From NCBI GenBank assembly GCA_001303785.1, contig LJUJ01000002.1, forward strand, positions 3,867 through 67,866: 64,000 nt of DNA, written 5' to 3'. A program made the translations under genes and the position numbers. This DNA comes from a candidate division WOR_3 bacterium SM23_42. Lineage in GTDB: Bacteria > Hydrothermota > Tepidihabitantia > SM23-42. Of the stretch, positions 1-64,000 are shown piece after piece (positions within the stretch are counted from its first letter, which is position 1; each line of letters starts with the position of its first letter). The notes beneath the pieces are model-generated. The model was not told where the DNA came from and searched no databases. It saw only the letters and a list, made by a program, of their open reading frames with translations.

Positions 1-942
1 AACTATGGCTTCAAAGAACTCAAAATACTGGACGGTGCGGTAGGGTATCTGGATTTAAGATTATTCTTTGCGACATATTATGCCGGGGACGTTGCCGTTG
101 CGGCAATGAATTTTCTTACCAACTGCAACGCAGTCATCATAGACCTACGTTACAATGGCGGCGGCTGGGATGATATGGTTAATTTCATTCTGAGTTATTT
201 CGCGGAATCGCGCGATGAGGTCATGTTTAGCGTGGCTCAATATACCGTAGACAGTTCGTACTACGCTGGAAAGACAATTTCCTATGTGCCAGGCAAGCGA
301 CTTACTGGCATTCCGGTCTATGTGCTTATCTCACGTAGTACGGCATCCGCTGCCGAGGCATTTGCGTCCAAAATAAAATTCATAAACAGTCATGCGGTAC
401 TTGTCGGTGAAACAAGTGCTGGGGCTGAGAATCCAATTAGCAGCATCGTGATTGGTGATGAATTTGTTTTGAATATTCCTTCGTGGCGGCTAGTGTTTCG
501 AAAGTATGATGCGAAATGGGAGGGCATTGGTGTCAAACCAGACATAGAAACCACGGTTGAAAAGGCTCTCGATGTAGCGCATATTGATGCGCTACGTAAA
601 CTGAGCGAAACATCGGTCGACAAGGAAATCAAAGACAAATACGAGTGGGCACTGGACGGGGCTCGAGCCATTTACGAACCAATATCACTACCAGAAGATG
701 TATTGAAAGCATACGCTGGCAATTATGGAACAAGGGACGTCTACTTTGAAGACGGCATGTTGTACTATCAGTACAAGAAGAGAACAAAAAGGAAAATGTT
801 GGCTGTACGTAAGGACTACTTTATCATTGAAGACTACGACTTTTTTCGAGTCAGATTTACCATAGAAAAAGGTAAAGTCAATAGTCTTGAAGAGATATTC
901 ACCGATGGCAGCGTAATGCGAAACACTAGAACAAATAAGTAA
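1..942 (+). CDS. Peptidase S41 family (C-terminal processing protease-like), 5'-truncated at window edge
   Basis: The frame stays open back to base 1. Contains the S41 motif IIDLRYNGGG and is a paralog of 3863..4957. A weak hairpin follows at 945-965. Confidence 0.75.
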   Translation, partial: NYGFKELKILDGAVGYLDLRLFFATYYAGDVAVAAMNFLTNCNAVIIDLRYNGGGWDDMVNFILSYFAESRDEVMFSVAQYTVDSSYYAGKTISYVPGKRLTGIPVYVLISRSTASAAEAFASKIKFINSHAVLVGETSAGAENPISSIVIGDEFVLNIPSWRLVFRKYDAKWEGIGVKPDIETTVEKALDVAHIDALRKLSETSVDKEIKDKYEWALDGARAIYEPISLPEDVLKAYAGNYGTRDVYFEDGMLYYQYKKRTKRKMLAVRKDYFIIEDYDFFRVRFTIEKGKVNSLEEIFTDGSVMRNTRTNK

Positions 943-1064
943 ACTAGCAAGCGTTTGCTTGCTTGACGCCAGAAAAACCGCCTGTGACTAAGATTAAGGG
1001 GTCTTCAAGAAAGGGCACGAGCTCCGAGTTGCGCTGCGAGGGTATCTAGCATGTGGAGGATAAT

Positions 1065-1802
1065 ATGAAGTCATTTTTGATGTTAATGTGTGTGATTCTG
1101 TGCCTGTGGCAATTTGGTGTTGCCCAAGAGAGAGCAAAGGGTGTCCGTGGTGACTCGTTGGCAATTGCCGAAGCCGAGGCCATGGTTGAAACAATGGGCG
1201 GCATGGAAATCTGGGCGCAATTGAAAAGTGTACATTTTGTTCACAGATGGTATCCCTGGTACAGAGTCGATTCATATCTAGAGAACGAGATCCTTGATCT
1301 TACCGGTCCCCGATCCTGGGTAGAAGAGAAGAGTGAAGTACACCACAGGATAAGGGCGTATAGTCCAGAACATAAGTATTGGTCAATAACCAACGGCGAG
1401 TTCGCACGGGGCAGTGAGGAATCCTTTGAGAATGCCATGGAACGAGCTCCTTTTAGCATTTACCGCATTGCCCGGGGTATTGCTTTTGGTGACCCATATT
1501 ATGAGGTTCGATTCGGCAGGGGAGATATCCCGAATAGCCGTCGGCTCGAATTTTATGGGCCCGATGGCATTATGCACGGATGGATCATTTTGAATTTCAG
1601 GAGTGAGCCTTTGGTCTGGGCCACTACGCAATACCGTTATACGTTCGGGCCAATGAAGCAATTTGGAAATCTACGAGTGCCCAATTGGGCAGTATACGAA
1701 AACGGGGTAACTATGTACGAGATGATTTCACTCACTGGTAGCAATGAGCCTCCCGATTCTTCGTTGTTTGCTCCACCAGCCGGTGAAACAGAAAGAAAGT
1801 GA
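1065..1802 (+). CDS. hypothetical secreted protein
   Basis: A GGAGG RBS sits 6 nt before ATG 1065. N-terminal signal peptide MKSFLMLMCVILCLWQFGVAQ. I recognise no domain. Confidence 0.5.
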   Translation: MKSFLMLMCVILCLWQFGVAQERAKGVRGDSLAIAEAEAMVETMGGMEIWAQLKSVHFVHRWYPWYRVDSYLENEILDLTGPRSWVEEKSEVHHRIRAYSPEHKYWSITNGEFARGSEESFENAMERAPFSIYRIARGIAFGDPYYEVRFGRGDIPNSRRLEFYGPDGIMHGWIILNFRSEPLVWATTQYRYTFGPMKQFGNLRVPNWAVYENGVTMYEMISLTGSNEPPDSSLFAPPAGETERK

Positions 1803-1991
1803 GACATAGGAACAAGGAAGCATGTTTCAGTAGGTAGTAAGTACTATGTAGTAGGTAGAAATACATAGATTTCGAATTTCGAAATGCGAATTGCGGAAAA
1901 CGAAAAAATAGTCATCGAGTCACTACGTCATTATGTCATTCGTGATTTGCATTTAGAGTGTGATAGGATAAAATCGTAAAAGGAGGGTATT

Positions 1992-2720
1992 ATGATTGGT
2001 GGATCCTTTTTGAAGTTGTATGTGCTGGCGGTATTGGCCATTCCGCTGATACTATCAATTTCGTGTAGTAAGGAGGAATGGGACTATGTCGTACTCGGTG
2101 ATTCCTCGGCGTGGGGTTTCCCGGAATACTACGCTGCACATATCGAGGAAGACTTAGGGGTCAAGGTTACAGTTCATGACTGGACAGTCGGTGGTCTGAG
2201 TAGTGGGAAATTGTTGAGCATGCTACGAGATGACGAGGAGCTACGTGAGACTATTAGTAAAGCTGAGGTGATTAGTTACTGCGCCAACCCAGGGGACCAT
2301 ATTGGGTGGCATATCATAACTGGGGAGGGCCGGCATGACTGTTCAGCGAAAGCGCTTGTAGGATACAAGTCTGACCTGGATAGAATCATCAATGAAATCT
2401 TCTCGCTCAGGAAAGGAAAACCTACGCTCATTCGTGCCATGGATTTCTACGTGCCCATTCATAGCGAATGGAGAGAACGCGGTAAGTACGAGGAAAACAG
2501 GCGCTGCTGGACAGCTTTTAACGAGACGATTCACGAGGCTGCTGCTGAATTCAAAATTCCCGTGGCGCGTGTGTATGATGCCTTTAATGGTGCAAATCAT
2601 GGTGAGGACCCACGGGAAAAAGGGTATATTGGTGACGATGGATTGCATACGAACGAGATTGGACAAAAGGTTATTGCTGATCAATTCCGGAAATTGGGGT
2701 ACGAGCCGATCACGCCTTGA
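1992..2720 (+). CDS. SGNH/GDSL-family hydrolase, lipoprotein
   Basis: AAGGAGGG RBS. Lipobox LSISC. GDS block VLGDSSAWG and DxxH block DDGLHTNEIG. Confidence 0.7.
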   Translation: MIGGSFLKLYVLAVLAIPLILSISCSKEEWDYVVLGDSSAWGFPEYYAAHIEEDLGVKVTVHDWTVGGLSSGKLLSMLRDDEELRETISKAEVISYCANPGDHIGWHIITGEGRHDCSAKALVGYKSDLDRIINEIFSLRKGKPTLIRAMDFYVPIHSEWRERGKYEENRRCWTAFNETIHEAAAEFKIPVARVYDAFNGANHGEDPREKGYIGDDGLHTNEIGQKVIADQFRKLGYEPITP

Positions 2721-2811
2721 TTGGAAAGCGAAAAGGCTACTTCTATGACAAGGAGACATAGCTTAGTAGGTAGTATGTACTATGTAGTAGGCACCAAAGA
2801 AGCGTATCAGA

Positions 2812-3626
2812 TGATCAGTAGGCGGGATACCAGAACATCGGAGTATCAGGTAAAGACTAGATTATCTACATGTTTGTTGATTTTGTGCATTGGTGTGGTC
2901 GTAGCGTATGGACAGGAGGAGTTGCCCGATAATTACCTGCCCATCAGTCTGGAGATACAAGACACAAGATTAGAAGGGGGATGCGGATATTTGGAGGGAT
3001 TTACTTTTTCAATGGATCTACCGCCTGGTTTCTTGAAGAAAACCTTTGATAAGGAAAAACTATTCGAAATCGTCCGCAGTGAAAAAATAACTGGCACGTT
3101 GACTTATCCAAATAACAAAACAGCAGAGATAGAATATGAAGTGGTAAATCATCGTGGCGTCGAAGATATCTACATGAAGACCACGTTGGGATATTTTCTA
3201 TGGGAGATGTTAGATATAACGGATGGTGGATTGTTTTTTGCAATTAATTGGTGGTATTGTCCACCAGCTAGAGAAGTTGATTTAGAGGCTTTGAAAATGG
3301 CTGAACAGCTACTGGCAGATTCATCTAATTGGCATAAAATGGATGACAGGAAATGTGAAGATGATATTGCCAATAATAAATGGAGCCTGTTTTGTGCGAT
3401 AAAGTATGCTTCGATAGAGAAGATGGGTGAGTACAACCATCATAATACAGCTATGCAGGCTTTACGATTTACGATAGACGAACTTGTGCCTAATCATGGG
3501 TTTGAACATACGTTAATGGATTATAATAATTCACCTTCAACTACCCATAAAGATATAGTGGCGGTCATAAACAAGGCAAAGAAGAAGATTACGGACGAAC
3601 TACAGCTCAATGAGAATGATCAATAA
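2812..3626 (+). CDS. hypothetical secreted protein (start uncertain)
   Basis: The ORF is open from 2721, but 2760-2850 is occupied by the GTAGTA and CAG repeat modules, so I chose ATG 2812, which precedes the hydrophobic signal LSTCLLILCIGVVVAYG. Confidence 0.4.
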
Positions 3627-3862
3627 CGGAGGGCCAGCTTATCTCGCATTCCGTTCGCCCTGCGAATTGATTACAGTGATGCAATACAGATATTGTGTTA
3701 TTGGGTCACTATGTCATTTGCATAAAGAGCGAGCTCAGTAAGCCGAGCTCCGAGCTCTAAAGACTGTGGGGTCAGACCTCGAAATTCGAATAACTATGAT
3801 CAAGAATCGTATTTTGGATTAGCTGTGTATGATAGATTATTATTAAAAGGAAAGGACGATTT

Positions 3863-4957
3863 ATGATTAATGAGTACATATCTGTTTCTTTTATTTATCT
3901 TTTGTGCCTTTTTGCTGTTTTCTCTAATGCTCAGGAGTTGAGCGATCCTGAGAAGAATTTCGAGTATCTGTGGAAAGAATTTGACAGGAGATATGCCCTT
4001 TTCCTGCCCAAGCGTATTGATTGGAATCTTCTCTACAGAGTCTACCGGCCCAAGGTTACACCGCAAACAAGTGATGACGAACTGTTCGAAATAATGTCGA
4101 AAATGCTGACGCGCCTGAATGACCTCCATGTTAGGCTTGATTCAAAGAACCCGCCAAGGAGCTTCCGGTCTGGCAAATCTCATGAGGCGGTACTGCAACA
4201 ATTCGGTACGGTTGAGAATTTTATACGTTATTTCAAAGAGCGACCAATAGACAAGAAGTATGTTAAAACAGAACTGCATGAAAGGCACGAAAATATCTTC
4301 GCTTATACGTGGCTGACCGATGATATCGGCTATTTTCATTTCAGTAAATTTAGTGGTGTAGAAAAGAGTTCTGAAATTGTTGATGAGATTGTTGATTATT
4401 TCAAGAATGCGAAGGGTCTTATTATTGATGTCAGAAGAAACGGAGGCGGTGACGATAAGGTTGGTAAGGTGATCGCCGACCGCTTTGCTGATGAAAAGAG
4501 ACTGTATATGACGATACAGGCAAAAAGCGGACCCGGGCACGGTGACTTTGCTGAACCTGTCAGGTGGTATGTTGAGCCTGATGGTCCTATTCAGTTCACA
4601 AACCCGATAATTCTGCTTACCGACTTCACCTCGGGCAGTGCGGCGGAGAATTTTGCGCTTGCCATGCGGGTGCTTCCGCATGCGACCATTGTTGGTGATT
4701 TTACTGCCGGATGTTTTGCCGATGCTGAGGCAGATAAGCTTCCCAATGGATGGTATTTTTCCCTCTCGATAAACATGTTCAAGGATCAAAATGGCATTTG
4801 TTGGGAGGGAATCGGTGTGCCTCCAGATTTGAGAATTGTTAATACAAAAGAGGACGTGGACAATTGTAGAGACAGAGTTCTTGAATTTGCTGTCGAGCTG
4901 ATAAATTCTGGAGCGCGAGGAGGTCAGAAGAAGAAAGAGAATGGAAGTAACTCATAG
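3863..4957 (+). CDS. Peptidase S41 family protein
   Basis: Signal peptide. S41 blocks LIIDVRRNGGG and LTDFTSGSAAE. Confidence 0.75.
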   Translation: MINEYISVSFIYLLCLFAVFSNAQELSDPEKNFEYLWKEFDRRYALFLPKRIDWNLLYRVYRPKVTPQTSDDELFEIMSKMLTRLNDLHVRLDSKNPPRSFRSGKSHEAVLQQFGTVENFIRYFKERPIDKKYVKTELHERHENIFAYTWLTDDIGYFHFSKFSGVEKSSEIVDEIVDYFKNAKGLIIDVRRNGGGDDKVGKVIADRFADEKRLYMTIQAKSGPGHGDFAEPVRWYVEPDGPIQFTNPIILLTDFTSGSAAENFALAMRVLPHATIVGDFTAGCFADAEADKLPNGWYFSLSINMFKDQNGICWEGIGVPPDLRIVNTKEDVDNCRDRVLEFAVELINSGARGGQKKKENGSNS

Positions 4958-5849
4958 AAACTACAACGGATATGAAAAGGACTTCTTTGATATGAGGTAT
5001 TTGCTGATAGAAAGCTACGGCAAATATGTGAAACCACTGAATTGGTTGATAGGAAGGCTGGATAATTGGAGATATGCGGCCCTTACTGCCAGAATCAGAA
5101 CCGAACCGTATTTTTATCAAAGGAATGCTCACTTATGGCGAAAAGATCATGGCCAGTTAATCGGATTCTTTGTTTCTGAGAATGGCAAGGAATATTTTGA
5201 ATTACAAGTGCATCCGGATTATCGTTTCATAGAAGAGGAAATGTTAAAATGGGTCATCGATAATTGGTCAACCGGGAAAAATGAGATCGTTACGAATATA
5301 TACGTCCATGATACAGCCAGGATTAGGTTATTGGAGAAATTCAGTTTTGTTTGTCAGGGTGTGGTTGGTGTTGATTACCGATATCATACGAAAGACTACG
5401 TGGATGACGTTGCTACGGAAGACGATTTTCGCATAGAATCTTTCTCCGAAAGCTATGATTTTGAAAGCAGGATTGAATCTGAGAGATTGACATTTGGGAG
5501 AGACTCATTAGACAGAGAATGGTTTGAAACAAAAGCAATAGCACCTGGATATTCGAGTGACTGGGACTTAGTTGTAATTGAGCCTAATGGACAGGTTGTG
5601 GCCTTTTGTGTTGCTTGGCTCGACGAAGAAAATAGTGTGGCAGAGATCGATCCTGTAGGGACTCACCCCGATTACAGAAAAAGAGGTCTTGCAAAGGCTT
5701 TGTTGACAACCTGTTTTGCACGACTGAATAGACACGGCATTGCTAAAGCGCAAATACAGGGGTTTTCTGAGCCTGGTAAGAATCTGTATAGATCACTTAT
5801 GCCAGCTGAAGACTATGAAATATTGGGTTATAGGCTGAAGTTACGCTAG
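4941..5849 (+). CDS. GNAT family N-acetyltransferase (start uncertain)
   Basis: C-terminal GNAT motif IDPVGTHPDYRKRGLAKALL. Overlaps the upstream gene by 17 nt. Confidence 0.55.
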   Translation: MEVTHRNYNGYEKDFFDMRYLLIESYGKYVKPLNWLIGRLDNWRYAALTARIRTEPYFYQRNAHLWRKDHGQLIGFFVSENGKEYFELQVHPDYRFIEEEMLKWVIDNWSTGKNEIVTNIYVHDTARIRLLEKFSFVCQGVVGVDYRYHTKDYVDDVATEDDFRIESFSESYDFESRIESERLTFGRDSLDREWFETKAIAPGYSSDWDLVVIEPNGQVVAFCVAWLDEENSVAEIDPVGTHPDYRKRGLAKALLTTCFARLNRHGIAKAQIQGFSEPGKNLYRSLMPAEDYEILGYRLKLR

Positions 5850-5974
5850 GAGAATGCGCAAAACACATATAGTCGTTGTGACCCTGTCATTGAAAGCTTC
5901 GCATCCATTGATTACTAACTTAGTCATTAAGTCATTTACAATCTTGGTTAAACTGCATACTTGTAAAAATAGCT

Positions 5975-6025
5975 GACAGCAAATCCTGTTAACAATCAAA
6001 AAAAAACATCTGGTTGGAAAGTTTG
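5975..6025 (+). promoter_or_regulatory. conserved upstream element (aaatcctgttaacaatcaaaaaaaaacatctggttggaa) plus promoter of SNase-like gene, copy 1
   Basis: A 40-nt block identical to 6641-6680, then TTGGAA-16-TAATAT. Confidence 0.6.
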
Positions 6026-6095
6026 AGGATTTGTGTAATATTCCTCAGTAATATCCTGGGATTTCCATTTCGAAATACATGAAAGGAGGTCGCAT

Positions 6096-6365
6096 ATGCA
6101 AACCGGGGTCGTGGATACCGTAATAGATGGTGATACCTTTACGTTGACAACCGATGAGATCATAAGACTTGCTAATGTCAATGCACCAGAGAAAGATTCG
6201 CCAAATGCCGCCAAAACACGCGAAAAATTAAGCAAACTAATCGGAAACAAATATATCAGATACAACGAAGTGGCAAAGGATACCTATGGGCGCGTCGTGG
6301 CAGAAGTGTATGTGAATAGTACCTATGTGAATGACGAAATGCGCAAATACATATCTCTATTGTGA
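6096..6365 (+). CDS. small thermonuclease (SNase)-like protein
   Basis: RBS AAAGGAGG. The motifs VIDGDTF...IRLANVNAPE align to the staphylococcal nuclease core (DGDT, R35, E43 equivalents), but the protein is only 89 aa. Confidence 0.6.
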   Translation: MQTGVVDTVIDGDTFTLTTDEIIRLANVNAPEKDSPNAAKTREKLSKLIGNKYIRYNEVAKDTYGRVVAEVYVNSTYVNDEMRKYISLL

Positions 6366-6568
6366 ACTCTCGTTGACGAGGTGCATTTGTTAGTTGAAAA
6401 CAAAGTTAACCTGCAATATATCGTTATTGAGTAATTGTGTAATTATGTCACTACAAGCAGCATACCAGGATATCATAGGACCAGCGGGCAGAAGATCAGA
6501 ATACTAGAATATCAGATTGCTCCGCACCTAAACTACGCAGATGAAGATAAACATTACCCTGACAGGCA

Positions 6569-6596
6569 TAAGTCATTGAGTCATTAAGCCATTGAA
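6569..6596 (+). repeat. GTCATT octamer-periodic module (representative copy; >=12 copies in window)
   Basis: aaGTCATTgaGTCATTaaGCCATTgaag. Other copies at about 1921, 3705, 5919, 7040, 11569, 17626, 23219, 27140, 37178 and 42365. Confidence 0.8.
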
Positions 6597-6640
6597 GACT
6601 GCAGCAAGGTAAACCTAGCTTGTGCTCACGGCGTGCAGTA

Positions 6641-6697
6641 AATCCTGTTAACAATCAAAAAAAAACATCTGGTTGGAAGATTGGGCGATTGGTGTTA
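6641..6697 (+). promoter_or_regulatory. conserved upstream element plus promoter of SNase-like gene, copy 2
   Basis: The same 40-nt block, then TTGGAA-17-TATACT. Confidence 0.6.
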
Positions 6698-6755
6698 TAC
6701 TATTGAGTAACTTACAGAAGCATCCATCTGACAGATACGAAAGGAGGTAGTGTCG

Positions 6756-7025
6756 ATGCAGACGGGAGTAGTCGAGGCAGTCTTAGATGGCGAAACTTTT
6801 AGATTAAATACGGGTGAGACTGTGAGACTTGCAGAGGTCGATGTTCCAGAGGTGGGGTCTCCTGCTTACGCACAAGCATTTGAAAAATTGAAACAGCTCG
6901 TCGAGGGGAAAGCAATTTTGTATGATCAGAGGACTATTGACGGCTATGGACAGATCGTGGCTGATGTCTGGGTGAACAGCTTATATATAAATAATGAAAT
7001 GCACCGATTCATTTCACTTTTGTAA
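6756..7025 (+). CDS. small thermonuclease (SNase)-like protein, tandem paralog
   Basis: Paralog of 6096..6365; both begin MQTGVV. RBS AAAGGAGG. Motif VLDGETF...VRLAEVDVPE. Confidence 0.6.
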   Translation: MQTGVVEAVLDGETFRLNTGETVRLAEVDVPEVGSPAYAQAFEKLKQLVEGKAILYDQRTIDGYGQIVADVWVNSLYINNEMHRFISLL

Positions 7026-7145
7026 AAAGCAAAGAAAATAAGTCATTGCGTCATTTTGTCGTTTAGTTTGAATGCGAAAACGTTTTGAGCATTCAGCTTG
7101 ACAATAGATAAAATCCTGGTACCATAGTCTGAACAGGAGGTGGAT

Positions 7146-8594
7146 ATGAGAAATAGAATTCTGGTATTGATTGCCATCTTGATTCCCTTTCTCAGTTTTG
7201 GAGATTGGGATATTGAAGCACCGTGTGTTGATACCTCAGGTAAGGGTGCTTCTATCGCAGTGAGTGGCGATAATGATCCCCATATTCTCTATTTTGTCGA
7301 TGATGACCATTTCTACCACATTCATAAATCTGACAGTTTATGGTATGGGCCTTATCCAATTGCGAACGTAAATTACTTCACTTTCTGCCGGATGCTTGAC
7401 GTGGCGATGGTCCGGGATACTGCAAATGCTATTATGAGTATGGAGTATACAGCAACAGGCGATTACTTACTTTGGGGCAAGCATTTGGGAGGCGGAATTT
7501 GGTCCACCCAAGAAATCCCCAATACCCTTGCGCCGTCGGGCGCCGGGGGTTATCTGAATGTTTCGATCAGTCCAGGCGTTGGGAGTTCTTTGTTTCACAT
7601 AATCTATGTTTACTATGACTACGGCTCACCAGTGCTTTATTATCGGAAATTCGACAGCACCTGGACAAACGCTGAGGAAGTATCGGATATTCCGAATGTA
7701 TCAGCCGGCTGGCAAAATGATATTGCAGTTGACGCCAATGACGACCCTCATGTCGCTTTCGTTTATTCTGATGAAGGCATAAAGTACCGGAGAAAGACCA
7801 ACGGCGTATGGGAACCGATTGAGTTAGTATCTACCTCAACAGACCCAACATTCGCATCGATCGCGGTCGATGATTCTGACTATCCCCATGTTGCTTATGA
7901 CAAAGACGATTTTGGTGCAGTTTGCTACCGGGCGAAAACTGTGGGTGGGTGGCAACCCGAGGAGACAATTGGTGCTGGTGGTGGCTGGAACACATATGGT
8001 GCTTCAATCAATGTCTCTGGTGAAGAAAAATTCGTTGCCTACTACACAGAAGGTGATTTGAAATTTGCGATGAGGACTGCTTCGGGGTGGGTTTCGGAAG
8101 ATGTTGATACATTGGGGGATGTAGGTACTTATGCCTCGCTGGCTATTGATGATGAGGGTTATGCTCATATTGCGTATCGTGATGCAACCAATGAGTGCCT
8201 TAAATATGCCAAGAGTACTGAACCAGTAGTAGGTATAATAGAACAAAACTTGGGATCGGATGTTGAATCCCGCGCTTTTACGCTCCACGCATACCCGAAT
8301 CCGTTCTCACAGCTGACAACGGTCAGCTTTAGCATAGGACATGGCGCAGAGCGTTCCGTCCTTGAACGACGAGAATCCGCGTCTCTCGGACTGGACATGG
8401 CATTGAAAATATACGACACGACAGGACGTTTGATCAAATCATTCCCACTTTCTAGTTCTTACTTACCAAATTCCATGTCAGTGGTGTGGGATGGCACTGA
8501 CCAGTCTAATCGAAGGTTGGGTAGCGGTGTCTATTTCTATAAGTTTGAGGCGGGGGATTATTGCGCTTCGGGAGAACTCCTACTGATTAGATAG
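7146..8594 (+). CDS. secreted repeat protein with T9SS C-terminal sorting domain
   Basis: AGGAGG RBS and signal peptide. C-terminal T9SS domain (AYPNPF...KIYDTTGRL...GVYFYKF...LLIR). Confidence 0.65.
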   Translation: MRNRILVLIAILIPFLSFGDWDIEAPCVDTSGKGASIAVSGDNDPHILYFVDDDHFYHIHKSDSLWYGPYPIANVNYFTFCRMLDVAMVRDTANAIMSMEYTATGDYLLWGKHLGGGIWSTQEIPNTLAPSGAGGYLNVSISPGVGSSLFHIIYVYYDYGSPVLYYRKFDSTWTNAEEVSDIPNVSAGWQNDIAVDANDDPHVAFVYSDEGIKYRRKTNGVWEPIELVSTSTDPTFASIAVDDSDYPHVAYDKDDFGAVCYRAKTVGGWQPEETIGAGGGWNTYGASINVSGEEKFVAYYTEGDLKFAMRTASGWVSEDVDTLGDVGTYASLAIDDEGYAHIAYRDATNECLKYAKSTEPVVGIIEQNLGSDVESRAFTLHAYPNPFSQLTTVSFSIGHGAERSVLERRESASLGLDMALKIYDTTGRLIKSFPLSSSYLPNSMSVVWDGTDQSNRRLGSGVYFYKFEAGDYCASGELLLIR

Positions 8595-8701
8595 TACCAT
8601 GTGGTTACAAGACCAACCTGTTTGTTTCTTAAAGCTTGGCGCAACGCGTTACCCTCTTGACATGATATCTCAACCGAATACGATAGATTATTCTGTAATT
8701 A

Positions 8702-9124
8702 GTGGCTTCGCAGTTGGTTGGGAGATATAGAATACAGTGTATAAGAATCATCGCAATCATAACGTTGGTATTCGTTCTCACATTCTTGCTCGGATGCCAT
8801 TCCAAGGATTTTATCGGCCGCGGAGAGATAGAGGCGTACCCCCAATATCCGATATTTATCGTCATTACAGTGGACGGCGAGGTGTTTGAATTCGAATCGA
8901 GCGCTGTTCTGGAGGACAGTATTATCAAAGGTACACTCAAGGATGGAACATCCGTTGAAATTGCTTTAACACGTGTGAACATGGTGTACGCGAAGAGGTT
9001 TGATAAGTCTCGGACTGGTGCAGTCTGTTGCTTTGGAGTTGGTACCACGACATTACTGGCAATTTTGACAGTGGTGGGAATAACAGCCTTAATACTTTTT
9101 GTTGGAGCCGCTGCTAGTCTTTAA
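8702..9124 (+). CDS. hypothetical lipoprotein (start uncertain)
   Basis: Lipobox LLGC. Residues 30-110 are paralogous to the N-terminal domain of the next gene. C-terminal TM segment. Confidence 0.4.
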   Translation: MASQLVGRYRIQCIRIIAIITLVFVLTFLLGCHSKDFIGRGEIEAYPQYPIFIVITVDGEVFEFESSAVLEDSIIKGTLKDGTSVEIALTRVNMVYAKRFDKSRTGAVCCFGVGTTTLLAILTVVGITALILFVGAAASL

Positions 9125-9217
9125 ACTTCAACGGAGAAACATGGACGTTGCTCTACGAATGTGGGATTTCTTGAAACCTATATTTTCTCTTTGTGTTCTC
9201 TCGAAAGGAGGAGTAGA

Positions 9218-10708
9218 ATGTTAGCAAAGAGGATTGTAGCAAGTATAACAATAGTCTGTATTTTGTTGTGTCTACATGGATGCTATTCCAGACGGGTAGT
9301 ATACCGGGCTGAAATGGAGGATCATAGGGAATACACGATTCTAGCAGCCGTGACAGATGAGGGAGAGTATCTAGAGTTCGATACGGGTGCCGTCGTCACT
9401 GATTCAGTTGTCGCAGGAGTGGTGAAAGAAGGCGATTTCATAGAAATTCCGCTTGACCAGGTAAAGATGGTTTATATCCGCATGTTTGATCCTACAATGA
9501 GTTGCTTAGCAGCCATCGGCGTTTCCGCGCTTGTCGTCGGCGTCGCTTTCCTGATTGTGCTTGCTACCAAGGAATGTTGCCCTTTCGTGTATTGCTATGA
9601 TGGTGAACAGTACATCTTTGACGGTGAACCATATGGTGGAGCAATCTGCGAGGCCTTTCAGCGCACTGATTTGTGTCGGCTTGAACATTTACGTACTGCG
9701 GATGGCGAATACCGTATACAACTTGTTAACGAGGTGGACGAGACTCAATATACCAACGAGTTCAAGCTTTGGGTAGTTGATCACCCCCCGGAAGTAGATA
9801 TAATTCAAGACGCAAACAATAACTTATACAGCATTGGAGCACTGCAGAAACCTTTGTCAGCGACAAAGAGTTACGATGAAGACGTGTATCGCTGGATTTC
9901 GGAAAAGGATATGCTTTGGTGGGAAAGTGATGTGCGTCTTAAGGATCCAGATAATAGCGCAGATCTGCGCGATACGCTTTACTTAAACTTCCTTAGACCA
10001 CCTAACACCGATGAGGTCAAACTGGTTGTGTATGGATGTAATACTCTCTGGGCTTCGCAGATGTTGATGAGAATGGTGGCGCTTTTCGGTAGCCACGTTG
10101 AGCGTTTTTATGAGGAGATGAAGGAGCCTAACGTTATAACACAGAGGGGCGATTGGGATAATTGGACAGAAATATACGCGTTGAACGTAGATGTCTGGGT
10201 TGGCGAAAGCTGGGCTCGAAGAGGGAAAATTATTGGTGGTGGTCCGTTCATGGCAGAGGAACGTGTTGTACCGCTGAGTTTGGAGGGTGTCGTAGGTGAT
10301 ACACTAAAGATCAAAATAGCGCCACCGTCAGGATTCTGGCAGTTCAATTCATTCGCAGTTGACTATTCAGAACCGGTTCCTTTTGAGCTGCGGGAAATCT
10401 CTGCAAGTTCGATGATTGGACACGATGGTGAGGATCTCTGCACTGTTCTTGAGCGTTGCGATGATAGTTACTATGTAATGCCTGAAGTCGGCCAACGTGC
10501 GTCTTTGACGTTTCCAGTGCCTGAGTTGAAGTCTGGTAGCAAGCGGGTCGTTTTTGCCAAGGTGTCAGGATATTATGAAATGCACCTTAATGTTAGTGGC
10601 TTGCCGCGACTCAAGAAAATCCAGCGTATTTTATCTGAACCTGATTATGTGGTCAGATTTGCTCTCGAGGAATATCAGAAGTGGCTTGAACAAATGTCTA
10701 TGCGTTAA
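9218..10708 (+). CDS. hypothetical lipoprotein with large C-terminal domain
   Basis: AAAGGAGG RBS. Lipobox LHGC. The N-terminal domain is paralogous to 8702..9124, followed by a TM segment and a roughly 370-aa Cys-containing domain of unknown function. Confidence 0.55.
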   Translation: MLAKRIVASITIVCILLCLHGCYSRRVVYRAEMEDHREYTILAAVTDEGEYLEFDTGAVVTDSVVAGVVKEGDFIEIPLDQVKMVYIRMFDPTMSCLAAIGVSALVVGVAFLIVLATKECCPFVYCYDGEQYIFDGEPYGGAICEAFQRTDLCRLEHLRTADGEYRIQLVNEVDETQYTNEFKLWVVDHPPEVDIIQDANNNLYSIGALQKPLSATKSYDEDVYRWISEKDMLWWESDVRLKDPDNSADLRDTLYLNFLRPPNTDEVKLVVYGCNTLWASQMLMRMVALFGSHVERFYEEMKEPNVITQRGDWDNWTEIYALNVDVWVGESWARRGKIIGGGPFMAEERVVPLSLEGVVGDTLKIKIAPPSGFWQFNSFAVDYSEPVPFELREISASSMIGHDGEDLCTVLERCDDSYYVMPEVGQRASLTFPVPELKSGSKRVVFAKVSGYYEMHLNVSGLPRLKKIQRILSEPDYVVRFALEEYQKWLEQMSMR

Positions 10709-10972
10709 AGGGTCGACTGTGTATTTGCAGGCAGTAGAAATCATCTAGAGTAATCCGAGATATGCAGAGAACCTACCTGTCGTAGGTCCTTCTGAGCGGG
10801 CCATATTTTGTTAAGCTTCAAGTCAATAAGTTATGATAATGTATGGGTTATTTTGTGTACGTGATGAATTTGGCATATTGTGCAGACTTTTTTTCGTAAT
10901 TGATTATTCACAAATGCAACGTTGTCTTAGATTCTGCCGAAGATTGTGTAGGAGAAAGATAGGGAGGTAATT

Positions 10973-11497
10973 ATGAATAGACTCGTAGTCTTGTTGGGGG
11001 CCGGGGGCTCCATTGCAGCCCTAATAGTCAGCTGTTCATCACGTCCTAACACACGTATTGGTACTTACGATTCTCGGGCGATCGCAATCGCCTTTGGGAA
11101 TTCAAACGAGGGCATGGAATTTGTCGCAAACCTTCATGCTGAAATGACGAAAGCCAGAGTGGCAAAGAATGATTCGCTGATTCAGCACATAGAGAAAACA
11201 GCAGAAACGTACCAGATACTGAGCCACCTTCGCGCCTTCAGTGTCGGGTCGGTGGCAGAAATACTTGAGAAGCACAAGGCTGAGGTTGATTTGGTGGCAA
11301 AGGAAGCGGGAGTTCAGGCCATTGTGTCGAAGCACGAATTGATCTACATGAACGCTGGCGTAGATACGGTAGACATCACGCTTCCACTTGTTCGCATATT
11401 CAATGCGAGTGAACGAGCACTGAAATGGATTTCTGATATGCCGAAGCATGAGCCGCTTCCCATGCTCGACGTGCTTCTGATTCCGACGGAAGAATAG
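10973..11497 (+). CDS. hypothetical lipoprotein
   Basis: GGGAGG RBS. Lipobox IVSC. Confidence 0.5.
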   Translation: MNRLVVLLGAGGSIAALIVSCSSRPNTRIGTYDSRAIAIAFGNSNEGMEFVANLHAEMTKARVAKNDSLIQHIEKTAETYQILSHLRAFSVGSVAEILEKHKAEVDLVAKEAGVQAIVSKHELIYMNAGVDTVDITLPLVRIFNASERALKWISDMPKHEPLPMLDVLLIPTEE

Positions 11498-11727
11498 CTT
11501 CTAGCTGACAATGAACTTAGTGATTAGTAAAACCAACCTGCTAACAAGAACCCGACACACTATTAAACATAGTCATAAGTCGTTATGTCATTGAGTCATT
11601 TTAACAAAGGGCTCGAAAGGATTCAATAAAGGCTAAGAGAAGGCTATGAGGGCGGAGCTTCGGAACGCTGGATTCTCCGGTTGAACCGGAGAATGGCCCT
11701 ACGTGAAGCATTAGGCGTCAAGCTTTG

Positions 11728-12963
11728 TTAGTCTAGTCCTGTCGCTTTTTTATAAGTTTCTCTAAGGGCCTTTGCGCCGTCGCCACAGTTAGTAAACCCG
11801 ACAAAGGCGACGTTTAAAGCAGGGTAAACGTATATTTGAGCGAAGAACGTACCGCCACTGCCAGCCCCCGTGCTGAGGTATCCCTTGTCTTTTTTGACAA
11901 TTCCCCAACCATATCCGAACATTGCCTCGCGGTCCTCTCTCATATGAGGGTACATATCGCGGAGATTCACCGTGACATGTGTTTTGTGCAACGTCTCATA
12001 ATCTTTTTGACCTAGCAGTTTTCCTTTTCCCTGCAGCCCGAGCAAATGCTCCCGGGCATACAGAGCATAGTCAAGTATGGTGCAGTGCACGCCGCCGCTG
12101 GGGTTCATCCACGCCGGTAGAACGTACTCATCATCTAAGCTCTGCGATGTGGGTTTGCCCACATTTGTCTGAGCGACGTAATGTCCCCTTGGTTGATCCG
12201 GTTCTGATTTGGAGGCAGGCCAGCCACCGATTCTTGCTTTATTCATACCAAGCGGTTTGAATATCCTCTCCTGTAAAAGATCTTCGTACGACTGTCCCGT
12301 AGCTAGTTCAGCTATGTAACCGATAATTGGCCATCCGACATTAGAATAGACCACTTTTGTGCCGGGTTCGGCAATGGGTTCGAGGTTTAGCGCCAGCCTT
12401 GTTACCTCGCGTCTTTGCTCGGTGGGGTCGGGATACGCTATGGGTATTTCCTCCATGAGTTTTTTTACAATCACGGGGTCTTCATTGGCGACCAGTTGAT
12501 AGGCAATGATACCGGCCTTGTTGTTAAGCAGATCGCTAATCCTAACCCCGCGGTACTCGTCCCGCATCGGCATTCCGGGAAGAACTTGCTCCAGCGTCAT
12601 ATCATATCGCAATTTTCCTTCTTTGACGAGCATTGCGACGAGTACAGCAGTCATCGATTTTATCGTTGATCCGATATGAAACCGGCTGTCTTCGTTGACG
12701 GAAACGCCTTCACCATAGACGATGTTTCCGACAGTCGACTTCGCGATTATATTGTCTCCAAAGACCAGCGCGGCGGCCATAGCTGGCTGATTGTGCTGTT
12801 CACTCATTTCGGTTAGCAGATTCGCAAGCGATTCGTCATTCTGTATTACAGGATGCCACTTCTCCTTTGCACAAGCAATTCCGAACGACAATTGCATGAT
12901 GACAAAAACAGCTAGTAGAGACATTCCCCTTCTGCTTATTCTGTATGGCAACTTGCTATTCAT
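11728..12963 (-). CDS. serine hydrolase, beta-lactamase/PBP-like family
   Basis: Signal peptide. SxxK active-site motif FHIGSTIKSM. Confidence 0.7.
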   Translation of the reverse strand: MNSKLPYRISRRGMSLLAVFVIMQLSFGIACAKEKWHPVIQNDESLANLLTEMSEQHNQPAMAAALVFGDNIIAKSTVGNIVYGEGVSVNEDSRFHIGSTIKSMTAVLVAMLVKEGKLRYDMTLEQVLPGMPMRDEYRGVRISDLLNNKAGIIAYQLVANEDPVIVKKLMEEIPIAYPDPTEQRREVTRLALNLEPIAEPGTKVVYSNVGWPIIGYIAELATGQSYEDLLQERIFKPLGMNKARIGGWPASKSEPDQPRGHYVAQTNVGKPTSQSLDDEYVLPAWMNPSGGVHCTILDYALYAREHLLGLQGKGKLLGQKDYETLHKTHVTVNLRDMYPHMREDREAMFGYGWGIVKKDKGYLSTGAGSGGTFFAQIYVYPALNVAFVGFTNCGDGAKALRETYKKATGLD

Positions 12964-12974
12964 ATATAGCCTCC

Positions 12975-13556
12975 TTATTCATCGATGATGATTTCTTCAC
13001 GTCTAACATAATTTGCTTCATTTGGATACGCACTAATGTTCATTGTGTATGCTGTACCCTTGGCGGAATCATACCGAGCGAATTCTCGGATCAGTTTCAT
13101 GATTTTCCTCTGTAACGGTTTCACGTCGCTGGGTAAGATTCTGGCAATTTTGATCACGGCAATGACTTCGTGTTTATCATTCCTTTTAACCGTACTGATC
13201 GCCGTCGACAGGTCGTTTCTCAAGATGGAAAGCTCAAGGGCTTTCTTGTTGGATTTCGTCTGTCTATCGGCGGTCACCACGAAATTATGGGCAATTGCGC
13301 GATAATACTTCTCGATATTCTTACCGATATCTCGTTTTTCAACCAATTTTATCAAACCGACTTTTTCTAGTAGCTTGAAATGGTGGGTTATATTAGCTGG
13401 ATGTACGCCAAGCTCCTTCGCTACGCTCGATACGGTGCGTTTTTTAACGGCAAGCATTCTCAATATGGCAATCCGCGTCGGGTGCACGTACGCCTTGATC
13501 TGGCTACTTTCCTTGAGCAGCAGAAGTTTTCGGGGGTTGATATTTAAATTAGTCAT
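12975..13556 (-). CDS. ArsR/SmtB-family transcriptional regulator
   Basis: N-terminal winged-HTH pattern HPTRIAILRML...VSSVAKELGVHPANITHHFKLLEKVGLI. Confidence 0.65.
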   Translation of the reverse strand: MTNLNINPRKLLLLKESSQIKAYVHPTRIAILRMLAVKKRTVSSVAKELGVHPANITHHFKLLEKVGLIKLVEKRDIGKNIEKYYRAIAHNFVVTADRQTKSNKKALELSILRNDLSTAISTVKRNDKHEVIAVIKIARILPSDVKPLQRKIMKLIREFARYDSAKGTAYTMNISAYPNEANYVRREEIIIDE

Positions 13557-13711
13557 TTTTCTAATTTAGAAGATTATCTAACGTTATTATACTTAAAAAT
13601 ACGTAAATGTCAAGAGGTCATTTTTGCATTCAGTCAGATCTGGGGAAGGGTACTTGAATAGCAGAATATCAGGGTAAAAGCGTAGAGCGTATTGCGAAGT
13701 GTGAAGCTGTA

Positions 13712-13739
13712 TTGACAAATAGGCGAATTGTGTTAGAGT
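13712..13739 (+). promoter_or_regulatory. sigma-70 promoter TTGACA-16-TAGAGT
   Basis: ttgacaaataggcgaattgtgttagagt, upstream of the SBBP-repeat gene. Confidence 0.4.
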
Positions 13740-13773
13740 AACAAGAGGTAAATAGCGTGGAATGTAGGGTGCA

Positions 13774-15468
13774 TTGATGACGCAGAAAAAGATTATTGAC
13801 GTAGAGCAAGGAGGGATATTGAAAGACATTGTCATGTTGTTGTATGCATTGATGGTTTTGTTTGTGCCATCGGGTTTCTTCGCGCAGACATGGGTGGCGC
13901 GGTACGACGGGCCAGGAAATGGGTATGATGCGGCAACTGCCCTCGCCGTTGATGAGGCAAGCAATGTTTATGTTACTGGATATAGTGTCGGTCCAGTCTT
14001 CACAAACGACTACGCCACGGTTAAGTATGATTCATTGGGCAACGAACTTTGGGTTGTGCGGTACAACGCGCCGGATAATGGTGACGACGTAGCATTTGAT
14101 ATGGAGCTCGATAACGCTGGGAATATTTATGTAACAGGATACAGTGCAGATTCCAGCAGTGTTTTTGATTATGCGACTGTGAAGTATGACTCATCAGGTG
14201 CTGAACTATGGGTAGCACGGTATAACGGACCGGGGAATGATTGGGATCGTGCAAACGCTCTTGCTATTGATGAAAATAGCAATATCTACGTAACTGGATT
14301 TGGTGAGGGATTAGCCACTGATAATGATTACGCGACCGTAAAATATGATTCAGCAGGAAACGAGTTGTGGGTAGCACGCTATAACGGGCCAGGTAATTAT
14401 CACGACGCGGCATCCGATGTTGTGCTTGATGCTGTGGGCAATGTGTATGTGACCGGGAACAGCTCGGGATTGGGTACGTATGCGGATTTTGCTACAGTGA
14501 AGTATGATTCAGCAGGAAATGAACTATGGGTGGCGCGGTACAATGGTCCTGCCGGTTTTAATGATGAGGCAGCTGCCCTGGTCATAGATGATCTCCACAA
14601 TACTTTTGTAACAGGATTCAGTGCAGACCCTGATACCATAGATGACATCGTCACGGTCAAGTATGATTCAGCGGGCAATGAGCTGTGGGTGTCACGGTAT
14701 AACGGACCGCTCGGTGGTTATGACCGCGCGTATGCTCTAGTCCTCGATAGTGGGTGCAATGTTTATGTTGCCGGTTACAGCTATGGTATTGGAACAGAAG
14801 CTGATATTACGACGGTGAAGTATGATTCAGCAGGAAACGAGTTGTGGGTGGCACGATACAATGGCCCAGGTAACGGTTCGGATGTTGCCTTTGACATTGC
14901 TCTTGATGATAGCGGGAATATATACGTGACTGGCTTTAGTAGGGGCTTAGTTACTTTCGGCGACTACGTTGTAGTGAAGTATGATTCGGCGGGCGGCGAA
15001 CAATGGGTCGCGTTTTATAACGGACCGGGTGATAATTGGGACGTGGCAGATGAAATTACTCTTGATAATGCGGGTAACGTTTACGTAACTGGATGCAGCG
15101 TTTCTTCAGGTATTAACTTCGACTATGCAACCCTGAAATATTCATCAACGGGAGTGGTGGAAGATGAAGGATTAACGGTAAATGCTGCAAAAAATAGCTT
15201 ATCGGTTTTTCCAAATCCGTTTCACCGCTTCTGTGATATCCGATATGCGATGACAGATAACACACATAAATACGAGCTTAAGATATATGATGTAACTGGT
15301 CGGCTGGTTGTTGATGTCTCCAGACAGATGTCTGTCATCGATTATCAGTTGTCAGTAAAGTGGGACGGGACCGATGACGCAGGGAATAGACTTCCCGGAG
15401 GCATTTATTTCGTTGCATGCCGGACCGGAAATAATCAAGAAATGAAGCAACTAATCTTAATCAGATAG
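13774..15468 (+). CDS. SBBP beta-propeller repeat protein with T9SS C-terminal sorting domain
   Basis: About 10 repeats of ATVKYDSxGNELWVARYNGPGN...IYVTG. C-terminal VFPNPF...KIYDVTGRL...GGIYFV...ILIR. Confidence 0.7.
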   Translation: MMTQKKIIDVEQGGILKDIVMLLYALMVLFVPSGFFAQTWVARYDGPGNGYDAATALAVDEASNVYVTGYSVGPVFTNDYATVKYDSLGNELWVVRYNAPDNGDDVAFDMELDNAGNIYVTGYSADSSSVFDYATVKYDSSGAELWVARYNGPGNDWDRANALAIDENSNIYVTGFGEGLATDNDYATVKYDSAGNELWVARYNGPGNYHDAASDVVLDAVGNVYVTGNSSGLGTYADFATVKYDSAGNELWVARYNGPAGFNDEAAALVIDDLHNTFVTGFSADPDTIDDIVTVKYDSAGNELWVSRYNGPLGGYDRAYALVLDSGCNVYVAGYSYGIGTEADITTVKYDSAGNELWVARYNGPGNGSDVAFDIALDDSGNIYVTGFSRGLVTFGDYVVVKYDSAGGEQWVAFYNGPGDNWDVADEITLDNAGNVYVTGCSVSSGINFDYATLKYSSTGVVEDEGLTVNAAKNSLSVFPNPFHRFCDIRYAMTDNTHKYELKIYDVTGRLVVDVSRQMSVIDYQLSVKWDGTDDAGNRLPGGIYFVACRTGNNQEMKQLILIR

Positions 15469-15534
15469 TCAAAGCGGGGTACGGATTGGATTCGGCGTCG
15501 CCTAAAGGGATGAAATGAATTTGCCCATTGACAA

Positions 15535-15563
15535 ATTGCAATAAATACTATATAATAGTAGGT
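15535..15563 (+). promoter_or_regulatory. sigma-70 promoter TTGACA-17-TATAAT with overlapping palindrome ACTAT-ATA-ATAGT (candidate PerR operator)
   Basis: ttgacaaattgcaataaatactatataat, upstream of perR. Confidence 0.55.
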
Positions 15564-15595
15564 ACTAATAAGAAATAGGTTAATAGGATGTCGAG

Positions 15596-16036
15596 ATGAA
15601 AGAGAAATTGCACGATTTCAAGAGACACTGTCATAAGCATGGTTTAAGGGTCACTCCCCAGCGTGTCGCTATTTACAAGAAACTGGTGGCATCCGATAAG
15701 CATCCCTCGGCGACTGAAATCCACAGGCAGATCAAACGTGAATTCCCAAATGTTTCTCTGGGAACCGTAAACAGCACTCTTATCACATTCGCAAAAATCG
15801 GTCTTGCGCGCATTGTGGAATCATCAGGGGATCCTAAACGCTTTGATCCTGATACCGAAATGCATCATCATTTCCGGTGCGTTAAGTGTAATAGAATAAT
15901 CGATTTCCACGAAAAAACCTATGATAATATTAGGGTGCCTGCGGAAATTGCAACGAAATATCTCATATTAGGAAAAAAAGTATACTTGGAAGGACTGTGT
16001 GATAAATGTCAAACAAAGGGCAAAGCGAATCCATGA
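15596..16036 (+). CDS. perR: Fur-family peroxide-responsive repressor
   Basis: Fur/PerR blocks LRVTPQRVAI, SLGTVNSTL, HHHFRCVKC...CDKC. Sits immediately upstream of the catalase gene. Confidence 0.7.
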   Translation: MKEKLHDFKRHCHKHGLRVTPQRVAIYKKLVASDKHPSATEIHRQIKREFPNVSLGTVNSTLITFAKIGLARIVESSGDPKRFDPDTEMHHHFRCVKCNRIIDFHEKTYDNIRVPAEIATKYLILGKKVYLEGLCDKCQTKGKANP

Positions 16037-16101
16037 TGCGTTTCAATCATTATTTTAGTATTTACCCTGTTTGTTTGCCTAATATTTGAAAGGAGGTTGT
16101 C

Positions 16102-17610
16102 ATGGCAAAAGAACAAAAAAAACTGACTACCAATTTTGGTAAACCGGTCGATGATGACCAGAACAGCATAACCGTGGGCATTCCAGGACCCACCATTTTC
16201 GAAGATATCCACGTTGCTGAGAAACTGGCACACTTTAATCGTGAGCGCATCCCTGAGCGGGTGGTACACGCTAAGGGCGCGGGAGCGGGTGGATATTTCG
16301 AGGTGACGCATGATGTCACAAAATACACAAGAGCTAAGTTCCTCTCCAAAATCGGCAAGCGCACCGAAGTTTTTGCAAGGTTTTCCACGGTCGGTGGCGA
16401 GAAAGGTTCTGCAGATACGGCTCGTGATCCCCGCGGGTTTGCCGTGAAGTTTTATACGGAGGAAGGTAACTACGACATGGTAGGCAATAACACACCGGTA
16501 TTCTTCATCCGCGATGTTATCAAATTCCCTGATTTCATTCATACACAGAAACGCAATCCCGCCACGAATGCCAAAGATCCCGATATGTTCTGGGATTTTC
16601 TTTCTCTGACTCCAGAGTCAATTCATCAGGTCACGATTCTTTTCTCTGACCGCGGCACACCCAAGAGCTACCGTCATATGAACGGTTATGGCGGGCACAC
16701 ATTCAAATTTTGGAACGCAAAGGGTGAATATTTCTGGGTGAAGATCCACTTTAAAACCGTGCAGGGTATACAAAACTACGCGCGTCAGGAGGCCACCCGG
16801 TTGGCTGGCGAGAATCCCGACATCGCGACCGATGATTTGTATCAGGCGATTGAACGCGGTGAATATCCAGCCTGGGACGTTCAGTTTCAGATTATGAAAC
16901 CTGAGCAGGTAAACACGTATAAGTTCAATCCTTTTGATGTAACCAAGGTTTTGCCCCACGCCGATTTCCCTGTAATCCCGGTCGGTCGCATGGTGCTAAA
17001 CCGTAACCCGCAAAACTACTTTGCCGAGGTAGAACAGTCAGCCTTTTGCCCGGGTAACTTTGTGCCAGGTATCGGTCCTTCTCCGGATAAAATGCTGCAG
17101 GGACGGATCATCTTCTATCATGATGCCCATCGCTATCGTCTTGGTCCCAATTACCACTTGATACCGGTCAACTCGCCGAAAGGAGTTATGGCTAACAACT
17201 ATCAGCGTGACGGCGCTATGCGCGTTGATGATAATGGCGGCGGCGGCCCGAATTATTATCCAAATAGCTTTCAGGGTCCTGAACCACAACCGGAAATGGC
17301 AGAACCGGCATTGGAATTTTCCGGCAAAGCTGCCCGACAGCCGTACGTTCATCCGAACGACGATTTCGTACAGGCAGGCACCCTCTATCGTAAGGTTATG
17401 AATGATGAAGCCCGGGAGCACTTAATCGGGAACATAGTTGATCATTTAGGAAATGCGCAGAAACGCATACAACTGCGTCAAACAGCACTTTTCTATAAGG
17501 CTGATACTGAATACGGTACCAGAGTTGCACAGGGATTGAAGCTTGATGCGAAAGAGGTCGAGCGCCTGGCGAAAATGTCACAGGAAGAGCGGGCAAAGGC
17601 TACGAAGTAA
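16102..17610 (+). CDS. katA: monofunctional heme catalase
   Basis: AAAGGAGG RBS. Catalase signatures [25 protein letters not shown] and [27 protein letters not shown]. Confidence 0.9.
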
Positions 17611-17745
17611 CACCGATAGACATTTCAATCATTGTATCACTGGACCATTGAGTCATTGCTGTTCTGAGGGCTCGATTACGACGACGAAAGAAACAGATTA
17701 CACTGATTGAAAATAGCGTGGGGCGTCGAGCGTCAAGCGTCAATG

Positions 17746-17773
17746 TTGACATGGCATTATAGGCAGTTACAAT
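17746..17773 (+). promoter_or_regulatory. sigma-70 promoter TTGACA-16-TACAAT
   Basis: ttgacatggcattataggcagttacaat. Confidence 0.5.
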
Positions 17774-17830
17774 TCCATATATTTATTCAATTGTATTATG
17801 CACTTGGCTGTGAAGCAAAAGGAGGTGGTT

Positions 17831-18466
17831 ATGGTAAAGGATGCAATCCTACCTGCTAATGTAAATCGCAGGCAGTTCCTTTTCAAGATGTTACCAGCGG
17901 GTGTCTTATTCGGTTTAGGCTGTGGCCGGTTGTTTGGCTCAGCTGCAACAGAGGAAACTGCCACCGTTTTGTCTGAAACGCATAAATATCTTGCAGATGC
18001 GGGAATGACATATAAGGAAGTTTACGAACTCGTTTTTAAGTATAATTTCATCCCGTATATGGAGCGTCTGGCGCAATATTTGGGAAGAGATGAGTTGGTT
18101 GAATTGTTGATGAGAGCTGCTACTGAACATTATACTCAGCGTGGAAGGAATTGGGCAAAGAGGATGGAGAAGAAAGAGTTCACTGCGTACTTTAATTTCT
18201 TGAGAAAGCCGGATCGGGATTGGTTACATACCTGCACGCACGAGATTATTGAAGACACAGATAATGTACTTCAAGTTAAGTACACCGAATGTATATATGC
18301 GGATATTTTTCGTGAAGTGAACGCCCAGGATATAGGGTATGCTGCATTCTGCCACGGTGACTTCGCAATCTTTTCGGCTTTGGACCATAGGATCAAGCTG
18401 ATTCGCACCAAGACATTGATGCAAGGAGATGACTGTTGCGATCATCGGTTTGTTTGGGAAGGATAG
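17831..18466 (+). CDS. hypothetical Tat-signal protein (Cys-rich C-terminus)
   Basis: AAAGGAGG RBS before ATG 17831. Twin-arginine motif NRRQFLFK. C-terminal CHGDF...DDCCDH. Confidence 0.5.
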   Translation: MVKDAILPANVNRRQFLFKMLPAGVLFGLGCGRLFGSAATEETATVLSETHKYLADAGMTYKEVYELVFKYNFIPYMERLAQYLGRDELVELLMRAATEHYTQRGRNWAKRMEKKEFTAYFNFLRKPDRDWLHTCTHEIIEDTDNVLQVKYTECIYADIFREVNAQDIGYAAFCHGDFAIFSALDHRIKLIRTKTLMQGDDCCDHRFVWEG

Positions 18467-18624
18467 CGTCCAGCGTAAGGTGCTTGACTTTTGTGTAGTG
18501 GGTGTATAATTTGATAAGTTTGGTTGTTAAAACCATCTTAGAACTATGCCTATCCATAAGCTAGAAACCAGGCGACGTAGTTAGTAGTCCATATAAGTAA
18601 ATACAATCAAAAGGGAGGAGCAAA

Positions 18625-19071
18625 ATGGCAGAAGCAAAGAAGTCAGTCAAAATTTCTTTTGTTATCCTGTTAATCATGCTGCTTCTGGCCCTGGTATACG
18701 GCCTCATTACGGTATTTGCGCCGGAATTCATAGTCGCACGCTCATTCGAGGGATTTACCGGAAAACCATGGTATATATATGACGCGGTGGTTGGCGTGGG
18801 TGGCTATATAATAACTCTTGAAAGAATGGCGGGTGGACTTGGCCTTGCACTAACGCTGGGTGCCTTAATAGTACTCTTCACGGCCTATCGTAAGGTGGAG
18901 AAATGGGCCTGGTATTACATGCTGGTCGTTGGTGTCATTGGCTGGGTGAACAACCTTATAGCGAATATTGCTTTCAAAAATACTGTGACAACTACCATAA
19001 TCATCATCGGTCTTATTCTAATTATCATAGGCCTCTTAATACCAGTCAAGGATTTTTTCAGCAAAAAATAA
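18625..19071 (+). CDS. hypothetical integral membrane protein
   Basis: GGGAGG RBS. Four predicted TM helices. Confidence 0.5.
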   Translation: MAEAKKSVKISFVILLIMLLLALVYGLITVFAPEFIVARSFEGFTGKPWYIYDAVVGVGGYIITLERMAGGLGLALTLGALIVLFTAYRKVEKWAWYYMLVVGVIGWVNNLIANIAFKNTVTTTIIIIGLILIIIGLLIPVKDFFSKK

Positions 19072-19184
19072 GACACGACTGAGAAACGGAGACACATCTT
19101 TTCTAAAATCCTAAATCCGAATACCGAAATCCGAAATTCAAATGACCAAAACAAACCAGCGTATCAGATTATCAGGGGATCAGC

Positions 19185-19312
19185 GGGCAGAAGACCAGAA
19201 TACCAGGATATCAAATAGAAGCTATCATTGGGGTACGAATGGAATCGTTTTTTAAACACGCAGAGACGGAACGTCGGAGGAGCGGAGACGTCAAGCGAAC
19301 TCCGAGCTCCGA
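19185..19312 (+). repeat. ~128-bp intergenic repeat, copy 1 (about 88% identical to 21592..21718)
   Basis: gggcagaagaccagaataccaggatatcaaatagaagctatcattggggtacgaatggaatcg...gcgaactccgagctccg. Lies upstream of lipoprotein 19458. Confidence 0.85.
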
Positions 19313-19457
19313 ACTGCAACCACCGCAGTATGTAGTATGCACCAGGTAGTATGTGGAAGAATACCGAGCAGCGTATTGCGTGCGGCGCAAAGCATAGTTG
19401 ACAGTGACTTTAGCTATAATGGAATAAATAAGCATAGATTTACGTAGAGGAGGAGTT

Positions 19458-28722: not shown

Positions 28723-29778
28723 TTACCACAAGAATCGCGTAACAAGGTTATGCCACTCCTCGTCGCTCAATCTTTCACAGAAGTTCTCGATGAGCTGGCC
28801 ACCATCGGTAATGGTCACACCTGTATTCTCCTCACATTCCTGGTGTAGCTTATCAAACTCGTTCTCGAGCCACTCTCTAACCTGCGAGCCTTTCAGCATA
28901 TCATTAAGGTCGCTTGATGGTCTTATCTTTAGTAGCCAACCACGTTTGTATGGTTCGCTACGCACCAGCATGGGATTTGACTCAACAAGATTGTTCCTTT
29001 CGATGATTTCGCCGTCGGCAGGCAATGACATTGAAACCATTCGCTGGGCGCTTCCGATTTGCCAGCACGTTTCATCTTTCTTAAAGGAAGTTTCGCTGGA
29101 CAATTGTACCTTGTCAATTGTGCCCATCAAGCGAGCGGCAAAGTCATCGACGCCGATCTTAAGCAGCTCGCCCTCGACCTTGACCCATATATGATTCGGG
29201 AGGTAGTGGAAATCTTCGTTAATCGTGAATCCCTTGACTGTTCTAACACGTTTTGCCGCACGCTGACGTCTCTTCTGAAGTGCGCGATTCGCATCCATCG
29301 TATCTTGTATATACTGGTCCACTGTACAGTGCCAGCACTCGTAATTATTGGGGCAGATCTTATACGAGAAATCGCCAGTAAGCATGTATCGGCACTTCCG
29401 CTCTGATGCCGGCAGCTGACGTAACTTCGCGATTGCCTGCACGACCATTGACGATCCTGAGCCCTCTTGTTCGGTCAACGACTTGTCGAACTCACAATTC
29501 TTGCAATCATAATTCTTTGTGCACATTCGATATTCAATAACACCTGCTTTCATCCAAATGCACGGCTTTAGCTCTGCCGATGCTCCAGGCTCTTGAATTC
29601 TCGGGGTCATGATATCCTCCTTTTCATTATGAGCCACGAATTCCCGATACACAGCACACTCCTGATAGTGCGCATCACACATGTTCTGTAAGGCAGGGTC
29701 ACCTTTTGGTACCATCTTCTTGACCTTGCACGCGTTGCAATATGCAACGATGATTTCTTCCAAAAAAGGACATTTCAT
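28723..29778 (-). CDS. Cys-rich protein with C-terminal glycine-cleavage H-protein-like (lipoyl/biotinyl-fold) domain
   Basis: AGGAGA RBS before MKCPFLEE. At least 14 Cys in the N-terminal 180 aa, with CxxC pairs CNAC, CKNC, CWHC. C-terminal block NHIWVKVEGELLKIGVDDFAARLMGTIDKVQL resembles GcvH. Confidence 0.6.
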   Translation of the reverse strand: MKCPFLEEIIVAYCNACKVKKMVPKGDPALQNMCDAHYQECAVYREFVAHNEKEDIMTPRIQEPGASAELKPCIWMKAGVIEYRMCTKNYDCKNCEFDKSLTEQEGSGSSMVVQAIAKLRQLPASERKCRYMLTGDFSYKICPNNYECWHCTVDQYIQDTMDANRALQKRRQRAAKRVRTVKGFTINEDFHYLPNHIWVKVEGELLKIGVDDFAARLMGTIDKVQLSSETSFKKDETCWQIGSAQRMVSMSLPADGEIIERNNLVESNPMLVRSEPYKRGWLLKIRPSSDLNDMLKGSQVREWLENEFDKLHQECEENTGVTITDGGQLIENFCERLSDEEWHNLVTRFLW

Positions 29779-29803
29779 ATTCATCTCCTGTAAGCGGTGT
29801 AAG

Positions 29804-29819
29804 TGCAATGTTCGTGCCA
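29804..29819 (-). promoter_or_regulatory. sigma-54 (-24/-12) promoter, TGGCAC-gaaca-TTGCA
   Basis: The minus-strand sequence TGGCACGAACATTGCA is an exact match to the RpoN consensus. It lies about 25 nt upstream of the ATG of 28723..29778 and just downstream of the NtrC-family regulator gene. Confidence 0.75.
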
Positions 29820-29985
29820 GGTGCATTATTGAAAATGGCCTGAAATATCGGGATTTTATGTGTTATTTTTAAAAATTTGTTTGAGGGAAAGTGTATATTT
29901 TAGTAACAACTAAAAGTTGCCATTTATCGTGGCTTTTATGTATTATTTTTTAACATATGTTGCTTTTTTATACAACTGGCGTTAT

Positions 29986-31338
29986 CTATTCCTTTTTTAA
30001 TTTGAGTTTTTTAATCTTATTGTACAGCGTTACCCTATTTATACCCAGAATTTGTGCGCTTTTCTTTATATTCCAGTTGCATGACTGCAATACGTTTCTG
30101 ATGTGTTGCTTCTCGAGCTGCGTTAAGGACTCAAGCGAGGCATGTTGTTTGATTTTTCTTGGTTTGATTGCCATGTGTTGCGGCAAATCATGTTTTTGTA
30201 TTTCGAGTCCCTGCGCAACGACCACTGCATGCTCGATGGTATTCTCAAGCTGCCTGACGTTACCAGGCCAGTTGTATTCCATAAAGTATTTCATTGTTGC
30301 ATCTGATATGCTCTCGACCTTCTTGCCGGTCTCAAGGCTGTATTTTTCTAAGAAGTGTTCGGCCAATATCGGGATGTCTTCCTTTCTTTCTCTCAGCGGC
30401 GGTGCTGTAATGGTGATTACGTTGAGTCGATAATACAGATCCTCGCGGAATTCTCCGCGGGCTACCATATCATCGATATCTTTGTTCGTAGCCACGAGTA
30501 TACGTACATCCACTCTGATCAACTCCTTGCCGGCTATTCTGCGGAATTCTCTCTCCTGCAAGAATCTCAGCAGGTCGACCTGGGTCTGCTGGCTGACATC
30601 GCCGATTTCATCAAGAAAAAGCGTGCCCTTGTTAGCCATTTCGATACGTCCTTTATGTTGGGCAACGGCACCGGTGAACGCGCCCTTTTCGTAACCGAAT
30701 AACTCGGCGCTGAGTAGCGATTCGGGTATTGCTCCGCATGCTGTAGCAATAAAGGGGTGTTTTTTTCTTGGACTCAATTCATGTATTGCACGCGCGACAA
30801 GTTCTTTGCCCGTCCCGCTTTCTCCGGTAATCATCACTGTAGACTTTGTAGGCGCTACCGTTCTTATCATTTCAATGACCTGGAGCATTTTGGTGCTTTT
30901 GCCGATGAGATCATGAACTTTAAACCGCTTGGTAAGTGCTCTGCGAAGACGCACGTTCTCTTTTATGAGACGTTGATGCTCGACGAGTTTCTTGATGATC
31001 AGGCTTATTTCCTCGGGATTGAATGGTTTGACAACATAATCTGCTGCTCCTGATTTCATGGCCATTACCGCAGTATCAACTGTAGCGTAGGCAGTGACGA
31101 TGATCACCGGTAGACCGGGCTTCAACTTGTGTAATCTCTTCAAAACCTCAAGCCCATCGATCTTTGGCATTTTGAGATCTACGACAGCAAGATCCCATTC
31201 CTCACTCTTAACCTTGTCGATCGCTGTGTATCCATCCGCCACTGCCATAACATCGTACCCATCTTCCATGAGCCAGTCAGTGAGCGAAGATCTCATGATT
31301 GCTTCATCATCGACGACTAAAATCCTACTTTTGCCCAT
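29986..31338 (-). CDS. sigma-54-dependent response regulator, NtrC family
   Basis: Receiver domain ILVVDDE...D. AAA+ sigma-54 interaction domain GESGTGKELVARAIH with a GAFTGA-type loop. C-terminal Fis-type HTH. Confidence 0.85.
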   Translation of the reverse strand: MGKSRILVVDDEAIMRSSLTDWLMEDGYDVMAVADGYTAIDKVKSEEWDLAVVDLKMPKIDGLEVLKRLHKLKPGLPVIIVTAYATVDTAVMAMKSGAADYVVKPFNPEEISLIIKKLVEHQRLIKENVRLRRALTKRFKVHDLIGKSTKMLQVIEMIRTVAPTKSTVMITGESGTGKELVARAIHELSPRKKHPFIATACGAIPESLLSAELFGYEKGAFTGAVAQHKGRIEMANKGTLFLDEIGDVSQQTQVDLLRFLQEREFRRIAGKELIRVDVRILVATNKDIDDMVARGEFREDLYYRLNVITITAPPLRERKEDIPILAEHFLEKYSLETGKKVESISDATMKYFMEYNWPGNVRQLENTIEHAVVVAQGLEIQKHDLPQHMAIKPRKIKQHASLESLTQLEKQHIRNVLQSCNWNIKKSAQILGINRVTLYNKIKKLKLKKE

Positions 31339-31879
31339 GTTCCTCCTTTCTCATTCTATCCATGAAAAAATCATGGCATTTGATGCAGTAATGACTTTGT
31401 TTGTTATCTATGTTCAGAATATTATTTGAGAAATACATGACACACTGCTTTCTGCTACAGTGGACCAGACCGTAACAATGTCCGAGTTCGTGCAGACTCT
31501 CTTTGCATAGTCTTTGTAGCAGCAGTCTGTCGTTTCTCGGTAGACTATAGAATTCCTGTTTCAACCTATTTGTCGAAACCACGGCAATCTTCCCATCCAG
31601 TTGTGCTTCACCGTAGACAAACGTGAGTATGGGTGTGCATAAATCGACATCTGTTACACAAATCATTTTTTCGCAATCGTCACGGAGATCACGCATGAGC
31701 GTCTCTATGATCTTCCTTGCATAGTATTGGTTTCTTTTAGGTTCAAAGGCAAGCAGCGGATAGTCGGCAGTGTGTAAGTATTTCACCTGTCGCTGGAACA
31801 AATCACTCAACGTGGAGATAAGGCCATCACGCACGTAATCCTGTACTGAACCAATGGTCTGGACATATACGCTACTCAT
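31325..31879 (-). CDS. archaemetzincin-like zinc metallopeptidase (M54)
   Basis: HELGHCYGLVHC...C...C motif, matching the HExxHxxGxxHC family signature plus the Cys4 region. Overlaps the regulator gene by 14 nt, suggesting an operon. Confidence 0.7.
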   Translation of the reverse strand: MSSVYVQTIGSVQDYVRDGLISTLSDLFQRQVKYLHTADYPLLAFEPKRNQYYARKIIETLMRDLRDDCEKMICVTDVDLCTPILTFVYGEAQLDGKIAVVSTNRLKQEFYSLPRNDRLLLQRLCKESLHELGHCYGLVHCSRKQCVMYFSNNILNIDNKQSHYCIKCHDFFMDRMRKEEHGQK

Positions 31880-31887
31880 TCGCACAT

Positions 31888-31915
31888 ATTATACCCTGAT
31901 CAATGAAAATGTCAA
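31888..31915 (-). promoter_or_regulatory. sigma-70 promoter TTGACA-16-TATAAT for the archaemetzincin-regulator operon (near-leaderless)
   Basis: The minus strand reads TTGACAttttcattgatcagggTATAAT. The ATG at 31879 lies about 9 nt past the -10. Confidence 0.5.
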
Positions 31916-31964
31916 TTTTTTTGACATGTGTTTACTAATTAAACACCCGCATTATGACGTTAGC

Positions 31965-31992
31965 TTGACAAACCGGATATTGGAGGTAAAAT
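31965..31992 (+). promoter_or_regulatory. putative sigma-70 promoter TTGACA-16-TAAAAT for the histidine kinase gene
   Basis: ttgacaaaccggatattggaggtaaaat. The predicted TSS falls near the ORF's GTG at 31999, so the true start of the kinase gene is uncertain. Confidence 0.4.
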
Positions 31993-31998
31993 AGAGCT

Positions 31999-33135
31999 GT
32001 GAAGAAGCGCAAGAATAAAGGGCAGAAGAGGAAGGAAGTCATTGGCTTCGATGTCAGTATGATGCGTCCTTTCATGGAGGGTTTGCTTAAGAACATGGAA
32101 GGCGGTATCTTTGCCATTGACCTTAATCGGAAAATCATCTTTTTCACAAAAGCAGCTGAATGGATTACTGGCTATTGTCTCGACGAAGTGCTCGGTAAGA
32201 AGTGCCGCGATATTTTCAAGAGCGATACATGTAATGAGGAGTGTCCGTTTGACAAGGTACTTAAGAAAAATATACCCGTCCACATGAGAAATGTTACAAT
32301 AACCGGCAAATACGGTCTTAAAATACTGACCTCCAGGTCGTTTTTCAGGCTAGACGATGTCCACGGTAACACGAGAGGTATTGCCATTATTTTCCGTGAC
32401 ATCACCGAGTTGCAGAATTTGAGACAGCAAGTCATACAATCAGAAAAATTGGCCGTGATGGGGCAGTTAGCAGCTGGTGTTGCGCATGAGATCAACAACC
32501 CAATAAATGGTATAATCACCTACCTGCATTTGATGCTTAAACAACTGGCTGAGAAGAAAATGGACCCAGAGGTCTGGGAGAAAAACCTAAGACTTGTTGA
32601 ACGCGAAACAATCAGAATTGGGCGTTTGGTGCGTAATCTTTTGAACTTCTCGAGGAAAACTGAACCTGAACTCGGGTCGGTCAATCTTAAGAGACTTTTG
32701 AACGAAACACTGCCCGTATTGGAGGATCAGTTCTTGATCAAGAATATTAAAATCTCTGAGAAATGTGAGGATGAAATCCCTGACGTACTCGGAGATCATT
32801 CTCAGTTACAGCAGGTCGTGATGAACCTGATCGTCAATGCGATACAGGCCGTCGACAATGGAGGATGCATTGATGTCGCCCTCGCAGCTGAGGGTGCAAA
32901 AGGCAGTGAATGCTTTGTCGCCCTTGAAATCAAAGATAATGGTGTTGGGATTCCAGAAGAGGATCTAGAGAATATCTTTGATCCCTTTTATACTACGAAG
33001 ACAGGAGAAAAAGGCGGCGTTGGTCTTGGGCTTTCAATTGCGAAGCAGATTATCAAGGCGCACCACGGCCGCATAAGAATTCAAAGCAAAGTAGGCAAAG
33101 GCACGACTGTGTCTATCCGTCTACCGACACCCTAG
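31999..33135 (+). CDS. PAS-domain sensor histidine kinase
   Basis: HisKA H-box GVAHEINNPINGI and HATPase_c blocks (NLIVNAIQA, DNGVGIPEE, GGVGLGLSIAKQI). Divergent from the NtrC-family regulator. The start may instead be ATG 32060. Confidence 0.7.
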   Translation: MKKRKNKGQKRKEVIGFDVSMMRPFMEGLLKNMEGGIFAIDLNRKIIFFTKAAEWITGYCLDEVLGKKCRDIFKSDTCNEECPFDKVLKKNIPVHMRNVTITGKYGLKILTSRSFFRLDDVHGNTRGIAIIFRDITELQNLRQQVIQSEKLAVMGQLAAGVAHEINNPINGIITYLHLMLKQLAEKKMDPEVWEKNLRLVERETIRIGRLVRNLLNFSRKTEPELGSVNLKRLLNETLPVLEDQFLIKNIKISEKCEDEIPDVLGDHSQLQQVVMNLIVNAIQAVDNGGCIDVALAAEGAKGSECFVALEIKDNGVGIPEEDLENIFDPFYTTKTGEKGGVGLGLSIAKQIIKAHHGRIRIQSKVGKGTTVSIRLPTP

Positions 33136-33368
33136 CGTAAACGTACTGCGTCAGGCGACAATCTACTGTATAGTAAGCAGTATGTACTAAGTAGTAAGTA
33201 GAAATAACGTACTGCATAACACGCAGGGCAAAACAAAATACAGCGTATCAGAAGATCGAGAGAACGGCGTACGGCGCGAAGGAACAGTGTTGATATTTTT
33301 TGCCTCTTGGTTATAATGTGTTACTATTTTAATGAAAGTGGCACGAAAAAAATGTGAGAGGAGGCAAT

Positions 33369-34010
33369 GTGCGAGAACTTCTACGATACGCTACTATTTG
33401 CTTGGCGCTACCCTTCATGAGTGGGCTTTATGCTGCTCGGCCGTTTGCCACGGACGATGCCAGTACTGTAGCCCACGGCATACATGAACTGGAATTCGGT
33501 TGTGATTTCTGGTCTGAGCAGGCAGCGCTCGGACTGGGATTCAAACACGGCATAACAGACCGTATGGATTTGGGCATTGGGACCGGGTGCGTAATATTGC
33601 CAGAGCAAGATAACGGTTTCGAAGGTGCGGAACTGGCTCTGAAATTTGCCATTATTCCCGATTTTATTGCTGCTTCGCTAACCGGTAGTTTTGGCGAAGC
33701 AGCCTACATCATTAACGGAGTCGTTACCCAGACTTTAGGCCCATTGGAAATCGATGGCAATTTTGGTTATGAAACCACCGGCATTTCTGGTGGGGATGGG
33801 GTTGTAATTTACGGACTAGCGGCGATTTTCAACACGGGACCTTACGCGTTTGGTATTGAAGGAAGGGGTGACAGGGATGGATTACAATCCTGGCTCATTG
33901 GCGGTCGGTTCACTCTGGTTGAAGGATTTGCAGCTGATATCGGCATTGCTGGCAGCTTTGATGAAGACGCGGCGATGAGTGCAACGGCTGGCATCCATTA
34001 CGAATTCTGA
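33369..34010 (+). CDS. putative outer-membrane beta-barrel protein (MetA-pathway/phenol-degradation-like transporter family)
   Basis: GAGGAGG RBS before GTG 33369. Signal peptide ...LYAA|RP. The mature N-terminus RPFATDDASTVAHG..ELEFG is typical of that beta-barrel family. Confidence 0.5.
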   Translation: MRELLRYATICLALPFMSGLYAARPFATDDASTVAHGIHELEFGCDFWSEQAALGLGFKHGITDRMDLGIGTGCVILPEQDNGFEGAELALKFAIIPDFIAASLTGSFGEAAYIINGVVTQTLGPLEIDGNFGYETTGISGGDGVVIYGLAAIFNTGPYAFGIEGRGDRDGLQSWLIGGRFTLVEGFAADIGIAGSFDEDAAMSATAGIHYEF

Positions 34011-34150
34011 AAAGAAAATATTTGAGAGACGGTGATTAAGGGGGACGGAGTTGAGGACCTGTACGTGCTTTCACGCACGGCACTCGGTGATTAATTGCGC
34101 CATTTTGTCTGTACCCCAAAATGCATTTTCTGGATTGTTTTAAGTGATAA

Positions 34151-35656
34151 TTATGTTATTTTGGTTATTTTCATCCGTTGTTGTTTGAGCCCGGTTTTCA
34201 AAACAAAATAGTAATTGCCTTGAGGCAATCTCCTGCCGTAGGTATCAGTACCATTCCAGATTACCGCGAAGTTACCTGTTGCCTGTTTCTTATTGACTAA
34301 AGTCTTAACCCGACTGCCTGATACGTCATAGACAGAGAGGTCCACATGCGTCGGTGAATTAAGAGTGTATTTTACTTGCGTCCTCTGATGAAAAGGATTG
34401 GGGAATACAGCAAGTGATTCGACATTATCCGTTTCTCGTTCACCTATGCCTACGAGCTCTTGTCCGCCCGAAAAAATCACCAGCGGTAAATCTGCGGAAG
34501 GTATACCTAAAGCATTGGTTATTGCGGTACGTTCGGCAGAAGTGAAATCGGCTGTGAAATGACCCTGCAAGTCCATAGAGGTCGCCTGAAGCAACGCACC
34601 CGCAGCGCAGTATCCGGCCTCTATCAGTTGCCATCGATCAGCAGTTGCCGCACAATAGACAAAATAACCGGGCGCGGTCTGAGGTATTCGCGGTACTGCC
34701 GACCTGAGTTGCGGTCTCTGGTCGCCGTCAGTTACTCTTTCAATCCGGTGGTCTCTCGTCGTCGGTTGTCCAGAAGGCTGACGAATGTGATACCGTTCAA
34801 CGCCTTCTGGGCGGACAATATAGATACGGCCGGTCAGGTAGTAGTTAGCAACAGCTGATGCGGCCGTGATTCCTGCGCGATTGTTACTTGTGGTGTGTGG
34901 CGTATTACCGTATGAGGCCCACGCAATCTGAGAGAGCTGTTCAAGGCTTAGTTCGTCAGGCAAGAATTGGTTACCATAGCGTAGCTCATCAAGTGCGTTT
35001 TCCAAGAGCACGGGTCCGTCCGTCGAGGGGGTAGGTAGACTGCCGTTTGATGAAATGGCAACGCACTGCGAAGTCACGCCGCTGACCGTTCCCATTAGTC
35101 CATAACAGTTGGCAATCTGGATGCTCATGGCAGGGCTCCACGTGTTGTTGGCATTGGTTCGGGCACTTTCTTTTGGGCAACAGGAGGGTTGGCCGTTTGT
35201 GTCTGTCCAGAAGGAGGTGGCGGTAAGGTGAGCATAATGGAGGGCGGTACCAGCATCCTCGGCAAGGTCACTAGCGACACCAACCTCAAAGGCAGCATTT
35301 GCTTCTGACATGTGATTGCCTGCGAGATGAAAAATGATATCATGTAGTACAGGATCGTAGTAGTATACATTATCGCTGCGGGCAGCATATATTATTCGGT
35401 TTGTACCGATCATTGGTGCCTTGGAAGCCGCCCAGAGAACATTAGCCAAGATTTGGTCTGATAAGGGTCCGCTGTAGCCACCGTGATATGACCTTCGACT
35501 ATTCATTATGATCTCAGATGAAAAAGTGTTCACCTGCACAGGCGGCAAAATCCTCGATTTTGGCAGAATGGAAGTTAGGTGATGCGCTTGGATACGATTG
35601 AATAAAGTACCTGCTCCTCCTGCCAGTAGAGCTTTTATGAAATCTCGGCGGTTCAT
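34151..35656 (-). CDS. hypothetical protein with Tat signal and T9SS C-terminal sorting domain
   Basis: A TATAAT box then an AGGAGG RBS precede MNRRDFIKALLAGGAG, a twin-arginine motif. C-terminal VFPNPFHQ...SVYDVSGSRV...GNYYFVLKTG...KITKIT. Confidence 0.6.
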   Translation of the reverse strand: MNRRDFIKALLAGGAGTLFNRIQAHHLTSILPKSRILPPVQVNTFSSEIIMNSRRSYHGGYSGPLSDQILANVLWAASKAPMIGTNRIIYAARSDNVYYYDPVLHDIIFHLAGNHMSEANAAFEVGVASDLAEDAGTALHYAHLTATSFWTDTNGQPSCCPKESARTNANNTWSPAMSIQIANCYGLMGTVSGVTSQCVAISSNGSLPTPSTDGPVLLENALDELRYGNQFLPDELSLEQLSQIAWASYGNTPHTTSNNRAGITAASAVANYYLTGRIYIVRPEGVERYHIRQPSGQPTTRDHRIERVTDGDQRPQLRSAVPRIPQTAPGYFVYCAATADRWQLIEAGYCAAGALLQATSMDLQGHFTADFTSAERTAITNALGIPSADLPLVIFSGGQELVGIGERETDNVESLAVFPNPFHQRTQVKYTLNSPTHVDLSVYDVSGSRVKTLVNKKQATGNFAVIWNGTDTYGRRLPQGNYYFVLKTGLKQQRMKITKIT

Positions 35657-35813
35657 ACTTCCTCCTGTGATCAATTATAGCCGATTGTCCTGAGGTGTCA
35701 ATTTGCTCAATCGGCGTTTCCTGTGTGAGCTTGGCCCGAAGCATAGATATGCTCGCTGGAATATTGACACGGGAGTAACGGCAGATAGACTTGAGTAGTA
35801 AGGAGGATGTCTT

Positions 35814-36548
35814 ATGATAAACATTACAACATTAATTTTGTTAGTGGTGTGTCTTGCAATCCCGGTCGTGGCTCAGGAATCGTTTGAAAAAGATGTTATT
35901 GAAACCTCTGAAGGGGATCTTGAAATAACATTCATCGGACACGGCACGCTCATATTCGTATTTGGCGATAAAGTGGTCCACGTTGATCCATGGAGCCGCC
36001 TGGCAGATTATTCTAAGTTGCCAAAGGCCGATTTGATATTACTGACCCATCATCACGGTGACCATCTTGACCCTGTTGCTCTGCAGCAGGTCCGTGCGGA
36101 CAGCACAATTGTCGTGCTCACAGAAATCTGTGCGGAGAAAGTCGACGGTGGCGTGGTCATGGAGAACGGTGATCAGCGGACCTATATGGGGATCGATATT
36201 ATTGCTGTACCAGCATACAACGTGGTGCACAAACGAGACAACGGAGAATTGTTTCACCCAAAAGGAGAGGGCAACGGGTACGTGCTTACTTTTGGCGATA
36301 CCCGTATTTACATTGCTGGTGATACTGAAAACACGCCTGAGATGAAGGCACTGGAGGATATTGATTATGCTTTCCTGCCGATGAATCTGCCGTATACCAT
36401 GACCCCAGGAATGGTGGTGGATGCAGTCTGTGCCTTCAAACCTAAGGTGCTCTATCCGTATCATTATGGAGATACGAACATATCGGAGCTTATCGAATTG
36501 CTCAAAGACAACACTCATACTGAAGTTCGTATTCGGAAAATGCAATGA
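35814..36548 (+). CDS. MBL-fold metallo-hydrolase
   Basis: AAGGAGG RBS. Signal peptide. HxHxDH motif LLTHHHGDHLD. Confidence 0.7.
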   Translation: MINITTLILLVVCLAIPVVAQESFEKDVIETSEGDLEITFIGHGTLIFVFGDKVVHVDPWSRLADYSKLPKADLILLTHHHGDHLDPVALQQVRADSTIVVLTEICAEKVDGGVVMENGDQRTYMGIDIIAVPAYNVVHKRDNGELFHPKGEGNGYVLTFGDTRIYIAGDTENTPEMKALEDIDYAFLPMNLPYTMTPGMVVDAVCAFKPKVLYPYHYGDTNISELIELLKDNTHTEVRIRKMQ

Positions 36549-36654
36549 TTAATCGATACACGATTCATAATACAGGATACCAATCAGCGAGCTATGTGGT
36601 GCGGACTCAAAACTCCGAGCGCAAAATTCCGAACGCGCCAGCGTGGCGCATTTA

Positions 36655-37143
36655 ATGACTTTCATGGAGATTTTGCTGTTTGTCATTGTATTGATAATCA
36701 TGATCATCGGATTAGCAGGAGTTATTTTACCGGTACTGCCAGGCATTCCTCTTATCTTCGGCGCAGCAGTTCTGTATGGAATTCTAACTGGGTTTAAAGA
36801 AATCGATCTTCATTTAATTCTCATTTTCGCAGGCTTAACTGTATTTGGCCTTGTCGTCGATTATCTGGCGAATTATTTTTCCGTAAAAAAAATGGGCGGT
36901 GGTAGAGCGGGCGCTATTGGTGCTGTGATAGGATTAATGATAGGGATATGGTTTGGTTTAGTATGGATTGTCGTTTTGCCTTTTGTACTTGCCGTTGCGT
37001 TTGAGTTGATCGTGGGTAGAGAAGCACGTCAAGCACTTACTGCAGGCTTCGGTTCTTTTGTTGGTTTATTATTCGGGGGGCTAATACGGTTCATCATTGG
37101 ATGTGTTATGATCGGAATCTTCGTATGGACTGTCCTCTTTTGA
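36655..37143 (+). CDS. DUF456-family membrane protein
   Basis: LAGVILPVLPGIPLIFGAAVLY signature, four TM helices. Confidence 0.5.
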   Translation: MTFMEILLFVIVLIIMIIGLAGVILPVLPGIPLIFGAAVLYGILTGFKEIDLHLILIFAGLTVFGLVVDYLANYFSVKKMGGGRAGAIGAVIGLMIGIWFGLVWIVVLPFVLAVAFELIVGREARQALTAGFGSFVGLLFGGLIRFIIGCVMIGIFVWTVLF

Positions 37144-37365
37144 ACGCAGATACCAGATTCTCGATAATTGATATCATGCAGTCATTGTGTCATTATGTAA
37201 TTATGTCATTTCAGAAAAGTATGTTAAAAGATAACAAAACCAACCTGTCGCAGATCCTGCATGGGCAGGGCTATGCTTTGTAAACTTACAGTGGGTTGTT
37301 ATTGGGTTATTACATCACAGCATATCGGGAGAAATCAAGATCGATATTCGATTACGGAGGTATGA

Positions 37366-37998
37366 ATGAAATATGCTAAGGCTTTAGTATGGATGTTTTT
37401 GCTCTTTTTAGGAGTATATTTACCATCGTTTATAATCATAGGAATGTTGCGTCCGGGCGTCACGGGGACAGTGTTAGTGATCGTTGTTACAAGTTTCCTG
37501 GTCGCGGCGTTGATAATGGCGATTTTTCTTACTCGTCATGGTTGGCGTCGCAGCGATTTTGGTCTGGTTGTTGCCCGCAAGAAATACTTGATTGGGGCGT
37601 TCGTCTTGGGTGGTATTCTTGGTCTCATAGTAGTTGTTCTTCAACGAACCTTTAGCATTGAAAGTTCCCAAACGTTCGGAGCATTCGCATTCTGGCAGAT
37701 CATTTTGATATTCTGGATCGGAGCGTCGGTTCAGGAGGAAGTAATCTTCCGAAGTCTCATCCAGAGTGTTGTGGCACGAACACTGGGTAATAGTGGTACG
37801 ATGATATGGGGTCCGTTTTCAGCCGCGGCGGTCGTAGTAGCTGTGCTATTTGCTTTTATCCACATTCCAATGGGTATTTTCACTGCGTGCGCCGCCTTGG
37901 TTGCAGGTCTCTTGACCGGTGAATTGAGAGCGCGCAGTGGGAGCATCCTGCCAGCAATGATAGTTCATGCTATGTTTAACATAACAGGAACCGTCTAG
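37366..37998 (+). CDS. CPBP-family intramembrane metalloprotease (CAAX protease/Abi)
   Basis: Motifs EEVIFRSLIQ, FAFIHIP and HAMFN. Confidence 0.75.
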   Translation: MKYAKALVWMFLLFLGVYLPSFIIIGMLRPGVTGTVLVIVVTSFLVAALIMAIFLTRHGWRRSDFGLVVARKKYLIGAFVLGGILGLIVVVLQRTFSIESSQTFGAFAFWQIILIFWIGASVQEEVIFRSLIQSVVARTLGNSGTMIWGPFSAAAVVVAVLFAFIHIPMGIFTACAALVAGLLTGELRARSGSILPAMIVHAMFNITGTV

Positions 37999-38097
37999 CA
38001 TAGAAAGAGAATTGGAGCCTCGATGAGACGGTGAGCCGGAGAAGCAATGACGCAGATTATCTTGATCATTTGTGAAAATATGTGAGGAGGTTTGAAG

Positions 38098-38799
38098 ATG
38101 AAAGCAATTGCGATCAATGGAAGTCCTAGAAAAGATAGGGGTAATACCGCTACGATCCTCAACGCATTCACCCAGGGGATGAAGGACGCTGGTGCGGAGG
38201 TAGAAGTAATCTATACAAAGAATCTAAAACCAAAACTCTGCACGGGCGAGTTGCAGTGCTGGTGGAAGACTCCTGGAGAATGTTATATCAAGGATGATAT
38301 GCAGAAGGTCTATCCTAAGTTGAGGAAGTCAGATATCCTTATCCTGGCCACACCTGTCTATATTCCCCTTCCGGGTGAGATGCAGATCTTCATCAACCGG
38401 CTTTGCCCGTTGGCTGTACCTTTGCTTGAAACACGTGAGGGACGTACGCGAGCTAGACTTCGTGATGATGTTAAGATTCACAAAATTTTGCTTGTGTCTA
38501 CGGGCGGTTGGTGGGAGAAAGAAAACCTAGATACGGTGGTGCGTATTGCCAAGGAGTTAGCTGAGGACATGAGCGTAGAATTTTCCGGGGCAGTACTCAG
38601 ACCTCACGCATTCTTGATGAAAAAGAAGGGAGAATTGACTGAGGAGGGCACTGTGATCATTGATGAGGTTAAAAAAGCAGGTTATGATTTTGCCAGGAGT
38701 GGCGAGTTGAGCAAGTCCATGCTTGAATCTATTAGGCGACCGCTGATCGCTCAGGAAGAACTGCTGCAGATGTACAATAGAGCTTTGGAATCAGCTTGA
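38098..38799 (+). CDS. NAD(P)H-dependent FMN reductase-like flavoprotein
   Basis: GAGGAGG RBS. Flavodoxin-like N-terminus IAINGSPRKDRGNT...DILILATPVY. Confidence 0.55.
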   Translation: MKAIAINGSPRKDRGNTATILNAFTQGMKDAGAEVEVIYTKNLKPKLCTGELQCWWKTPGECYIKDDMQKVYPKLRKSDILILATPVYIPLPGEMQIFINRLCPLAVPLLETREGRTRARLRDDVKIHKILLVSTGGWWEKENLDTVVRIAKELAEDMSVEFSGAVLRPHAFLMKKKGELTEEGTVIIDEVKKAGYDFARSGELSKSMLESIRRPLIAQEELLQMYNRALESA

Positions 38800-38848
38800 A
38801 CGTGAATTTCTTTTGTTCATGACAATTTTAGAACGTGGAGGTAAAACT

Positions 38849-39604
38849 ATGGTAGTGATACGGGAAGCATTCAATGCAGGACTTGTGCTTCTTTTGATGT
38901 TTGGCGTATCGTTTGCCGAATCATTCAATCGATTCGATCTAGATATCGAATCGGGTGCTGCAATAGTCTGGTATAGTGATATTCAGATACCGAAATCAAC
39001 CGGTACCCTGATCTCATTTTCGGAAGAATTGGAGACCGACCCAGCATTTTTCGTCCGGGGCAGATTCACTTACTACTTTGATAGGGGTAACATGGTCTCA
39101 ATTTTGATTGCGCCACTGACATTGAAAGCCACAGGCAGTGTAGGTCGCGAAGTCATATTTCAAGGTGAAACCTTCGCACCGAATGCAGCCCTAAATTCTG
39201 TATACAAATTCAATTCGTACCGGCTTACATACGAACATTTCTGGTTTGCAGGAGAGCGGCTCCGTTTCGGGCTTGGGGCAACCGCAAAGATCCGAGATGC
39301 GGCGATAAGCATTGCCGATTCGATCAAGATATCCGAAAAAACTGATCTCGGCTTTGTTCCACTCATCAAGTTCAGCCTTGTATGGAGGTTCGCAGACCCG
39401 CTGGCACTAGTTCTGGATGGCGATGCGCTGGCAGCTCCGCAGGGCCGGGCCGAAGATATTTCTCTGTCGCTTCAGGGTAATGTTAATGACCGGATGTCTC
39501 TGAAACTTGGCTATCGGGTGCTTGAGGGCGGTTCTGATGTGGAGGAGGTGTACAGCTTCACTTGGGTTAATTACCTTTTCGGCGGTTTTTCGTTGTGCCT
39601 TTGA
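38849..39604 (+). CDS. hypothetical secreted (beta-rich) protein
   Basis: GGAGG RBS before ATG 38849. Signal peptide. No domain recognised. Confidence 0.4.
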   Translation: MVVIREAFNAGLVLLLMFGVSFAESFNRFDLDIESGAAIVWYSDIQIPKSTGTLISFSEELETDPAFFVRGRFTYYFDRGNMVSILIAPLTLKATGSVGREVIFQGETFAPNAALNSVYKFNSYRLTYEHFWFAGERLRFGLGATAKIRDAAISIADSIKISEKTDLGFVPLIKFSLVWRFADPLALVLDGDALAAPQGRAEDISLSLQGNVNDRMSLKLGYRVLEGGSDVEEVYSFTWVNYLFGGFSLCL

Positions 39605-40140
39605 CGCACGCGACCAGTAGGGGGTGGTTCAAGCTTGAGTGCTGATAGTATTCTCACGATCTGTAAATATAATGAATTTCAAAATATGGCGATGGTGTTG
39701 AACAAAAGAAACATTCAAGGACACAGGAGATAGCTTACTCAGGGTCGAGTGCTCGCCATCGTGAGGGTTCAGAGCAAACTCAAAATCAGTTGTGTGTTGG
39801 AAACAATTACTGTGCTGAGCATATGTTCACTAGACATGCGGGATTGTGACTACCAGCGATATTCATTGCGTTCGATAGACGGTACGACGATGTGATTTCC
39901 CTTGTACAGAATTTGAGTCTCCGAGCATGTTTAGGCTTTAGATTCGTTACTGTGATAGTTTATGTGAGTCAATTGTAAGGCTTCTTGCTATTATTAATTT
40001 GCGCTTATGAAACCATTCATATATAGCAACTCTCTCTATGACGCAAGAAAGGATGCGAGAGTGGGTGCCGATATTTACAGTCAGTTTCGGTTTATGCAAT
40101 CATAGTGATATGATCCGTATAAGTGTATTGGGAGGAAAAC

Positions 40141-41553
40141 ATGAGAAGAACATTGGTAATTATTTGTGGTATAGTATGTCTTTGCCCATCGGTTTTATCT
40201 GCGCAGTGGGAACCAGACTTCCGTCTCACTTATGATGATAGCATCTCATATTTGTGCTATAACAATGCGTGGTGTATCGCTGCCACAGGTGAGACAACAC
40301 ACGTAGTCTGGCACGATTATCGATTTGCCATCCCGGAGGTTTACTACAAGCGTTCGTTGGATAATGGAACAACATGGGAAGCAGATGTGCGTCTTACGAA
40401 TTGGTTTGGCTACTCGGGGTGCGCGGCGATTGCCGTCGAAGGCACAAATGTACATGTTGCCTGGTGCGACGAACGTGATGGGCACTTTGAAATTTACTAT
40501 AAGAGATCTATTGACGGCGGCATGAGTTGACAATCGGATACCCGGCTTACATATGCTGATGACTGCGCACTATATCCTTGTATTGCAGTTTCCGGGGACT
40601 ATGTTCACGTCGTTTGGCAAGATTCCCGCGACGGAGTGCTGATGTTTGAAGTCTACTATAAGCAATCGACAGACGGCGGGATGACGTGGGGATCAGATAC
40701 ACGTCTCACTTATACTAACGGCACTGCAGGAATGCCGTCGATTGCCGTTTTGGGAGCCGATATTCATGTAGGCTGGGGTAGTGATTATGATGGGAATAGT
40801 GAGATTTACTACACCCGGTCCACGGATGTCGGTGCCAGCTGGCAGCAGTACGTTAGGCTGACAAATGACAATGCTTCGTCCTTGGATCCCTCGATCGCAG
40901 TCGCTGGGAGTGGCGTTCATATTGTTTGGGTTGATGAAAGAGACGGTAACAAAGAAATATACTACAAATATGCAAAGAGTAGCGGCACAATGTGGAGCGG
41001 GGATATTCGGTTAACGAATGCTATAGGGGTTTCACGCCAGCCATCGATCAGCGCTGATGGAAATAATGTCCATGTAGCCTGGTGTGACAAGCGGAATGGT
41101 GAGAATGATATTTACTATAAGCTTTCAATGGATTGCGGTGTAAGCTGGGAGCCTGACACACAGCTCACGAATGGCTCTGAGGAGCACTCATGGTATCCTT
41201 CGGTTGCGGTTTCTGGTACTACTGTCCATGTGGTTTGGTCAGACTGGAGAGATGGTAATTTTGAGATTTACTATAAACGTAATCCTACGGGGAACACCGG
41301 AGTACATGAATCGATGACACAACACGCAGGTGTATTGCTGCAGGAGTGCAGAACGGCCCCCAATCCTTTCAGTTCTTATACGATTGTACAGGGTCATGAA
41401 GAAGACCGTTTCGCACTGTACGATACAGCGGGCAAACTGGTTGGGAAATATAGAGGTGACCGAATTGGCGAAGGTTTACCAGTAGGCGTTTATCTTCTTA
41501 TTCCTGAGATGATTAATGCAAAACCTACTTTGATTGTTAAGGTAAGACACTAG
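40141..41553 (+). pseudogene. BNR/Asp-box repeat T9SS cargo protein interrupted by an in-frame TGA at 40528-40530 (paralog of 42704..44116)
   Basis: ORFs 40123..40530 and 40636..41553 share one frame. The paralog has TGG (Trp) where this copy has TGA. Asp-boxes SLDNGTTW, STDGGMTW, STDVGASW; C-terminal T9SS domain. Confidence 0.6.
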
Positions 41554-41706
41554 ATAGGGATAAGAGTACTAAGCATCATTTATTGGCACTGCGACCCGAT
41601 GGATTAGTGTTCGAAAATTATTAAATGAAGCGGCTGCAGCCGCCTCGGGTTTGCGATTAAACTTTTGTTTTAGACGGAAGATACTCGAATCATAATGGAG
41701 GTAACC

Positions 41707-42282
41707 GTGAAAGGAAGTTGGTTATTATCAGTACTGCTATGTGCACTGATTTTCAGTGTTGCGACGCTGTTGGCCGATACAGTACCAGACCAGGATGCAT
41801 TGAAACAGGGGGTTGAGATGGTTGGTCCGTATACATTCAACAACGCGAATAATCCGCATGATGAAATAGCGGATATCGAAAAGACCATTAGAGCCAGCAT
41901 CGAATGGGCGGTTAAGAATAAGGACACTGAGTTGCTTTATTCCAGTGTTGTGCATAATGACGAGTTATTCTTCTTTCAAACTGACTCCAAGAGCACAATC
42001 ACTGACTTCGAGAGTTTCAGGTCACTAACCGAAAATTTCTTCATGCGTGACGATTTCAGGGCAATAAGGGTGGAAATAAAGGATTTTCGCATTCACATGT
42101 CGCCGACCATGAAGACTGCTTGGTGGGCCTGTATCTTGAACGACTACAACGAATTTCAAGGCAAACCGGCAAATTGGGAGAATGTTCGCTGGAGCGGCGT
42201 TCTGGAGAAAATAGACGGGAAGTGGAGAATATTTCAGATGCACTTCTCGAAGGCAGAAGACCTCATAACTGAACAGCAGTAA
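41707..42282 (+). CDS. NTF2-like/SnoaL-like (DUF4440-type) secreted protein
   Basis: GGAGGT RBS then GTG 41707. Signal peptide. C-terminal GKWRIFQMHFS, an NTF2-like fold signature. Confidence 0.5.
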   Translation: MKGSWLLSVLLCALIFSVATLLADTVPDQDALKQGVEMVGPYTFNNANNPHDEIADIEKTIRASIEWAVKNKDTELLYSSVVHNDELFFFQTDSKSTITDFESFRSLTENFFMRDDFRAIRVEIKDFRIHMSPTMKTAWWACILNDYNEFQGKPANWENVRWSGVLEKIDGKWRIFQMHFSKAEDLITEQQ

Positions 42283-42703
42283 TGCGAGCTCCGACCACGG
42301 CAGTAAGTAGTACGTAGAAGGTAGTAAGTAGAATAGAAATGAGATCAGAGCCAATGAAAGATTCGTAATGCAATATGGTAATTATGTAATTATGATATTG
42401 TGTTATTATGCATCAGGGCATCAGGATATCAGAGCGAGAGTAGGGAGGTTGTCCTCACACCTCTGGTGCAGACTTTGTCTTTCGAGAAATGATTTGGGTT
42501 TTTAGATTCGTCACTGTGATAGTCTATGTGAGATTATTGTAAGACTTGTGGTTACGATAATTTGGTGTTACTGAGACAATTTATACGGCAACTCCTCGTA
42601 CGGTGAACAACCGGAAGTGAGGGTGAGTGCCGGTATTTTGCGGTGAGTTTCAACGTATGCGTTCAGACTAATCAGATTTGTATGATTGTATTGGGAGGAA
42701 AAC

Positions 42704-44116
42704 ATGTGGAGAACATTGGTAATTGTCTGGGGTATTGCTTGTCTTTGCCCGTCGGTTCTGTCTGCGCAGTGGGAACCAGACTTCCGTCTCACTTATGATG
42801 ATAGCATATCATATTTGTGCTACAACAATGCGTGGTGTGTCGCTGCCGAGGGTGAGACAACACACGTAGTTTGGCATGATTCTCGACATGCCATCCCGGA
42901 GGTTTACTATAAGCGTTCATTAGACAATGGAACAACATGGGAAACAGATGTGCGTCTTACGAATTGGTTTGGTCACTCGGGGTGTGCGGCGGTTGCCGTC
43001 GCAGGCACAAGTGTCCATGTTGCCTGGTGCGACGAGCGTGATGGGCACTTTGAGATTTACTATAAGAGATCCATTGACGGCGGCATGAGTTGGGCTTCGG
43101 ATACCCGGCTTACATATGCTGATGACTGCGCAGTATATCCTTGTATTGCAGTTTCCGGGGACTATGTTCACGTCGTTTGGATGGATACCCGCGACGGAGT
43201 GCAGGTGTGTGAAGTCTACTATAAGCGATCGACTGATGGCGGCACGACGTGGGGGCCAGATACGCGTCTCACTTATAATAATTGCAGTGCAGGAATGCCA
43301 TCGATTGCCGTGCTAGGAGCCAATATTCATGTAGCCTATAGTGATCATTATGATGGGAATAATGAGATTTACTACATGCGGTCCACTGATGCAGGTGCCA
43401 GCTGGCAGCAGTACGTCAGACTGACAAATGACAATGCTTCATCCTTGAATCCCTCGATTGCAGTAGCTGGGAGTGGCGTACATGTTGTTTGGATTGACGA
43501 AAGAGATGGTAACAAAGAAATATACTACAAACGTGCGAAAGGTGGCGGAGCAGCGTGGAGCGGGGATATTCGGTTAACGAATGCTCCAGACGTGTCACGC
43601 CATCCATCGGTCAGCGCTGATGGAAATAATGTCCATGTAGTCTGGTGTGACAGGCGGACTGGAGAGAATGATGTTTACTATAAGCTTTCAACGGATTACG
43701 GTGTAAGCTGGGAGCTTGACATGCAAATCACGCATGGCTCTGAGGAGCACTCATGGTATCCATCGGTTGCCGTTTCAGGTACTACTGTCCATGTGGTGTG
43801 GTCAGACTGGAGAGACGGCAATTTTGAGATTTACTATAAGCGTAACCCTACGGGTAACACCGGAGTACATGAATCGATGACGCAACACGCGGGTGTATTG
43901 CTGCAGGAGTGCAGAACGGCTCCCAATCCTTTCAGTTCTCATACAATTGTTCAGGGCCATGAAGAAGAACGTTTCGCACTGTACGATTCAGCGGGCAAGC
44001 TGGTCGGAAAATACAGTGGTGACCGAATAGGCGGAGATTTGCCAGTAGGCGTTTATCTTCTTGTTCCTGAGATGATTAATGCAAAACCTGCATTGATTGT
44101 GAAAGTAGGACACTAA
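42704..44116 (+). CDS. BNR/Asp-box repeat protein with T9SS C-terminal sorting domain
   Basis: GGGAGG RBS before ATG 42704 (MWRTLVIVWG...). Multiple SxDxGxTW boxes. C-terminal APNPFSSHTIV...ALYDSAGKLV...GVYLLVPEM. Confidence 0.7.
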   Translation: MWRTLVIVWGIACLCPSVLSAQWEPDFRLTYDDSISYLCYNNAWCVAAEGETTHVVWHDSRHAIPEVYYKRSLDNGTTWETDVRLTNWFGHSGCAAVAVAGTSVHVAWCDERDGHFEIYYKRSIDGGMSWASDTRLTYADDCAVYPCIAVSGDYVHVVWMDTRDGVQVCEVYYKRSTDGGTTWGPDTRLTYNNCSAGMPSIAVLGANIHVAYSDHYDGNNEIYYMRSTDAGASWQQYVRLTNDNASSLNPSIAVAGSGVHVVWIDERDGNKEIYYKRAKGGGAAWSGDIRLTNAPDVSRHPSVSADGNNVHVVWCDRRTGENDVYYKLSTDYGVSWELDMQITHGSEEHSWYPSVAVSGTTVHVVWSDWRDGNFEIYYKRNPTGNTGVHESMTQHAGVLLQECRTAPNPFSSHTIVQGHEEERFALYDSAGKLVGKYSGDRIGGDLPVGVYLLVPEMINAKPALIVKVGH

Positions 44117-44280
44117 ATGGGGACAATAGTACCATCAGATTAGAAGAGTAAGAGCATTTGGCTTGTGAGTTTCCTACAATTGGCAGAAAAATCTCTGATG
44201 CATGACGATTTCCAGGCAATATCAGATGCATTTATCGTAAGTGGGAGACCTGACAACAGAATAGCAGTGATGCGAGCTCC

Positions 44281-44340
44281 GAGCTCTGAACTGCGACCAC
44301 GGCATAAGTAGTAGGTAGTATGTACCAGGTAGTAGGTAGA
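44281..44340 (+). repeat. GAGCTCCGAGCTC + GTAGTAGGTAGTATGTAC module (representative; copies at ~1016, 1831, 2761, 3726, 19300-19347, 21700, 33170, 42285-42335)
   Basis: gcgagctccgagctctgaactgcgaccacggcataagtagtaggtagtatgtaccaggtagtaggtag. Confidence 0.75.
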
Positions 44341-44374
44341 CAAAGCGTGTGGCGTATTGCGTCGGGCATAAAAG

Positions 44375-44403
44375 TTGACAAGGTCGTATCTGGTAGGTAC
44401 AAT
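44375..44403 (+). promoter_or_regulatory. sigma-70 promoter TTGACA-17-TACAAT
   Basis: ttgacaaggtcgtatctggtaggtacaat, about 20 nt before the RBS of 44423. Confidence 0.55.
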
Positions 44404-44422
44404 GTAGCGAAAGGAGAGGCAT

Positions 44423-44893
44423 ATGGAACCGAAAATAGTGAATCTGCCACAATTCTATGTTGTCGGTGTCTGTGTATATGGCGATGGAAAGTCAGGGCTC
44501 TTTCCCAAAGTATGGGATGTGTATTTTAGAATGCGAAAGGATATGAAGTGGAAGAACGAAAAGGTTGGCTATGGTGTTGAGTTTTACACTGAAGAATTTC
44601 AGAAGGAAAAGAAGTGGTTCTATATGGCGTGTGGAGAAGTTGAGAATCTCGACAATATTCCGGCCGCAATGGTTGGAAAAATCATACCCGCCCACACCTA
44701 TGCTGTATTTACGCACAAGGGTCTATTACGTGATCTGGGTAAGACATTTCAACACGTGTATCATGAGTGGTTGCCGAAATCAAAACACAAAATCGCGGAC
44801 TGCTATGATTTTGAGTTGTATGATGAGCGGTTCCAGGGCGGGGATAATCCTGATAGTGAAATAGACATTTATCTTCCTGTCGTCGAAAAGTAA
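44423..44893 (+). CDS. GyrI-like small-molecule-binding domain protein
   Basis: AAAGGAGAGG RBS. About 155 aa, matching the GyrI-like/AraC-effector-binding fold (PQFYVVGV...YAVFTHKG). Confidence 0.6.
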   Translation: MEPKIVNLPQFYVVGVCVYGDGKSGLFPKVWDVYFRMRKDMKWKNEKVGYGVEFYTEEFQKEKKWFYMACGEVENLDNIPAAMVGKIIPAHTYAVFTHKGLLRDLGKTFQHVYHEWLPKSKHKIADCYDFELYDERFQGGDNPDSEIDIYLPVVEK

Positions 44894-44902
44894 GGAGACA
44901 TA

Positions 44903-45283
44903 ATGAGATTAATCATTCGTTGGGCAATCATTGCTTTTTCACTCTTCGTGGCGGCCTGGCTCGTGCCGGGTATCCGTGTTGAGGGAAATGCTTGGGTTAT
45001 TTTTACGGTAATGGCGGTCATCTTGGGGCTCGTAAATGCCGTGGTGCGGCCGATACTTACGCTGTTGACTTGCTCCCTCGTCATCCTCACCCTGGGTCTG
45101 TTCGTCTTGGTGATTAATGCGTTGACCTTGTGGCTGGCTTCTTCTATTGCAGTCAACTGGTTCGGTGTTGGTTTCTATGTGGACGGATTCTGGTCGGCCT
45201 TCTTGGGCGCACTGATTGTGAGTATTGTTTCGGTCATACTCTCTGCAGCTGTCAGGGATGAGAGGAGAATGGCTCAACGCTGA
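44903..45283 (+). CDS. DUF360/phage-holin-4-like four-TM membrane protein
   Basis: TAAGGAGA RBS. Block INALTLWLASSIAVNWFGVGFYVDGFWSAFLGALIVSIVS. Confidence 0.5.
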   Translation: MRLIIRWAIIAFSLFVAAWLVPGIRVEGNAWVIFTVMAVILGLVNAVVRPILTLLTCSLVILTLGLFVLVINALTLWLASSIAVNWFGVGFYVDGFWSAFLGALIVSIVSVILSAAVRDERRMAQR

Positions 45284-45343
45284 GCACAGGATCACTATAC
45301 GTTATCGCTGCAGGTGCACATCTGACAATCCTGGGAGTGAAAA

Positions 45344-45826
45344 ATGCATAAAGAAATGAACAGACTTGGTGTCGGTCCCAAGTTTGCGTTATTGGGCCTG
45401 GTATATGGGGCCGTTATCCTTGTGTTACATTATTCCTTTTTTCCTACTCTGACCTTCACGCTTATTTCAAAATGGGTGAATATCGTACTGGGTACAATCC
45501 TCATTATCATAGGATTTCCATTGTTCATTCTGTCGGGGATTATGGTTCACACGCACATAGGCAAGGGTAAACTATGTACAACTGGCGTGTATGCGTATTG
45601 TCGGCATCCTCTATATGGGGCATGGGTATTGTTTGTTGTTCCCGGAATAGTCATGATCACTGGTTCGGTCGTGGCTATATCATGGCCTGTTTTTCTTTAC
45701 ATATTATGTAAAATCTATACGGCCGAAGAAGAAAGGTATCTCAGAACAAAATTCGGCGATGAATACCTAAGATACGAGAAAGAGGTTTATGCAATTTTTC
45801 CTAAAATATGGAGAAAATATAGCTGA
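45344..45826 (+). CDS. isoprenylcysteine carboxyl methyltransferase (ICMT/PEMT) family membrane methyltransferase
   Basis: RHPLYGAW and EE..L...FGDEYLRYEKEV motifs. Confidence 0.65.
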   Translation: MHKEMNRLGVGPKFALLGLVYGAVILVLHYSFFPTLTFTLISKWVNIVLGTILIIIGFPLFILSGIMVHTHIGKGKLCTTGVYAYCRHPLYGAWVLFVVPGIVMITGSVVAISWPVFLYILCKIYTAEEERYLRTKFGDEYLRYEKEVYAIFPKIWRKYS

Positions 45827-45961
45827 GGCGCGCGGTCGAAATCGTAACTGCGATTATCCATTTCGTGATTAACAAAAGTGGCGATCTGATACTAGTGTCA
45901 GCAATCTCAGCAACTGAATAATATCTATATGCCACTGATTGCTTAAGGTATACTAAACTAA

Positions 45962-46702
45962 ATGAAGAGTATCATTCTTCGTAGCAACGCAACACCTGTG
46001 TATTCTTTCTTGAGTCTGATTAATTCGGAGGAGTCAAGAAAGAAAATGAAACCTAAGAGGATATTGGACTGCGGGGCTGGTGGTCAAGTCCCGCCCCTTG
46101 CACTGTTTCATCAACACGGGTTCGAGATTTGGGGAATCGACATATCGGATGAACAGCTAGAAAAAGCCAGGCGATTCTGCGCAGAACAAGGCCTGAAGAT
46201 TCAACTGCAAAGGGGCGATATGCGCAGTATTCCTTTCAGAAATGCATCATTTGATTATGTATTTGAACACTACTCAATGTGCCATCTTAGTAAAAAAGAT
46301 GTGGGTTTGGCAATCAGTGAGATGCATCGAGTTTTGAAAAAACAAGGTCTGTGTTTTTTGGGTGTAATCTCAACTGATTCATGGCCCAAGTCAACCTTCG
46401 GACAGGAGAAGGAGTCGGGTGAATTCTGGAGAGAGAACGAGAATGGTGAGCCGACATTGCACAGCATGTTTACCGATGGTGAAGCAGATAAATTGGTGTC
46501 GGCGTGGGAAGTCGTTTCCAAGGAGAAGCGGGTTCAGTATATGCTTGAGGTGTCACAGAAAATTACGTTAGAGGAGTGGATGGCGTTGCACGGGGAGGCA
46601 CGGGAAGAATGTTCCCGTCGGATCTGGAAAGCAAAGTATGCACAGAGAATGAATGAATTCAGGTACGTGTATACGTATTTCTTTTTAAGAAAATTGAAAT
46701 AG
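45962..46702 (+). CDS. class I SAM-dependent methyltransferase (start uncertain)
   Basis: Motif I ILDCGAGGQ. Methyltransf_11-like acidic and D/E blocks. An alternative start is ATG 46037. Confidence 0.55.
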   Translation: MKSIILRSNATPVYSFLSLINSEESRKKMKPKRILDCGAGGQVPPLALFHQHGFEIWGIDISDEQLEKARRFCAEQGLKIQLQRGDMRSIPFRNASFDYVFEHYSMCHLSKKDVGLAISEMHRVLKKQGLCFLGVISTDSWPKSTFGQEKESGEFWRENENGEPTLHSMFTDGEADKLVSAWEVVSKEKRVQYMLEVSQKITLEEWMALHGEAREECSRRIWKAKYAQRMNEFRYVYTYFFLRKLK

Positions 46703-46873
46703 CATGACGTTTATCTTGTGGGAAGAATTCTGGAGTGAACTACCGGACAGCGTAGCCGAGTATTAGTTTATCGTTAGGTAGAATATCAGGAAAGGTGCGA
46801 ATAATATAGGTACGTAATAGAGACAGAGAATAGGGTACGGCGTAATACGTTATGCTCAACAAAGGATACAACA

Positions 46874-49033
46874 TTACTGATTTCTGAGGTCGACGCCTAG
46901 GCGGTCAAACAAAAAAGCGTAGGTGTCTGCATGTTGGGCGATTCGTCGGCTCAGTGCATCTCCCTTGCCGTGGCCAGACCCGGAACTCAATCTCAATAAT
47001 ACATACCCTTCCGAAGTAGTGGCTGCCTGGAGGCGCGCAGTCATCTTTCGTGAATTAGATGCATTGACCCGATAGTCGTTTTCATCGGCGGTCATCAAGA
47101 CATCCGGATAGTGCACGCCATCGACAACATTGTGATAAGGCGAATAAGCATGTAGTGCCTTGAACTGAGCAGGATCTTTGACGGTTCCCCATTCAGTAAT
47201 ATTGAACTCGCCGTTGGGGTCTAACTCTTCCCGAAGCGCATCGTGAACACCTTTATGGGACACGACTGCTCGGAATAGGTCGGGGTGCTGTACCATGACT
47301 GCGCTGACCAGCAACCCACCAGCGCTGCCTCCTCTGATGGCCAGTTTTGAAGGGTTGGTGTAACCCGCATCGATTAGGTACTGGGCGCAAGCAGTAAAAT
47401 CATCGAACGTGTTTTGTTTGTTTGTCATATTGCCAGCCTTGTACCATTCGTCGCCGAATTCACCGCCGCCGCGGGTATTGGCCTCTATATACACACCACC
47501 ATTGTCGAGCCATATGCTGAGTGTGCGGTCGTATCCAGGTGTCATGCTTATCCCGTACGCGCCATACCCGTAGAGAATGGTTGGATTATTACCATTCAAT
47601 TTCATGTCCTTTCGGCGCATGATGTTCATGGGAATTTTCGTACCATCCTTCGAGGTAGCGTACTCCCGAACAACTTCGACATCACTGAAGTCTGCCGGGC
47701 CTGTGACGTATATCGCAGTGCGCAAGGGCTTATCGTGCGAGGGTTCATAGGTGTAATAGGCTGGAGGCGCAAGGTAGCTGGAATTCTTGAAAAGCATTTT
47801 GTCTTCGCCTAGTGACATCATTGCCCAGGCTGACGAGACTGGCATGATCGGTACAAGTTCTTGAGAACCATCGGCAAGATCTAACATGCGGATCTGCGAG
47901 GGACCACCGACAAGATCTCGGATGTAGATTTTACTTTCAGTTGGCAGGAAATCGCGGATAACGGCCTCACCGTCGGTAACGAGAGTAAGACCGTATGGTA
48001 ATTCCGTCTTCCCGGGAGGTAGATAGAGAATTTTCCCATTGGAAGCATCTTTGTGGGATAGAAAATACAGTGCATTATCAGGGCCGAACTTGGCTTTAGT
48101 GATCATATCTGAGAACTGCGTGACCTGCGTCCACTTTCCAGACGGGTCGAGAAGGTAATGCGCATACTCACCTCCGTCGCCGTTGGCCACTATCGCCAGA
48201 ACGTGAGTTTCATCAGGCGATGTTTCGAATTCAACTTCCGCAATCCGCGGGAATTCCTTGCCAATGACATAGGGGTCATCACTGATCGATGTGCCAAGTT
48301 GGTGATAATAAACTTGCTGGTAAAAACGCAAATCTTCAAGGGGTCGTTCGTTGGGGTAAGGATAACGTGTGTAGTAAAAACCCGAACCATCCGCTGTCCA
48401 TGCAACATCACCGCCGGCAGTGGGGCCATTAACACGGGGAATGACGTCAGGTAAAGGCTTGCCCGTGGCAACCTCATAGATGTGGACGTTACCATCTTCT
48501 GTTCCACTTCTGGAGAGTGATACGGCGACCAGTCGCGCATCCGGGGATACGACGTAGAAATCGATTGTTGTAAGACCCGTTGTATCCAATTGATTCACAT
48601 TGAGTATTACCTGTTCGGTACTCAAGTCGTGTAGGGATTCCAATTTAACAAGCAGTGGTTGATCAAGAGGTGGTTGATCCTTGAGTGCGAAAAATTCACC
48701 GCTTTTGTGTTGAAACCAGTAGTATTCTGGCGAGGATTCGTTGTATAATTCGTGCAGTCGTTTGGCGATCGCCTCACGTACAGGAATGTCATCTAACACC
48801 CGGTGAGTATAAGCATCTTGTGCCTCACTCCAGTTGCAGACTGCGGGGTCGTCTCCATTTTCAAGCCAGCGGTAGTTGTCGACGACCTCGACACCATGAT
48901 AAACATCGGTCACGGGTATGATCGGCGTTTCGGGTAACTCAGGTACCTCATCGGCGTAACCATTTATTGCCGAAAAAGCGCCCAGCGCAAGCCCGGTAAT
49001 AATGATTATTAGATTCGAATATCTCCTTTTGAC
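46874..49033 (-). CDS. prolyl oligopeptidase family (S9A) serine peptidase, secreted
   Basis: AAGGAGG RBS then TTG 49033. Signal peptide. Catalytic blocks IRGGSAGGLLV and the C-terminal His region. Confidence 0.8.
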   Translation of the reverse strand, partial: VKRRYSNLIIIITGLALGAFSAINGYADEVPELPETPIIPVTDVYHGVEVVDNYRWLENGDDPAVCNWSEAQDAYTHRVLDDIPVREAIAKRLHELYNESSPEYYWFQHKSGEFFALKDQPPLDQPLLVKLESLHDLSTEQVILNVNQLDTTGLTTIDFYVVSPDARLVAVSLSRSGTEDGNVHIYEVATGKPLPDVIPRVNGPTAGGDVAWTADGSGFYYTRYPYPNERPLEDLRFYQQVYYHQLGTSISDDPYVIGKEFPRIAEVEFETSPDETHVLAIVANGDGGEYAHYLLDPSGKWTQVTQFSDMITKAKFGPDNALYFLSHKDASNGKILYLPPGKTELPYGLTLVTDGEAVIRDFLPTESKIYIRDLVGGPSQIRMLDLADGSQELVPIMPVSSAWAMMSLGEDKMLFKNSSYLAPPAYYTYEPSHDKPLRTAIYVTGPADFSDVEVVREYATSKDGTKIPMNIMRRKDMKLNGNNPTILYGYGAYGISMTPGYDRTLSIWLDNGGVYIEANTRGGGEFGDEWYKAGNMTNKQNTFDDFTACAQYLIDAGYTNPSKLAIRGGSAGGLLVSAVMVQHPDLFRAVVSHKGVHDALREELDPNGEFNITEWGTVKDPAQFKALHAYSPYHNVVDGVHYPDVLMTADENDYRVNASNSRKMTARLQAATTSEGYVLLRLSSGSGHGKGDALSRRIAQHADTYAFLFDRLGVDLRNQ

Positions 49034-49398
49034 CAAGAATGCCTCCTTGATATTGAATTCAAATAGAGGTACTTGCCCCCGTCCGGCATATTTTATCAGA
49101 CAAACAGCCGGTGTCAAGTTGATTGCACCGCAGACAATGCTTAGCGCACATAATATGGAGCACAATATTGAGCAGCATATCAGGATAACAGGATATCGGT
49201 GGGCAGATTATCAGAACATCAGAATACCAGGGAAAATCGTAAAGCGTATCCTGATATGCTGGTACCCTGGTAATCTGATATGCTGCCCCTAGGTAAAGTG
49301 GATTAAGCATCAGAGGTCAATGAATCTCAGAAGAACTTTGCTCTCCGTGAGCAGGCGGGCAACTACATAGCGGCATTTTAGTAAAAGAGCGTACTGCA

Positions 49399-50007
49399 TT
49401 GACATACTCTAATACTCAGGTAGAATTTTGTTGTGAGCATAATAGGTTTATAATCGGGTGTATTGTGACATTTCTTCATGATCCTTTTTTCTGGGCTCTG
49501 GTGAGCATGTTTGCCCTTGTCGGAGGCGGGGTTGTGTTGAGTCATAAAAAGACCGGAAAGCATCAACTTTTCGGTATCATAGTTGTGTTTCTGTTTGTTC
49601 TAGGTCGGGGAATTCTCGTGCTGCCTGGTTGCCCCCAGCCTCGATTTGAAAGCGGTGGCTGGCATTGGTTCGTAGGCGGTATCATCTTTATCGGCGGTCT
49701 CGTTTTCAGCATTCCCGTTTTTTTCATCAAACCACTGACACCGCCGAATGAGCAGATGATGCTTGTAACCACTGGATTTTACAGAATCGTTAGGAATCCA
49801 ATTTACTTAGGCGAAGTTCTGTGGTGTCTCGGCTGGGCTATCATGTTTCGTTCAATAATTGGTGTCGCGCTCGTTCCGCTGTGGTGGTTGGCCTTGCTGC
49901 TCCATACACTCGTTGAAGAGGAAATGCTGAAACGCGCGTTGGGACAACCGTACATCAATTATGCAAAAAAGGTGCGGGGACGTATCATCCCAGGACTGCC
50001 GATATGA
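49399..50007 (+). CDS. ICMT/PEMT-family membrane methyltransferase (start uncertain)
   Basis: RNPIYLGEV...EEEMLKRALGQPYINYAKKV. Confidence 0.55.
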   Translation: MTYSNTQVEFCCEHNRFIIGCIVTFLHDPFFWALVSMFALVGGGVVLSHKKTGKHQLFGIIVVFLFVLGRGILVLPGCPQPRFESGGWHWFVGGIIFIGGLVFSIPVFFIKPLTPPNEQMMLVTTGFYRIVRNPIYLGEVLWCLGWAIMFRSIIGVALVPLWWLALLLHTLVEEEMLKRALGQPYINYAKKVRGRIIPGLPI

Positions 50008-50069
50008 GAACGAAGATCGGCGTGAGGCGTATTGCGTCAGGCATTATGTGTGTGGCCTTTTACATGCCT

Positions 50070-50097
50070 ATTGACATAGTGAGCAATTTGCATATAA
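50070..50097 (+). promoter_or_regulatory. sigma-70 promoter TTGACA-16-TATAAT (csp-like locus)
   Basis: ttgacatagtgagcaatttgcatataat. Confidence 0.6.
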
Positions 50098-50165
50098 TAT
50101 TAGTATAAGAAAGTCATTTAGTTTATTGATGGTTCAGTAGAATACTCATATTCTAGATCCCCTCA

Positions 50166-50360
50166 ATGAATAAAGACTTGAAAGGAGAAAAATGCTTTAC
50201 GGAAAAGATCGAGAAAGAAGACGGAACCGGTGACGTGTTTGTTCACTATGGAGACATAGCGGGCGGCGGTTATCGATCCCTTAATGAAGGCGAAAGAGTT
50301 AAGTTTGAAATAACTCAATCCCCAAAGGGTCCCAAAGCTACTAGTGTCGAACTCGCATAG
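50166..50360 (+). pseudogene. degraded cold-shock protein gene (lacks RNP1 KGFGFI segment)
   Basis: The C-terminal 45 aa are about 75% identical to CspA-family protein 58390..58593. Relative to that copy, a roughly 35-nt net deletion removes the RNP1 motif and shifts the frame of the native ATG. The open frame starts inside the RBS. Confidence 0.5.
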
Positions 50361-50381
50361 TATGCACAGAAGTGCGTAGGA

Positions 50382-50412
50382 GAAAGCCCCCGCAAGGGGG
50401 CTTTCTCATTTT
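50382..50412. terminator. rho-independent terminator (bidirectional, between convergent genes)
   Basis: gaaagcccccGCAAgggggctttc followed by a T-run. The - strand MFS gene ends at 50420. Confidence 0.8.
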
Positions 50413-50419
50413 GGATGAC

Positions 50420-51706
50420 TCAATGTGATAAGCCTCCTAAGTTGATAAGATCCTTATTCTTGATGAAGAGAAACAAAGTAACGAATGCAACAATAATGCC
50501 GCCGATTCTCAGGGCCATTTGAGCGCCAAGATGGTCAGCGATGAATCCTGCCTGCAAACTTCCGAATGGCATCATGCCCATGAAGAAAAGAACGTATAGA
50601 CTCATGATCCTTCCGCGCAGATGATCGGGCGTGATTGTCTGTAGGAGGCTGTTGATTGCAGCATTCTGCATCACCATGCCCCAACCAATGAACAATAAGA
50701 GCATCAGGGAAACGTGGTAGTTACCCGAAAAAGAAAACGACAGAGTGGCAACAATGAGAGTCGTTGTGCCAGCTATTACGAATCTGCCTTTTTTTCGGTA
50801 GTCGCTAAAGAAAGCAAGCGTGAGTGCACCGACCAAGGCACCGACCCCGGCTGAAGCCAGTAGCATGCCCAAACCCTTTGCGCCGACTCTCAGTATGTCA
50901 CGCGCAAAGACAGGCATGAGCATCGCATAGGGCATGATGAAGATGCTCGAAAGAGCCACGAGCGTGATCAAGGCCATGATATTTTTGTCGCGCCGGGCAT
51001 GACTAAAGCCATCCTTGATGTCTCTTACCACATGCGTGTGTTTCTTTTTGACGGGACTGAAGTTGCCCCTCAGCATGAGAAGGCCTGCAATGACTGCCAG
51101 GTAACTTATACCGTTGAGGTAGAAACAGAGGACAATGCCGATCGCACTAATGATCAAGCCGGCCAGGGCAGGACCGAGGATCCGAGCAAGATTGAAAATA
51201 GAGGAATTCAGGGCAATAGCGTTGAGCAGATCCTTCTTGCCGACCATCTCAACTGTGAATGATTGGCGGGTTGGCGCATCAATCGCCATAGTCACGCCTA
51301 ATATCGAGGCGAGCACGACAATATGCCAATACTGCACCTGCTTCGTGAGAACGAGTGTTGCCAAGGCAAAGGCAAGAGCCATAGCGGTGATTTGAGTGGC
51401 GATGACTACGGTCCTCTTGTTGAGATTGTCGGCCAGGGCGCCGCCGAAAGGTGCGACAAACAAGACCGGTAATGTCCCGAGCATCGAGACCAGGCCGAGT
51501 AAAAATGGTGAGTTGGTCATCTGTAGCACCAACCAGCCCCGCGCCACATTTTGCATCCAAGTGCCGACCAGCGAGATCATCTGACCAAACCAGAACAGGC
51601 GGAAGTTATGGTGGTGTAGTGCGGCAATCATTCTCGGGAACCTGCCCGTAGGCTCGGGCATGGTATCGACGCTTGTGAATATTACTCTAGATTCATTCTG
51701 GGACAC
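50420..51706 (-). CDS. MFS transporter (EntS/DHA3-like)
   Basis: Twelve TM helices. N-terminal FRLFWFGQMISLVGTWMQNVARGWLV. Confidence 0.75.
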   Translation of the reverse strand: MSQNESRVIFTSVDTMPEPTGRFPRMIAALHHHNFRLFWFGQMISLVGTWMQNVARGWLVLQMTNSPFLLGLVSMLGTLPVLFVAPFGGALADNLNKRTVVIATQITAMALAFALATLVLTKQVQYWHIVVLASILGVTMAIDAPTRQSFTVEMVGKKDLLNAIALNSSIFNLARILGPALAGLIISAIGIVLCFYLNGISYLAVIAGLLMLRGNFSPVKKKHTHVVRDIKDGFSHARRDKNIMALITLVALSSIFIMPYAMLMPVFARDILRVGAKGLGMLLASAGVGALVGALTLAFFSDYRKKGRFVIAGTTTLIVATLSFSFSGNYHVSLMLLLFIGWGMVMQNAAINSLLQTITPDHLRGRIMSLYVLFFMGMMPFGSLQAGFIADHLGAQMALRIGGIIVAFVTLFLFIKNKDLINLGGLSH

Positions 51707-51764
51707 TCGCTATTATATGTAGTTTCGGCAGAGAATCAATCGGAATTGTTTGATAAACATGATA

Positions 51765-51792
51765 TTGACAAAGTGTCCAATAATTCTAGAAT
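51765..51792 (+). promoter_or_regulatory. sigma-70 promoter TTGACA-16-TAGAAT
   Basis: ttgacaaagtgtccaataattctagaat. Confidence 0.5.
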
Positions 51793-51837
51793 TATTGCAT
51801 TAGTCTATTGGTTTTTATTTGAGAAGGAGAAATGATT

Positions 51838-52545
51838 ATGATGAAGCAACCTAAGGATTTTGTTTGTCAGATATGTGGAAAACCAAAAAAGCGAAGCGAA
51901 GTTATACCTGCGGAACTTGTGCGCGCACCGCTGGTCGCTTTGATCAAGAAGACACATCCTGACTGGTCTTCGGAGGGTTTCATTTGCATCTCGGATCTTA
52001 ATCGATTTCGGTCACAGTACGTTCAGGAAGTGCTTGAGACAGAAAAGGGTGAGCTGTCGGCGCTAGAAAAAAAAGTTATGGAAAGCATTAGAGAAGAGGA
52101 ATTACTATCGAAGAATGTCAACACGGAATTTGAACAAAAGCTGACACTTAATGAACGGATGGCCGATCGCCTTGCTGAGTACGCAGGTAGTTGGCGTTTT
52201 ATTACGGGTTTTTTTGCTGTGCTGGTGGTCTGGATTCTGTTGAATTCATTTTTGTTGATCTTTAGACCGTTCGATCCATATCCTTTTATTCTGCTTAATC
52301 TCGTGCTTTCTTGTCTGGCGGCAATTCAGGCGCCGATCATAATGATGAGCCAGAATCGACAGGAAGCGAAAGACCGTTTGCGCTCGGAACACGACTACGT
52401 TGTAAATCTCAAGGCGGAGTTAGAGATTCGTCACTTGCATGAAAAGATAGATCATCTGCTCATGAACCAGTGGCAGAGGTTGCTCGAGATTCAAGAGATA
52501 CAGATGGAACTAATGGGCGAATTGACACGCAAGCAAGGACATTGA
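51838..52545 (+). CDS. DUF1003-family membrane protein
   Basis: AAGGAGAA RBS. Signature FDPYPFILLNLVLSCLAAIQAPIIMMSQNRQ. Confidence 0.6.
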   Translation: MMKQPKDFVCQICGKPKKRSEVIPAELVRAPLVALIKKTHPDWSSEGFICISDLNRFRSQYVQEVLETEKGELSALEKKVMESIREEELLSKNVNTEFEQKLTLNERMADRLAEYAGSWRFITGFFAVLVVWILLNSFLLIFRPFDPYPFILLNLVLSCLAAIQAPIIMMSQNRQEAKDRLRSEHDYVVNLKAELEIRHLHEKIDHLLMNQWQRLLEIQEIQMELMGELTRKQGH

Positions 52546-52562
52546 AGTCTGGTTGCCAGGAC

Positions 52563-53258
52563 ATGAAGGCTGAAAGGGCATCAACAGATTATTCCAAACT
52601 CATTAGACGTGTGCTTGTAAGGTTCCTGACAGGTGCCGTGGTGATGGGATCGGTATTCTTCGTGTCTGCAGGTACGTTCAGCTACTGGCACGCGTGGATT
52701 TTGATTGCGATATTGTTCATCCCTATGTTCCTTGTCTTACTCTATCTGCTGAAAAACGATCCGACCTTACTCGAGAGACGAATGAAGACTAAAGAAAAGG
52801 AACGACCTCAGAAATTGCTAGTCAGATTTTCGACACTCGCGACTGTTGTGGCATACGTGATACCAGGGTTGGATTATCGATTTAGATGGTCATCGGTGTC
52901 TGTTACGCTCGTTATTATTGCAGACATAGTGATTTTTCTGGCTTATGTTTTGTTCTTTCTTGTGCTAAGAGAGAATTCTTATGCCGCGCGTATCGTTGAA
53001 GTGGAAAAGGGCCAAAAGGTGATTTCTACGGGGCCATATACTTTTGTGAGGCATCCAATGTACGTAGCAGTGCTGGTGTTGTTTCTCTTTAGTCCAATTG
53101 CGCTTGGTTCATTTTGGGCGATGATCGCAATGGTACCGATACCCCCGGTGCTCATCCTTCGAATAAGGAGTGAAGAAAGGCTACTGATGCGAGAGCTCTC
53201 AGGCTACAGGGAATACACGCAGAGAGTGAGGTATCGGTTGTTACCTATGGTGTGGTAA
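52563..53258 (+). CDS. ICMT/PEMT-family membrane methyltransferase
   Basis: VRHPMYVAVLV...SEERLLMRELSGYREYTQRV. The ORF opens at 52470, which overlaps the upstream gene; ATG 52563 is preferred. Confidence 0.55.
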   Translation: MKAERASTDYSKLIRRVLVRFLTGAVVMGSVFFVSAGTFSYWHAWILIAILFIPMFLVLLYLLKNDPTLLERRMKTKEKERPQKLLVRFSTLATVVAYVIPGLDYRFRWSSVSVTLVIIADIVIFLAYVLFFLVLRENSYAARIVEVEKGQKVISTGPYTFVRHPMYVAVLVLFLFSPIALGSFWAMIAMVPIPPVLILRIRSEERLLMRELSGYREYTQRVRYRLLPMVW

Positions 53259-53290
53259 TTTCGTTAAGTAGATATGAGACAAAACCGCCC

Positions 53291-53319
53291 ATTGACCTGG
53301 GCGATTTTGGCTTATATAA
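53291..53319 (+). promoter_or_regulatory. sigma-70 promoter TTGACC-17-TATAAT
   Basis: ttgacctgggcgattttggcttatataat, followed by an AAAAGGAGG RBS. Confidence 0.55.
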
Positions 53320-53342
53320 TGGATCGAAAAGGAGGCAAGGAG

Positions 53343-55483
53343 TGAAGGTAATATGGTTTTTAACGCTTTTTGTATTGGGCTGGTCAAGTGTACTTACAGT
53401 GAATGTGTCAGCGCCGAAGTATGAGTTTCAGGATAACCATCTAGTTGTATCTGATGCTTCTCATATTAATCTAATCGGTGCGCCCGATGTTCCTTCCATG
53501 AACGTAAGGATTGCTCTTCCGCCTGGGGCGATGGTGCAAACCGTTAACTTCCATGGGTTACGTCATGAAATCGGCACGGCGCTAATTCTTCCAGCACAGC
53601 CGCCGTTGCCATTAATGCATGGGGACGCTGCCATTGAGCTACAGAAGAGGTTTGAAAAAAGCTACGAAATGTACTACGAGTCTGACAATGTCTATCCCAG
53701 TGAACACGGAAAGATTCTTTCAACCGGTGGACTGCGTAAGTATACACTCGTGACTGTTGCATGTTATCACTTTGCCTACAATCCACGCTCAAAAATCGTT
53801 TATTATGCACCGAACATAACCGTGGAGGTGCACTATGAGATGCCCGATCCTTTGGGCGGAAGAGCTCGCTACTGGCAGGGCCTAATTGACGACATCACCT
53901 TTGATTACAGAGCTCAGGAATTGATTTACAACTGGGATGAGGCACAAGCCTGGTATCAAACTGATTCACCTCAGCGTGCCAATGGTTATTACATCATCAT
54001 ACCATCCGCCATTCAAAACGCGGCCGATGCCCTCGCTCAGCATCGCCAGGGTCAGGGCTATGATGTACACATTGTGACTAAAGAGTATATCGAGGCAAAC
54101 ATCGTGGGTGATGATATGCCACAGAAATTCAGAAATTATTTGAGGGCGAACATGTTAGATATTGGATATGCACTGTTGGTTGGTTTCTCGGCCGATATGC
54201 CCTGGCGGAATCTTGTTCCGTTTAACGATGACCCTGATAGTCCGTGGGACGACTTAGACTATTCACCCATACCCAGTGATCTTTACCTGGCAGAATTAAC
54301 CGACCCGGATAGTCTTTCGTGGAATAGTGACGGCGACACCTATTACGGTGAGGTCTACGATGCGAATTTCCTGCCGAACGGTGATGACGATCCAGACTAC
54401 CATGCGGACATTCATCTGGGACGCATACCTTATAGTACTCAGAATATCATTGAGGACATTTGTACCAAATTGATTGCCTTTGATACGGATACCGATGTTT
54501 CATACAAAACTGCATCGTTGTTGACCGGTGCTTTGTACTACTATGCAAACGAGAACTATAGTGGTAATGCTCGCATGGACGGTGCGGATTATTGTGAGCA
54601 GCTTCTCATTGATTCAATCCTACCGCGCACAACTGCAACAACGCTCTATGAGAAAGGTGGATTGGCCCCGTGCACTCTGGCGTGTACTGATTCACTCACG
54701 CGCAGCAACCATATCGCATACTGGCAGAATAAGGGTGTCATGTACGAATGCCATCATGGAAATGTCACACTCTACGCGCGTAAACTGTGGGCATGGGACG
54801 ATGGAGATAATGTTCCCGAAACTCCAGAGATCACATGGCCCCCATCACTCATGAGCAGCGATGTGTACCAGCTTGACAACGATCATCCTGCAACCTGTTT
54901 TCTCCGTTCGTGCCTATGCGGAAAACCAGAACAGACCGGTCTTGGCGCCGCACTTCTTTATCGTGGTGCTTCTAGTGTTATCAGCAGTTCGCGTATTTCT
55001 TGGGGGAGTAATGTAGACCCCGGAGGTATTCCATATCATTTCTACGAGAGGCTTCTGCAAGATACGACAATGAGCAATGGTATAATTGGCAATTCATACG
55101 ATATTGCGAGAAACGATTTTATGGACAACACAATGTTCTGGATCCCTGCCTACCATTACAACCTGTTTGGCGACCCGGCGCTCCGACAGTTCGGGCAGCT
55201 CGTGAGCGTCGAAGAAGACAGGATCCAAAAACCGGCGCCTCAATTATCTGTGTTTCCGAATCCGTCACGTGGTATCCTCACAATTGTTCTGCATTCGTCG
55301 TTAGGAAAAAAAGCGAAATTCGACATCTACGATGTATCGGGACGGTTGGTAAAGAGCATGCAGATTGATAGTTCAGAGTCGGAGAACGCTTCGCTGAACA
55401 TGCGGTTGCCGGCCGGCGTGTATTTTGTTACCGGTAGCGATGGAGACAACGTATTTCAAAGAAAAATAGTGATCACAAAATAA
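53343..55483 (+). CDS. gingipain-like cysteine peptidase (C25 family) with T9SS C-terminal sorting domain
   Basis: RBS then GTG 53343. Signal peptide. C25-like core with His (HHGN) and Cys (FLRSCLCG) regions. C-terminal VFPNPSRG...DIYDVSGRLV...GVYFVTG...ITK. Confidence 0.6.
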
Positions 55484-55526
55484 CTTAGTACAGCGATGCA
55501 CAATATAGACTGAGGAGGATTGTAAT

Positions 55527-56450
55527 ATGCCACAGTATACAACCATCAAAGCCAGAAATCCGATCCTTGTGCTAGTCTGGGCTTTTGGTCTGTTTATGCT
55601 GATTCAGGTTTATCAATATCTGGGGGTTCTGTTTTCTTCTATAATGTGCGGTGGTAGCTTTGAGGCGATAATAGAAGGTGAATTTACCAATTCCTGTTGT
55701 GTGTTGTGGAGAGGCATAGCTGCGGCGATTGTCGGTATACCCCTGGCTGTTTTTGTGACCAGATATTTATGGAGAAGAAGCTGGGAGTGGATGCGTCTTC
55801 GGTTCAGTACTAAGCTTTTTGCCTATGGTACGCTACTTGGTTTAATCTTGCCACTGCTCATTATCGCGGTCATTTTCACAATGGGCATGGCAACGGTTGT
55901 GGCAACGCCAGCTAGGTTTTCGGCCATTGAATTGTTTTCAATCATCATTGGAACATTGTTTTTGCTTGGATTCATTGCGCTTGCCGAAGAACTTGTTTTC
56001 AGGGGGATGGCGTTACGCGAGTGGGCACTGAAAATTGGTTGGCCCAGGGCAATAGTGTTGAGCGCCCTATATTTTGGAATTGTACACGTAATCGGGCTTC
56101 TCCCTCGTATTACGACGACGGAGGGAGCATGGATTGTGCTAAGTGGATTAATCGTCGGTGTGCTCCTCGCCGCGATGTATATCAGGAGCAAATCACTCTG
56201 GTTGCCCATAGGCTTCCATTTTGGCTGGAATTTGTGTCTGCAGTTATTTCTCGGTACCACGATAAGCGGCCATGAGGCCAATTTCGGATTGTTTCGTACT
56301 GAACTGTCAGGCCCGGTAATTTTGACCGGCGGCACATTTGGAGTAGAATCATCGGTGATTACTTATGTTATATATATCGCTGTGACTATTCTCTTCTTGA
56401 GCTATGCAAAAAGCGGCCGACCTGAATTATTGGATCCAAGGTCCGAGTGA
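55527..56450 (+). CDS. CPBP-family intramembrane metalloprotease
   Basis: GAGGAGG RBS. Motifs EELVFRGMALREW, FGIVHV, FHFGWN. Confidence 0.7.
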   Translation: MPQYTTIKARNPILVLVWAFGLFMLIQVYQYLGVLFSSIMCGGSFEAIIEGEFTNSCCVLWRGIAAAIVGIPLAVFVTRYLWRRSWEWMRLRFSTKLFAYGTLLGLILPLLIIAVIFTMGMATVVATPARFSAIELFSIIIGTLFLLGFIALAEELVFRGMALREWALKIGWPRAIVLSALYFGIVHVIGLLPRITTTEGAWIVLSGLIVGVLLAAMYIRSKSLWLPIGFHFGWNLCLQLFLGTTISGHEANFGLFRTELSGPVILTGGTFGVESSVITYVIYIAVTILFLSYAKSGRPELLDPRSE

Positions 56451-56911
56451 GTAGCATAACAAAAAAGATGGGATGATGATGGCGTCAAAGATTCAACGTT
56501 CAGCATGTGCAGATTGATTGAAAGTCTACATTACGCTGACCAGTTCTAACTATGTTATAGTAACACGTCAAGCGTTGATGTGGGCAATAGCGAGCACTTG
56601 ACACGGCGTCAGCGAGAGACATAATTATACTGGTAGCCAAGAAGATAATGTTCAGTACGCTAAAGTTGCATTGCTAGCCAGTTAGTATCGTACAAAAGAA
56701 GGTGTACCTTAGCGTTCGCTTTGTTTGTAATAAGACAGTAGAACATTGTGGAGAGGAGGAAAACTTAAATAAAACGATATTCTCTGTTATCTTAATCACC
56801 GCGAGATTGTGTGTATACATTATTGCAGTATGAATATGACAAGCACGAAACCGAAAAACCCAGTTATCATAAGTATTATATTTTTGCAATTGTTGTTGTT
56901 GGAGAAAATTC

Positions 56912-58141
56912 ATGGCTTGCATAGGTGATACCAAGAGGCACGAATTCCTGAGAGATAAGCCGATCAAGCAAAACAGGGAAAGAAAACTGAAAATTCTACG
57001 TGAGTGTATAAAACGATATTGGATGTATTTGCCAAATATTATCTTCCAAGAATTTCGGTTGGTCACTCTAATTGACTATAGATTTTCGAAAAAAAACCTT
57101 GCTTTTTACCCCTTATCAGTAAACCTTGAATTGACTGCGCGGTGTAATCTTAGATGTAAAATGTGTTGGCTTTGGGGAGAACACGGTGTAGGTTACAATC
57201 TCGCGAATGATTTTGCCAGAAATGAGATGAATCTGAATGATATCAGAAAAATAGTGAAAGACTTGAACGGCTTTAAACCTGTTATCCATTTGCAGGGGGG
57301 AGAGATACTGCTTCGGAAAGATATTACTGAAATTATGAAGTACATCGCTTCCTTGAACTTGATATTTGGGTTTACTACTAATGGTACACTGATAACTTCC
57401 CAACTTGCCAAGGAAATTGTAAAATATGCAACGGTTATATCTTTTTCCTTGGATGGTCCGGAGAAAAGACACGATAGATTACGAGGAAAAGGGAATTTTA
57501 AGAGAGCAATTAGCGGATTAGAAAAACTTCTCTCGCAAAGAGACAAATCGCCGCTTCCATTCATTAAGATAAATGTGTTGTGGCAAGAACTCGATCATTC
57601 AGAAATAAGAGAGATGGTCGAAATGGCATCTGAAATGGACGTTGATGCTTTAAAATTTGGGGACCTCCAATTCATAGAGAAAACTAGAGCCGAGATGCAC
57701 AAGAAAGTAATGAAACGGCTATTTGGGATTGACTGCGCAAGCATTGATGGATATATAGGTAATGGATGTTTCGATATTGATGAGTTATGGAATAAATTTC
57801 TGTATTTGAGAAAGATGATGGAGGACAGGCGTAACTTGAAGTGTGACATTTGGAACACTAGTTCAAAGGAAATACTAAAGAAATGGTATTGTGGACGTCC
57901 TTCTGATTCTTATAATTTCTGTTTTTTTCCATGGGTCTCCACGATAATAAGATATAATGGAGATGTCGTGCCTTGTGGAGAATATCGACATCCTGAGTAT
58001 GTTGTAGGAAATGTTAAGCGACAGAGATTTAGAGATATATGGAATAGTCATAGCATGCGTCGATTCAGACAAGTGTTAAAGAAAGTCAGATTCTTCCCGG
58101 GTTGTGACAGATGCTGTGGGCTCCATTCCTATGCGCGGTGA
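56912..58141 (+). CDS. radical SAM/SPASM-domain protein (peptide-modifying-type maturase), start uncertain
   Basis: CNLRCKMC radical-SAM motif. C-terminal SPASM-like Cys cluster PCGEY...FPGCDRCCG. Confidence 0.7.
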   Translation: MACIGDTKRHEFLRDKPIKQNRERKLKILRECIKRYWMYLPNIIFQEFRLVTLIDYRFSKKNLAFYPLSVNLELTARCNLRCKMCWLWGEHGVGYNLANDFARNEMNLNDIRKIVKDLNGFKPVIHLQGGEILLRKDITEIMKYIASLNLIFGFTTNGTLITSQLAKEIVKYATVISFSLDGPEKRHDRLRGKGNFKRAISGLEKLLSQRDKSPLPFIKINVLWQELDHSEIREMVEMASEMDVDALKFGDLQFIEKTRAEMHKKVMKRLFGIDCASIDGYIGNGCFDIDELWNKFLYLRKMMEDRRNLKCDIWNTSSKEILKKWYCGRPSDSYNFCFFPWVSTIIRYNGDVVPCGEYRHPEYVVGNVKRQRFRDIWNSHSMRRFRQVLKKVRFFPGCDRCCGLHSYAR

Positions 58142-58157
58142 ACTGATGGCCTTTGAC

Positions 58158-58215
58158 TGCAACCTGTCGTAGATCCTCCTGGGGGACTATATTCAGTTAA
58201 CTTTCACTGCAGAAT
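58158..58215 (+). repeat. conserved ~55-nt 3' element (cctgtcgtagatcctNctggg.ggactatattc.gttaac...), copy B; other copies at 10775-10830 and 60190-60245
   Basis: Three copies, each starting 15-65 nt after a stop codon, about 80% identical to one another. Confidence 0.7.
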
Positions 58216-58275
58216 AGAACGATATATAAGCATATTTTTGTGTAAGATTTGGTTTTTCATTTCTTTTGTTGACTA

Positions 58276-58303
58276 TTGACAAAGTCCTTTATCTAAATAT
58301 AAT
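58276..58303 (+). promoter_or_regulatory. sigma-70 promoter TTGACA-16-TATAAT (csp)
   Basis: ttgacaaagtcctttatctaaatataat, followed by a roughly 85-nt 5' UTR that is conserved with the 50098-50190 copy. Confidence 0.65.
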
Positions 58304-58389
58304 AATATCGAGTCATTTAGTTTGTTGATGGTTCTGCAGAATGCAATATTCTCGATCCCCTCAATAAATAAAGGCTTGAAAGGAGTAAT

Positions 58390-58593
58390 ATGGTTTACGG
58401 AAACGTAAAGTGGTTTGACAGTAGAAAAGGATTTGGCTTCATCGAGAAAGAAGATGGCAGTGGCGACATATTTGCCCACTACAACGACATTATCGGTGAA
58501 GGGTACCGTACCCTACAAGAGGGTGATCGGGTCAAGTTCGAAATTACTCAATCCCCCAAAGGGGAAAAAGCCACAAAAATAGAGCGTGTATAA
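58390..58593 (+). CDS. cspA: cold-shock protein, CspA family
   Basis: AAAGGAG RBS. RNP1 KGFGFI and RNP2-like VFAHY motifs. 67 aa. Confidence 0.9.
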   Translation: MVYGNVKWFDSRKGFGFIEKEDGSGDIFAHYNDIIGEGYRTLQEGDRVKFEITQSPKGEKATKIERV

Positions 58594-58605
58594 TCATACA
58601 CGGAA

Positions 58606-58635
58606 GGAAGCCCCCGCAAGGGGGCTTCCTTATGT
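58606..58635 (+). terminator. rho-independent terminator
   Basis: ggaagcccccGCAAgggggcttcc followed by T residues. Confidence 0.8.
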
Positions 58636-58691
58636 TAAACAACACAGCAACTCTCTTGACAGATGGACAATTGTCTGTACACTTTATTGAG

Positions 58692-60173
58692 ATGAAGATA
58701 CTACTAGTTTATCCGAAGAACCCGGATACGTTCTGGTCTTTCAAGCACGCCTTAAGATTTGTTTTTAAGAAAGCAACAAATCCGCCGCTTGGGTTGTTGA
58801 CAGTGGCAGCGATGCTACCGGAAGATTGGGAGAGGCGGATGGTCGACATGAATGTGAGTAAGCTCCGAGACCGCGATATCGAATGGTCTGATTATGTTTT
58901 TGTCAGTGCCAGCACCATCCAAAAGCAATCGGTGGCGGAGATTATTAGGCGATGTAAGGCCAAGAATGTACGAATAGTCGCGGGTGGTCCGCTATTCACG
59001 AGTTGCTACGATGAATATGACCATGTTGATCATCTTGTACTCAACGAGGCGGAGATAACTCTGCCGATGTTCTTGAGGGATGTGCGTAAAGGTAAACCGC
59101 GCCACAAGTATACGTCCTCCGAATGGGCGAATCTTAGGGAAACGCCGGTTCCGGATTGGAATTTGCTCAATATTAAAAAGTACGCATCGATGAACATTCA
59201 ATATTCACGAGGATGTCCATTTGATTGCGACTTTTGTGATATTCCGCTTTTATACGGTCATAAGCCGCGCATAAAAGAAAAGGAGCAAATCATTACCGAG
59301 CTGGAGAGTCTTTATAACCATGGTTGGCGGGGCCCAGTCTTCTTTGTGGATGATAATTTCATTGGCAACAAGCTTAGCTTGAAGAGAGATATGCTACCGC
59401 TCATTGCTGAATGGATGGGAAGAATGAAATATCCATTTACATTCTTTACGCAAGCGTCGGTCAATCTCGCGGATGACGAAGAGTTAATGAATCTGATGGT
59501 GCAGGCTGGCTTCCATCAAGTATTTGTTGGTATTGAAACTCCCGAAGAGGAGAGTCTAGCAGAATGCGGCAAGCGGCAAAATAAAAACCGTAATCTTGTC
59601 GAGTGCGTTAAGAAAATACAGAAATTCGGCCTGCAAGTGCAAGGAGGGTTCATAGTTGGTTTTGACAACGACCCTCACACGATTTTCGAAAGGCAGATTC
59701 GTTTCATCCAGAACAGCGGCATAGTCACCGCCATGGTTGGTCTGCTTAATGCGGTACGCGGTACGAAACTCTACAAACGGTTGAAAAAGGAGAACCGGTT
59801 GTTGACTGATGCATCGGGTGACAACACCGACTGTTCGATTAACTTCATTCCCAGGATGAGCTACTCGACGCTCATGGAGGGGTATAGAAACATCGTCAGG
59901 ACTATTTACGATCCTGATCAATTCTATGCAAGGGTTAAGGGATTCCTGAAAAACTACAAGCCTGTGCATCAGAGTCTATCACGTGTTAGTTTCACCGAGG
60001 TGAAGGCGTTCATCATGTCCATTTTCGTTTTAGGTATAAAGGAAAAAGAACGATTTCATTACTGGCGGCTGTTTTTATGGAGCGTTTTCAATCGTCCACG
60101 CCTCGCACCCCTTGCCGTAACTTTTGCAATCTACGGCTTTCATTTCAGAAAAGTCTTCGAGCGAATGGCATAA
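58692..60173 (+). CDS. B12-binding-domain radical SAM protein (class B-type)
   Basis: N-terminal cobalamin-binding Rossmann-like block (KILLVYP...PLGLLTVAAML). Radical-SAM motif CPFDCDFC. I moved the start to 58692 because the ORF opened inside the csp terminator. Confidence 0.75.
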   Translation: MKILLVYPKNPDTFWSFKHALRFVFKKATNPPLGLLTVAAMLPEDWERRMVDMNVSKLRDRDIEWSDYVFVSASTIQKQSVAEIIRRCKAKNVRIVAGGPLFTSCYDEYDHVDHLVLNEAEITLPMFLRDVRKGKPRHKYTSSEWANLRETPVPDWNLLNIKKYASMNIQYSRGCPFDCDFCDIPLLYGHKPRIKEKEQIITELESLYNHGWRGPVFFVDDNFIGNKLSLKRDMLPLIAEWMGRMKYPFTFFTQASVNLADDEELMNLMVQAGFHQVFVGIETPEEESLAECGKRQNKNRNLVECVKKIQKFGLQVQGGFIVGFDNDPHTIFERQIRFIQNSGIVTAMVGLLNAVRGTKLYKRLKKENRLLTDASGDNTDCSINFIPRMSYSTLMEGYRNIVRTIYDPDQFYARVKGFLKNYKPVHQSLSRVSFTEVKAFIMSIFVLGIKEKERFHYWRLFLWSVFNRPRLAPLAVTFAIYGFHFRKVFERMA

Positions 60174-60851
60174 GTTTGCTCTGACTCCAGCCTGTCGTAG
60201 ATCCTACTGGGAGGACTATATTCTGTTAACTTACACTACAGAATCCAGCGATATTTAGACGTATTTTTGCATAAAACGTAATTTTTCATTTCCCTTTTTA
60301 ACTCCCAGGTTGTTCGTTGTGTTTCATTTTCTTATATATTACATATATGTAGTCAACAAAGCATAGCCCCTCCTCTTACCTTCACAGGACCGACGACAGG
60401 TTGGATTTGTTATATGATCAGTTGATTCTCTAGAATTTCAGTTCCGCAAAGCAGCCGGGTGTCGGTAGGATACTGCCGTCCACGACAGCCCCCAACAGGT
60501 AACGCAGGCGGGGCATAGTCAGGTACAGGTCCTTTTCCCATAATATTCTCTATCCGTGATTTGTTGATAGCGGCAGTAAAGGAATCATCAAACCATTCAG
60601 CAAAACGTTCGACTGCCACGTGAGCATCCGGATCGTCTTTCCATTCACCCAGTCGATCCAGGATTTGCGGCATGAGAGTGTCTGCTCGCAACAGATCGCG
60701 ATCATCCGATATGCTTTCGGAGACTTACGACATGCTGAGATCATCAACGAGTCGCAGCGGTGTTGTATTGACTTATGTTGATAATATAGGATAATGAGAT
60801 GGATACAACAACCTGCAAAACTAGAGGAATAGAGACACAGGAGGTAAAATC

Positions 60852-61295
60852 ATGGGAAGCAAAAAAATCGGTATTATCATCTGCCAGCGTTATGGAACCT
60901 GTGCTGGTGGAAAATGTTTCAGGGCATTGCGTAATAGAGAAGGTGCATTTGATATATATAAATCACAAGATGTAGAAGTCGTAGGGTACACGACTTGCGA
61001 TGGTTGCCCTGGTGGAAATATCGAGTATGCGCCTGAAGAAATGAAGAAGAACGGCGCATCGGTTGTTCACTTTGCCACCGGCATGGTCGTGGGTTATCCA
61101 CCGTGCCCGTACATTTCTCACTTCCGAGATTTTATCAAGGAAAGATACGACATGGAAGTTGTAGTGGGTACGCATCCGATTCCCCAAAAATACTATGTCG
61201 TACATTCCACATTGGGGACATGGAATACTCCACAGTGGCAACAATTAATAAGACCCAGTTTAGCAGACGAGAAGATTCGTTTGGCCTACGATTAA
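60852..61295 (+). CDS. CGGC-domain protein
   Basis: CAGGAGG RBS. Motif TTCDGCPGG plus a conserved Cys pattern. Confidence 0.65.
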   Translation: MGSKKIGIIICQRYGTCAGGKCFRALRNREGAFDIYKSQDVEVVGYTTCDGCPGGNIEYAPEEMKKNGASVVHFATGMVVGYPPCPYISHFRDFIKERYDMEVVVGTHPIPQKYYVVHSTLGTWNTPQWQQLIRPSLADEKIRLAYD

Positions 61296-61335
61296 CAATT
61301 GAGCGGTAGGACGTTTAAGTAAAGGAGGATAGTGT

Positions 61336-62450
61336 ATGAATGAAGATTGGCGGGCCTCCAAAAGGGTGCAGCAGATAAAAAAATCCGCAATTCACGAGAT
61401 GACTAGGTTGTCCAAGAGTATTGAGGATGTTGCATTTCTATCTTGGGCAAAGCCCACGTCGAATACGCCGGACCACATTAAAAAGGCAGCTGTTAAGGCG
61501 ATCGAACAAGAATTAGTTGGCGGGTACTCAGCGACGAACGGAATACCAGAACTGAGGGAGGAAGTCAGCAAGAAACTCAAGAGAGACAATAAGATCGAGG
61601 CCAAGGCATCGGAAATCATAATCACGGTAGGCGCGATTGAAGGCTTAGCAGCGGCGCTCATGAGTGTTGTCGACCCCGGAGAGGAGGTAATCTTGCCATC
61701 GCCTACATATTCTACTCACATTCGACAAGTTCTTATTGCCTCGGGTAAACCAGTTTTCGTGCCGACAATTGAAGAGCAGGGTTTCTCCCTCGACGTTGAT
61801 AGAATTAGAAAGGCGATTACAAATAAAACGCACAGCTTCGGCGACTGGCTGACGTGGCCCTTGAGTACAATATTATGATCATAACTGATGAAGCATATGA
61901 ATATTTTGTTTATGATGGCAACACGCATTTTAGCATTGCATCAATTGTAGAGATGAAAAAGAACGTGATAAGTTGTTTCACCTTTACAAAAACTTACGCC
62001 ATGACCGGTTGGCGGATTGGATACTTGCATGCGGATGAGAGTCTAGTCCCGCAGATTGAGAAATCACATATCCCTTTTGCGATCTGCGCACCCGTAGTAT
62101 CGCAGTATGCTGCACTTGCTGCGCTTAAGGGTTCGCAGGAATGCGTTAAGAAATTCCGCAAGCACTACTTATCTACAAGGAATTTAATGTGCGAGCGTTT
62201 GGATCGACTGCATACATATTTTGCGTATCATAAACCCCAGGGTTCTTATCTGATGTTTCCCAAAATACTGACTGCCGAGGGTAGTGATTCGGCGAAATTT
62301 TGCATAGATCTTTTGCAGGATGCAAAAGTTTCAACAACTCCAGGTGTTGCCTTTGGTCCAACCGGTGAAGGACATCTAAGGCTATCCTTTTGTGTACCTC
62401 ACGATATGGTCAATAAGGCTTTTGATAGAATAGAAAGATATTTGAAATAG
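61336..62450 (+). pseudogene. class I/II aminotransferase (aspartate aminotransferase-like) split by an internal deletion/frameshift near 61830
   Basis: ORFs 61336..61878 and 61854..62450 are in different frames. The join lacks the expected ~18-aa NSPxNPTG segment. The PLP-Lys region (FTKTYAMTGWRIGY) is intact. Confidence 0.6.
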
Positions 62451-62477
62451 ATCGCTAGCATTTGTGCATTTTTACCC

Positions 62478-62505
62478 TTGACAAATTGGAAATTTTCATT
62501 ATAAT
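62478..62505 (+). promoter_or_regulatory. sigma-70 promoter TTGACA-16-TATAAT with adjacent Fur-box-like palindrome
   Basis: ttgacaaattggaaattttcattataat, then the inverted repeat AATGG-AAA-CCATT. Confidence 0.55.
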
Positions 62506-62540
62506 GATAATGGAAACCATTTTCAATAGCAATGGAGTGA

Positions 62541-63020
62541 ATGAAAATGCCAAGAAGAGATCATATGGGACCCCCATGGTGGCACGGTAGATTCCGGGGA
62601 CATGGCTACAGGATCACGGTAGCACGAGAAGCAATCCTGGATGTGTTGAGCCAAACAGAGGAACATCTGAGTGCTGAGGACGTATATCTCACCGTCCATA
62701 AGAGCTATCCAAATGTTGGGCTGACAACGGTTTATCGAACCCTGGAACTGCTCGTTCACATTGGGCTCGTCTTCAAGTTTGATTTTGGCGATGGTAGAGC
62801 AAGGTACGAGCTATCTGAAGGACCCAAGGGTACTAGGCACCATCATCATCTCGTTTGCACTAACTGCGGTCGCGTGATTGATTATACGGATTTCATTGAC
62901 GACGAGATCGAATTGCTCGGTCGGGCTGAGAAGGGTCTTTCTGACAAATTCAATTTCAGGATCACAAATCATCTTATTCAGTTTTATGGATTGTGTGATC
63001 GCTGCCAGAAGAAAACATGA
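62541..63020 (+). CDS. Fur-family metalloregulator with N-terminal MPRRDHMGP extension
   Basis: Fur blocks GYRITVAREAILDVL, HHHHLVCTNCG, CDRC. An alternative start at ATG 62547 gives MPRRD... Confidence 0.7.
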   Translation: MKMPRRDHMGPPWWHGRFRGHGYRITVAREAILDVLSQTEEHLSAEDVYLTVHKSYPNVGLTTVYRTLELLVHIGLVFKFDFGDGRARYELSEGPKGTRHHHHLVCTNCGRVIDYTDFIDDEIELLGRAEKGLSDKFNFRITNHLIQFYGLCDRCQKKT

Positions 63021-63083
63021 TCATGATTTTTTTATTCTTATATGAAAATGGTTATCATTTACAATAATAAGGAGGTGATTTAA

Positions 63084-63473
63084 ATGCCAGGTGGAGATAG
63101 AACAGGACCTCTTGGAGCTGGACCCATGACTGGACGAGGTGCCGGCTATTGTGCTGGTTATCCAGTGCCAGGATATGCTAATCCGTTTGCGGGTCGAGGC
63201 TGGTTTGGTCGTGGCCGTGGTTTTGGTCGCGGTCGTGGTTGGTTTGGTCGTGGCTGGCGACATTGGTACGGACCGGGTTGGGTTCCATATGGGTATGGTG
63301 ACCCGTATTACGGTGCTTATGCTTATCCAACACACCCCTATGCGCCGGAACTAACGCCGGTTGAGGAAATGAATATGCTTAAGGAAGAATCCAAGGTCTT
63401 GCAGAATCAATTAAAGGAAATACAGGAACGCATCGGGACTTTGGAAAAAGCTCAAGCACAAGAGAAAAAATAG
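63084..63473 (+). CDS. DUF5320-like Gly/Arg/Tyr-rich protein with C-terminal coiled coil
   Basis: AAGGAGG RBS. N-terminal MPGGDRTGPLGAGPMTGRGAGYCAGY, low-complexity GRG repeats, and a C-terminal heptad region. Confidence 0.55.
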   Translation: MPGGDRTGPLGAGPMTGRGAGYCAGYPVPGYANPFAGRGWFGRGRGFGRGRGWFGRGWRHWYGPGWVPYGYGDPYYGAYAYPTHPYAPELTPVEEMNMLKEESKVLQNQLKEIQERIGTLEKAQAQEKK

Positions 63474-63552
63474 AAAAGTGAATGGGAGCAGGTGCGCGTT
63501 TATACTGCTCCCGTTCCCGGATTTTGGTTGAATGCAAGAAGGAGGAATGCCC

Positions 63553-63951
63553 ATGCGCGTAGCAATATCAACAGACGGTGATTTGGTGTCGCCTCATTTT
63601 GGACGATGTCCGACTTTTACCATTGTCGATATTGAGAACGGTGAAATCGTAAGACAAGAAACGCTGGAGAACCCGGGTCATCAACCCGGCTTCATACCAC
63701 AATTTTTGCACCAGAAGGGCGTTGAATGCATTGTATGCGGTGGTATGGGAAGACGGGCTACAGGATTTTTCAGTGAATACGGAATACAGACGATCTTAGG
63801 TGTTGCGGGAAGAGTAGACGAGGTGCTGGAGAAAATCCAGAAGGGTACACTGGAAGGCGGAGAGAGTCTTTGCAAACCAGGTTCAGGAAAAGGCTACGGA
63901 TTAGACAAGACCGAATGTGATCATCCTGAGGGACATGAAGGTAAGCATTAA
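63553..63951 (+). CDS. NifX/NifB-like (dinitrogenase FeMo-cofactor family, PF02579-type) small protein
   Basis: GAAGGAGG RBS. Blocks MRVAISTDG..VSPHFGRCPTFTIVD and CIVCGGMGRRA. Confidence 0.7.
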   Translation: MRVAISTDGDLVSPHFGRCPTFTIVDIENGEIVRQETLENPGHQPGFIPQFLHQKGVECIVCGGMGRRATGFFSEYGIQTILGVAGRVDEVLEKIQKGTLEGGESLCKPGSGKGYGLDKTECDHPEGHEGKH

Positions 63952-63964
63952 GGAGAAGACCAAA

Positions 63965-64000
63965 ATGAAGATATGCATAACATCACAAGGGAATAATTTA
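63965..64000 (+). CDS. 3'-truncated CDS (MKICITSQG..., possibly a second NifX-like protein)
   Basis: AAGGAGAAG RBS. Only 12 codons lie inside the window. Confidence 0.3.
   Translation, partial: MKICITSQGNNL

Follow-up and report, generated by a model that had tools for sequence, protein, structure and literature searches.

Co-oriented arrays of short, register-spaced cores in the intergenic DNA of a candidate division WOR-3 bacterium: possible multi-site docking platforms

The window, a stretch of 64,000 nucleotides from the uncultured sediment bacterium SM23_42 of candidate division WOR-3, contains in its spacers many short arrays in which a core of 4–6 nt recurs every 7 or 8 bases in one direction, with 2–5 units per array (up to 6 for GCGTNNN). 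The six families comprise four of heptamers, at exactly 7 nt, and two of octamers (GTCATTNN and ATCAGNNN). The heptamer units are GTAGTAN, CCGAGCT, AAATCCG, and GCGTNNN. The sequence-only reading had proposed strict 8-nt phasing, but only GTCATT and ATCAG are spaced 8 nt apart; GTAGTA, GAGCTC, CGAAAT/AAATCCG, and GCGT (including GCGTATTGCGTC) are spaced 7 nt apart. Of the 50 spacers that are 60 nt or longer, 24 have arrays, which cover approximately 842 of 7,835 intergenic bases (11%) in the region 1.8–50.2 kb, with none found beyond 50.1 kb in the syntenic 50–64 kb block. Thus, the claim that nearly every spacer has such modules does not hold, and to describe the intergenic DNA as assembled from them was an exaggeration.

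The arrays described here are on the plus strand except where noted. The first three are a GTAGTAN heptamer array of four units (1829..1858), an ATTTCGA/CGAAAT heptamer array (1869..1895), and a GTCATTNN octamer array of 4–5 units (1911..1940). A copy of the GTAGTA cassette (84% identical to 1812–1855) is followed by CAG octamers at 2748..2851. This array lies within the over-called 5′ end of ORF 2721–3626; scaffold gaps and ORF starts that were over-called are found where such arrays lie. GTCATT octamers and then CCGAGCT heptamers occupy 3697..3757. The array at 6423..6593 combines GTTATT/GTAATT octamers, a 59-nt CAG-octamer element with an 18-mer (6486–6504), and AGTCATTN octamers. GTCATTNN arrays occur at 7042..7067, where a promoter follows at 7098, at 11572..11600 in a convergent spacer, and at 37181..37210 with four units. 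GCGTNNN heptads in a divergent spacer (13679..13706) end 5 nt before a –35 box at 13712, and four such units at 17716..17743 end 2 nt before a –35 box at 17746.

The composite cassette at 19106..19395 contains, in order, AAATCCG heptads, the CAG-octamer element (18-mer at 19185–19203), a unique stretch, CGAGCTC heptads, GTAGTAT heptads, GCGTATTGCGT heptads, and a TTGACA box. Its second copy (21565..21795) is in a convergent spacer without a downstream plus-strand gene. Further along, a divergent spacer has GTCATT and then ATATCAGN octamers (23222..23289), and 27110..27227 has AAATCCG heptads, GTCATT octamers, and a CAG element containing the 18-mer (27196–27214). Five to six GCGTNNN heptads lie between two minus-strand genes (28633..28671), 64 nt upstream of a minus-strand promoter at 28569–28542. 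At 33136..33204, a CGT-heptad stretch starts right after a stop codon and is followed by five GTAGTAN units. The array at 42283..42432 consists of GAGCTC, GTAGTAN (five units), GTAATTAT (four units), and GCATCAGG (three units), and that at 44265..44403 is a cassette of GAGCTC, GTAGTAN, GCGTNNN, and a promoter (TTGACA at 44375, then TACAAT). A CAG-octamer element with a degenerate 18-mer (49201–49219) in a divergent spacer (49173..49232) is followed by the only inverted array, made of CAG octamers on the minus strand (49247..49290). The last array (50020..50044) is GCGTNNN heptads upstream of a perfect promoter at 50071 for a csp gene.

To describe the periodicity we used autocorrelation. The spacers of the window had one maximum at a lag of 8 nt (z = 7.5) and another at 7 nt (z = 5.5), and harmonics appeared at 14, 16, and 21; the lag-8 peak, which the earlier reading had anticipated, was not seen in coding DNA. 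Because coding DNA had 3-nt periodicity only, we count the 7- and 8-nt periodicities as specific to intergenic DNA. A detector that does not depend on the families called 33 arrays in the spacers (9.7 kb) and 15 in coding DNA (54 kb), and TRF reported both period-7 and period-8 arrays. Motif counts were well above chance: GTCATTNNGTCATT matched 16 times (0.68 expected) and GCGTNNNGCGTNNNGCGT 13 times (0.13 expected), with every match on the plus strand. The 18-mer, described earlier as having five near-identical copies, has three exact copies (6486, 21592, and 27196), one with 1 mismatch (19185), and one with 3 mismatches (49201), where chance predicts 0.02; an inverted copy is at 49270–49288. 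The arrays are therefore head-to-tail runs of units within the 5–11 nt range of LSSRs at above-chance frequency in spacers.

Composite cassettes, made of different core types and unique linker DNA, have been copied between spacers. Whole cassettes are directly duplicated nearby (1812 versus 2748; 19158 versus 21565, with 82% identity over approximately 240 nt), and the cassette at 44265..44403 is homologous to 19285–19410. The earlier idea of a fixed module order stands in part. GTCATT precedes CAG in 4/4 spacers, GAGCTC precedes GTAGTA in 3/3, and GCGT mostly takes the final place ahead of the promoter, but two blocks swap: the order at 42283..42432 is reversed relative to the 19.1-kb cassette. 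In our block letters, the order is D C A B at 42283 and C E A at 1803.

Copying of this kind could point to mobile elements that are non-autonomous (derived from MITEs, REPs, or IS200/IS605), whose orientation at insertion is set by the replication fork and which have an outward-facing promoter. Cassettes of 110–240 nt recur upstream of unrelated genes (19285, 44255) and once without a downstream gene (21700). IS200/IS605 elements act on the lagging-strand template, with which the uniform polarity of the arrays agrees. We consider this origin very unlikely since the cassettes and arrays have no terminal inverted repeats, sub-terminal hairpins, target-site duplications, or sharp common boundaries, the window contains no transposase or RAYT gene, and the copies are just 70–85% identical. 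REP/BIME elements, MITEs, and REPINs are likewise abundant, dispersed, modular (mosaic) intergenic repeats, but they are palindromic or hairpin-forming and are moved by RAYT transposases (PMC3116915). The WOR-3 arrays are direct repeat families with no inverted termini. The sequence-only reading had judged them unlike hairpin elements, and our folding results agree, with mean MFE z-scores of –0.5 (plus strand) and –0.1 (minus strand) over 16 array regions and no consistent signal.

We then compared conservation of the core with that of the linker bases (2–3 per unit). In an unbiased sandwich test on middle units, the core was kept in 83–98% of cases but linkers matched their neighbours at 24–40%, which equals random. 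Linker identity was 0.21–0.32 between neighbours versus 0.27–0.33 between arrays, so adjacent units were not the most alike at these positions. Because linkers are random even among neighbouring units while cores are kept, the units are not recent slippage copies. Of the two origins suggested previously, binding-site arrays fit these results better than slippage, which appears to be a minor process (one 16-nt indel). An orthologous array downstream of a DUF5916 gene (80% protein identity) keeps its cores but has changed linkers and differs in length by one unit.

Among 5–8 strain contigs from different samples, covering approximately 45 kb at >99.8% identity, there was only one unit-number polymorphism, of 16 nt: strain L003 has two extra octamers in the GTCATT octamers of 27110..27227. 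SNP density was approximately 2.5 times higher in intergenic than in coding DNA, which gives no sign of strong constraint at the strain scale. An indel of exactly two octamers, the higher intergenic SNP rate, and the direct local cassette duplications are all consistent with non-functional repeat DNA, that is, by-products of slippage and local duplication or gene conversion that spread neutrally or selfishly in long spacers, with polarity inherited through non-inverting copying. Further support comes from the patchy distribution, with none in the syntenic 50–64 kb block, and from how quickly genomes with 80% protein identity gain and lose arrays; arrays 5′ of one orthologous promoter are in one WOR-3 genome and missing from the other, which shows that no individual array is indispensable. 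We regard this explanation as a serious one, though on balance rather unlikely. Neutral decay should erode the core as much as the linker, which is not what the cores at 83–98% and fully randomised linkers indicate, and the GCGT heptad and its promoter-proximal place are common to genomes whose other units differ.

The same two-unit indel could also indicate phase-variation (contingency) repeats that switch neighbouring genes through frequent changes in unit number, as could the long, perfect AGGTGCT arrays that a Cloacimonadales genome has upstream of its T9SS cargo genes. However, arrays in the window are short and degenerate, one array indel in the strains compared is not frequent change, and the arrays sit 5′ of –35 boxes or directly after stop codons, not in the –35/–10 interval or in reading frames. 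Such switching is thus extremely improbable.

Nearly all arrays are on the G-rich plus strand (GC skew +0.12), whatever the orientation of flanking genes. Plus-to-minus counts were 14:0 for GTCATT, 9:1 for CAG, 8:0 for GTAGTA, and 7:0 for GCGT, and single cores in coding DNA had no strand skew (GTCATT, 12 versus 20; GTAGTA, 16 versus 17). Array frequency was similar in tandem, convergent, and divergent spacers, and plus polarity was kept in a spacer between two minus-strand genes. All families are on the G-rich strand in the window and in L047, L048, L066, and L067; the loci from complete genomes are all on the same strand of their records. Polarity tracks the chromosome strand and not the neighbouring genes, which makes it more probable that the arrays are read in DNA than in mRNA. 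Uniform polarity, whole-cassette copying, and lineage-wide occurrence are features that the earlier reading did not contain.

These observations bear on the idea that the arrays act in RNA, as 3′ UTR or intercistronic platforms for cold-shock, S1, or HutP/TRAP-type ring proteins, or as zones of Rho-dependent termination. The array strand is that of most genes, arrays often start 0–40 nt past the stop codon of the preceding gene, and the window has almost no convincing intrinsic terminators, those of csp being the only ones to stand out. HutP uses triplets at a 7-nt register, and (GTAGTAN)n would provide UAG every 7 nt. MacGregor proposed binding by S1, Csp, or CsrA for TAACTGA heptamers (PMC4679880). 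Against this, divergent spacers (13557, 23095, 49166), across which no annotated gene is transcribed, have arrays equally often. The arrays also keep plus polarity between two minus-strand genes (28633–28671) and lie upstream of promoters, not in 5′ leaders. In addition, predicted folding had no consistent lack or excess of structure, the cores are not C-rich, unlike rut sites, and no Rfam match was found even at E ≤ 1. Overall, a role in RNA seems improbable.

The GCGT heptads are the promoter-proximal module; in most cases a sigma-70-like –35 box follows shortly after their last unit. Five of eight GCGT arrays end within 26 nt upstream of a 10–12/12 sigma-70-like promoter. They have 2–6 units in the window and up to 9 in L048, the largest array size in relatives, with four of seven positions conserved. 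The closest protein homologues were all from candidate division WOR-3, and the complete WOR-3 genomes CP070686.1 and CP070802.1 also have GCGTnnn heptads upstream of –35 boxes; the cores of their other arrays differ (CGTTAnnnn, spaced 9 nt apart, with polarity of 29:0 and 17:0).

To our knowledge, bacterial heptamer repeats (STRR/LSSR), known since 1990, have no accepted function. Polar motifs of 5–8 nt that follow the leading strand include Chi, KOPS/SRS, and architecture imparting sequences; the WOR-3 arrays share this leading-strand skew but are tandem and in spacers, not single dispersed sites mainly within genes. LSSR units are 5–11 nt and STRRs are heptamers (Mrazek, Guo & Shah 2007, as relayed in PMC4679880; PMC4692102). 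Like cyanobacterial STRR/LSSRs, the WOR-3 arrays are intergenic tandem 7-nt units far above chance, with several unit families per genome and a lineage-specific repertoire. Unlike them, they are short, have position-specific degeneracy (core versus free linker), include 8-nt units, and join at least six families into almost strictly co-oriented cassettes; STRR unit sequences and a cyanobacterial host are also lacking. Bacterial polymerases are thought to favour units of approximately 7 nt (Mrazek 2007), and the heptamer excess described as general in bacteria (PMC4679880 citing Mrazek 2007; PMC4692102) is a further point for non-functional DNA. The TAACTGA heptamers of marine Beggiatoaceae, cyanobacteria, and Bacteroidetes are also intergenic direct repeats with 2–6 copies at many loci and proposed protein binding, but they are a single unit type in the 5′ leader, a few nt from start codons (PMC4679880); the WOR-3 arrays have many unit types and lie after the stop codon of one gene and before the following promoter. 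The G-rich GGGAATC/GGGGAYT heptamers of Xanthomonas and Nostoc resemble the WOR-3 arrays in three respects: they are mostly (approximately 90%) intergenic, lie near ORF ends, and differ in length among related species (PMC4692102). They are capable of forming G-quadruplexes and have no strand or leading/lagging preference (PMC4692102), in contrast to the strand-polar, not G-rich WOR-3 arrays. Polarity is thus not generic to such repeats, which counts against non-functional DNA.

Two binding arrays offer a comparison for the GCGT heptads. One is the set of 8-bp tandem metboxes of MetJ. The other is that of pSM19035 omega (ParB), a ribbon-helix-helix protein that binds contiguous 7-bp repeats at promoters, one dimer per unit with at least four units needed (PMC9499535). 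Of the known systems compared, these would be the closest in mechanism to GCGTNNN arrays placed 5′ of –35 boxes. Omega heptads have mixed orientations, all 7 bp conserved, a plasmid location, and a known cognate protein (PMC9499535), whereas the WOR-3 arrays are chromosome-wide and unidirectional. Because omega-type duplex binders accept both orientations, they leave the strict polarity unexplained.

Taken together, we tentatively favour the idea, held with somewhat less than even confidence, that the arrays are STRR/LSSR-like polar runs of register-spaced cores that may serve as multi-site protein-docking platforms. Each unit would be a 4–6 nt core at a fixed 7- or 8-nt register (9 in relatives) separated by free linker, and an oligomerising nucleic-acid-binding protein would dock with one subunit per core, as omega/ParB does on duplex DNA heptads and TRAP/HutP on triplet arrays in RNA; both the binding and its level, DNA or RNA, are inferred here. 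Replication slippage would only add or remove whole units. Weighing against docking, at least six core families would require several partners, and arrays are missing from half of the spacers and from all of 50–64 kb.

Conserved cores in a fixed register, freely varying linkers, and strict polarity together provide an unusually clean signature that favours core recognition over mere slippage, and (GCGTNNN)n, (GTCATTNN)n, and (GTAGTAN)n could serve as probes for binding studies. Array-linked gaps and over-called ORF starts affect the assembly and annotation of such MAGs. The GCGT heptads are one module with a link to promoters in several genomes of this uncultured phylum. More speculatively, and we think this improbable, the arrays might form a chromosome-wide, replication-oriented signalling layer in which dedicated oligomeric proteins read the cores on the lagging-strand template or duplex DNA, the arrays being carried on hairpin-less cassettes that bring promoters along. 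If true, the WOR-3 phylum would have a characteristic kind of polar intergenic element new to the literature.

Genes are densely packed in the window, some 85% of them lie on the + strand, GC skew is +0.12 throughout, and spacer DNA totals about 9.7 kb. Base-identity autocorrelation of the spacers was raised at lag 8 (0.297) and lag 7 (0.288) over a background of 0.264, corresponding to z=7.5 and z=5.5 against 300 dinucleotide shuffles, and harmonics occurred at lags 14, 16 and 21 (z ~4.3). Coding DNA carried the 3-nt codon signal only, and the 8-nt peak specific to intergenic DNA that the sequence-only reading had implied is thus present. Core spacing histograms gave 8 nt for GTCATT (24 times, with 7 nt 4 times) and ATCAG (10 times), and 7 nt for GTAGTA (17 times), GCGT (12 times), GAGCTC and CGAAAT/AAATCCG. 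The strict 8-nt phasing claimed earlier is therefore incorrect in four families out of six, and the unit reported as GCGTATTGCGTC amounts to two GCGTNNN heptads. Recurrence of the cores at 7 or 8 nt was restricted to spacers and to the + strand. Motif counts exceeded chance, with 16 matches to GTCATTNNGTCATT in the window compared with 0.68 expected and 13 to GCGTNNNGCGTNNNGCGT compared with 0.13, all on the + strand. On a family-based map, 24 of the 50 spacers of at least 60 nt contained one or more arrays, short of the "nearly every spacer" first proposed. A family-free detector found 33 arrays; from 1.8 to 50.2 kb they account for 11% of the spacer sequence (842 of 7,835 bases), so that calling the intergenic DNA "assembled from" such modules overstates their share. 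The same detector returned no arrays in the 1.9 kb of spacer past 50.2 kb and 15 weak arrays in coding DNA (54 kb), where a test for avoidance of single cores saw none. The repeat-array phenomenon is real and strongly non-random.

The repeat class itself is already known. Heptamer-dominated simple repeats are described as over-represented across many bacteria (Mrazek, 2007, as summarized in PMC4679880; PMC4692102), and functionally unexplained examples include cyanobacterial STRRs, TAACTGA repeats (PMC4679880) and Nostoc heptamers (bioRxiv 10.1101/2022.06.06.494920). Our literature search found no paper joining WOR-3 with intergenic tandem repeats. The present arrays differ from known heptamer repeats in having 7- and 8-nt registers side by side in six families, in the concatenation of modules into copied cassettes, and in a structure of conserved core plus free linker. 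Arrays contained 2–5 units, and outside the core the other 2–3 positions of each unit were random (linker information content 0.02–0.6 bit). Because core-based array detection could bias conservation, we used a sandwich test in which the core was required at x and x+2p and the unconditioned middle unit was scored. Core positions of the middle unit matched the consensus at 83–98%, compared with 17–44% in out-of-phase controls, and its linker bases equalled those of both neighbours at only 24–40%. Linkers of adjacent units were no more alike than those of units from separate arrays, so the arrays are not fresh slippage copies.

The arrays also had near-absolute strand polarity, a feature lacking altogether in Xanthomonas heptamers (PMC4692102). 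Counts of + to - arrays were 14:0 for GTCATT, 9:1 for CAG, 8:0 for GTAGTA and 7:0 for GCGT, the sole exception being an inverted CAG array at 49247–49290. Array frequency was similar across all spacer types, and + polarity was kept in tandem (about 17 of 34 with arrays), convergent (3–4 of 6) and divergent (3 of 7) spacers and even in one of the two spacers between - strand genes (28633–28671). Array polarity thus tracks the chromosome strand, not the neighbouring genes; the array-bearing strand is rich in G and is presumably the leading one. At four loci of two complete WOR-3 genomes, all "reversed" in the records, the locus + strand was G-rich, and these loci give no replichore contrast. Arrays acting as platforms at the RNA level would be one explanation, which we regard as improbable; arrays of divergent spacers sit upstream of both promoters, and this weakens a purely mRNA-level role. 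Predicted RNA or ssDNA structure of array regions had no consistent excess or deficit, and Rfam gave no matches across the window at the gathering threshold or at E of 1 or below. Small-peptide coding was also considered and rejected; neither 7 nor 8 nt is a multiple of three, and the units often contain TAG, TGA and TAA.

Modules are joined into composite cassettes, and these recur in the window. The copies at 19158–19395 and 21565–21795 (~240 nt) are 82% identical, non-periodic sequence included, a GAGCTC - GTAGTA - GCGT - TTGACA cassette is shared by 19285–19410 and 44255–44385, and 1812–1855 is 84% identical to 2748–2791. This last copy shows an over-called start for ORF 2721–3626; its first ~150 nt (2721–2871) are a GTAGTA/CAG cassette copy, and on other contigs gene callers begin its counterpart ~54 nt past the upstream gene's stop. 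The fixed module order proposed earlier held inside sub-blocks (GTCATT to CAG in 4/4, GAGCTC to GTAGTA in 3/3), but the sub-blocks themselves exchange places. The 18-mer that marks the CAG-octamer element was recovered as described, in three exact copies, one with 1 mismatch and one with 3 mismatches, plus one inverted. That the repeated blocks are mobile elements seems to us very improbable, and hairpin elements were rejected given the lack of a consistent predicted-structure trend in array regions.

Other duplications were seen in the window. Tandem staphylococcal-nuclease-like genes of 89 and 91 aa (6096–6365 and 6750–7025) were duplicated together with 75 nt upstream (5977–6051 and 6636–6710), including an A9 run. 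A ~1.6-kb duplicate at 39937–41569 and 42501–44132 (87% identity) spans genes for BNR-repeat proteins together with the region 5' of them, and strain contig L052 is without ~99 nt (44017–44115) in the second copy, close to its 3' end. A 16-nt motif, ACCTGTCGTAGATCCT, which is not among the periodic modules, has five copies compared with 0.3 expected, just 3' of genes (10775–10790, 37243–37258, 58162–58177 and 60190–60205 on +; 60386–60401 on -). It is followed by CTGGG...GGAC-like sequence, and its reverse complement also appears in spacers on L042, a related contig.

GCGT heptads were promoter-proximal. Five of eight arrays are followed at a distance of at most 26 nt by a + strand promoter that scores 10–12 of 12 (13712, 17746, 44375, 50071 and 33290, the last preceded by a heptad-like stretch), and a sixth lies upstream of a TTGACA box at 19399. 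By our own estimate, the chance of such nearness at a random spacer position is ~5%. Intrinsic terminator-like sites barely exceeded the shuffled expectation and were convincing only at csp; candidate terminators 3' of CAG elements were not significant.

Independent assemblies of the window sequence come from several estuarine-sediment metagenomes and include SMTZ contig SMTZ1_10000003 (White Oak River) and NCBI MAG GCA_001303565.1. Across 5–8 strains at >99.8% identity, ~45 kb of the window held one array indel, in which contig L003 has exactly two extra GTCATTNN octamers with TCATTG direct repeats at the flanks. Slippage is therefore real but rare, and the arrays are not contingency loci; phase variation, which would call for frequent changes in unit number, was rejected as extremely improbable. 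The cold-shock gene at 50166–50360 lacks 35 nt (TAAAGTGGTTCGATGGCAGAAAAGGCTATGGTTTC) after 50207 that are present in five of five other strain contigs examined. With this deletion the region of the KGYGF RNA-binding motif is lost and the frame shifts. Either the strain has a pseudogene here or the gap is an assembly error; a paralogue at 58389–58592 is intact. The MAG is publicly labelled "Dehalococcoidia bacterium SG8_51_3" (Chloroflexota). Window proteins have outer-membrane barrels as well as type IX secretion (T9SS) tails (C-terminal domains), and all of the closest named homologues (80–85% identity) are candidate division WOR-3, with common gene order. From these protein features the label is doubtful and looks wrong.

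In comparison with two complete WOR-3 genomes, the spacer architecture and GCGT heptads were common but the repertoire otherwise different. These genomes, CP070686.1 (loci L047, L066) and CP070802.1 (L048, L067), have 9-nt CGTTAnnnn arrays with polarities of 29:0 and 17:0, 8-nt runs of GAGAAnTT, GCATGGCG and CAAAATAC, and GCGTnnn heptads of up to 9 units, including GCGTATTGCGT, immediately upstream of -35 boxes. A lower-GC relative (L045) has other 7- and 8-mers, and its AGATTTR heptads adjoin promoters. The DUF5916 proteins of the two complete genomes are orthologous (80% identical), as is the array 3' of the gene, where the cores are the same and the linkers differ (4 vs 5 units); upstream of the gene's conserved promoter, module content is entirely different. 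Homologue loci of 77% identity (L042–L044) are not syntenic and are nearly array-free. Gene order with WOR-3 genomes is best conserved at the window's right end, where arrays are absent (50.2–64 kb; csp, MFS, ICMT, C25 peptidase and radical SAM genes); the counterpart of this end is array-poor in L066 (GCGT@7 0:1, CGYTR@9 3:0) and keeps GCGT heptads in L067 (GCGT@7 8:1). Arrays seem to be concentrated where synteny is lower and spacers are long. In L048, from a "complete" genome, N runs mark scaffold gaps at 5449–5548, abutting a CGTTAATNN array, and 17970–18069, both in long repeat-rich spacers, which suggests that repeats break assemblies.

Among species-representative genomes, a scan with the 18-mer, whose finds did not include the window's own genome, gave eight single in-gene matches (chance) and four in one Cloacimonadales chromosome (OY759316.1; loci L013, L014, L016 and L018). 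There, long and near-perfect AGGTGCT arrays (23–49 units at three loci, ~3 in L018) each end at their 3' edge in GGGCAGAAGATCAGAATA, the same 18-mer as in the window's CAG-octamer element. They lie between and upstream of paralogous genes for T9SS-secreted beta-helix/pectinesterase-like cargo, and the matches may reflect common ancestry or be coincidence multiplied by paralogy. In metagenomes, the 18-mer recovered same-locus contigs only (L023, L026); other matches were chance.

Rapid array turnover and patchy distribution fit neutral or selfish repeat DNA. This is a serious rival, if a somewhat unlikely one, but decay of old copies would hit cores and linkers equally. The contrast between core and linker and the promoter-proximal GCGT heptads kept across genomes favour recognition sites. 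Our tentative reading, to which we give a little under an even chance, is that the arrays are putative binding platforms for oligomerising binders, for which the contiguous 7-bp units of omega/ParB heptads are a precedent as recognition arrays (PMC9499535). The units GCGTNNN, GTCATTNN, ATCAGNNN and GTAGTAN are usable as binding probes. With architecture common to relatives and shifting local content, the arrays are a trait of the lineage, with fast turnover at the local level.

Follow-up and report, generated by a model that had tools for sequence, protein, structure and literature searches.

The fur gene cluster

The end of the 64-kb window (the whole stretch of DNA analysed here) holds a fur gene, a DUF5320 gene and two genes for NifX-like proteins with the Nitro_FeMo-Co domain, together with a promoter and two putative operators (Table 1). 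The preliminary description of this region had named a Fur-DUF5320-NifX-like cluster with one or two NifX-like genes. The cluster holds with two, the second being complete in the sibling contigs (122 aa, PF02579 86 bits, at 11419–11787 of contig L002).

Table 1. Features of the fur locus, in positions of the window.
Feature	Position	Strand	Remarks
sigma-70-type fur promoter	62478–62505	+	TTGACA (62478–62483), 16-nt spacer, TATAAT (62500–62505); 12/12 consensus matches
Operator 1 (putative)	62509–62525	+	AATGGAAACCATTTTCA; 0 mismatches to the family consensus AATGRAAAYSATTTTCA
Ribosome-binding site	62534–62537	+	GGAG; AAGGAG kept here in related loci
fur	62547–63020	+	Fur-family repressor, 157 aa, N-terminus non-canonical; PF01475 111 bits
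N-terminal tag of Fur	62547–62573	+	Residues 1–9, MPRRDHMGP; diverged copy of MPRGDGTGP
Fur residues 10–17	62574–62597	+	PWWHGRFR; W11 and W12 invariant; with the tag, in place of helix alpha1
T7 run	63027–63033	+	Directly after the fur stop codon; kept in related loci
Operator 2 (putative)	63041–63059	.	7-1-7 core TGAAAAT-G-GTTATCA (63043–63057); minus strand AATGATAACCATTTTCA, 1 mismatch to consensus
DUF5320 gene	63084–63473	+	129 aa; PF17253 89 bits
Nitro_FeMo-Co protein 1 (NifX-like, IPR003731)	63553–63951	+	PF02579 83 bits; start as in sibling contigs
Nitro_FeMo-Co protein 2	63965–64000	+	5' part only; the window ends inside the gene

In its conserved form the cluster begins with fur and continues with DUF5320, two Nitro_FeMo-Co genes, a gene for a small tagged protein with four cysteines (the 4-Cys protein) and two genes for MinD/ParA-type ATPases, both with 4Fe-4S inserts (in L002 at 12039–12908 and 12901–13791, with matches to CbiA, ParA and Fer4). 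This order is the same in the sibling contigs and in Omnitrophota-type contigs, and it recurs in Atribacterota loci. Among the metagenome loci with at least 500 bp of sequence downstream of fur, 53 of 63 have DUF5320 within 200 bp downstream of it. One locus (L125) carries a canonical Fur adjoining feoAB alongside the tagged Fur; the tagged Fur is thus a specialised paralogue, and that of the window is a dedicated Fur-family repressor paralogue whose gene heads an ORP-like operon (the Desulfovibrio vulgaris ORP complex is compared below).

The genes for a CGGC protein and an aminotransferase that lie upstream of fur are not kept as neighbours in related loci. The aminotransferase had been described as decayed, a view that the sibling contigs do not sustain: the sole difference from them is a 55-nt deletion at 61829/61830, and an intact 389-aa aminotransferase gene is present in the same population.

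A Fur-family repressor without helix alpha1

The fur ORF (62541/62547–63020) reads (MK)MPRRDHMGPPWWHGRFRGHGYRIT, and 62547 is its likely start because GGAG lies 9 nt ahead of this ATG and the homologues begin with MP. The protein matches PF01475 over residues 22–149 (111.2 bits, cut-off 23.1), and 20 solved Fur, PerR or Zur chains match it at E ≤ 1e-10. It is 100% identical to a protein of candidate division WOR-3 bacterium SM23_42, the bacterium of the window. It stays below every NCBIfam equivalog cut-off: Bacillus-type Fur, the best match, gives 136 bits where 220 are needed, PerR 96.6 (cut-off 180) and Zur 40.6 (cut-off 167). Invariant across 86 relatives are C104, C107, C150, C153, H98–H101, H40, E88, D112 and H142, the ligand residues among which we assigned to metal sites from an alignment with solved structures, aided by inference; the fold and the ligand positions (two CxxC, HHHH, H40, E88, D112) are those of Bacillus-type Fur and PerR (structures 9ire and 2fe3).

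The N-terminus is a different matter. Alignable homology to solved Fur structures begins at residue 17–18, residues 1–17 being non-homologous, and helix alpha1 of the winged-helix DNA-binding domain was found in the window Fur neither by homology nor in the AlphaFold2 model, in which pLDDT is below 50 for residues 1–7 and only a four-residue helix is seen, at 13–16. Unlike Bacillus-type Fur and PerR, this Fur has in place of helix alpha1 a largely disordered 17-residue segment that begins with the tag. Some Fur clades carry Cys6 and Cys19 where the window Fur has His6 and His19.

Promoter and operators

The TTGACA...TATAAT layout of the promoter is kept ahead of fur in related loci. Three nucleotides 3' of TATAAT, and inside operator 1, lies the palindrome AATGG-AAA-CCATT (62509–62521), which had been placed over the -10 region; the palindrome is there, and it abuts the -10 element and covers the start region instead. 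Operator 1 recurs with at most three mismatches in 62 of 66 related fur upstream regions, a phylogenetic footprint in support of the autoregulation that had been proposed from the palindrome. A search upstream of DUF5320, suggested at the same time, gave its sister, operator 2, which is conserved in 51 of 53 fur-DUF5320 spacers. Other matches to the operator numbered only six in 434 kb, and the two sites of Table 1 are the only strong ones within the window. Weaker operator-like matches at 19238, 21645 and 36796, with three mismatches each, are within chance expectation and were rejected.

The operator is Fur-box-like rather than a classical Fur box. The 19-mer GATAATGGAAACCATTTTC (62506–62524) agrees with the classical box at 15 of 19 positions (our own count), its four mismatches leaving no match to the 19-bp box at three mismatches or fewer, and the operator centre, GGAAACC, departs from the classical one. 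Fur and PerR of the Bacillus type are autoregulated and act on AT-rich 7-1-7 sites overlapping the promoter, a pattern to which the present operators, as predicted from sequence, conform. Because conserved operators of this kind precede both fur and DUF5320, the comparison supports autoregulation by Fur and its control of the operon through the two predicted sites. No terminator stem was found at the T7 run between the two genes. Unlike those of canonical Fur, the predicted local targets are the ORP-like operon and not iron-uptake genes.

An N-terminal tag common to Fur and DUF5320

The DUF5320 ORF starts MPGGDRTGPLGAGPMTGRGAGYC, and its product matches PF17253 over residues 1–119 (89.4 bits, cut-off 27). 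It consists of a tag module (residues 1–23), a Gly/Arg/aromatic disordered region (24–88) and a long C-terminal helix (92–128); in the AlphaFold2 model residues 1 to about 88 are disordered and the single helix has pLDDT above 90.

That Fur and DUF5320 share an N-terminal motif had been proposed from the window alone, where six of nine positions of the Fur copy (M, P, R, D, G and P) agree with the tag consensus M-P-[RG]-[GF]-D-[GR]-T-G-P. When Fur paralogues with the motif were sought elsewhere, the signal proved stronger across the family than in the window. The N-terminal consensus of 136 distinct Fur relatives, MPRG(N/D)G(M/T)GP-PWWHGRFRGCGYR, agrees with the tag MPRGDGTGP at nine of nine positions (family logo for residues 1–9: M-P-R/G-G/R-N/D-G/C-M/T-G-P), and the exact nonamer is present in several Fur relatives and clades, so that the likeness is more than a common Met-Pro start.

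Could two Gly/Arg/Pro-rich N-termini resemble each other in this way by chance? The profile-profile comparison that had been suggested as a check was not significant: hhalign of 24- and 26-column N-terminal profiles gave P = 0.11 and aligned only MP..GP, with low power at 9–22 residues, and the Pfam DUF5320 model had no match in the window protein and sub-threshold matches in 9 of 86 relatives (E ≥ 0.09, best E = 0.094). As hhalign is too weak for so short a motif, we used in its place an exact test with a PSSM built from positions 2–9 of unselected DUF5320 neighbours. The window Fur scores p = 2e-5 when the background is general and p = 6e-4 when it is the protein's own composition; the top-scoring homologue reaches p = 6e-10, and composition-corrected values go down to p = 1e-7. 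Moreover, outside the tagged families the exact nonamer occurs in reference genomes only at six Streptomyces sites, all out of frame. Taken with the Fur relatives that carry it exactly and with the agreement of the consensus at every position, these values make chance a very improbable explanation.

The resemblance ends with the tag: as far as sequence comparison can tell, Fur is not a member of DUF5320 and shares with it those nine residues only. Where the similarity extends to 'RG.GY', it runs into the canonical Fur G-x-[KR]-x-T segment, and this part of the likeness may be coincidental.

Maintenance and decay of the tag in Fur

Among Fur relatives P2 is retained in 81%, G8 in 94% and P9 in 74%, with M1 kept, and the lineages that keep these four residues share only 63–90% identity and span at least three phyla. 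At P2, G8 and P9 synonymous codons vary while the residues stay, so selection acts on the protein; the varying codons also rule out the tag as a common translation-initiation region or RNA element. A recent gene conversion by the DUF5320 neighbour was likewise ruled out: in the window the 5' ends of the two genes have only 18 of 27 nt in common (our own count).

The tag is weaker in Fur than in DUF5320 (D5 25% against 96%, T7 29% against 96%), and in the window's own clade it is decaying (MMRHNMGPP, MRRHDMGPP) while WWHGRFR is invariant; in this clade it could be a relic. One might extend this to Fur in general and suppose that the ancestor of this fur acquired the start of a tagged gene next to it, that the tag is functionless there and drifting, and that only WWHGRFR, as the substitute for alpha1, has a function. 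The degeneracy of the tag in Fur, greatest in the window's clade, would fit, as would the fact that the gene next downstream of fur is always the tagged one, and the low nucleotide identity of the two 5' ends means that any exchange was old. We nevertheless think this history unlikely, given that M1, P2, G8 and P9 are maintained over at least three phyla, that several clades keep the exact nonamer, and that the residues held through synonymous change indicate selection on the protein.

The tag in other proteins

Besides Fur, MPRGDGTGP heads DUF5320, the 4-Cys protein of the cluster, some ferredoxins and some low-complexity proteins. Five architectures begin with it, one of them a third protein of the same operon. 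Its core stands directly after the start codon in 248 cases and is internal in two. The tagged domains are largely Cys-rich binders of metals or clusters, namely the 4-Cys ribbon, a 2x[4Fe-4S] ferredoxin, Fur, and DUF5320 with its conserved Cys, and the Pfam DUF5320 model picks up the module at the ferredoxin head with 35.9 bits. Tagged non-Fur proteins occur in anaerobic bacteria and archaea, and the module is present in 2396 clusters at 50% identity. The motif had been suggested to be a common metal-binding, sensing or degron module; a common module it is, and the three proposed roles find no support here.

Across phyla the tagged genes adjoin NifX-like and MinD-Fer4 genes, and gene neighbourhood cannot tell the NifX-like from the MinD-type protein as the partner of the tag. 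New fusions were sought with the 37-aa module in 1.84 billion representatives, and the best 150 matches were all DUF5320. One of these 150 has an Mrp-like fragment, which may be an artefact. Literature searches found no searchable paper containing the tag motif strings, and only two papers, both unrelated, mentioning DUF5320.

This distribution bears on the possibility that the N-terminal segment of Fur is a DNA-contacting arm for its unusual operator, with WWHGRFR lying on the DNA and the likeness to DUF5320 reflecting an RGG-like habit of nucleic-acid binding, or nothing. The segment does take the place of alpha1 in a DNA-binding domain, its W11, W12, R15/K and R17 are invariant or nearly so among Fur relatives where the tag part is variable, and the centre of the operator is unlike the classical Fur box; Arg/Gly-rich tails, moreover, bind nucleic acids in many systems. 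Such an arm, however, leaves unexplained both the match of residues 1–9 to the tag of a ferredoxin and a 4-Cys ribbon that do not bind DNA and the strict N-terminal placement of the tag, and residues 1–7, for which disorder is predicted, lack a basic character, being acidic or neutral. We hold it to be improbable.

Comparison with the ORP complex

The cluster resembles the ORP complex of D. vulgaris, in which two MinD-type ATPases (two [4Fe-4S] motifs each) likewise accompany small Nitro_FeMo-Co proteins, with a small Cys-rich protein encoded just upstream of the ATPases; both systems are found only in anaerobes. Judging by gene order, Orp7 would correspond to DUF5320 and Orp5 to the tagged 4-Cys protein. 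The genes form one operon here, whereas those of D. vulgaris form two divergent operons, and control would lie with a Fur paralogue, its gene preceded by a sigma70-type promoter, where D. vulgaris uses the sigma54 activator OrpR. In D. vulgaris, MrpORP hands clusters to Orp3/Orp4 (PMC6345978); a fusion of this type (Mrp/NBP35 with Nitro_FeMo-Co) was not found in the cluster (31–95 bits, cut-off 450). A Desulfovibrionaceae locus (L032) taken up as a check on this correspondence of Orp7 and Orp5 was rejected as a different cluster, with a DUF134-NifX fusion, DUF5320, two DUF364 and CGGC.

A possible client tag of the cluster machinery

A Fur that opens with the tag of its operon's own proteins suggests a regulator physically coupled to the machinery that it would control. 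We would give slightly less than an even chance to the view that the cluster machinery recognises the tag as a docking or client peptide, and that IscR-like feedback on the two promoters follows from this. Metallated Fur would repress both promoters; the tags would all be read by one partner in the cluster, the candidates being the MinD/Mrp-type Fe-S ATPases and the NifX-like carriers; the repressor would thereby be a client of machinery under its own control, and spare machinery capacity would yield active repressor and switch the operon off. Disorder such as that predicted for the tag is typical of docking motifs. Against this reading count the weaker conservation of the tag in Fur, its decay in the window's clade and the lack of significance in standard profile comparisons; nor is it easy to see why a classical Fe(II)-Fur should turn off an operon rich in Fe-S proteins just when iron abounds.

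The parallel is with IscR, which represses the Isc machinery and is itself one of its clients. In both cases the operon opens with the gene of its own repressor, the client status of the present one being only proposed. The analogy is one of mechanism alone, as this regulator has the Fur and not the Rrf2 fold and its link would run through an N-terminal tag that is absent from IscR. There are further precedents: the LYR motif (read by HSC20) and the C-terminal LDW (read by the CIA targeting complex) guide Fe-S delivery, ParA/MinD partners (ParB, ParG, PomX, McdB) work via basic N-terminal peptides, and the MinD-like FleN binds the regulator FleQ. With the LYR, LDW and ParA/MinD partner peptides the tag has in common that it is short, terminal, predicted to be disordered and carried by unrelated, here putative, clients, and that it is encoded beside Mrp/NBP35- or MinD-like ATPases; in sequence it is unrelated to them.

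A strictly N-terminal tag on Cys-rich proteins and on the operon's own repressor offers a concrete handle on the function of the ORP complex and of DUF5320, a very widespread family in anaerobes, since a single tag peptide could fish out the common partner and a single regulator with two well-defined predicted operators could reveal the signal. Should the tag prove to mark clients for recognition, prokaryotes would have their own counterpart of the eukaryotic LYR and LDW motifs for Fe-S delivery, and the tag would represent a new wiring of a Fur-family sensor to its regulon.

A more specific and bolder version is conceivable, although we lean against it. MPRGDGTGP might be an unrecognised client tag or ATPase-activating peptide of an anaerobe-specific ORP-type machinery (MinD/Mrp-like Fe-S ATPases with NifX-like carriers) and mark small Cys-rich proteins for cluster loading or assembly. 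The Fur paralogue would have swapped alpha1 for this tag, its DNA binding would report the state of the machinery in an IscR-like loop built on a Fur scaffold, and the segments of the dimer, with Cys6/Cys19 or, in the window, His6/His19, may ligate a cluster or metal.

Chemistry like that of IssA must also be weighed. IssA of Pyrococcus furiosus, a thioferrate store, carries the IPR003731 domain and a 70-aa thioferrate-binding tail with 15 Gly, 14 aromatic, 7 cationic and 11 Pro residues (PMC5524996). The disordered region of DUF5320 (65 aa: 17 Gly, 19 aromatic, 7 cationic, 9 Pro) is nearly equal in composition to this Gly/aromatic/cationic disordered tail, IPR003731 is the domain of both genes downstream of DUF5320, a NifX-like gene comes next after DUF5320 in 69 of 127 cases, and Trp, Arg, Gly and His abound in residues 10–19 of Fur. 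On this view the NifX-like domains would carry an anionic Fe-S polymer or a metal-sulfide cluster, to which the Gly/Arg/aromatic stretches of DUF5320 and, on a smaller scale, the N-terminus of Fur might bind, with Fur sensing the stored species directly. Yet the part that the tagged proteins have in common, MPRGDGTGP, is neither cationic nor aromatic, the tails of the tagged 4-Cys proteins are without aromatic residues, and Fe(II)-loaded Fur would shut the store when iron is plentiful, unless the apo form acts. IssA, moreover, has tail and domain in one chain, which are here split between separate genes, with no IssA-type tail on the NifX-like proteins of the cluster. This kind of sensing therefore has, in our estimate, a low probability. 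DUF5320 further differs from the IssA tail in its additional N-terminal tag and coiled-coil helix.

Gene order of the fur cluster

The window closes on four plus-strand genes, confirmed by ORF listing and by reading of the sequence (see table). GGAG lies 9 nt before the ATG at 62547, making this a better fur start than 62541. At the protein level, Fur matches a candidate division WOR-3 bacterium SM23_42 entry with 100% identity. In sibling contigs (167–199 kb) of this organism, the sequence beyond the window end carries NifX-like gene 2 along with genes for a 74-aa protein, two ATPases and a Zn-ribbon protein; both ATPases are of CbiA/MinD type, each with a 4Fe-4S ferredoxin insert (MinD-Fer4).

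Features at and around the fur cluster of the window
Feature	Position	Strand	Basis or remark
Radical SAM/SPASM, cold-shock-domain and B12-binding radical SAM (DUF4070) genes	56912-60173		upstream
CGGC gene	60852-61295
Aminotransferase gene, split	61336-62450
fur promoter, TTGACA-16-TATAAT, perfect	62478-62505	+	promoter prediction
Operator 1, AATGGAAACCATTTTCA	62509-62525	+	3 nt downstream of promoter
Fur-family gene	62547-63020	+	PF01475, 111 bits
T-run	63027-63033		directly after fur stop
Operator 2	63041-63059		fur-DUF5320 spacer
DUF5320 gene	63084-63473	+	PF17253, 89 bits
Nitro_FeMo-Co (NifX-like) gene 1	63553-63951	+	PF02579, 83 bits
NifX-like gene 2	from 63965	+	profile search; truncated by window end

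This order is widely kept. DUF5320 lies at most 200 bp downstream of Fur in 53 of the 63 related loci whose sequence runs on for 500 bp or more, and is followed by NifX-like genes, usually a gene for a tagged four-Cys protein (the tag being the N-terminal nonamer MPRGDGTGP), and then the MinD-Fer4 pair. Atribacterota show the identical order with the variant MPGRWGKGPAKWWHGEFRGCGYR. Over all loci, the gene next to DUF5320 is most often NifX-like (69/127), and that next to the four-Cys protein is MinD-Fer4 in 20 cases and DUF5320 in 25. The Fur-DUF5320-NifX-like cluster of the preliminary description is thus borne out, with two NifX-like genes and an order shared across related loci. The CGGC and aminotransferase genes it placed upstream are indeed there, but upstream neighbours vary by lineage, so that neither is a core member. 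Nor is the aminotransferase ‘decayed’ in general: a single 55-nt deletion at 61829/61830 is its sole difference from sibling contigs L002 and L003, while sibling L001 has a different, 69-nt in-frame deletion at the identical spot. Either this site is prone to deletions or the difference is a variant of assembly. The radical SAM/SPASM, cold-shock-domain and B12-binding radical SAM genes farther upstream are kept in the sibling contigs; the last has a weak DUF364 match.

CGGC genes also occur beside DUF5320 or tagged clusters in unrelated lineages (L135, 938–1306; L141, 4310–4678; L032, 504–902 and 2516–3289; L049, 2684–3196). At L135 and L141, this gene stands between the Fur-box operator and fur, so CGGC may be an optional regulon member.

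Operators and regulation

By manual count, 15 of the 19 positions in the 19-mer starting at 62506 agree with the classical Fur box; consistent with this, no classical Fur box was found at three or fewer mismatches. Phylogenetic footprinting recovered one layout of promoter, operator and AAGGAG in almost every related locus and, within the short fur-DUF5320 spacer, a T-run and a ribosome-binding site along with a 7-1-7 operator (consensus AATGAAAATGATTTTCATTAAC). Searching with the consensus AATGRAAAYSATTTTCA (three or fewer mismatches) placed the operator in 62 of 66 fur upstream regions and 51 of 53 fur-DUF5320 spacers. Elsewhere in 434 kb there were only six matches at two or fewer mismatches, four of them in two loci with a CGGC gene between operator and fur, and the window holds no strong sites besides its two operators. 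The autoregulation proposed from the promoter palindrome, together with control of the downstream operon, is therefore well supported as a prediction from operator conservation. Operator 2 may belong to an internal promoter; no promoter or terminator was predicted in its region. The T-run that precedes it, of at least seven T, recurs in nearly all of the related fur loci L125–L207, with no terminator stem.

Two near-identical 17-mers, AATGGAATCG(T/C)TTTTTA, lie 2.4 kb apart in the window (19238–19254, 21645–21661) and are weak operator-like matches (three mismatches each); they are probably repeated sequence or parts of paralogous genes.

The N-terminal tag in Fur

The unusual N-terminus of this Fur is kept in all 120 listed relatives (76–92% identity; WOR-3, Omnitrophota), and 72 further N-termini were read from 83 related loci (80 metagenome-scan loci, 63–88% identity, plus L125–L127). 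Among 136 distinct Furs the logo reads M, P (81%), R/G, G/R, N/D, G/C, M/T, G (94%), P/Q, then P, W, W, H, G, R/K, F, R, G, C (76%), G, Y, R, x, T, while their DUF5320 neighbours, unselected for the motif, read M-P-G/R-F/G-D-G-T-G-P-x-G-x-G-P-M-T-G-R/G-x-x-G-Y/F-C. Comparison of the two shows the Fur consensus agreeing with the tag in each of its first nine positions, and several Fur relatives carry MPRGDGTGP exactly; the window's MPRRDHMGP appears to be a diverged copy. In an exact PSSM test of positions 2–9 on a general background, p was 2e-5 for the window Fur and 6e-10 for the best relative; with the background matched to composition, the values were 6e-4 and 1e-7. Profile comparison did not detect the similarity in this very short stretch: hhalign of Fur against DUF5320 N-termini gave P = 0.11, and the Pfam DUF5320 model matched nine of 86 Fur relatives, all at E ≥ 0.09. 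Even so, the shared motif first noticed in the sequence is upheld by the consensus, the exact copies and the PSSM, and chance similarity is very improbable. Synonymous codons vary at conserved positions, indicating that selection acts on the protein. The ‘RG.GY’ similarity to DUF5320, by contrast, is not to be taken as a shared feature: homology to solved Fur/PerR structures starts at residue 17–18, with RGHGYRIT aligned to AASYKLT and RQGGLKYT, so that G20, R22 and T24 are canonical Fur residues.

One Fur clade (L156–L203, e.g. MPRGNCQGQGWWHGKFRGCGYR) has Cys6 in addition to the common Cys19; the window Fur has His at both positions, and four of five His19 sequences also have His at positions 5–8. 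In these few, related sequences such residues could supply the N-terminal segment with additional ligands for a metal or cluster.

Residues 1–17 are the novel part, standing in place of helix alpha1, and are only about four residues longer than their Bacillus-type counterpart. AlphaFold2 (86-sequence alignment) gave pLDDT below 50 at residues 1–7, a four-residue helix around WWHGRF at moderate confidence, and a normal Fur fold thereafter. W11 and W12 are invariant among Fur relatives and the tag positions variable, suggesting that the two halves may do different jobs. That the segment is a DNA-contacting arm replacing alpha1 seems unlikely.

By model score, fold and metal-ligand positions, all invariant in 86 relatives, the protein is a Fur family member. 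It differs from Fur, PerR and Zur in lacking alpha1 and is an equivalog of none, scoring under every NCBIfam equivalog cut-off. On L125 (Omnitrophota-type), a second, canonical Fur of 141 aa is encoded at 1612–4849 together with feoB and a DtxR/FeoA-like gene downstream of it. This group precedes the tagged Fur by a few kb, marking the tagged protein as a specialised paralogue.

The tag on other proteins

With MPRGDGTGPSGQGPGGGRGQGRG... at its start and a CxC..C/C..C ribbon at its end, the 74-aa protein brings to three the proteins of this one operon that bear the tag. A scan for DNA encoding MPRGDGTGP in one genome per species, whose counts are samples, found at least 127 sites in at least 120 stretches from many anaerobic bacterial phyla and archaea. 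Among the matches listed were 52 four-Cys ribbon proteins, at least 38 DUF5320-type proteins, three ferredoxins, about a dozen low-complexity proteins and six out-of-frame Streptomyces matches taken as chance. The Pfam DUF5320 model matches the module heading a ferredoxin at 35.9 bits (residues 1–37). When all loci were translated in six frames, the tag core followed a start codon in 248 instances and was internal in two; about half of the cases had been chosen with ATG by design. The tag is strictly N-terminal, predicted to be disordered, and common to the regulator and at least two operon proteins. The module occurs in 2396 clusters at 50% identity (E ≤ 1e-3); the motif string had no occurrence in the searchable literature, within which both the cross-family module and the tagging of a regulator appear undescribed.

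Some DUF5320 proteins (P0121–P0126, P0129, P0131 and others) have two tandem modules, the second preceded by ‘..KEVI(I/K)M’, a translated ribosome-binding site AAGGAGGTGAT; apparently two adjacent tagged genes have joined in frame, or were annotated as a single gene.

Relation to known systems and a possible role

In Desulfovibrio vulgaris, the orange-protein (ORP) complex comprises MinD-like Orp3 and Orp4 with two [4Fe-4S] motifs, the Nitro_FeMo-Co protein Orp8 and the small Fe-S protein Orp5, under sigma54 and OrpR control (PMC6345978, PMC8359166); MrpORP loads Orp3/Orp4 (PMC6345978). The Fur cluster has a similar parts list, but lacks MrpORP and sigma54/OrpR control. By gene order, Orp7 may correspond to DUF5320 and Orp5 to the tagged four-Cys protein. 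A dedicated Fur paralogue, predicted to be autoregulated, heads an ORP-like operon.

The tag may be a docking or client-recognition peptide for a common partner, with MinD/Mrp-type Fe-S ATPases or NifX-like carriers as candidate readers. In that case, the machinery repressed by this Fur would have the Fur itself among its clients. IscR is both repressor and client of the Isc machinery, a likeness in mechanism only. Cys-rich binders of metals or clusters prevail among the tagged domains, and MrpORP loads Orp3/Orp4; on these grounds we favour this feedback loop, tentatively as a whole.

The DUF5320 disordered region nearly equals the thioferrate-binding tail of IssA in Gly/aromatic/cationic/Pro composition, and that tail is joined to an IPR003731 domain (PMC5524996), the same as in NifX-like proteins. 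The Fur cluster is not an IssA, and IssA-like binding of anionic Fe-S species is a doubtful explanation. It is similarly improbable that the tag is a relic dating from the capture of a 5' end long ago; for the clade of the window, with its decaying tag, this idea is plausible.

In Solidesulfovibrio alcoholivorans (L032, 3780–4517), a DUF134 putative regulator fused to Nitro_FeMo-Co lies directly upstream of DUF5320, with two DUF364/DUF4213 ‘heavy-metal chelation’ genes and a CGGC gene next; the fusion is another regulator physically joined to the tagged/NifX-like system.
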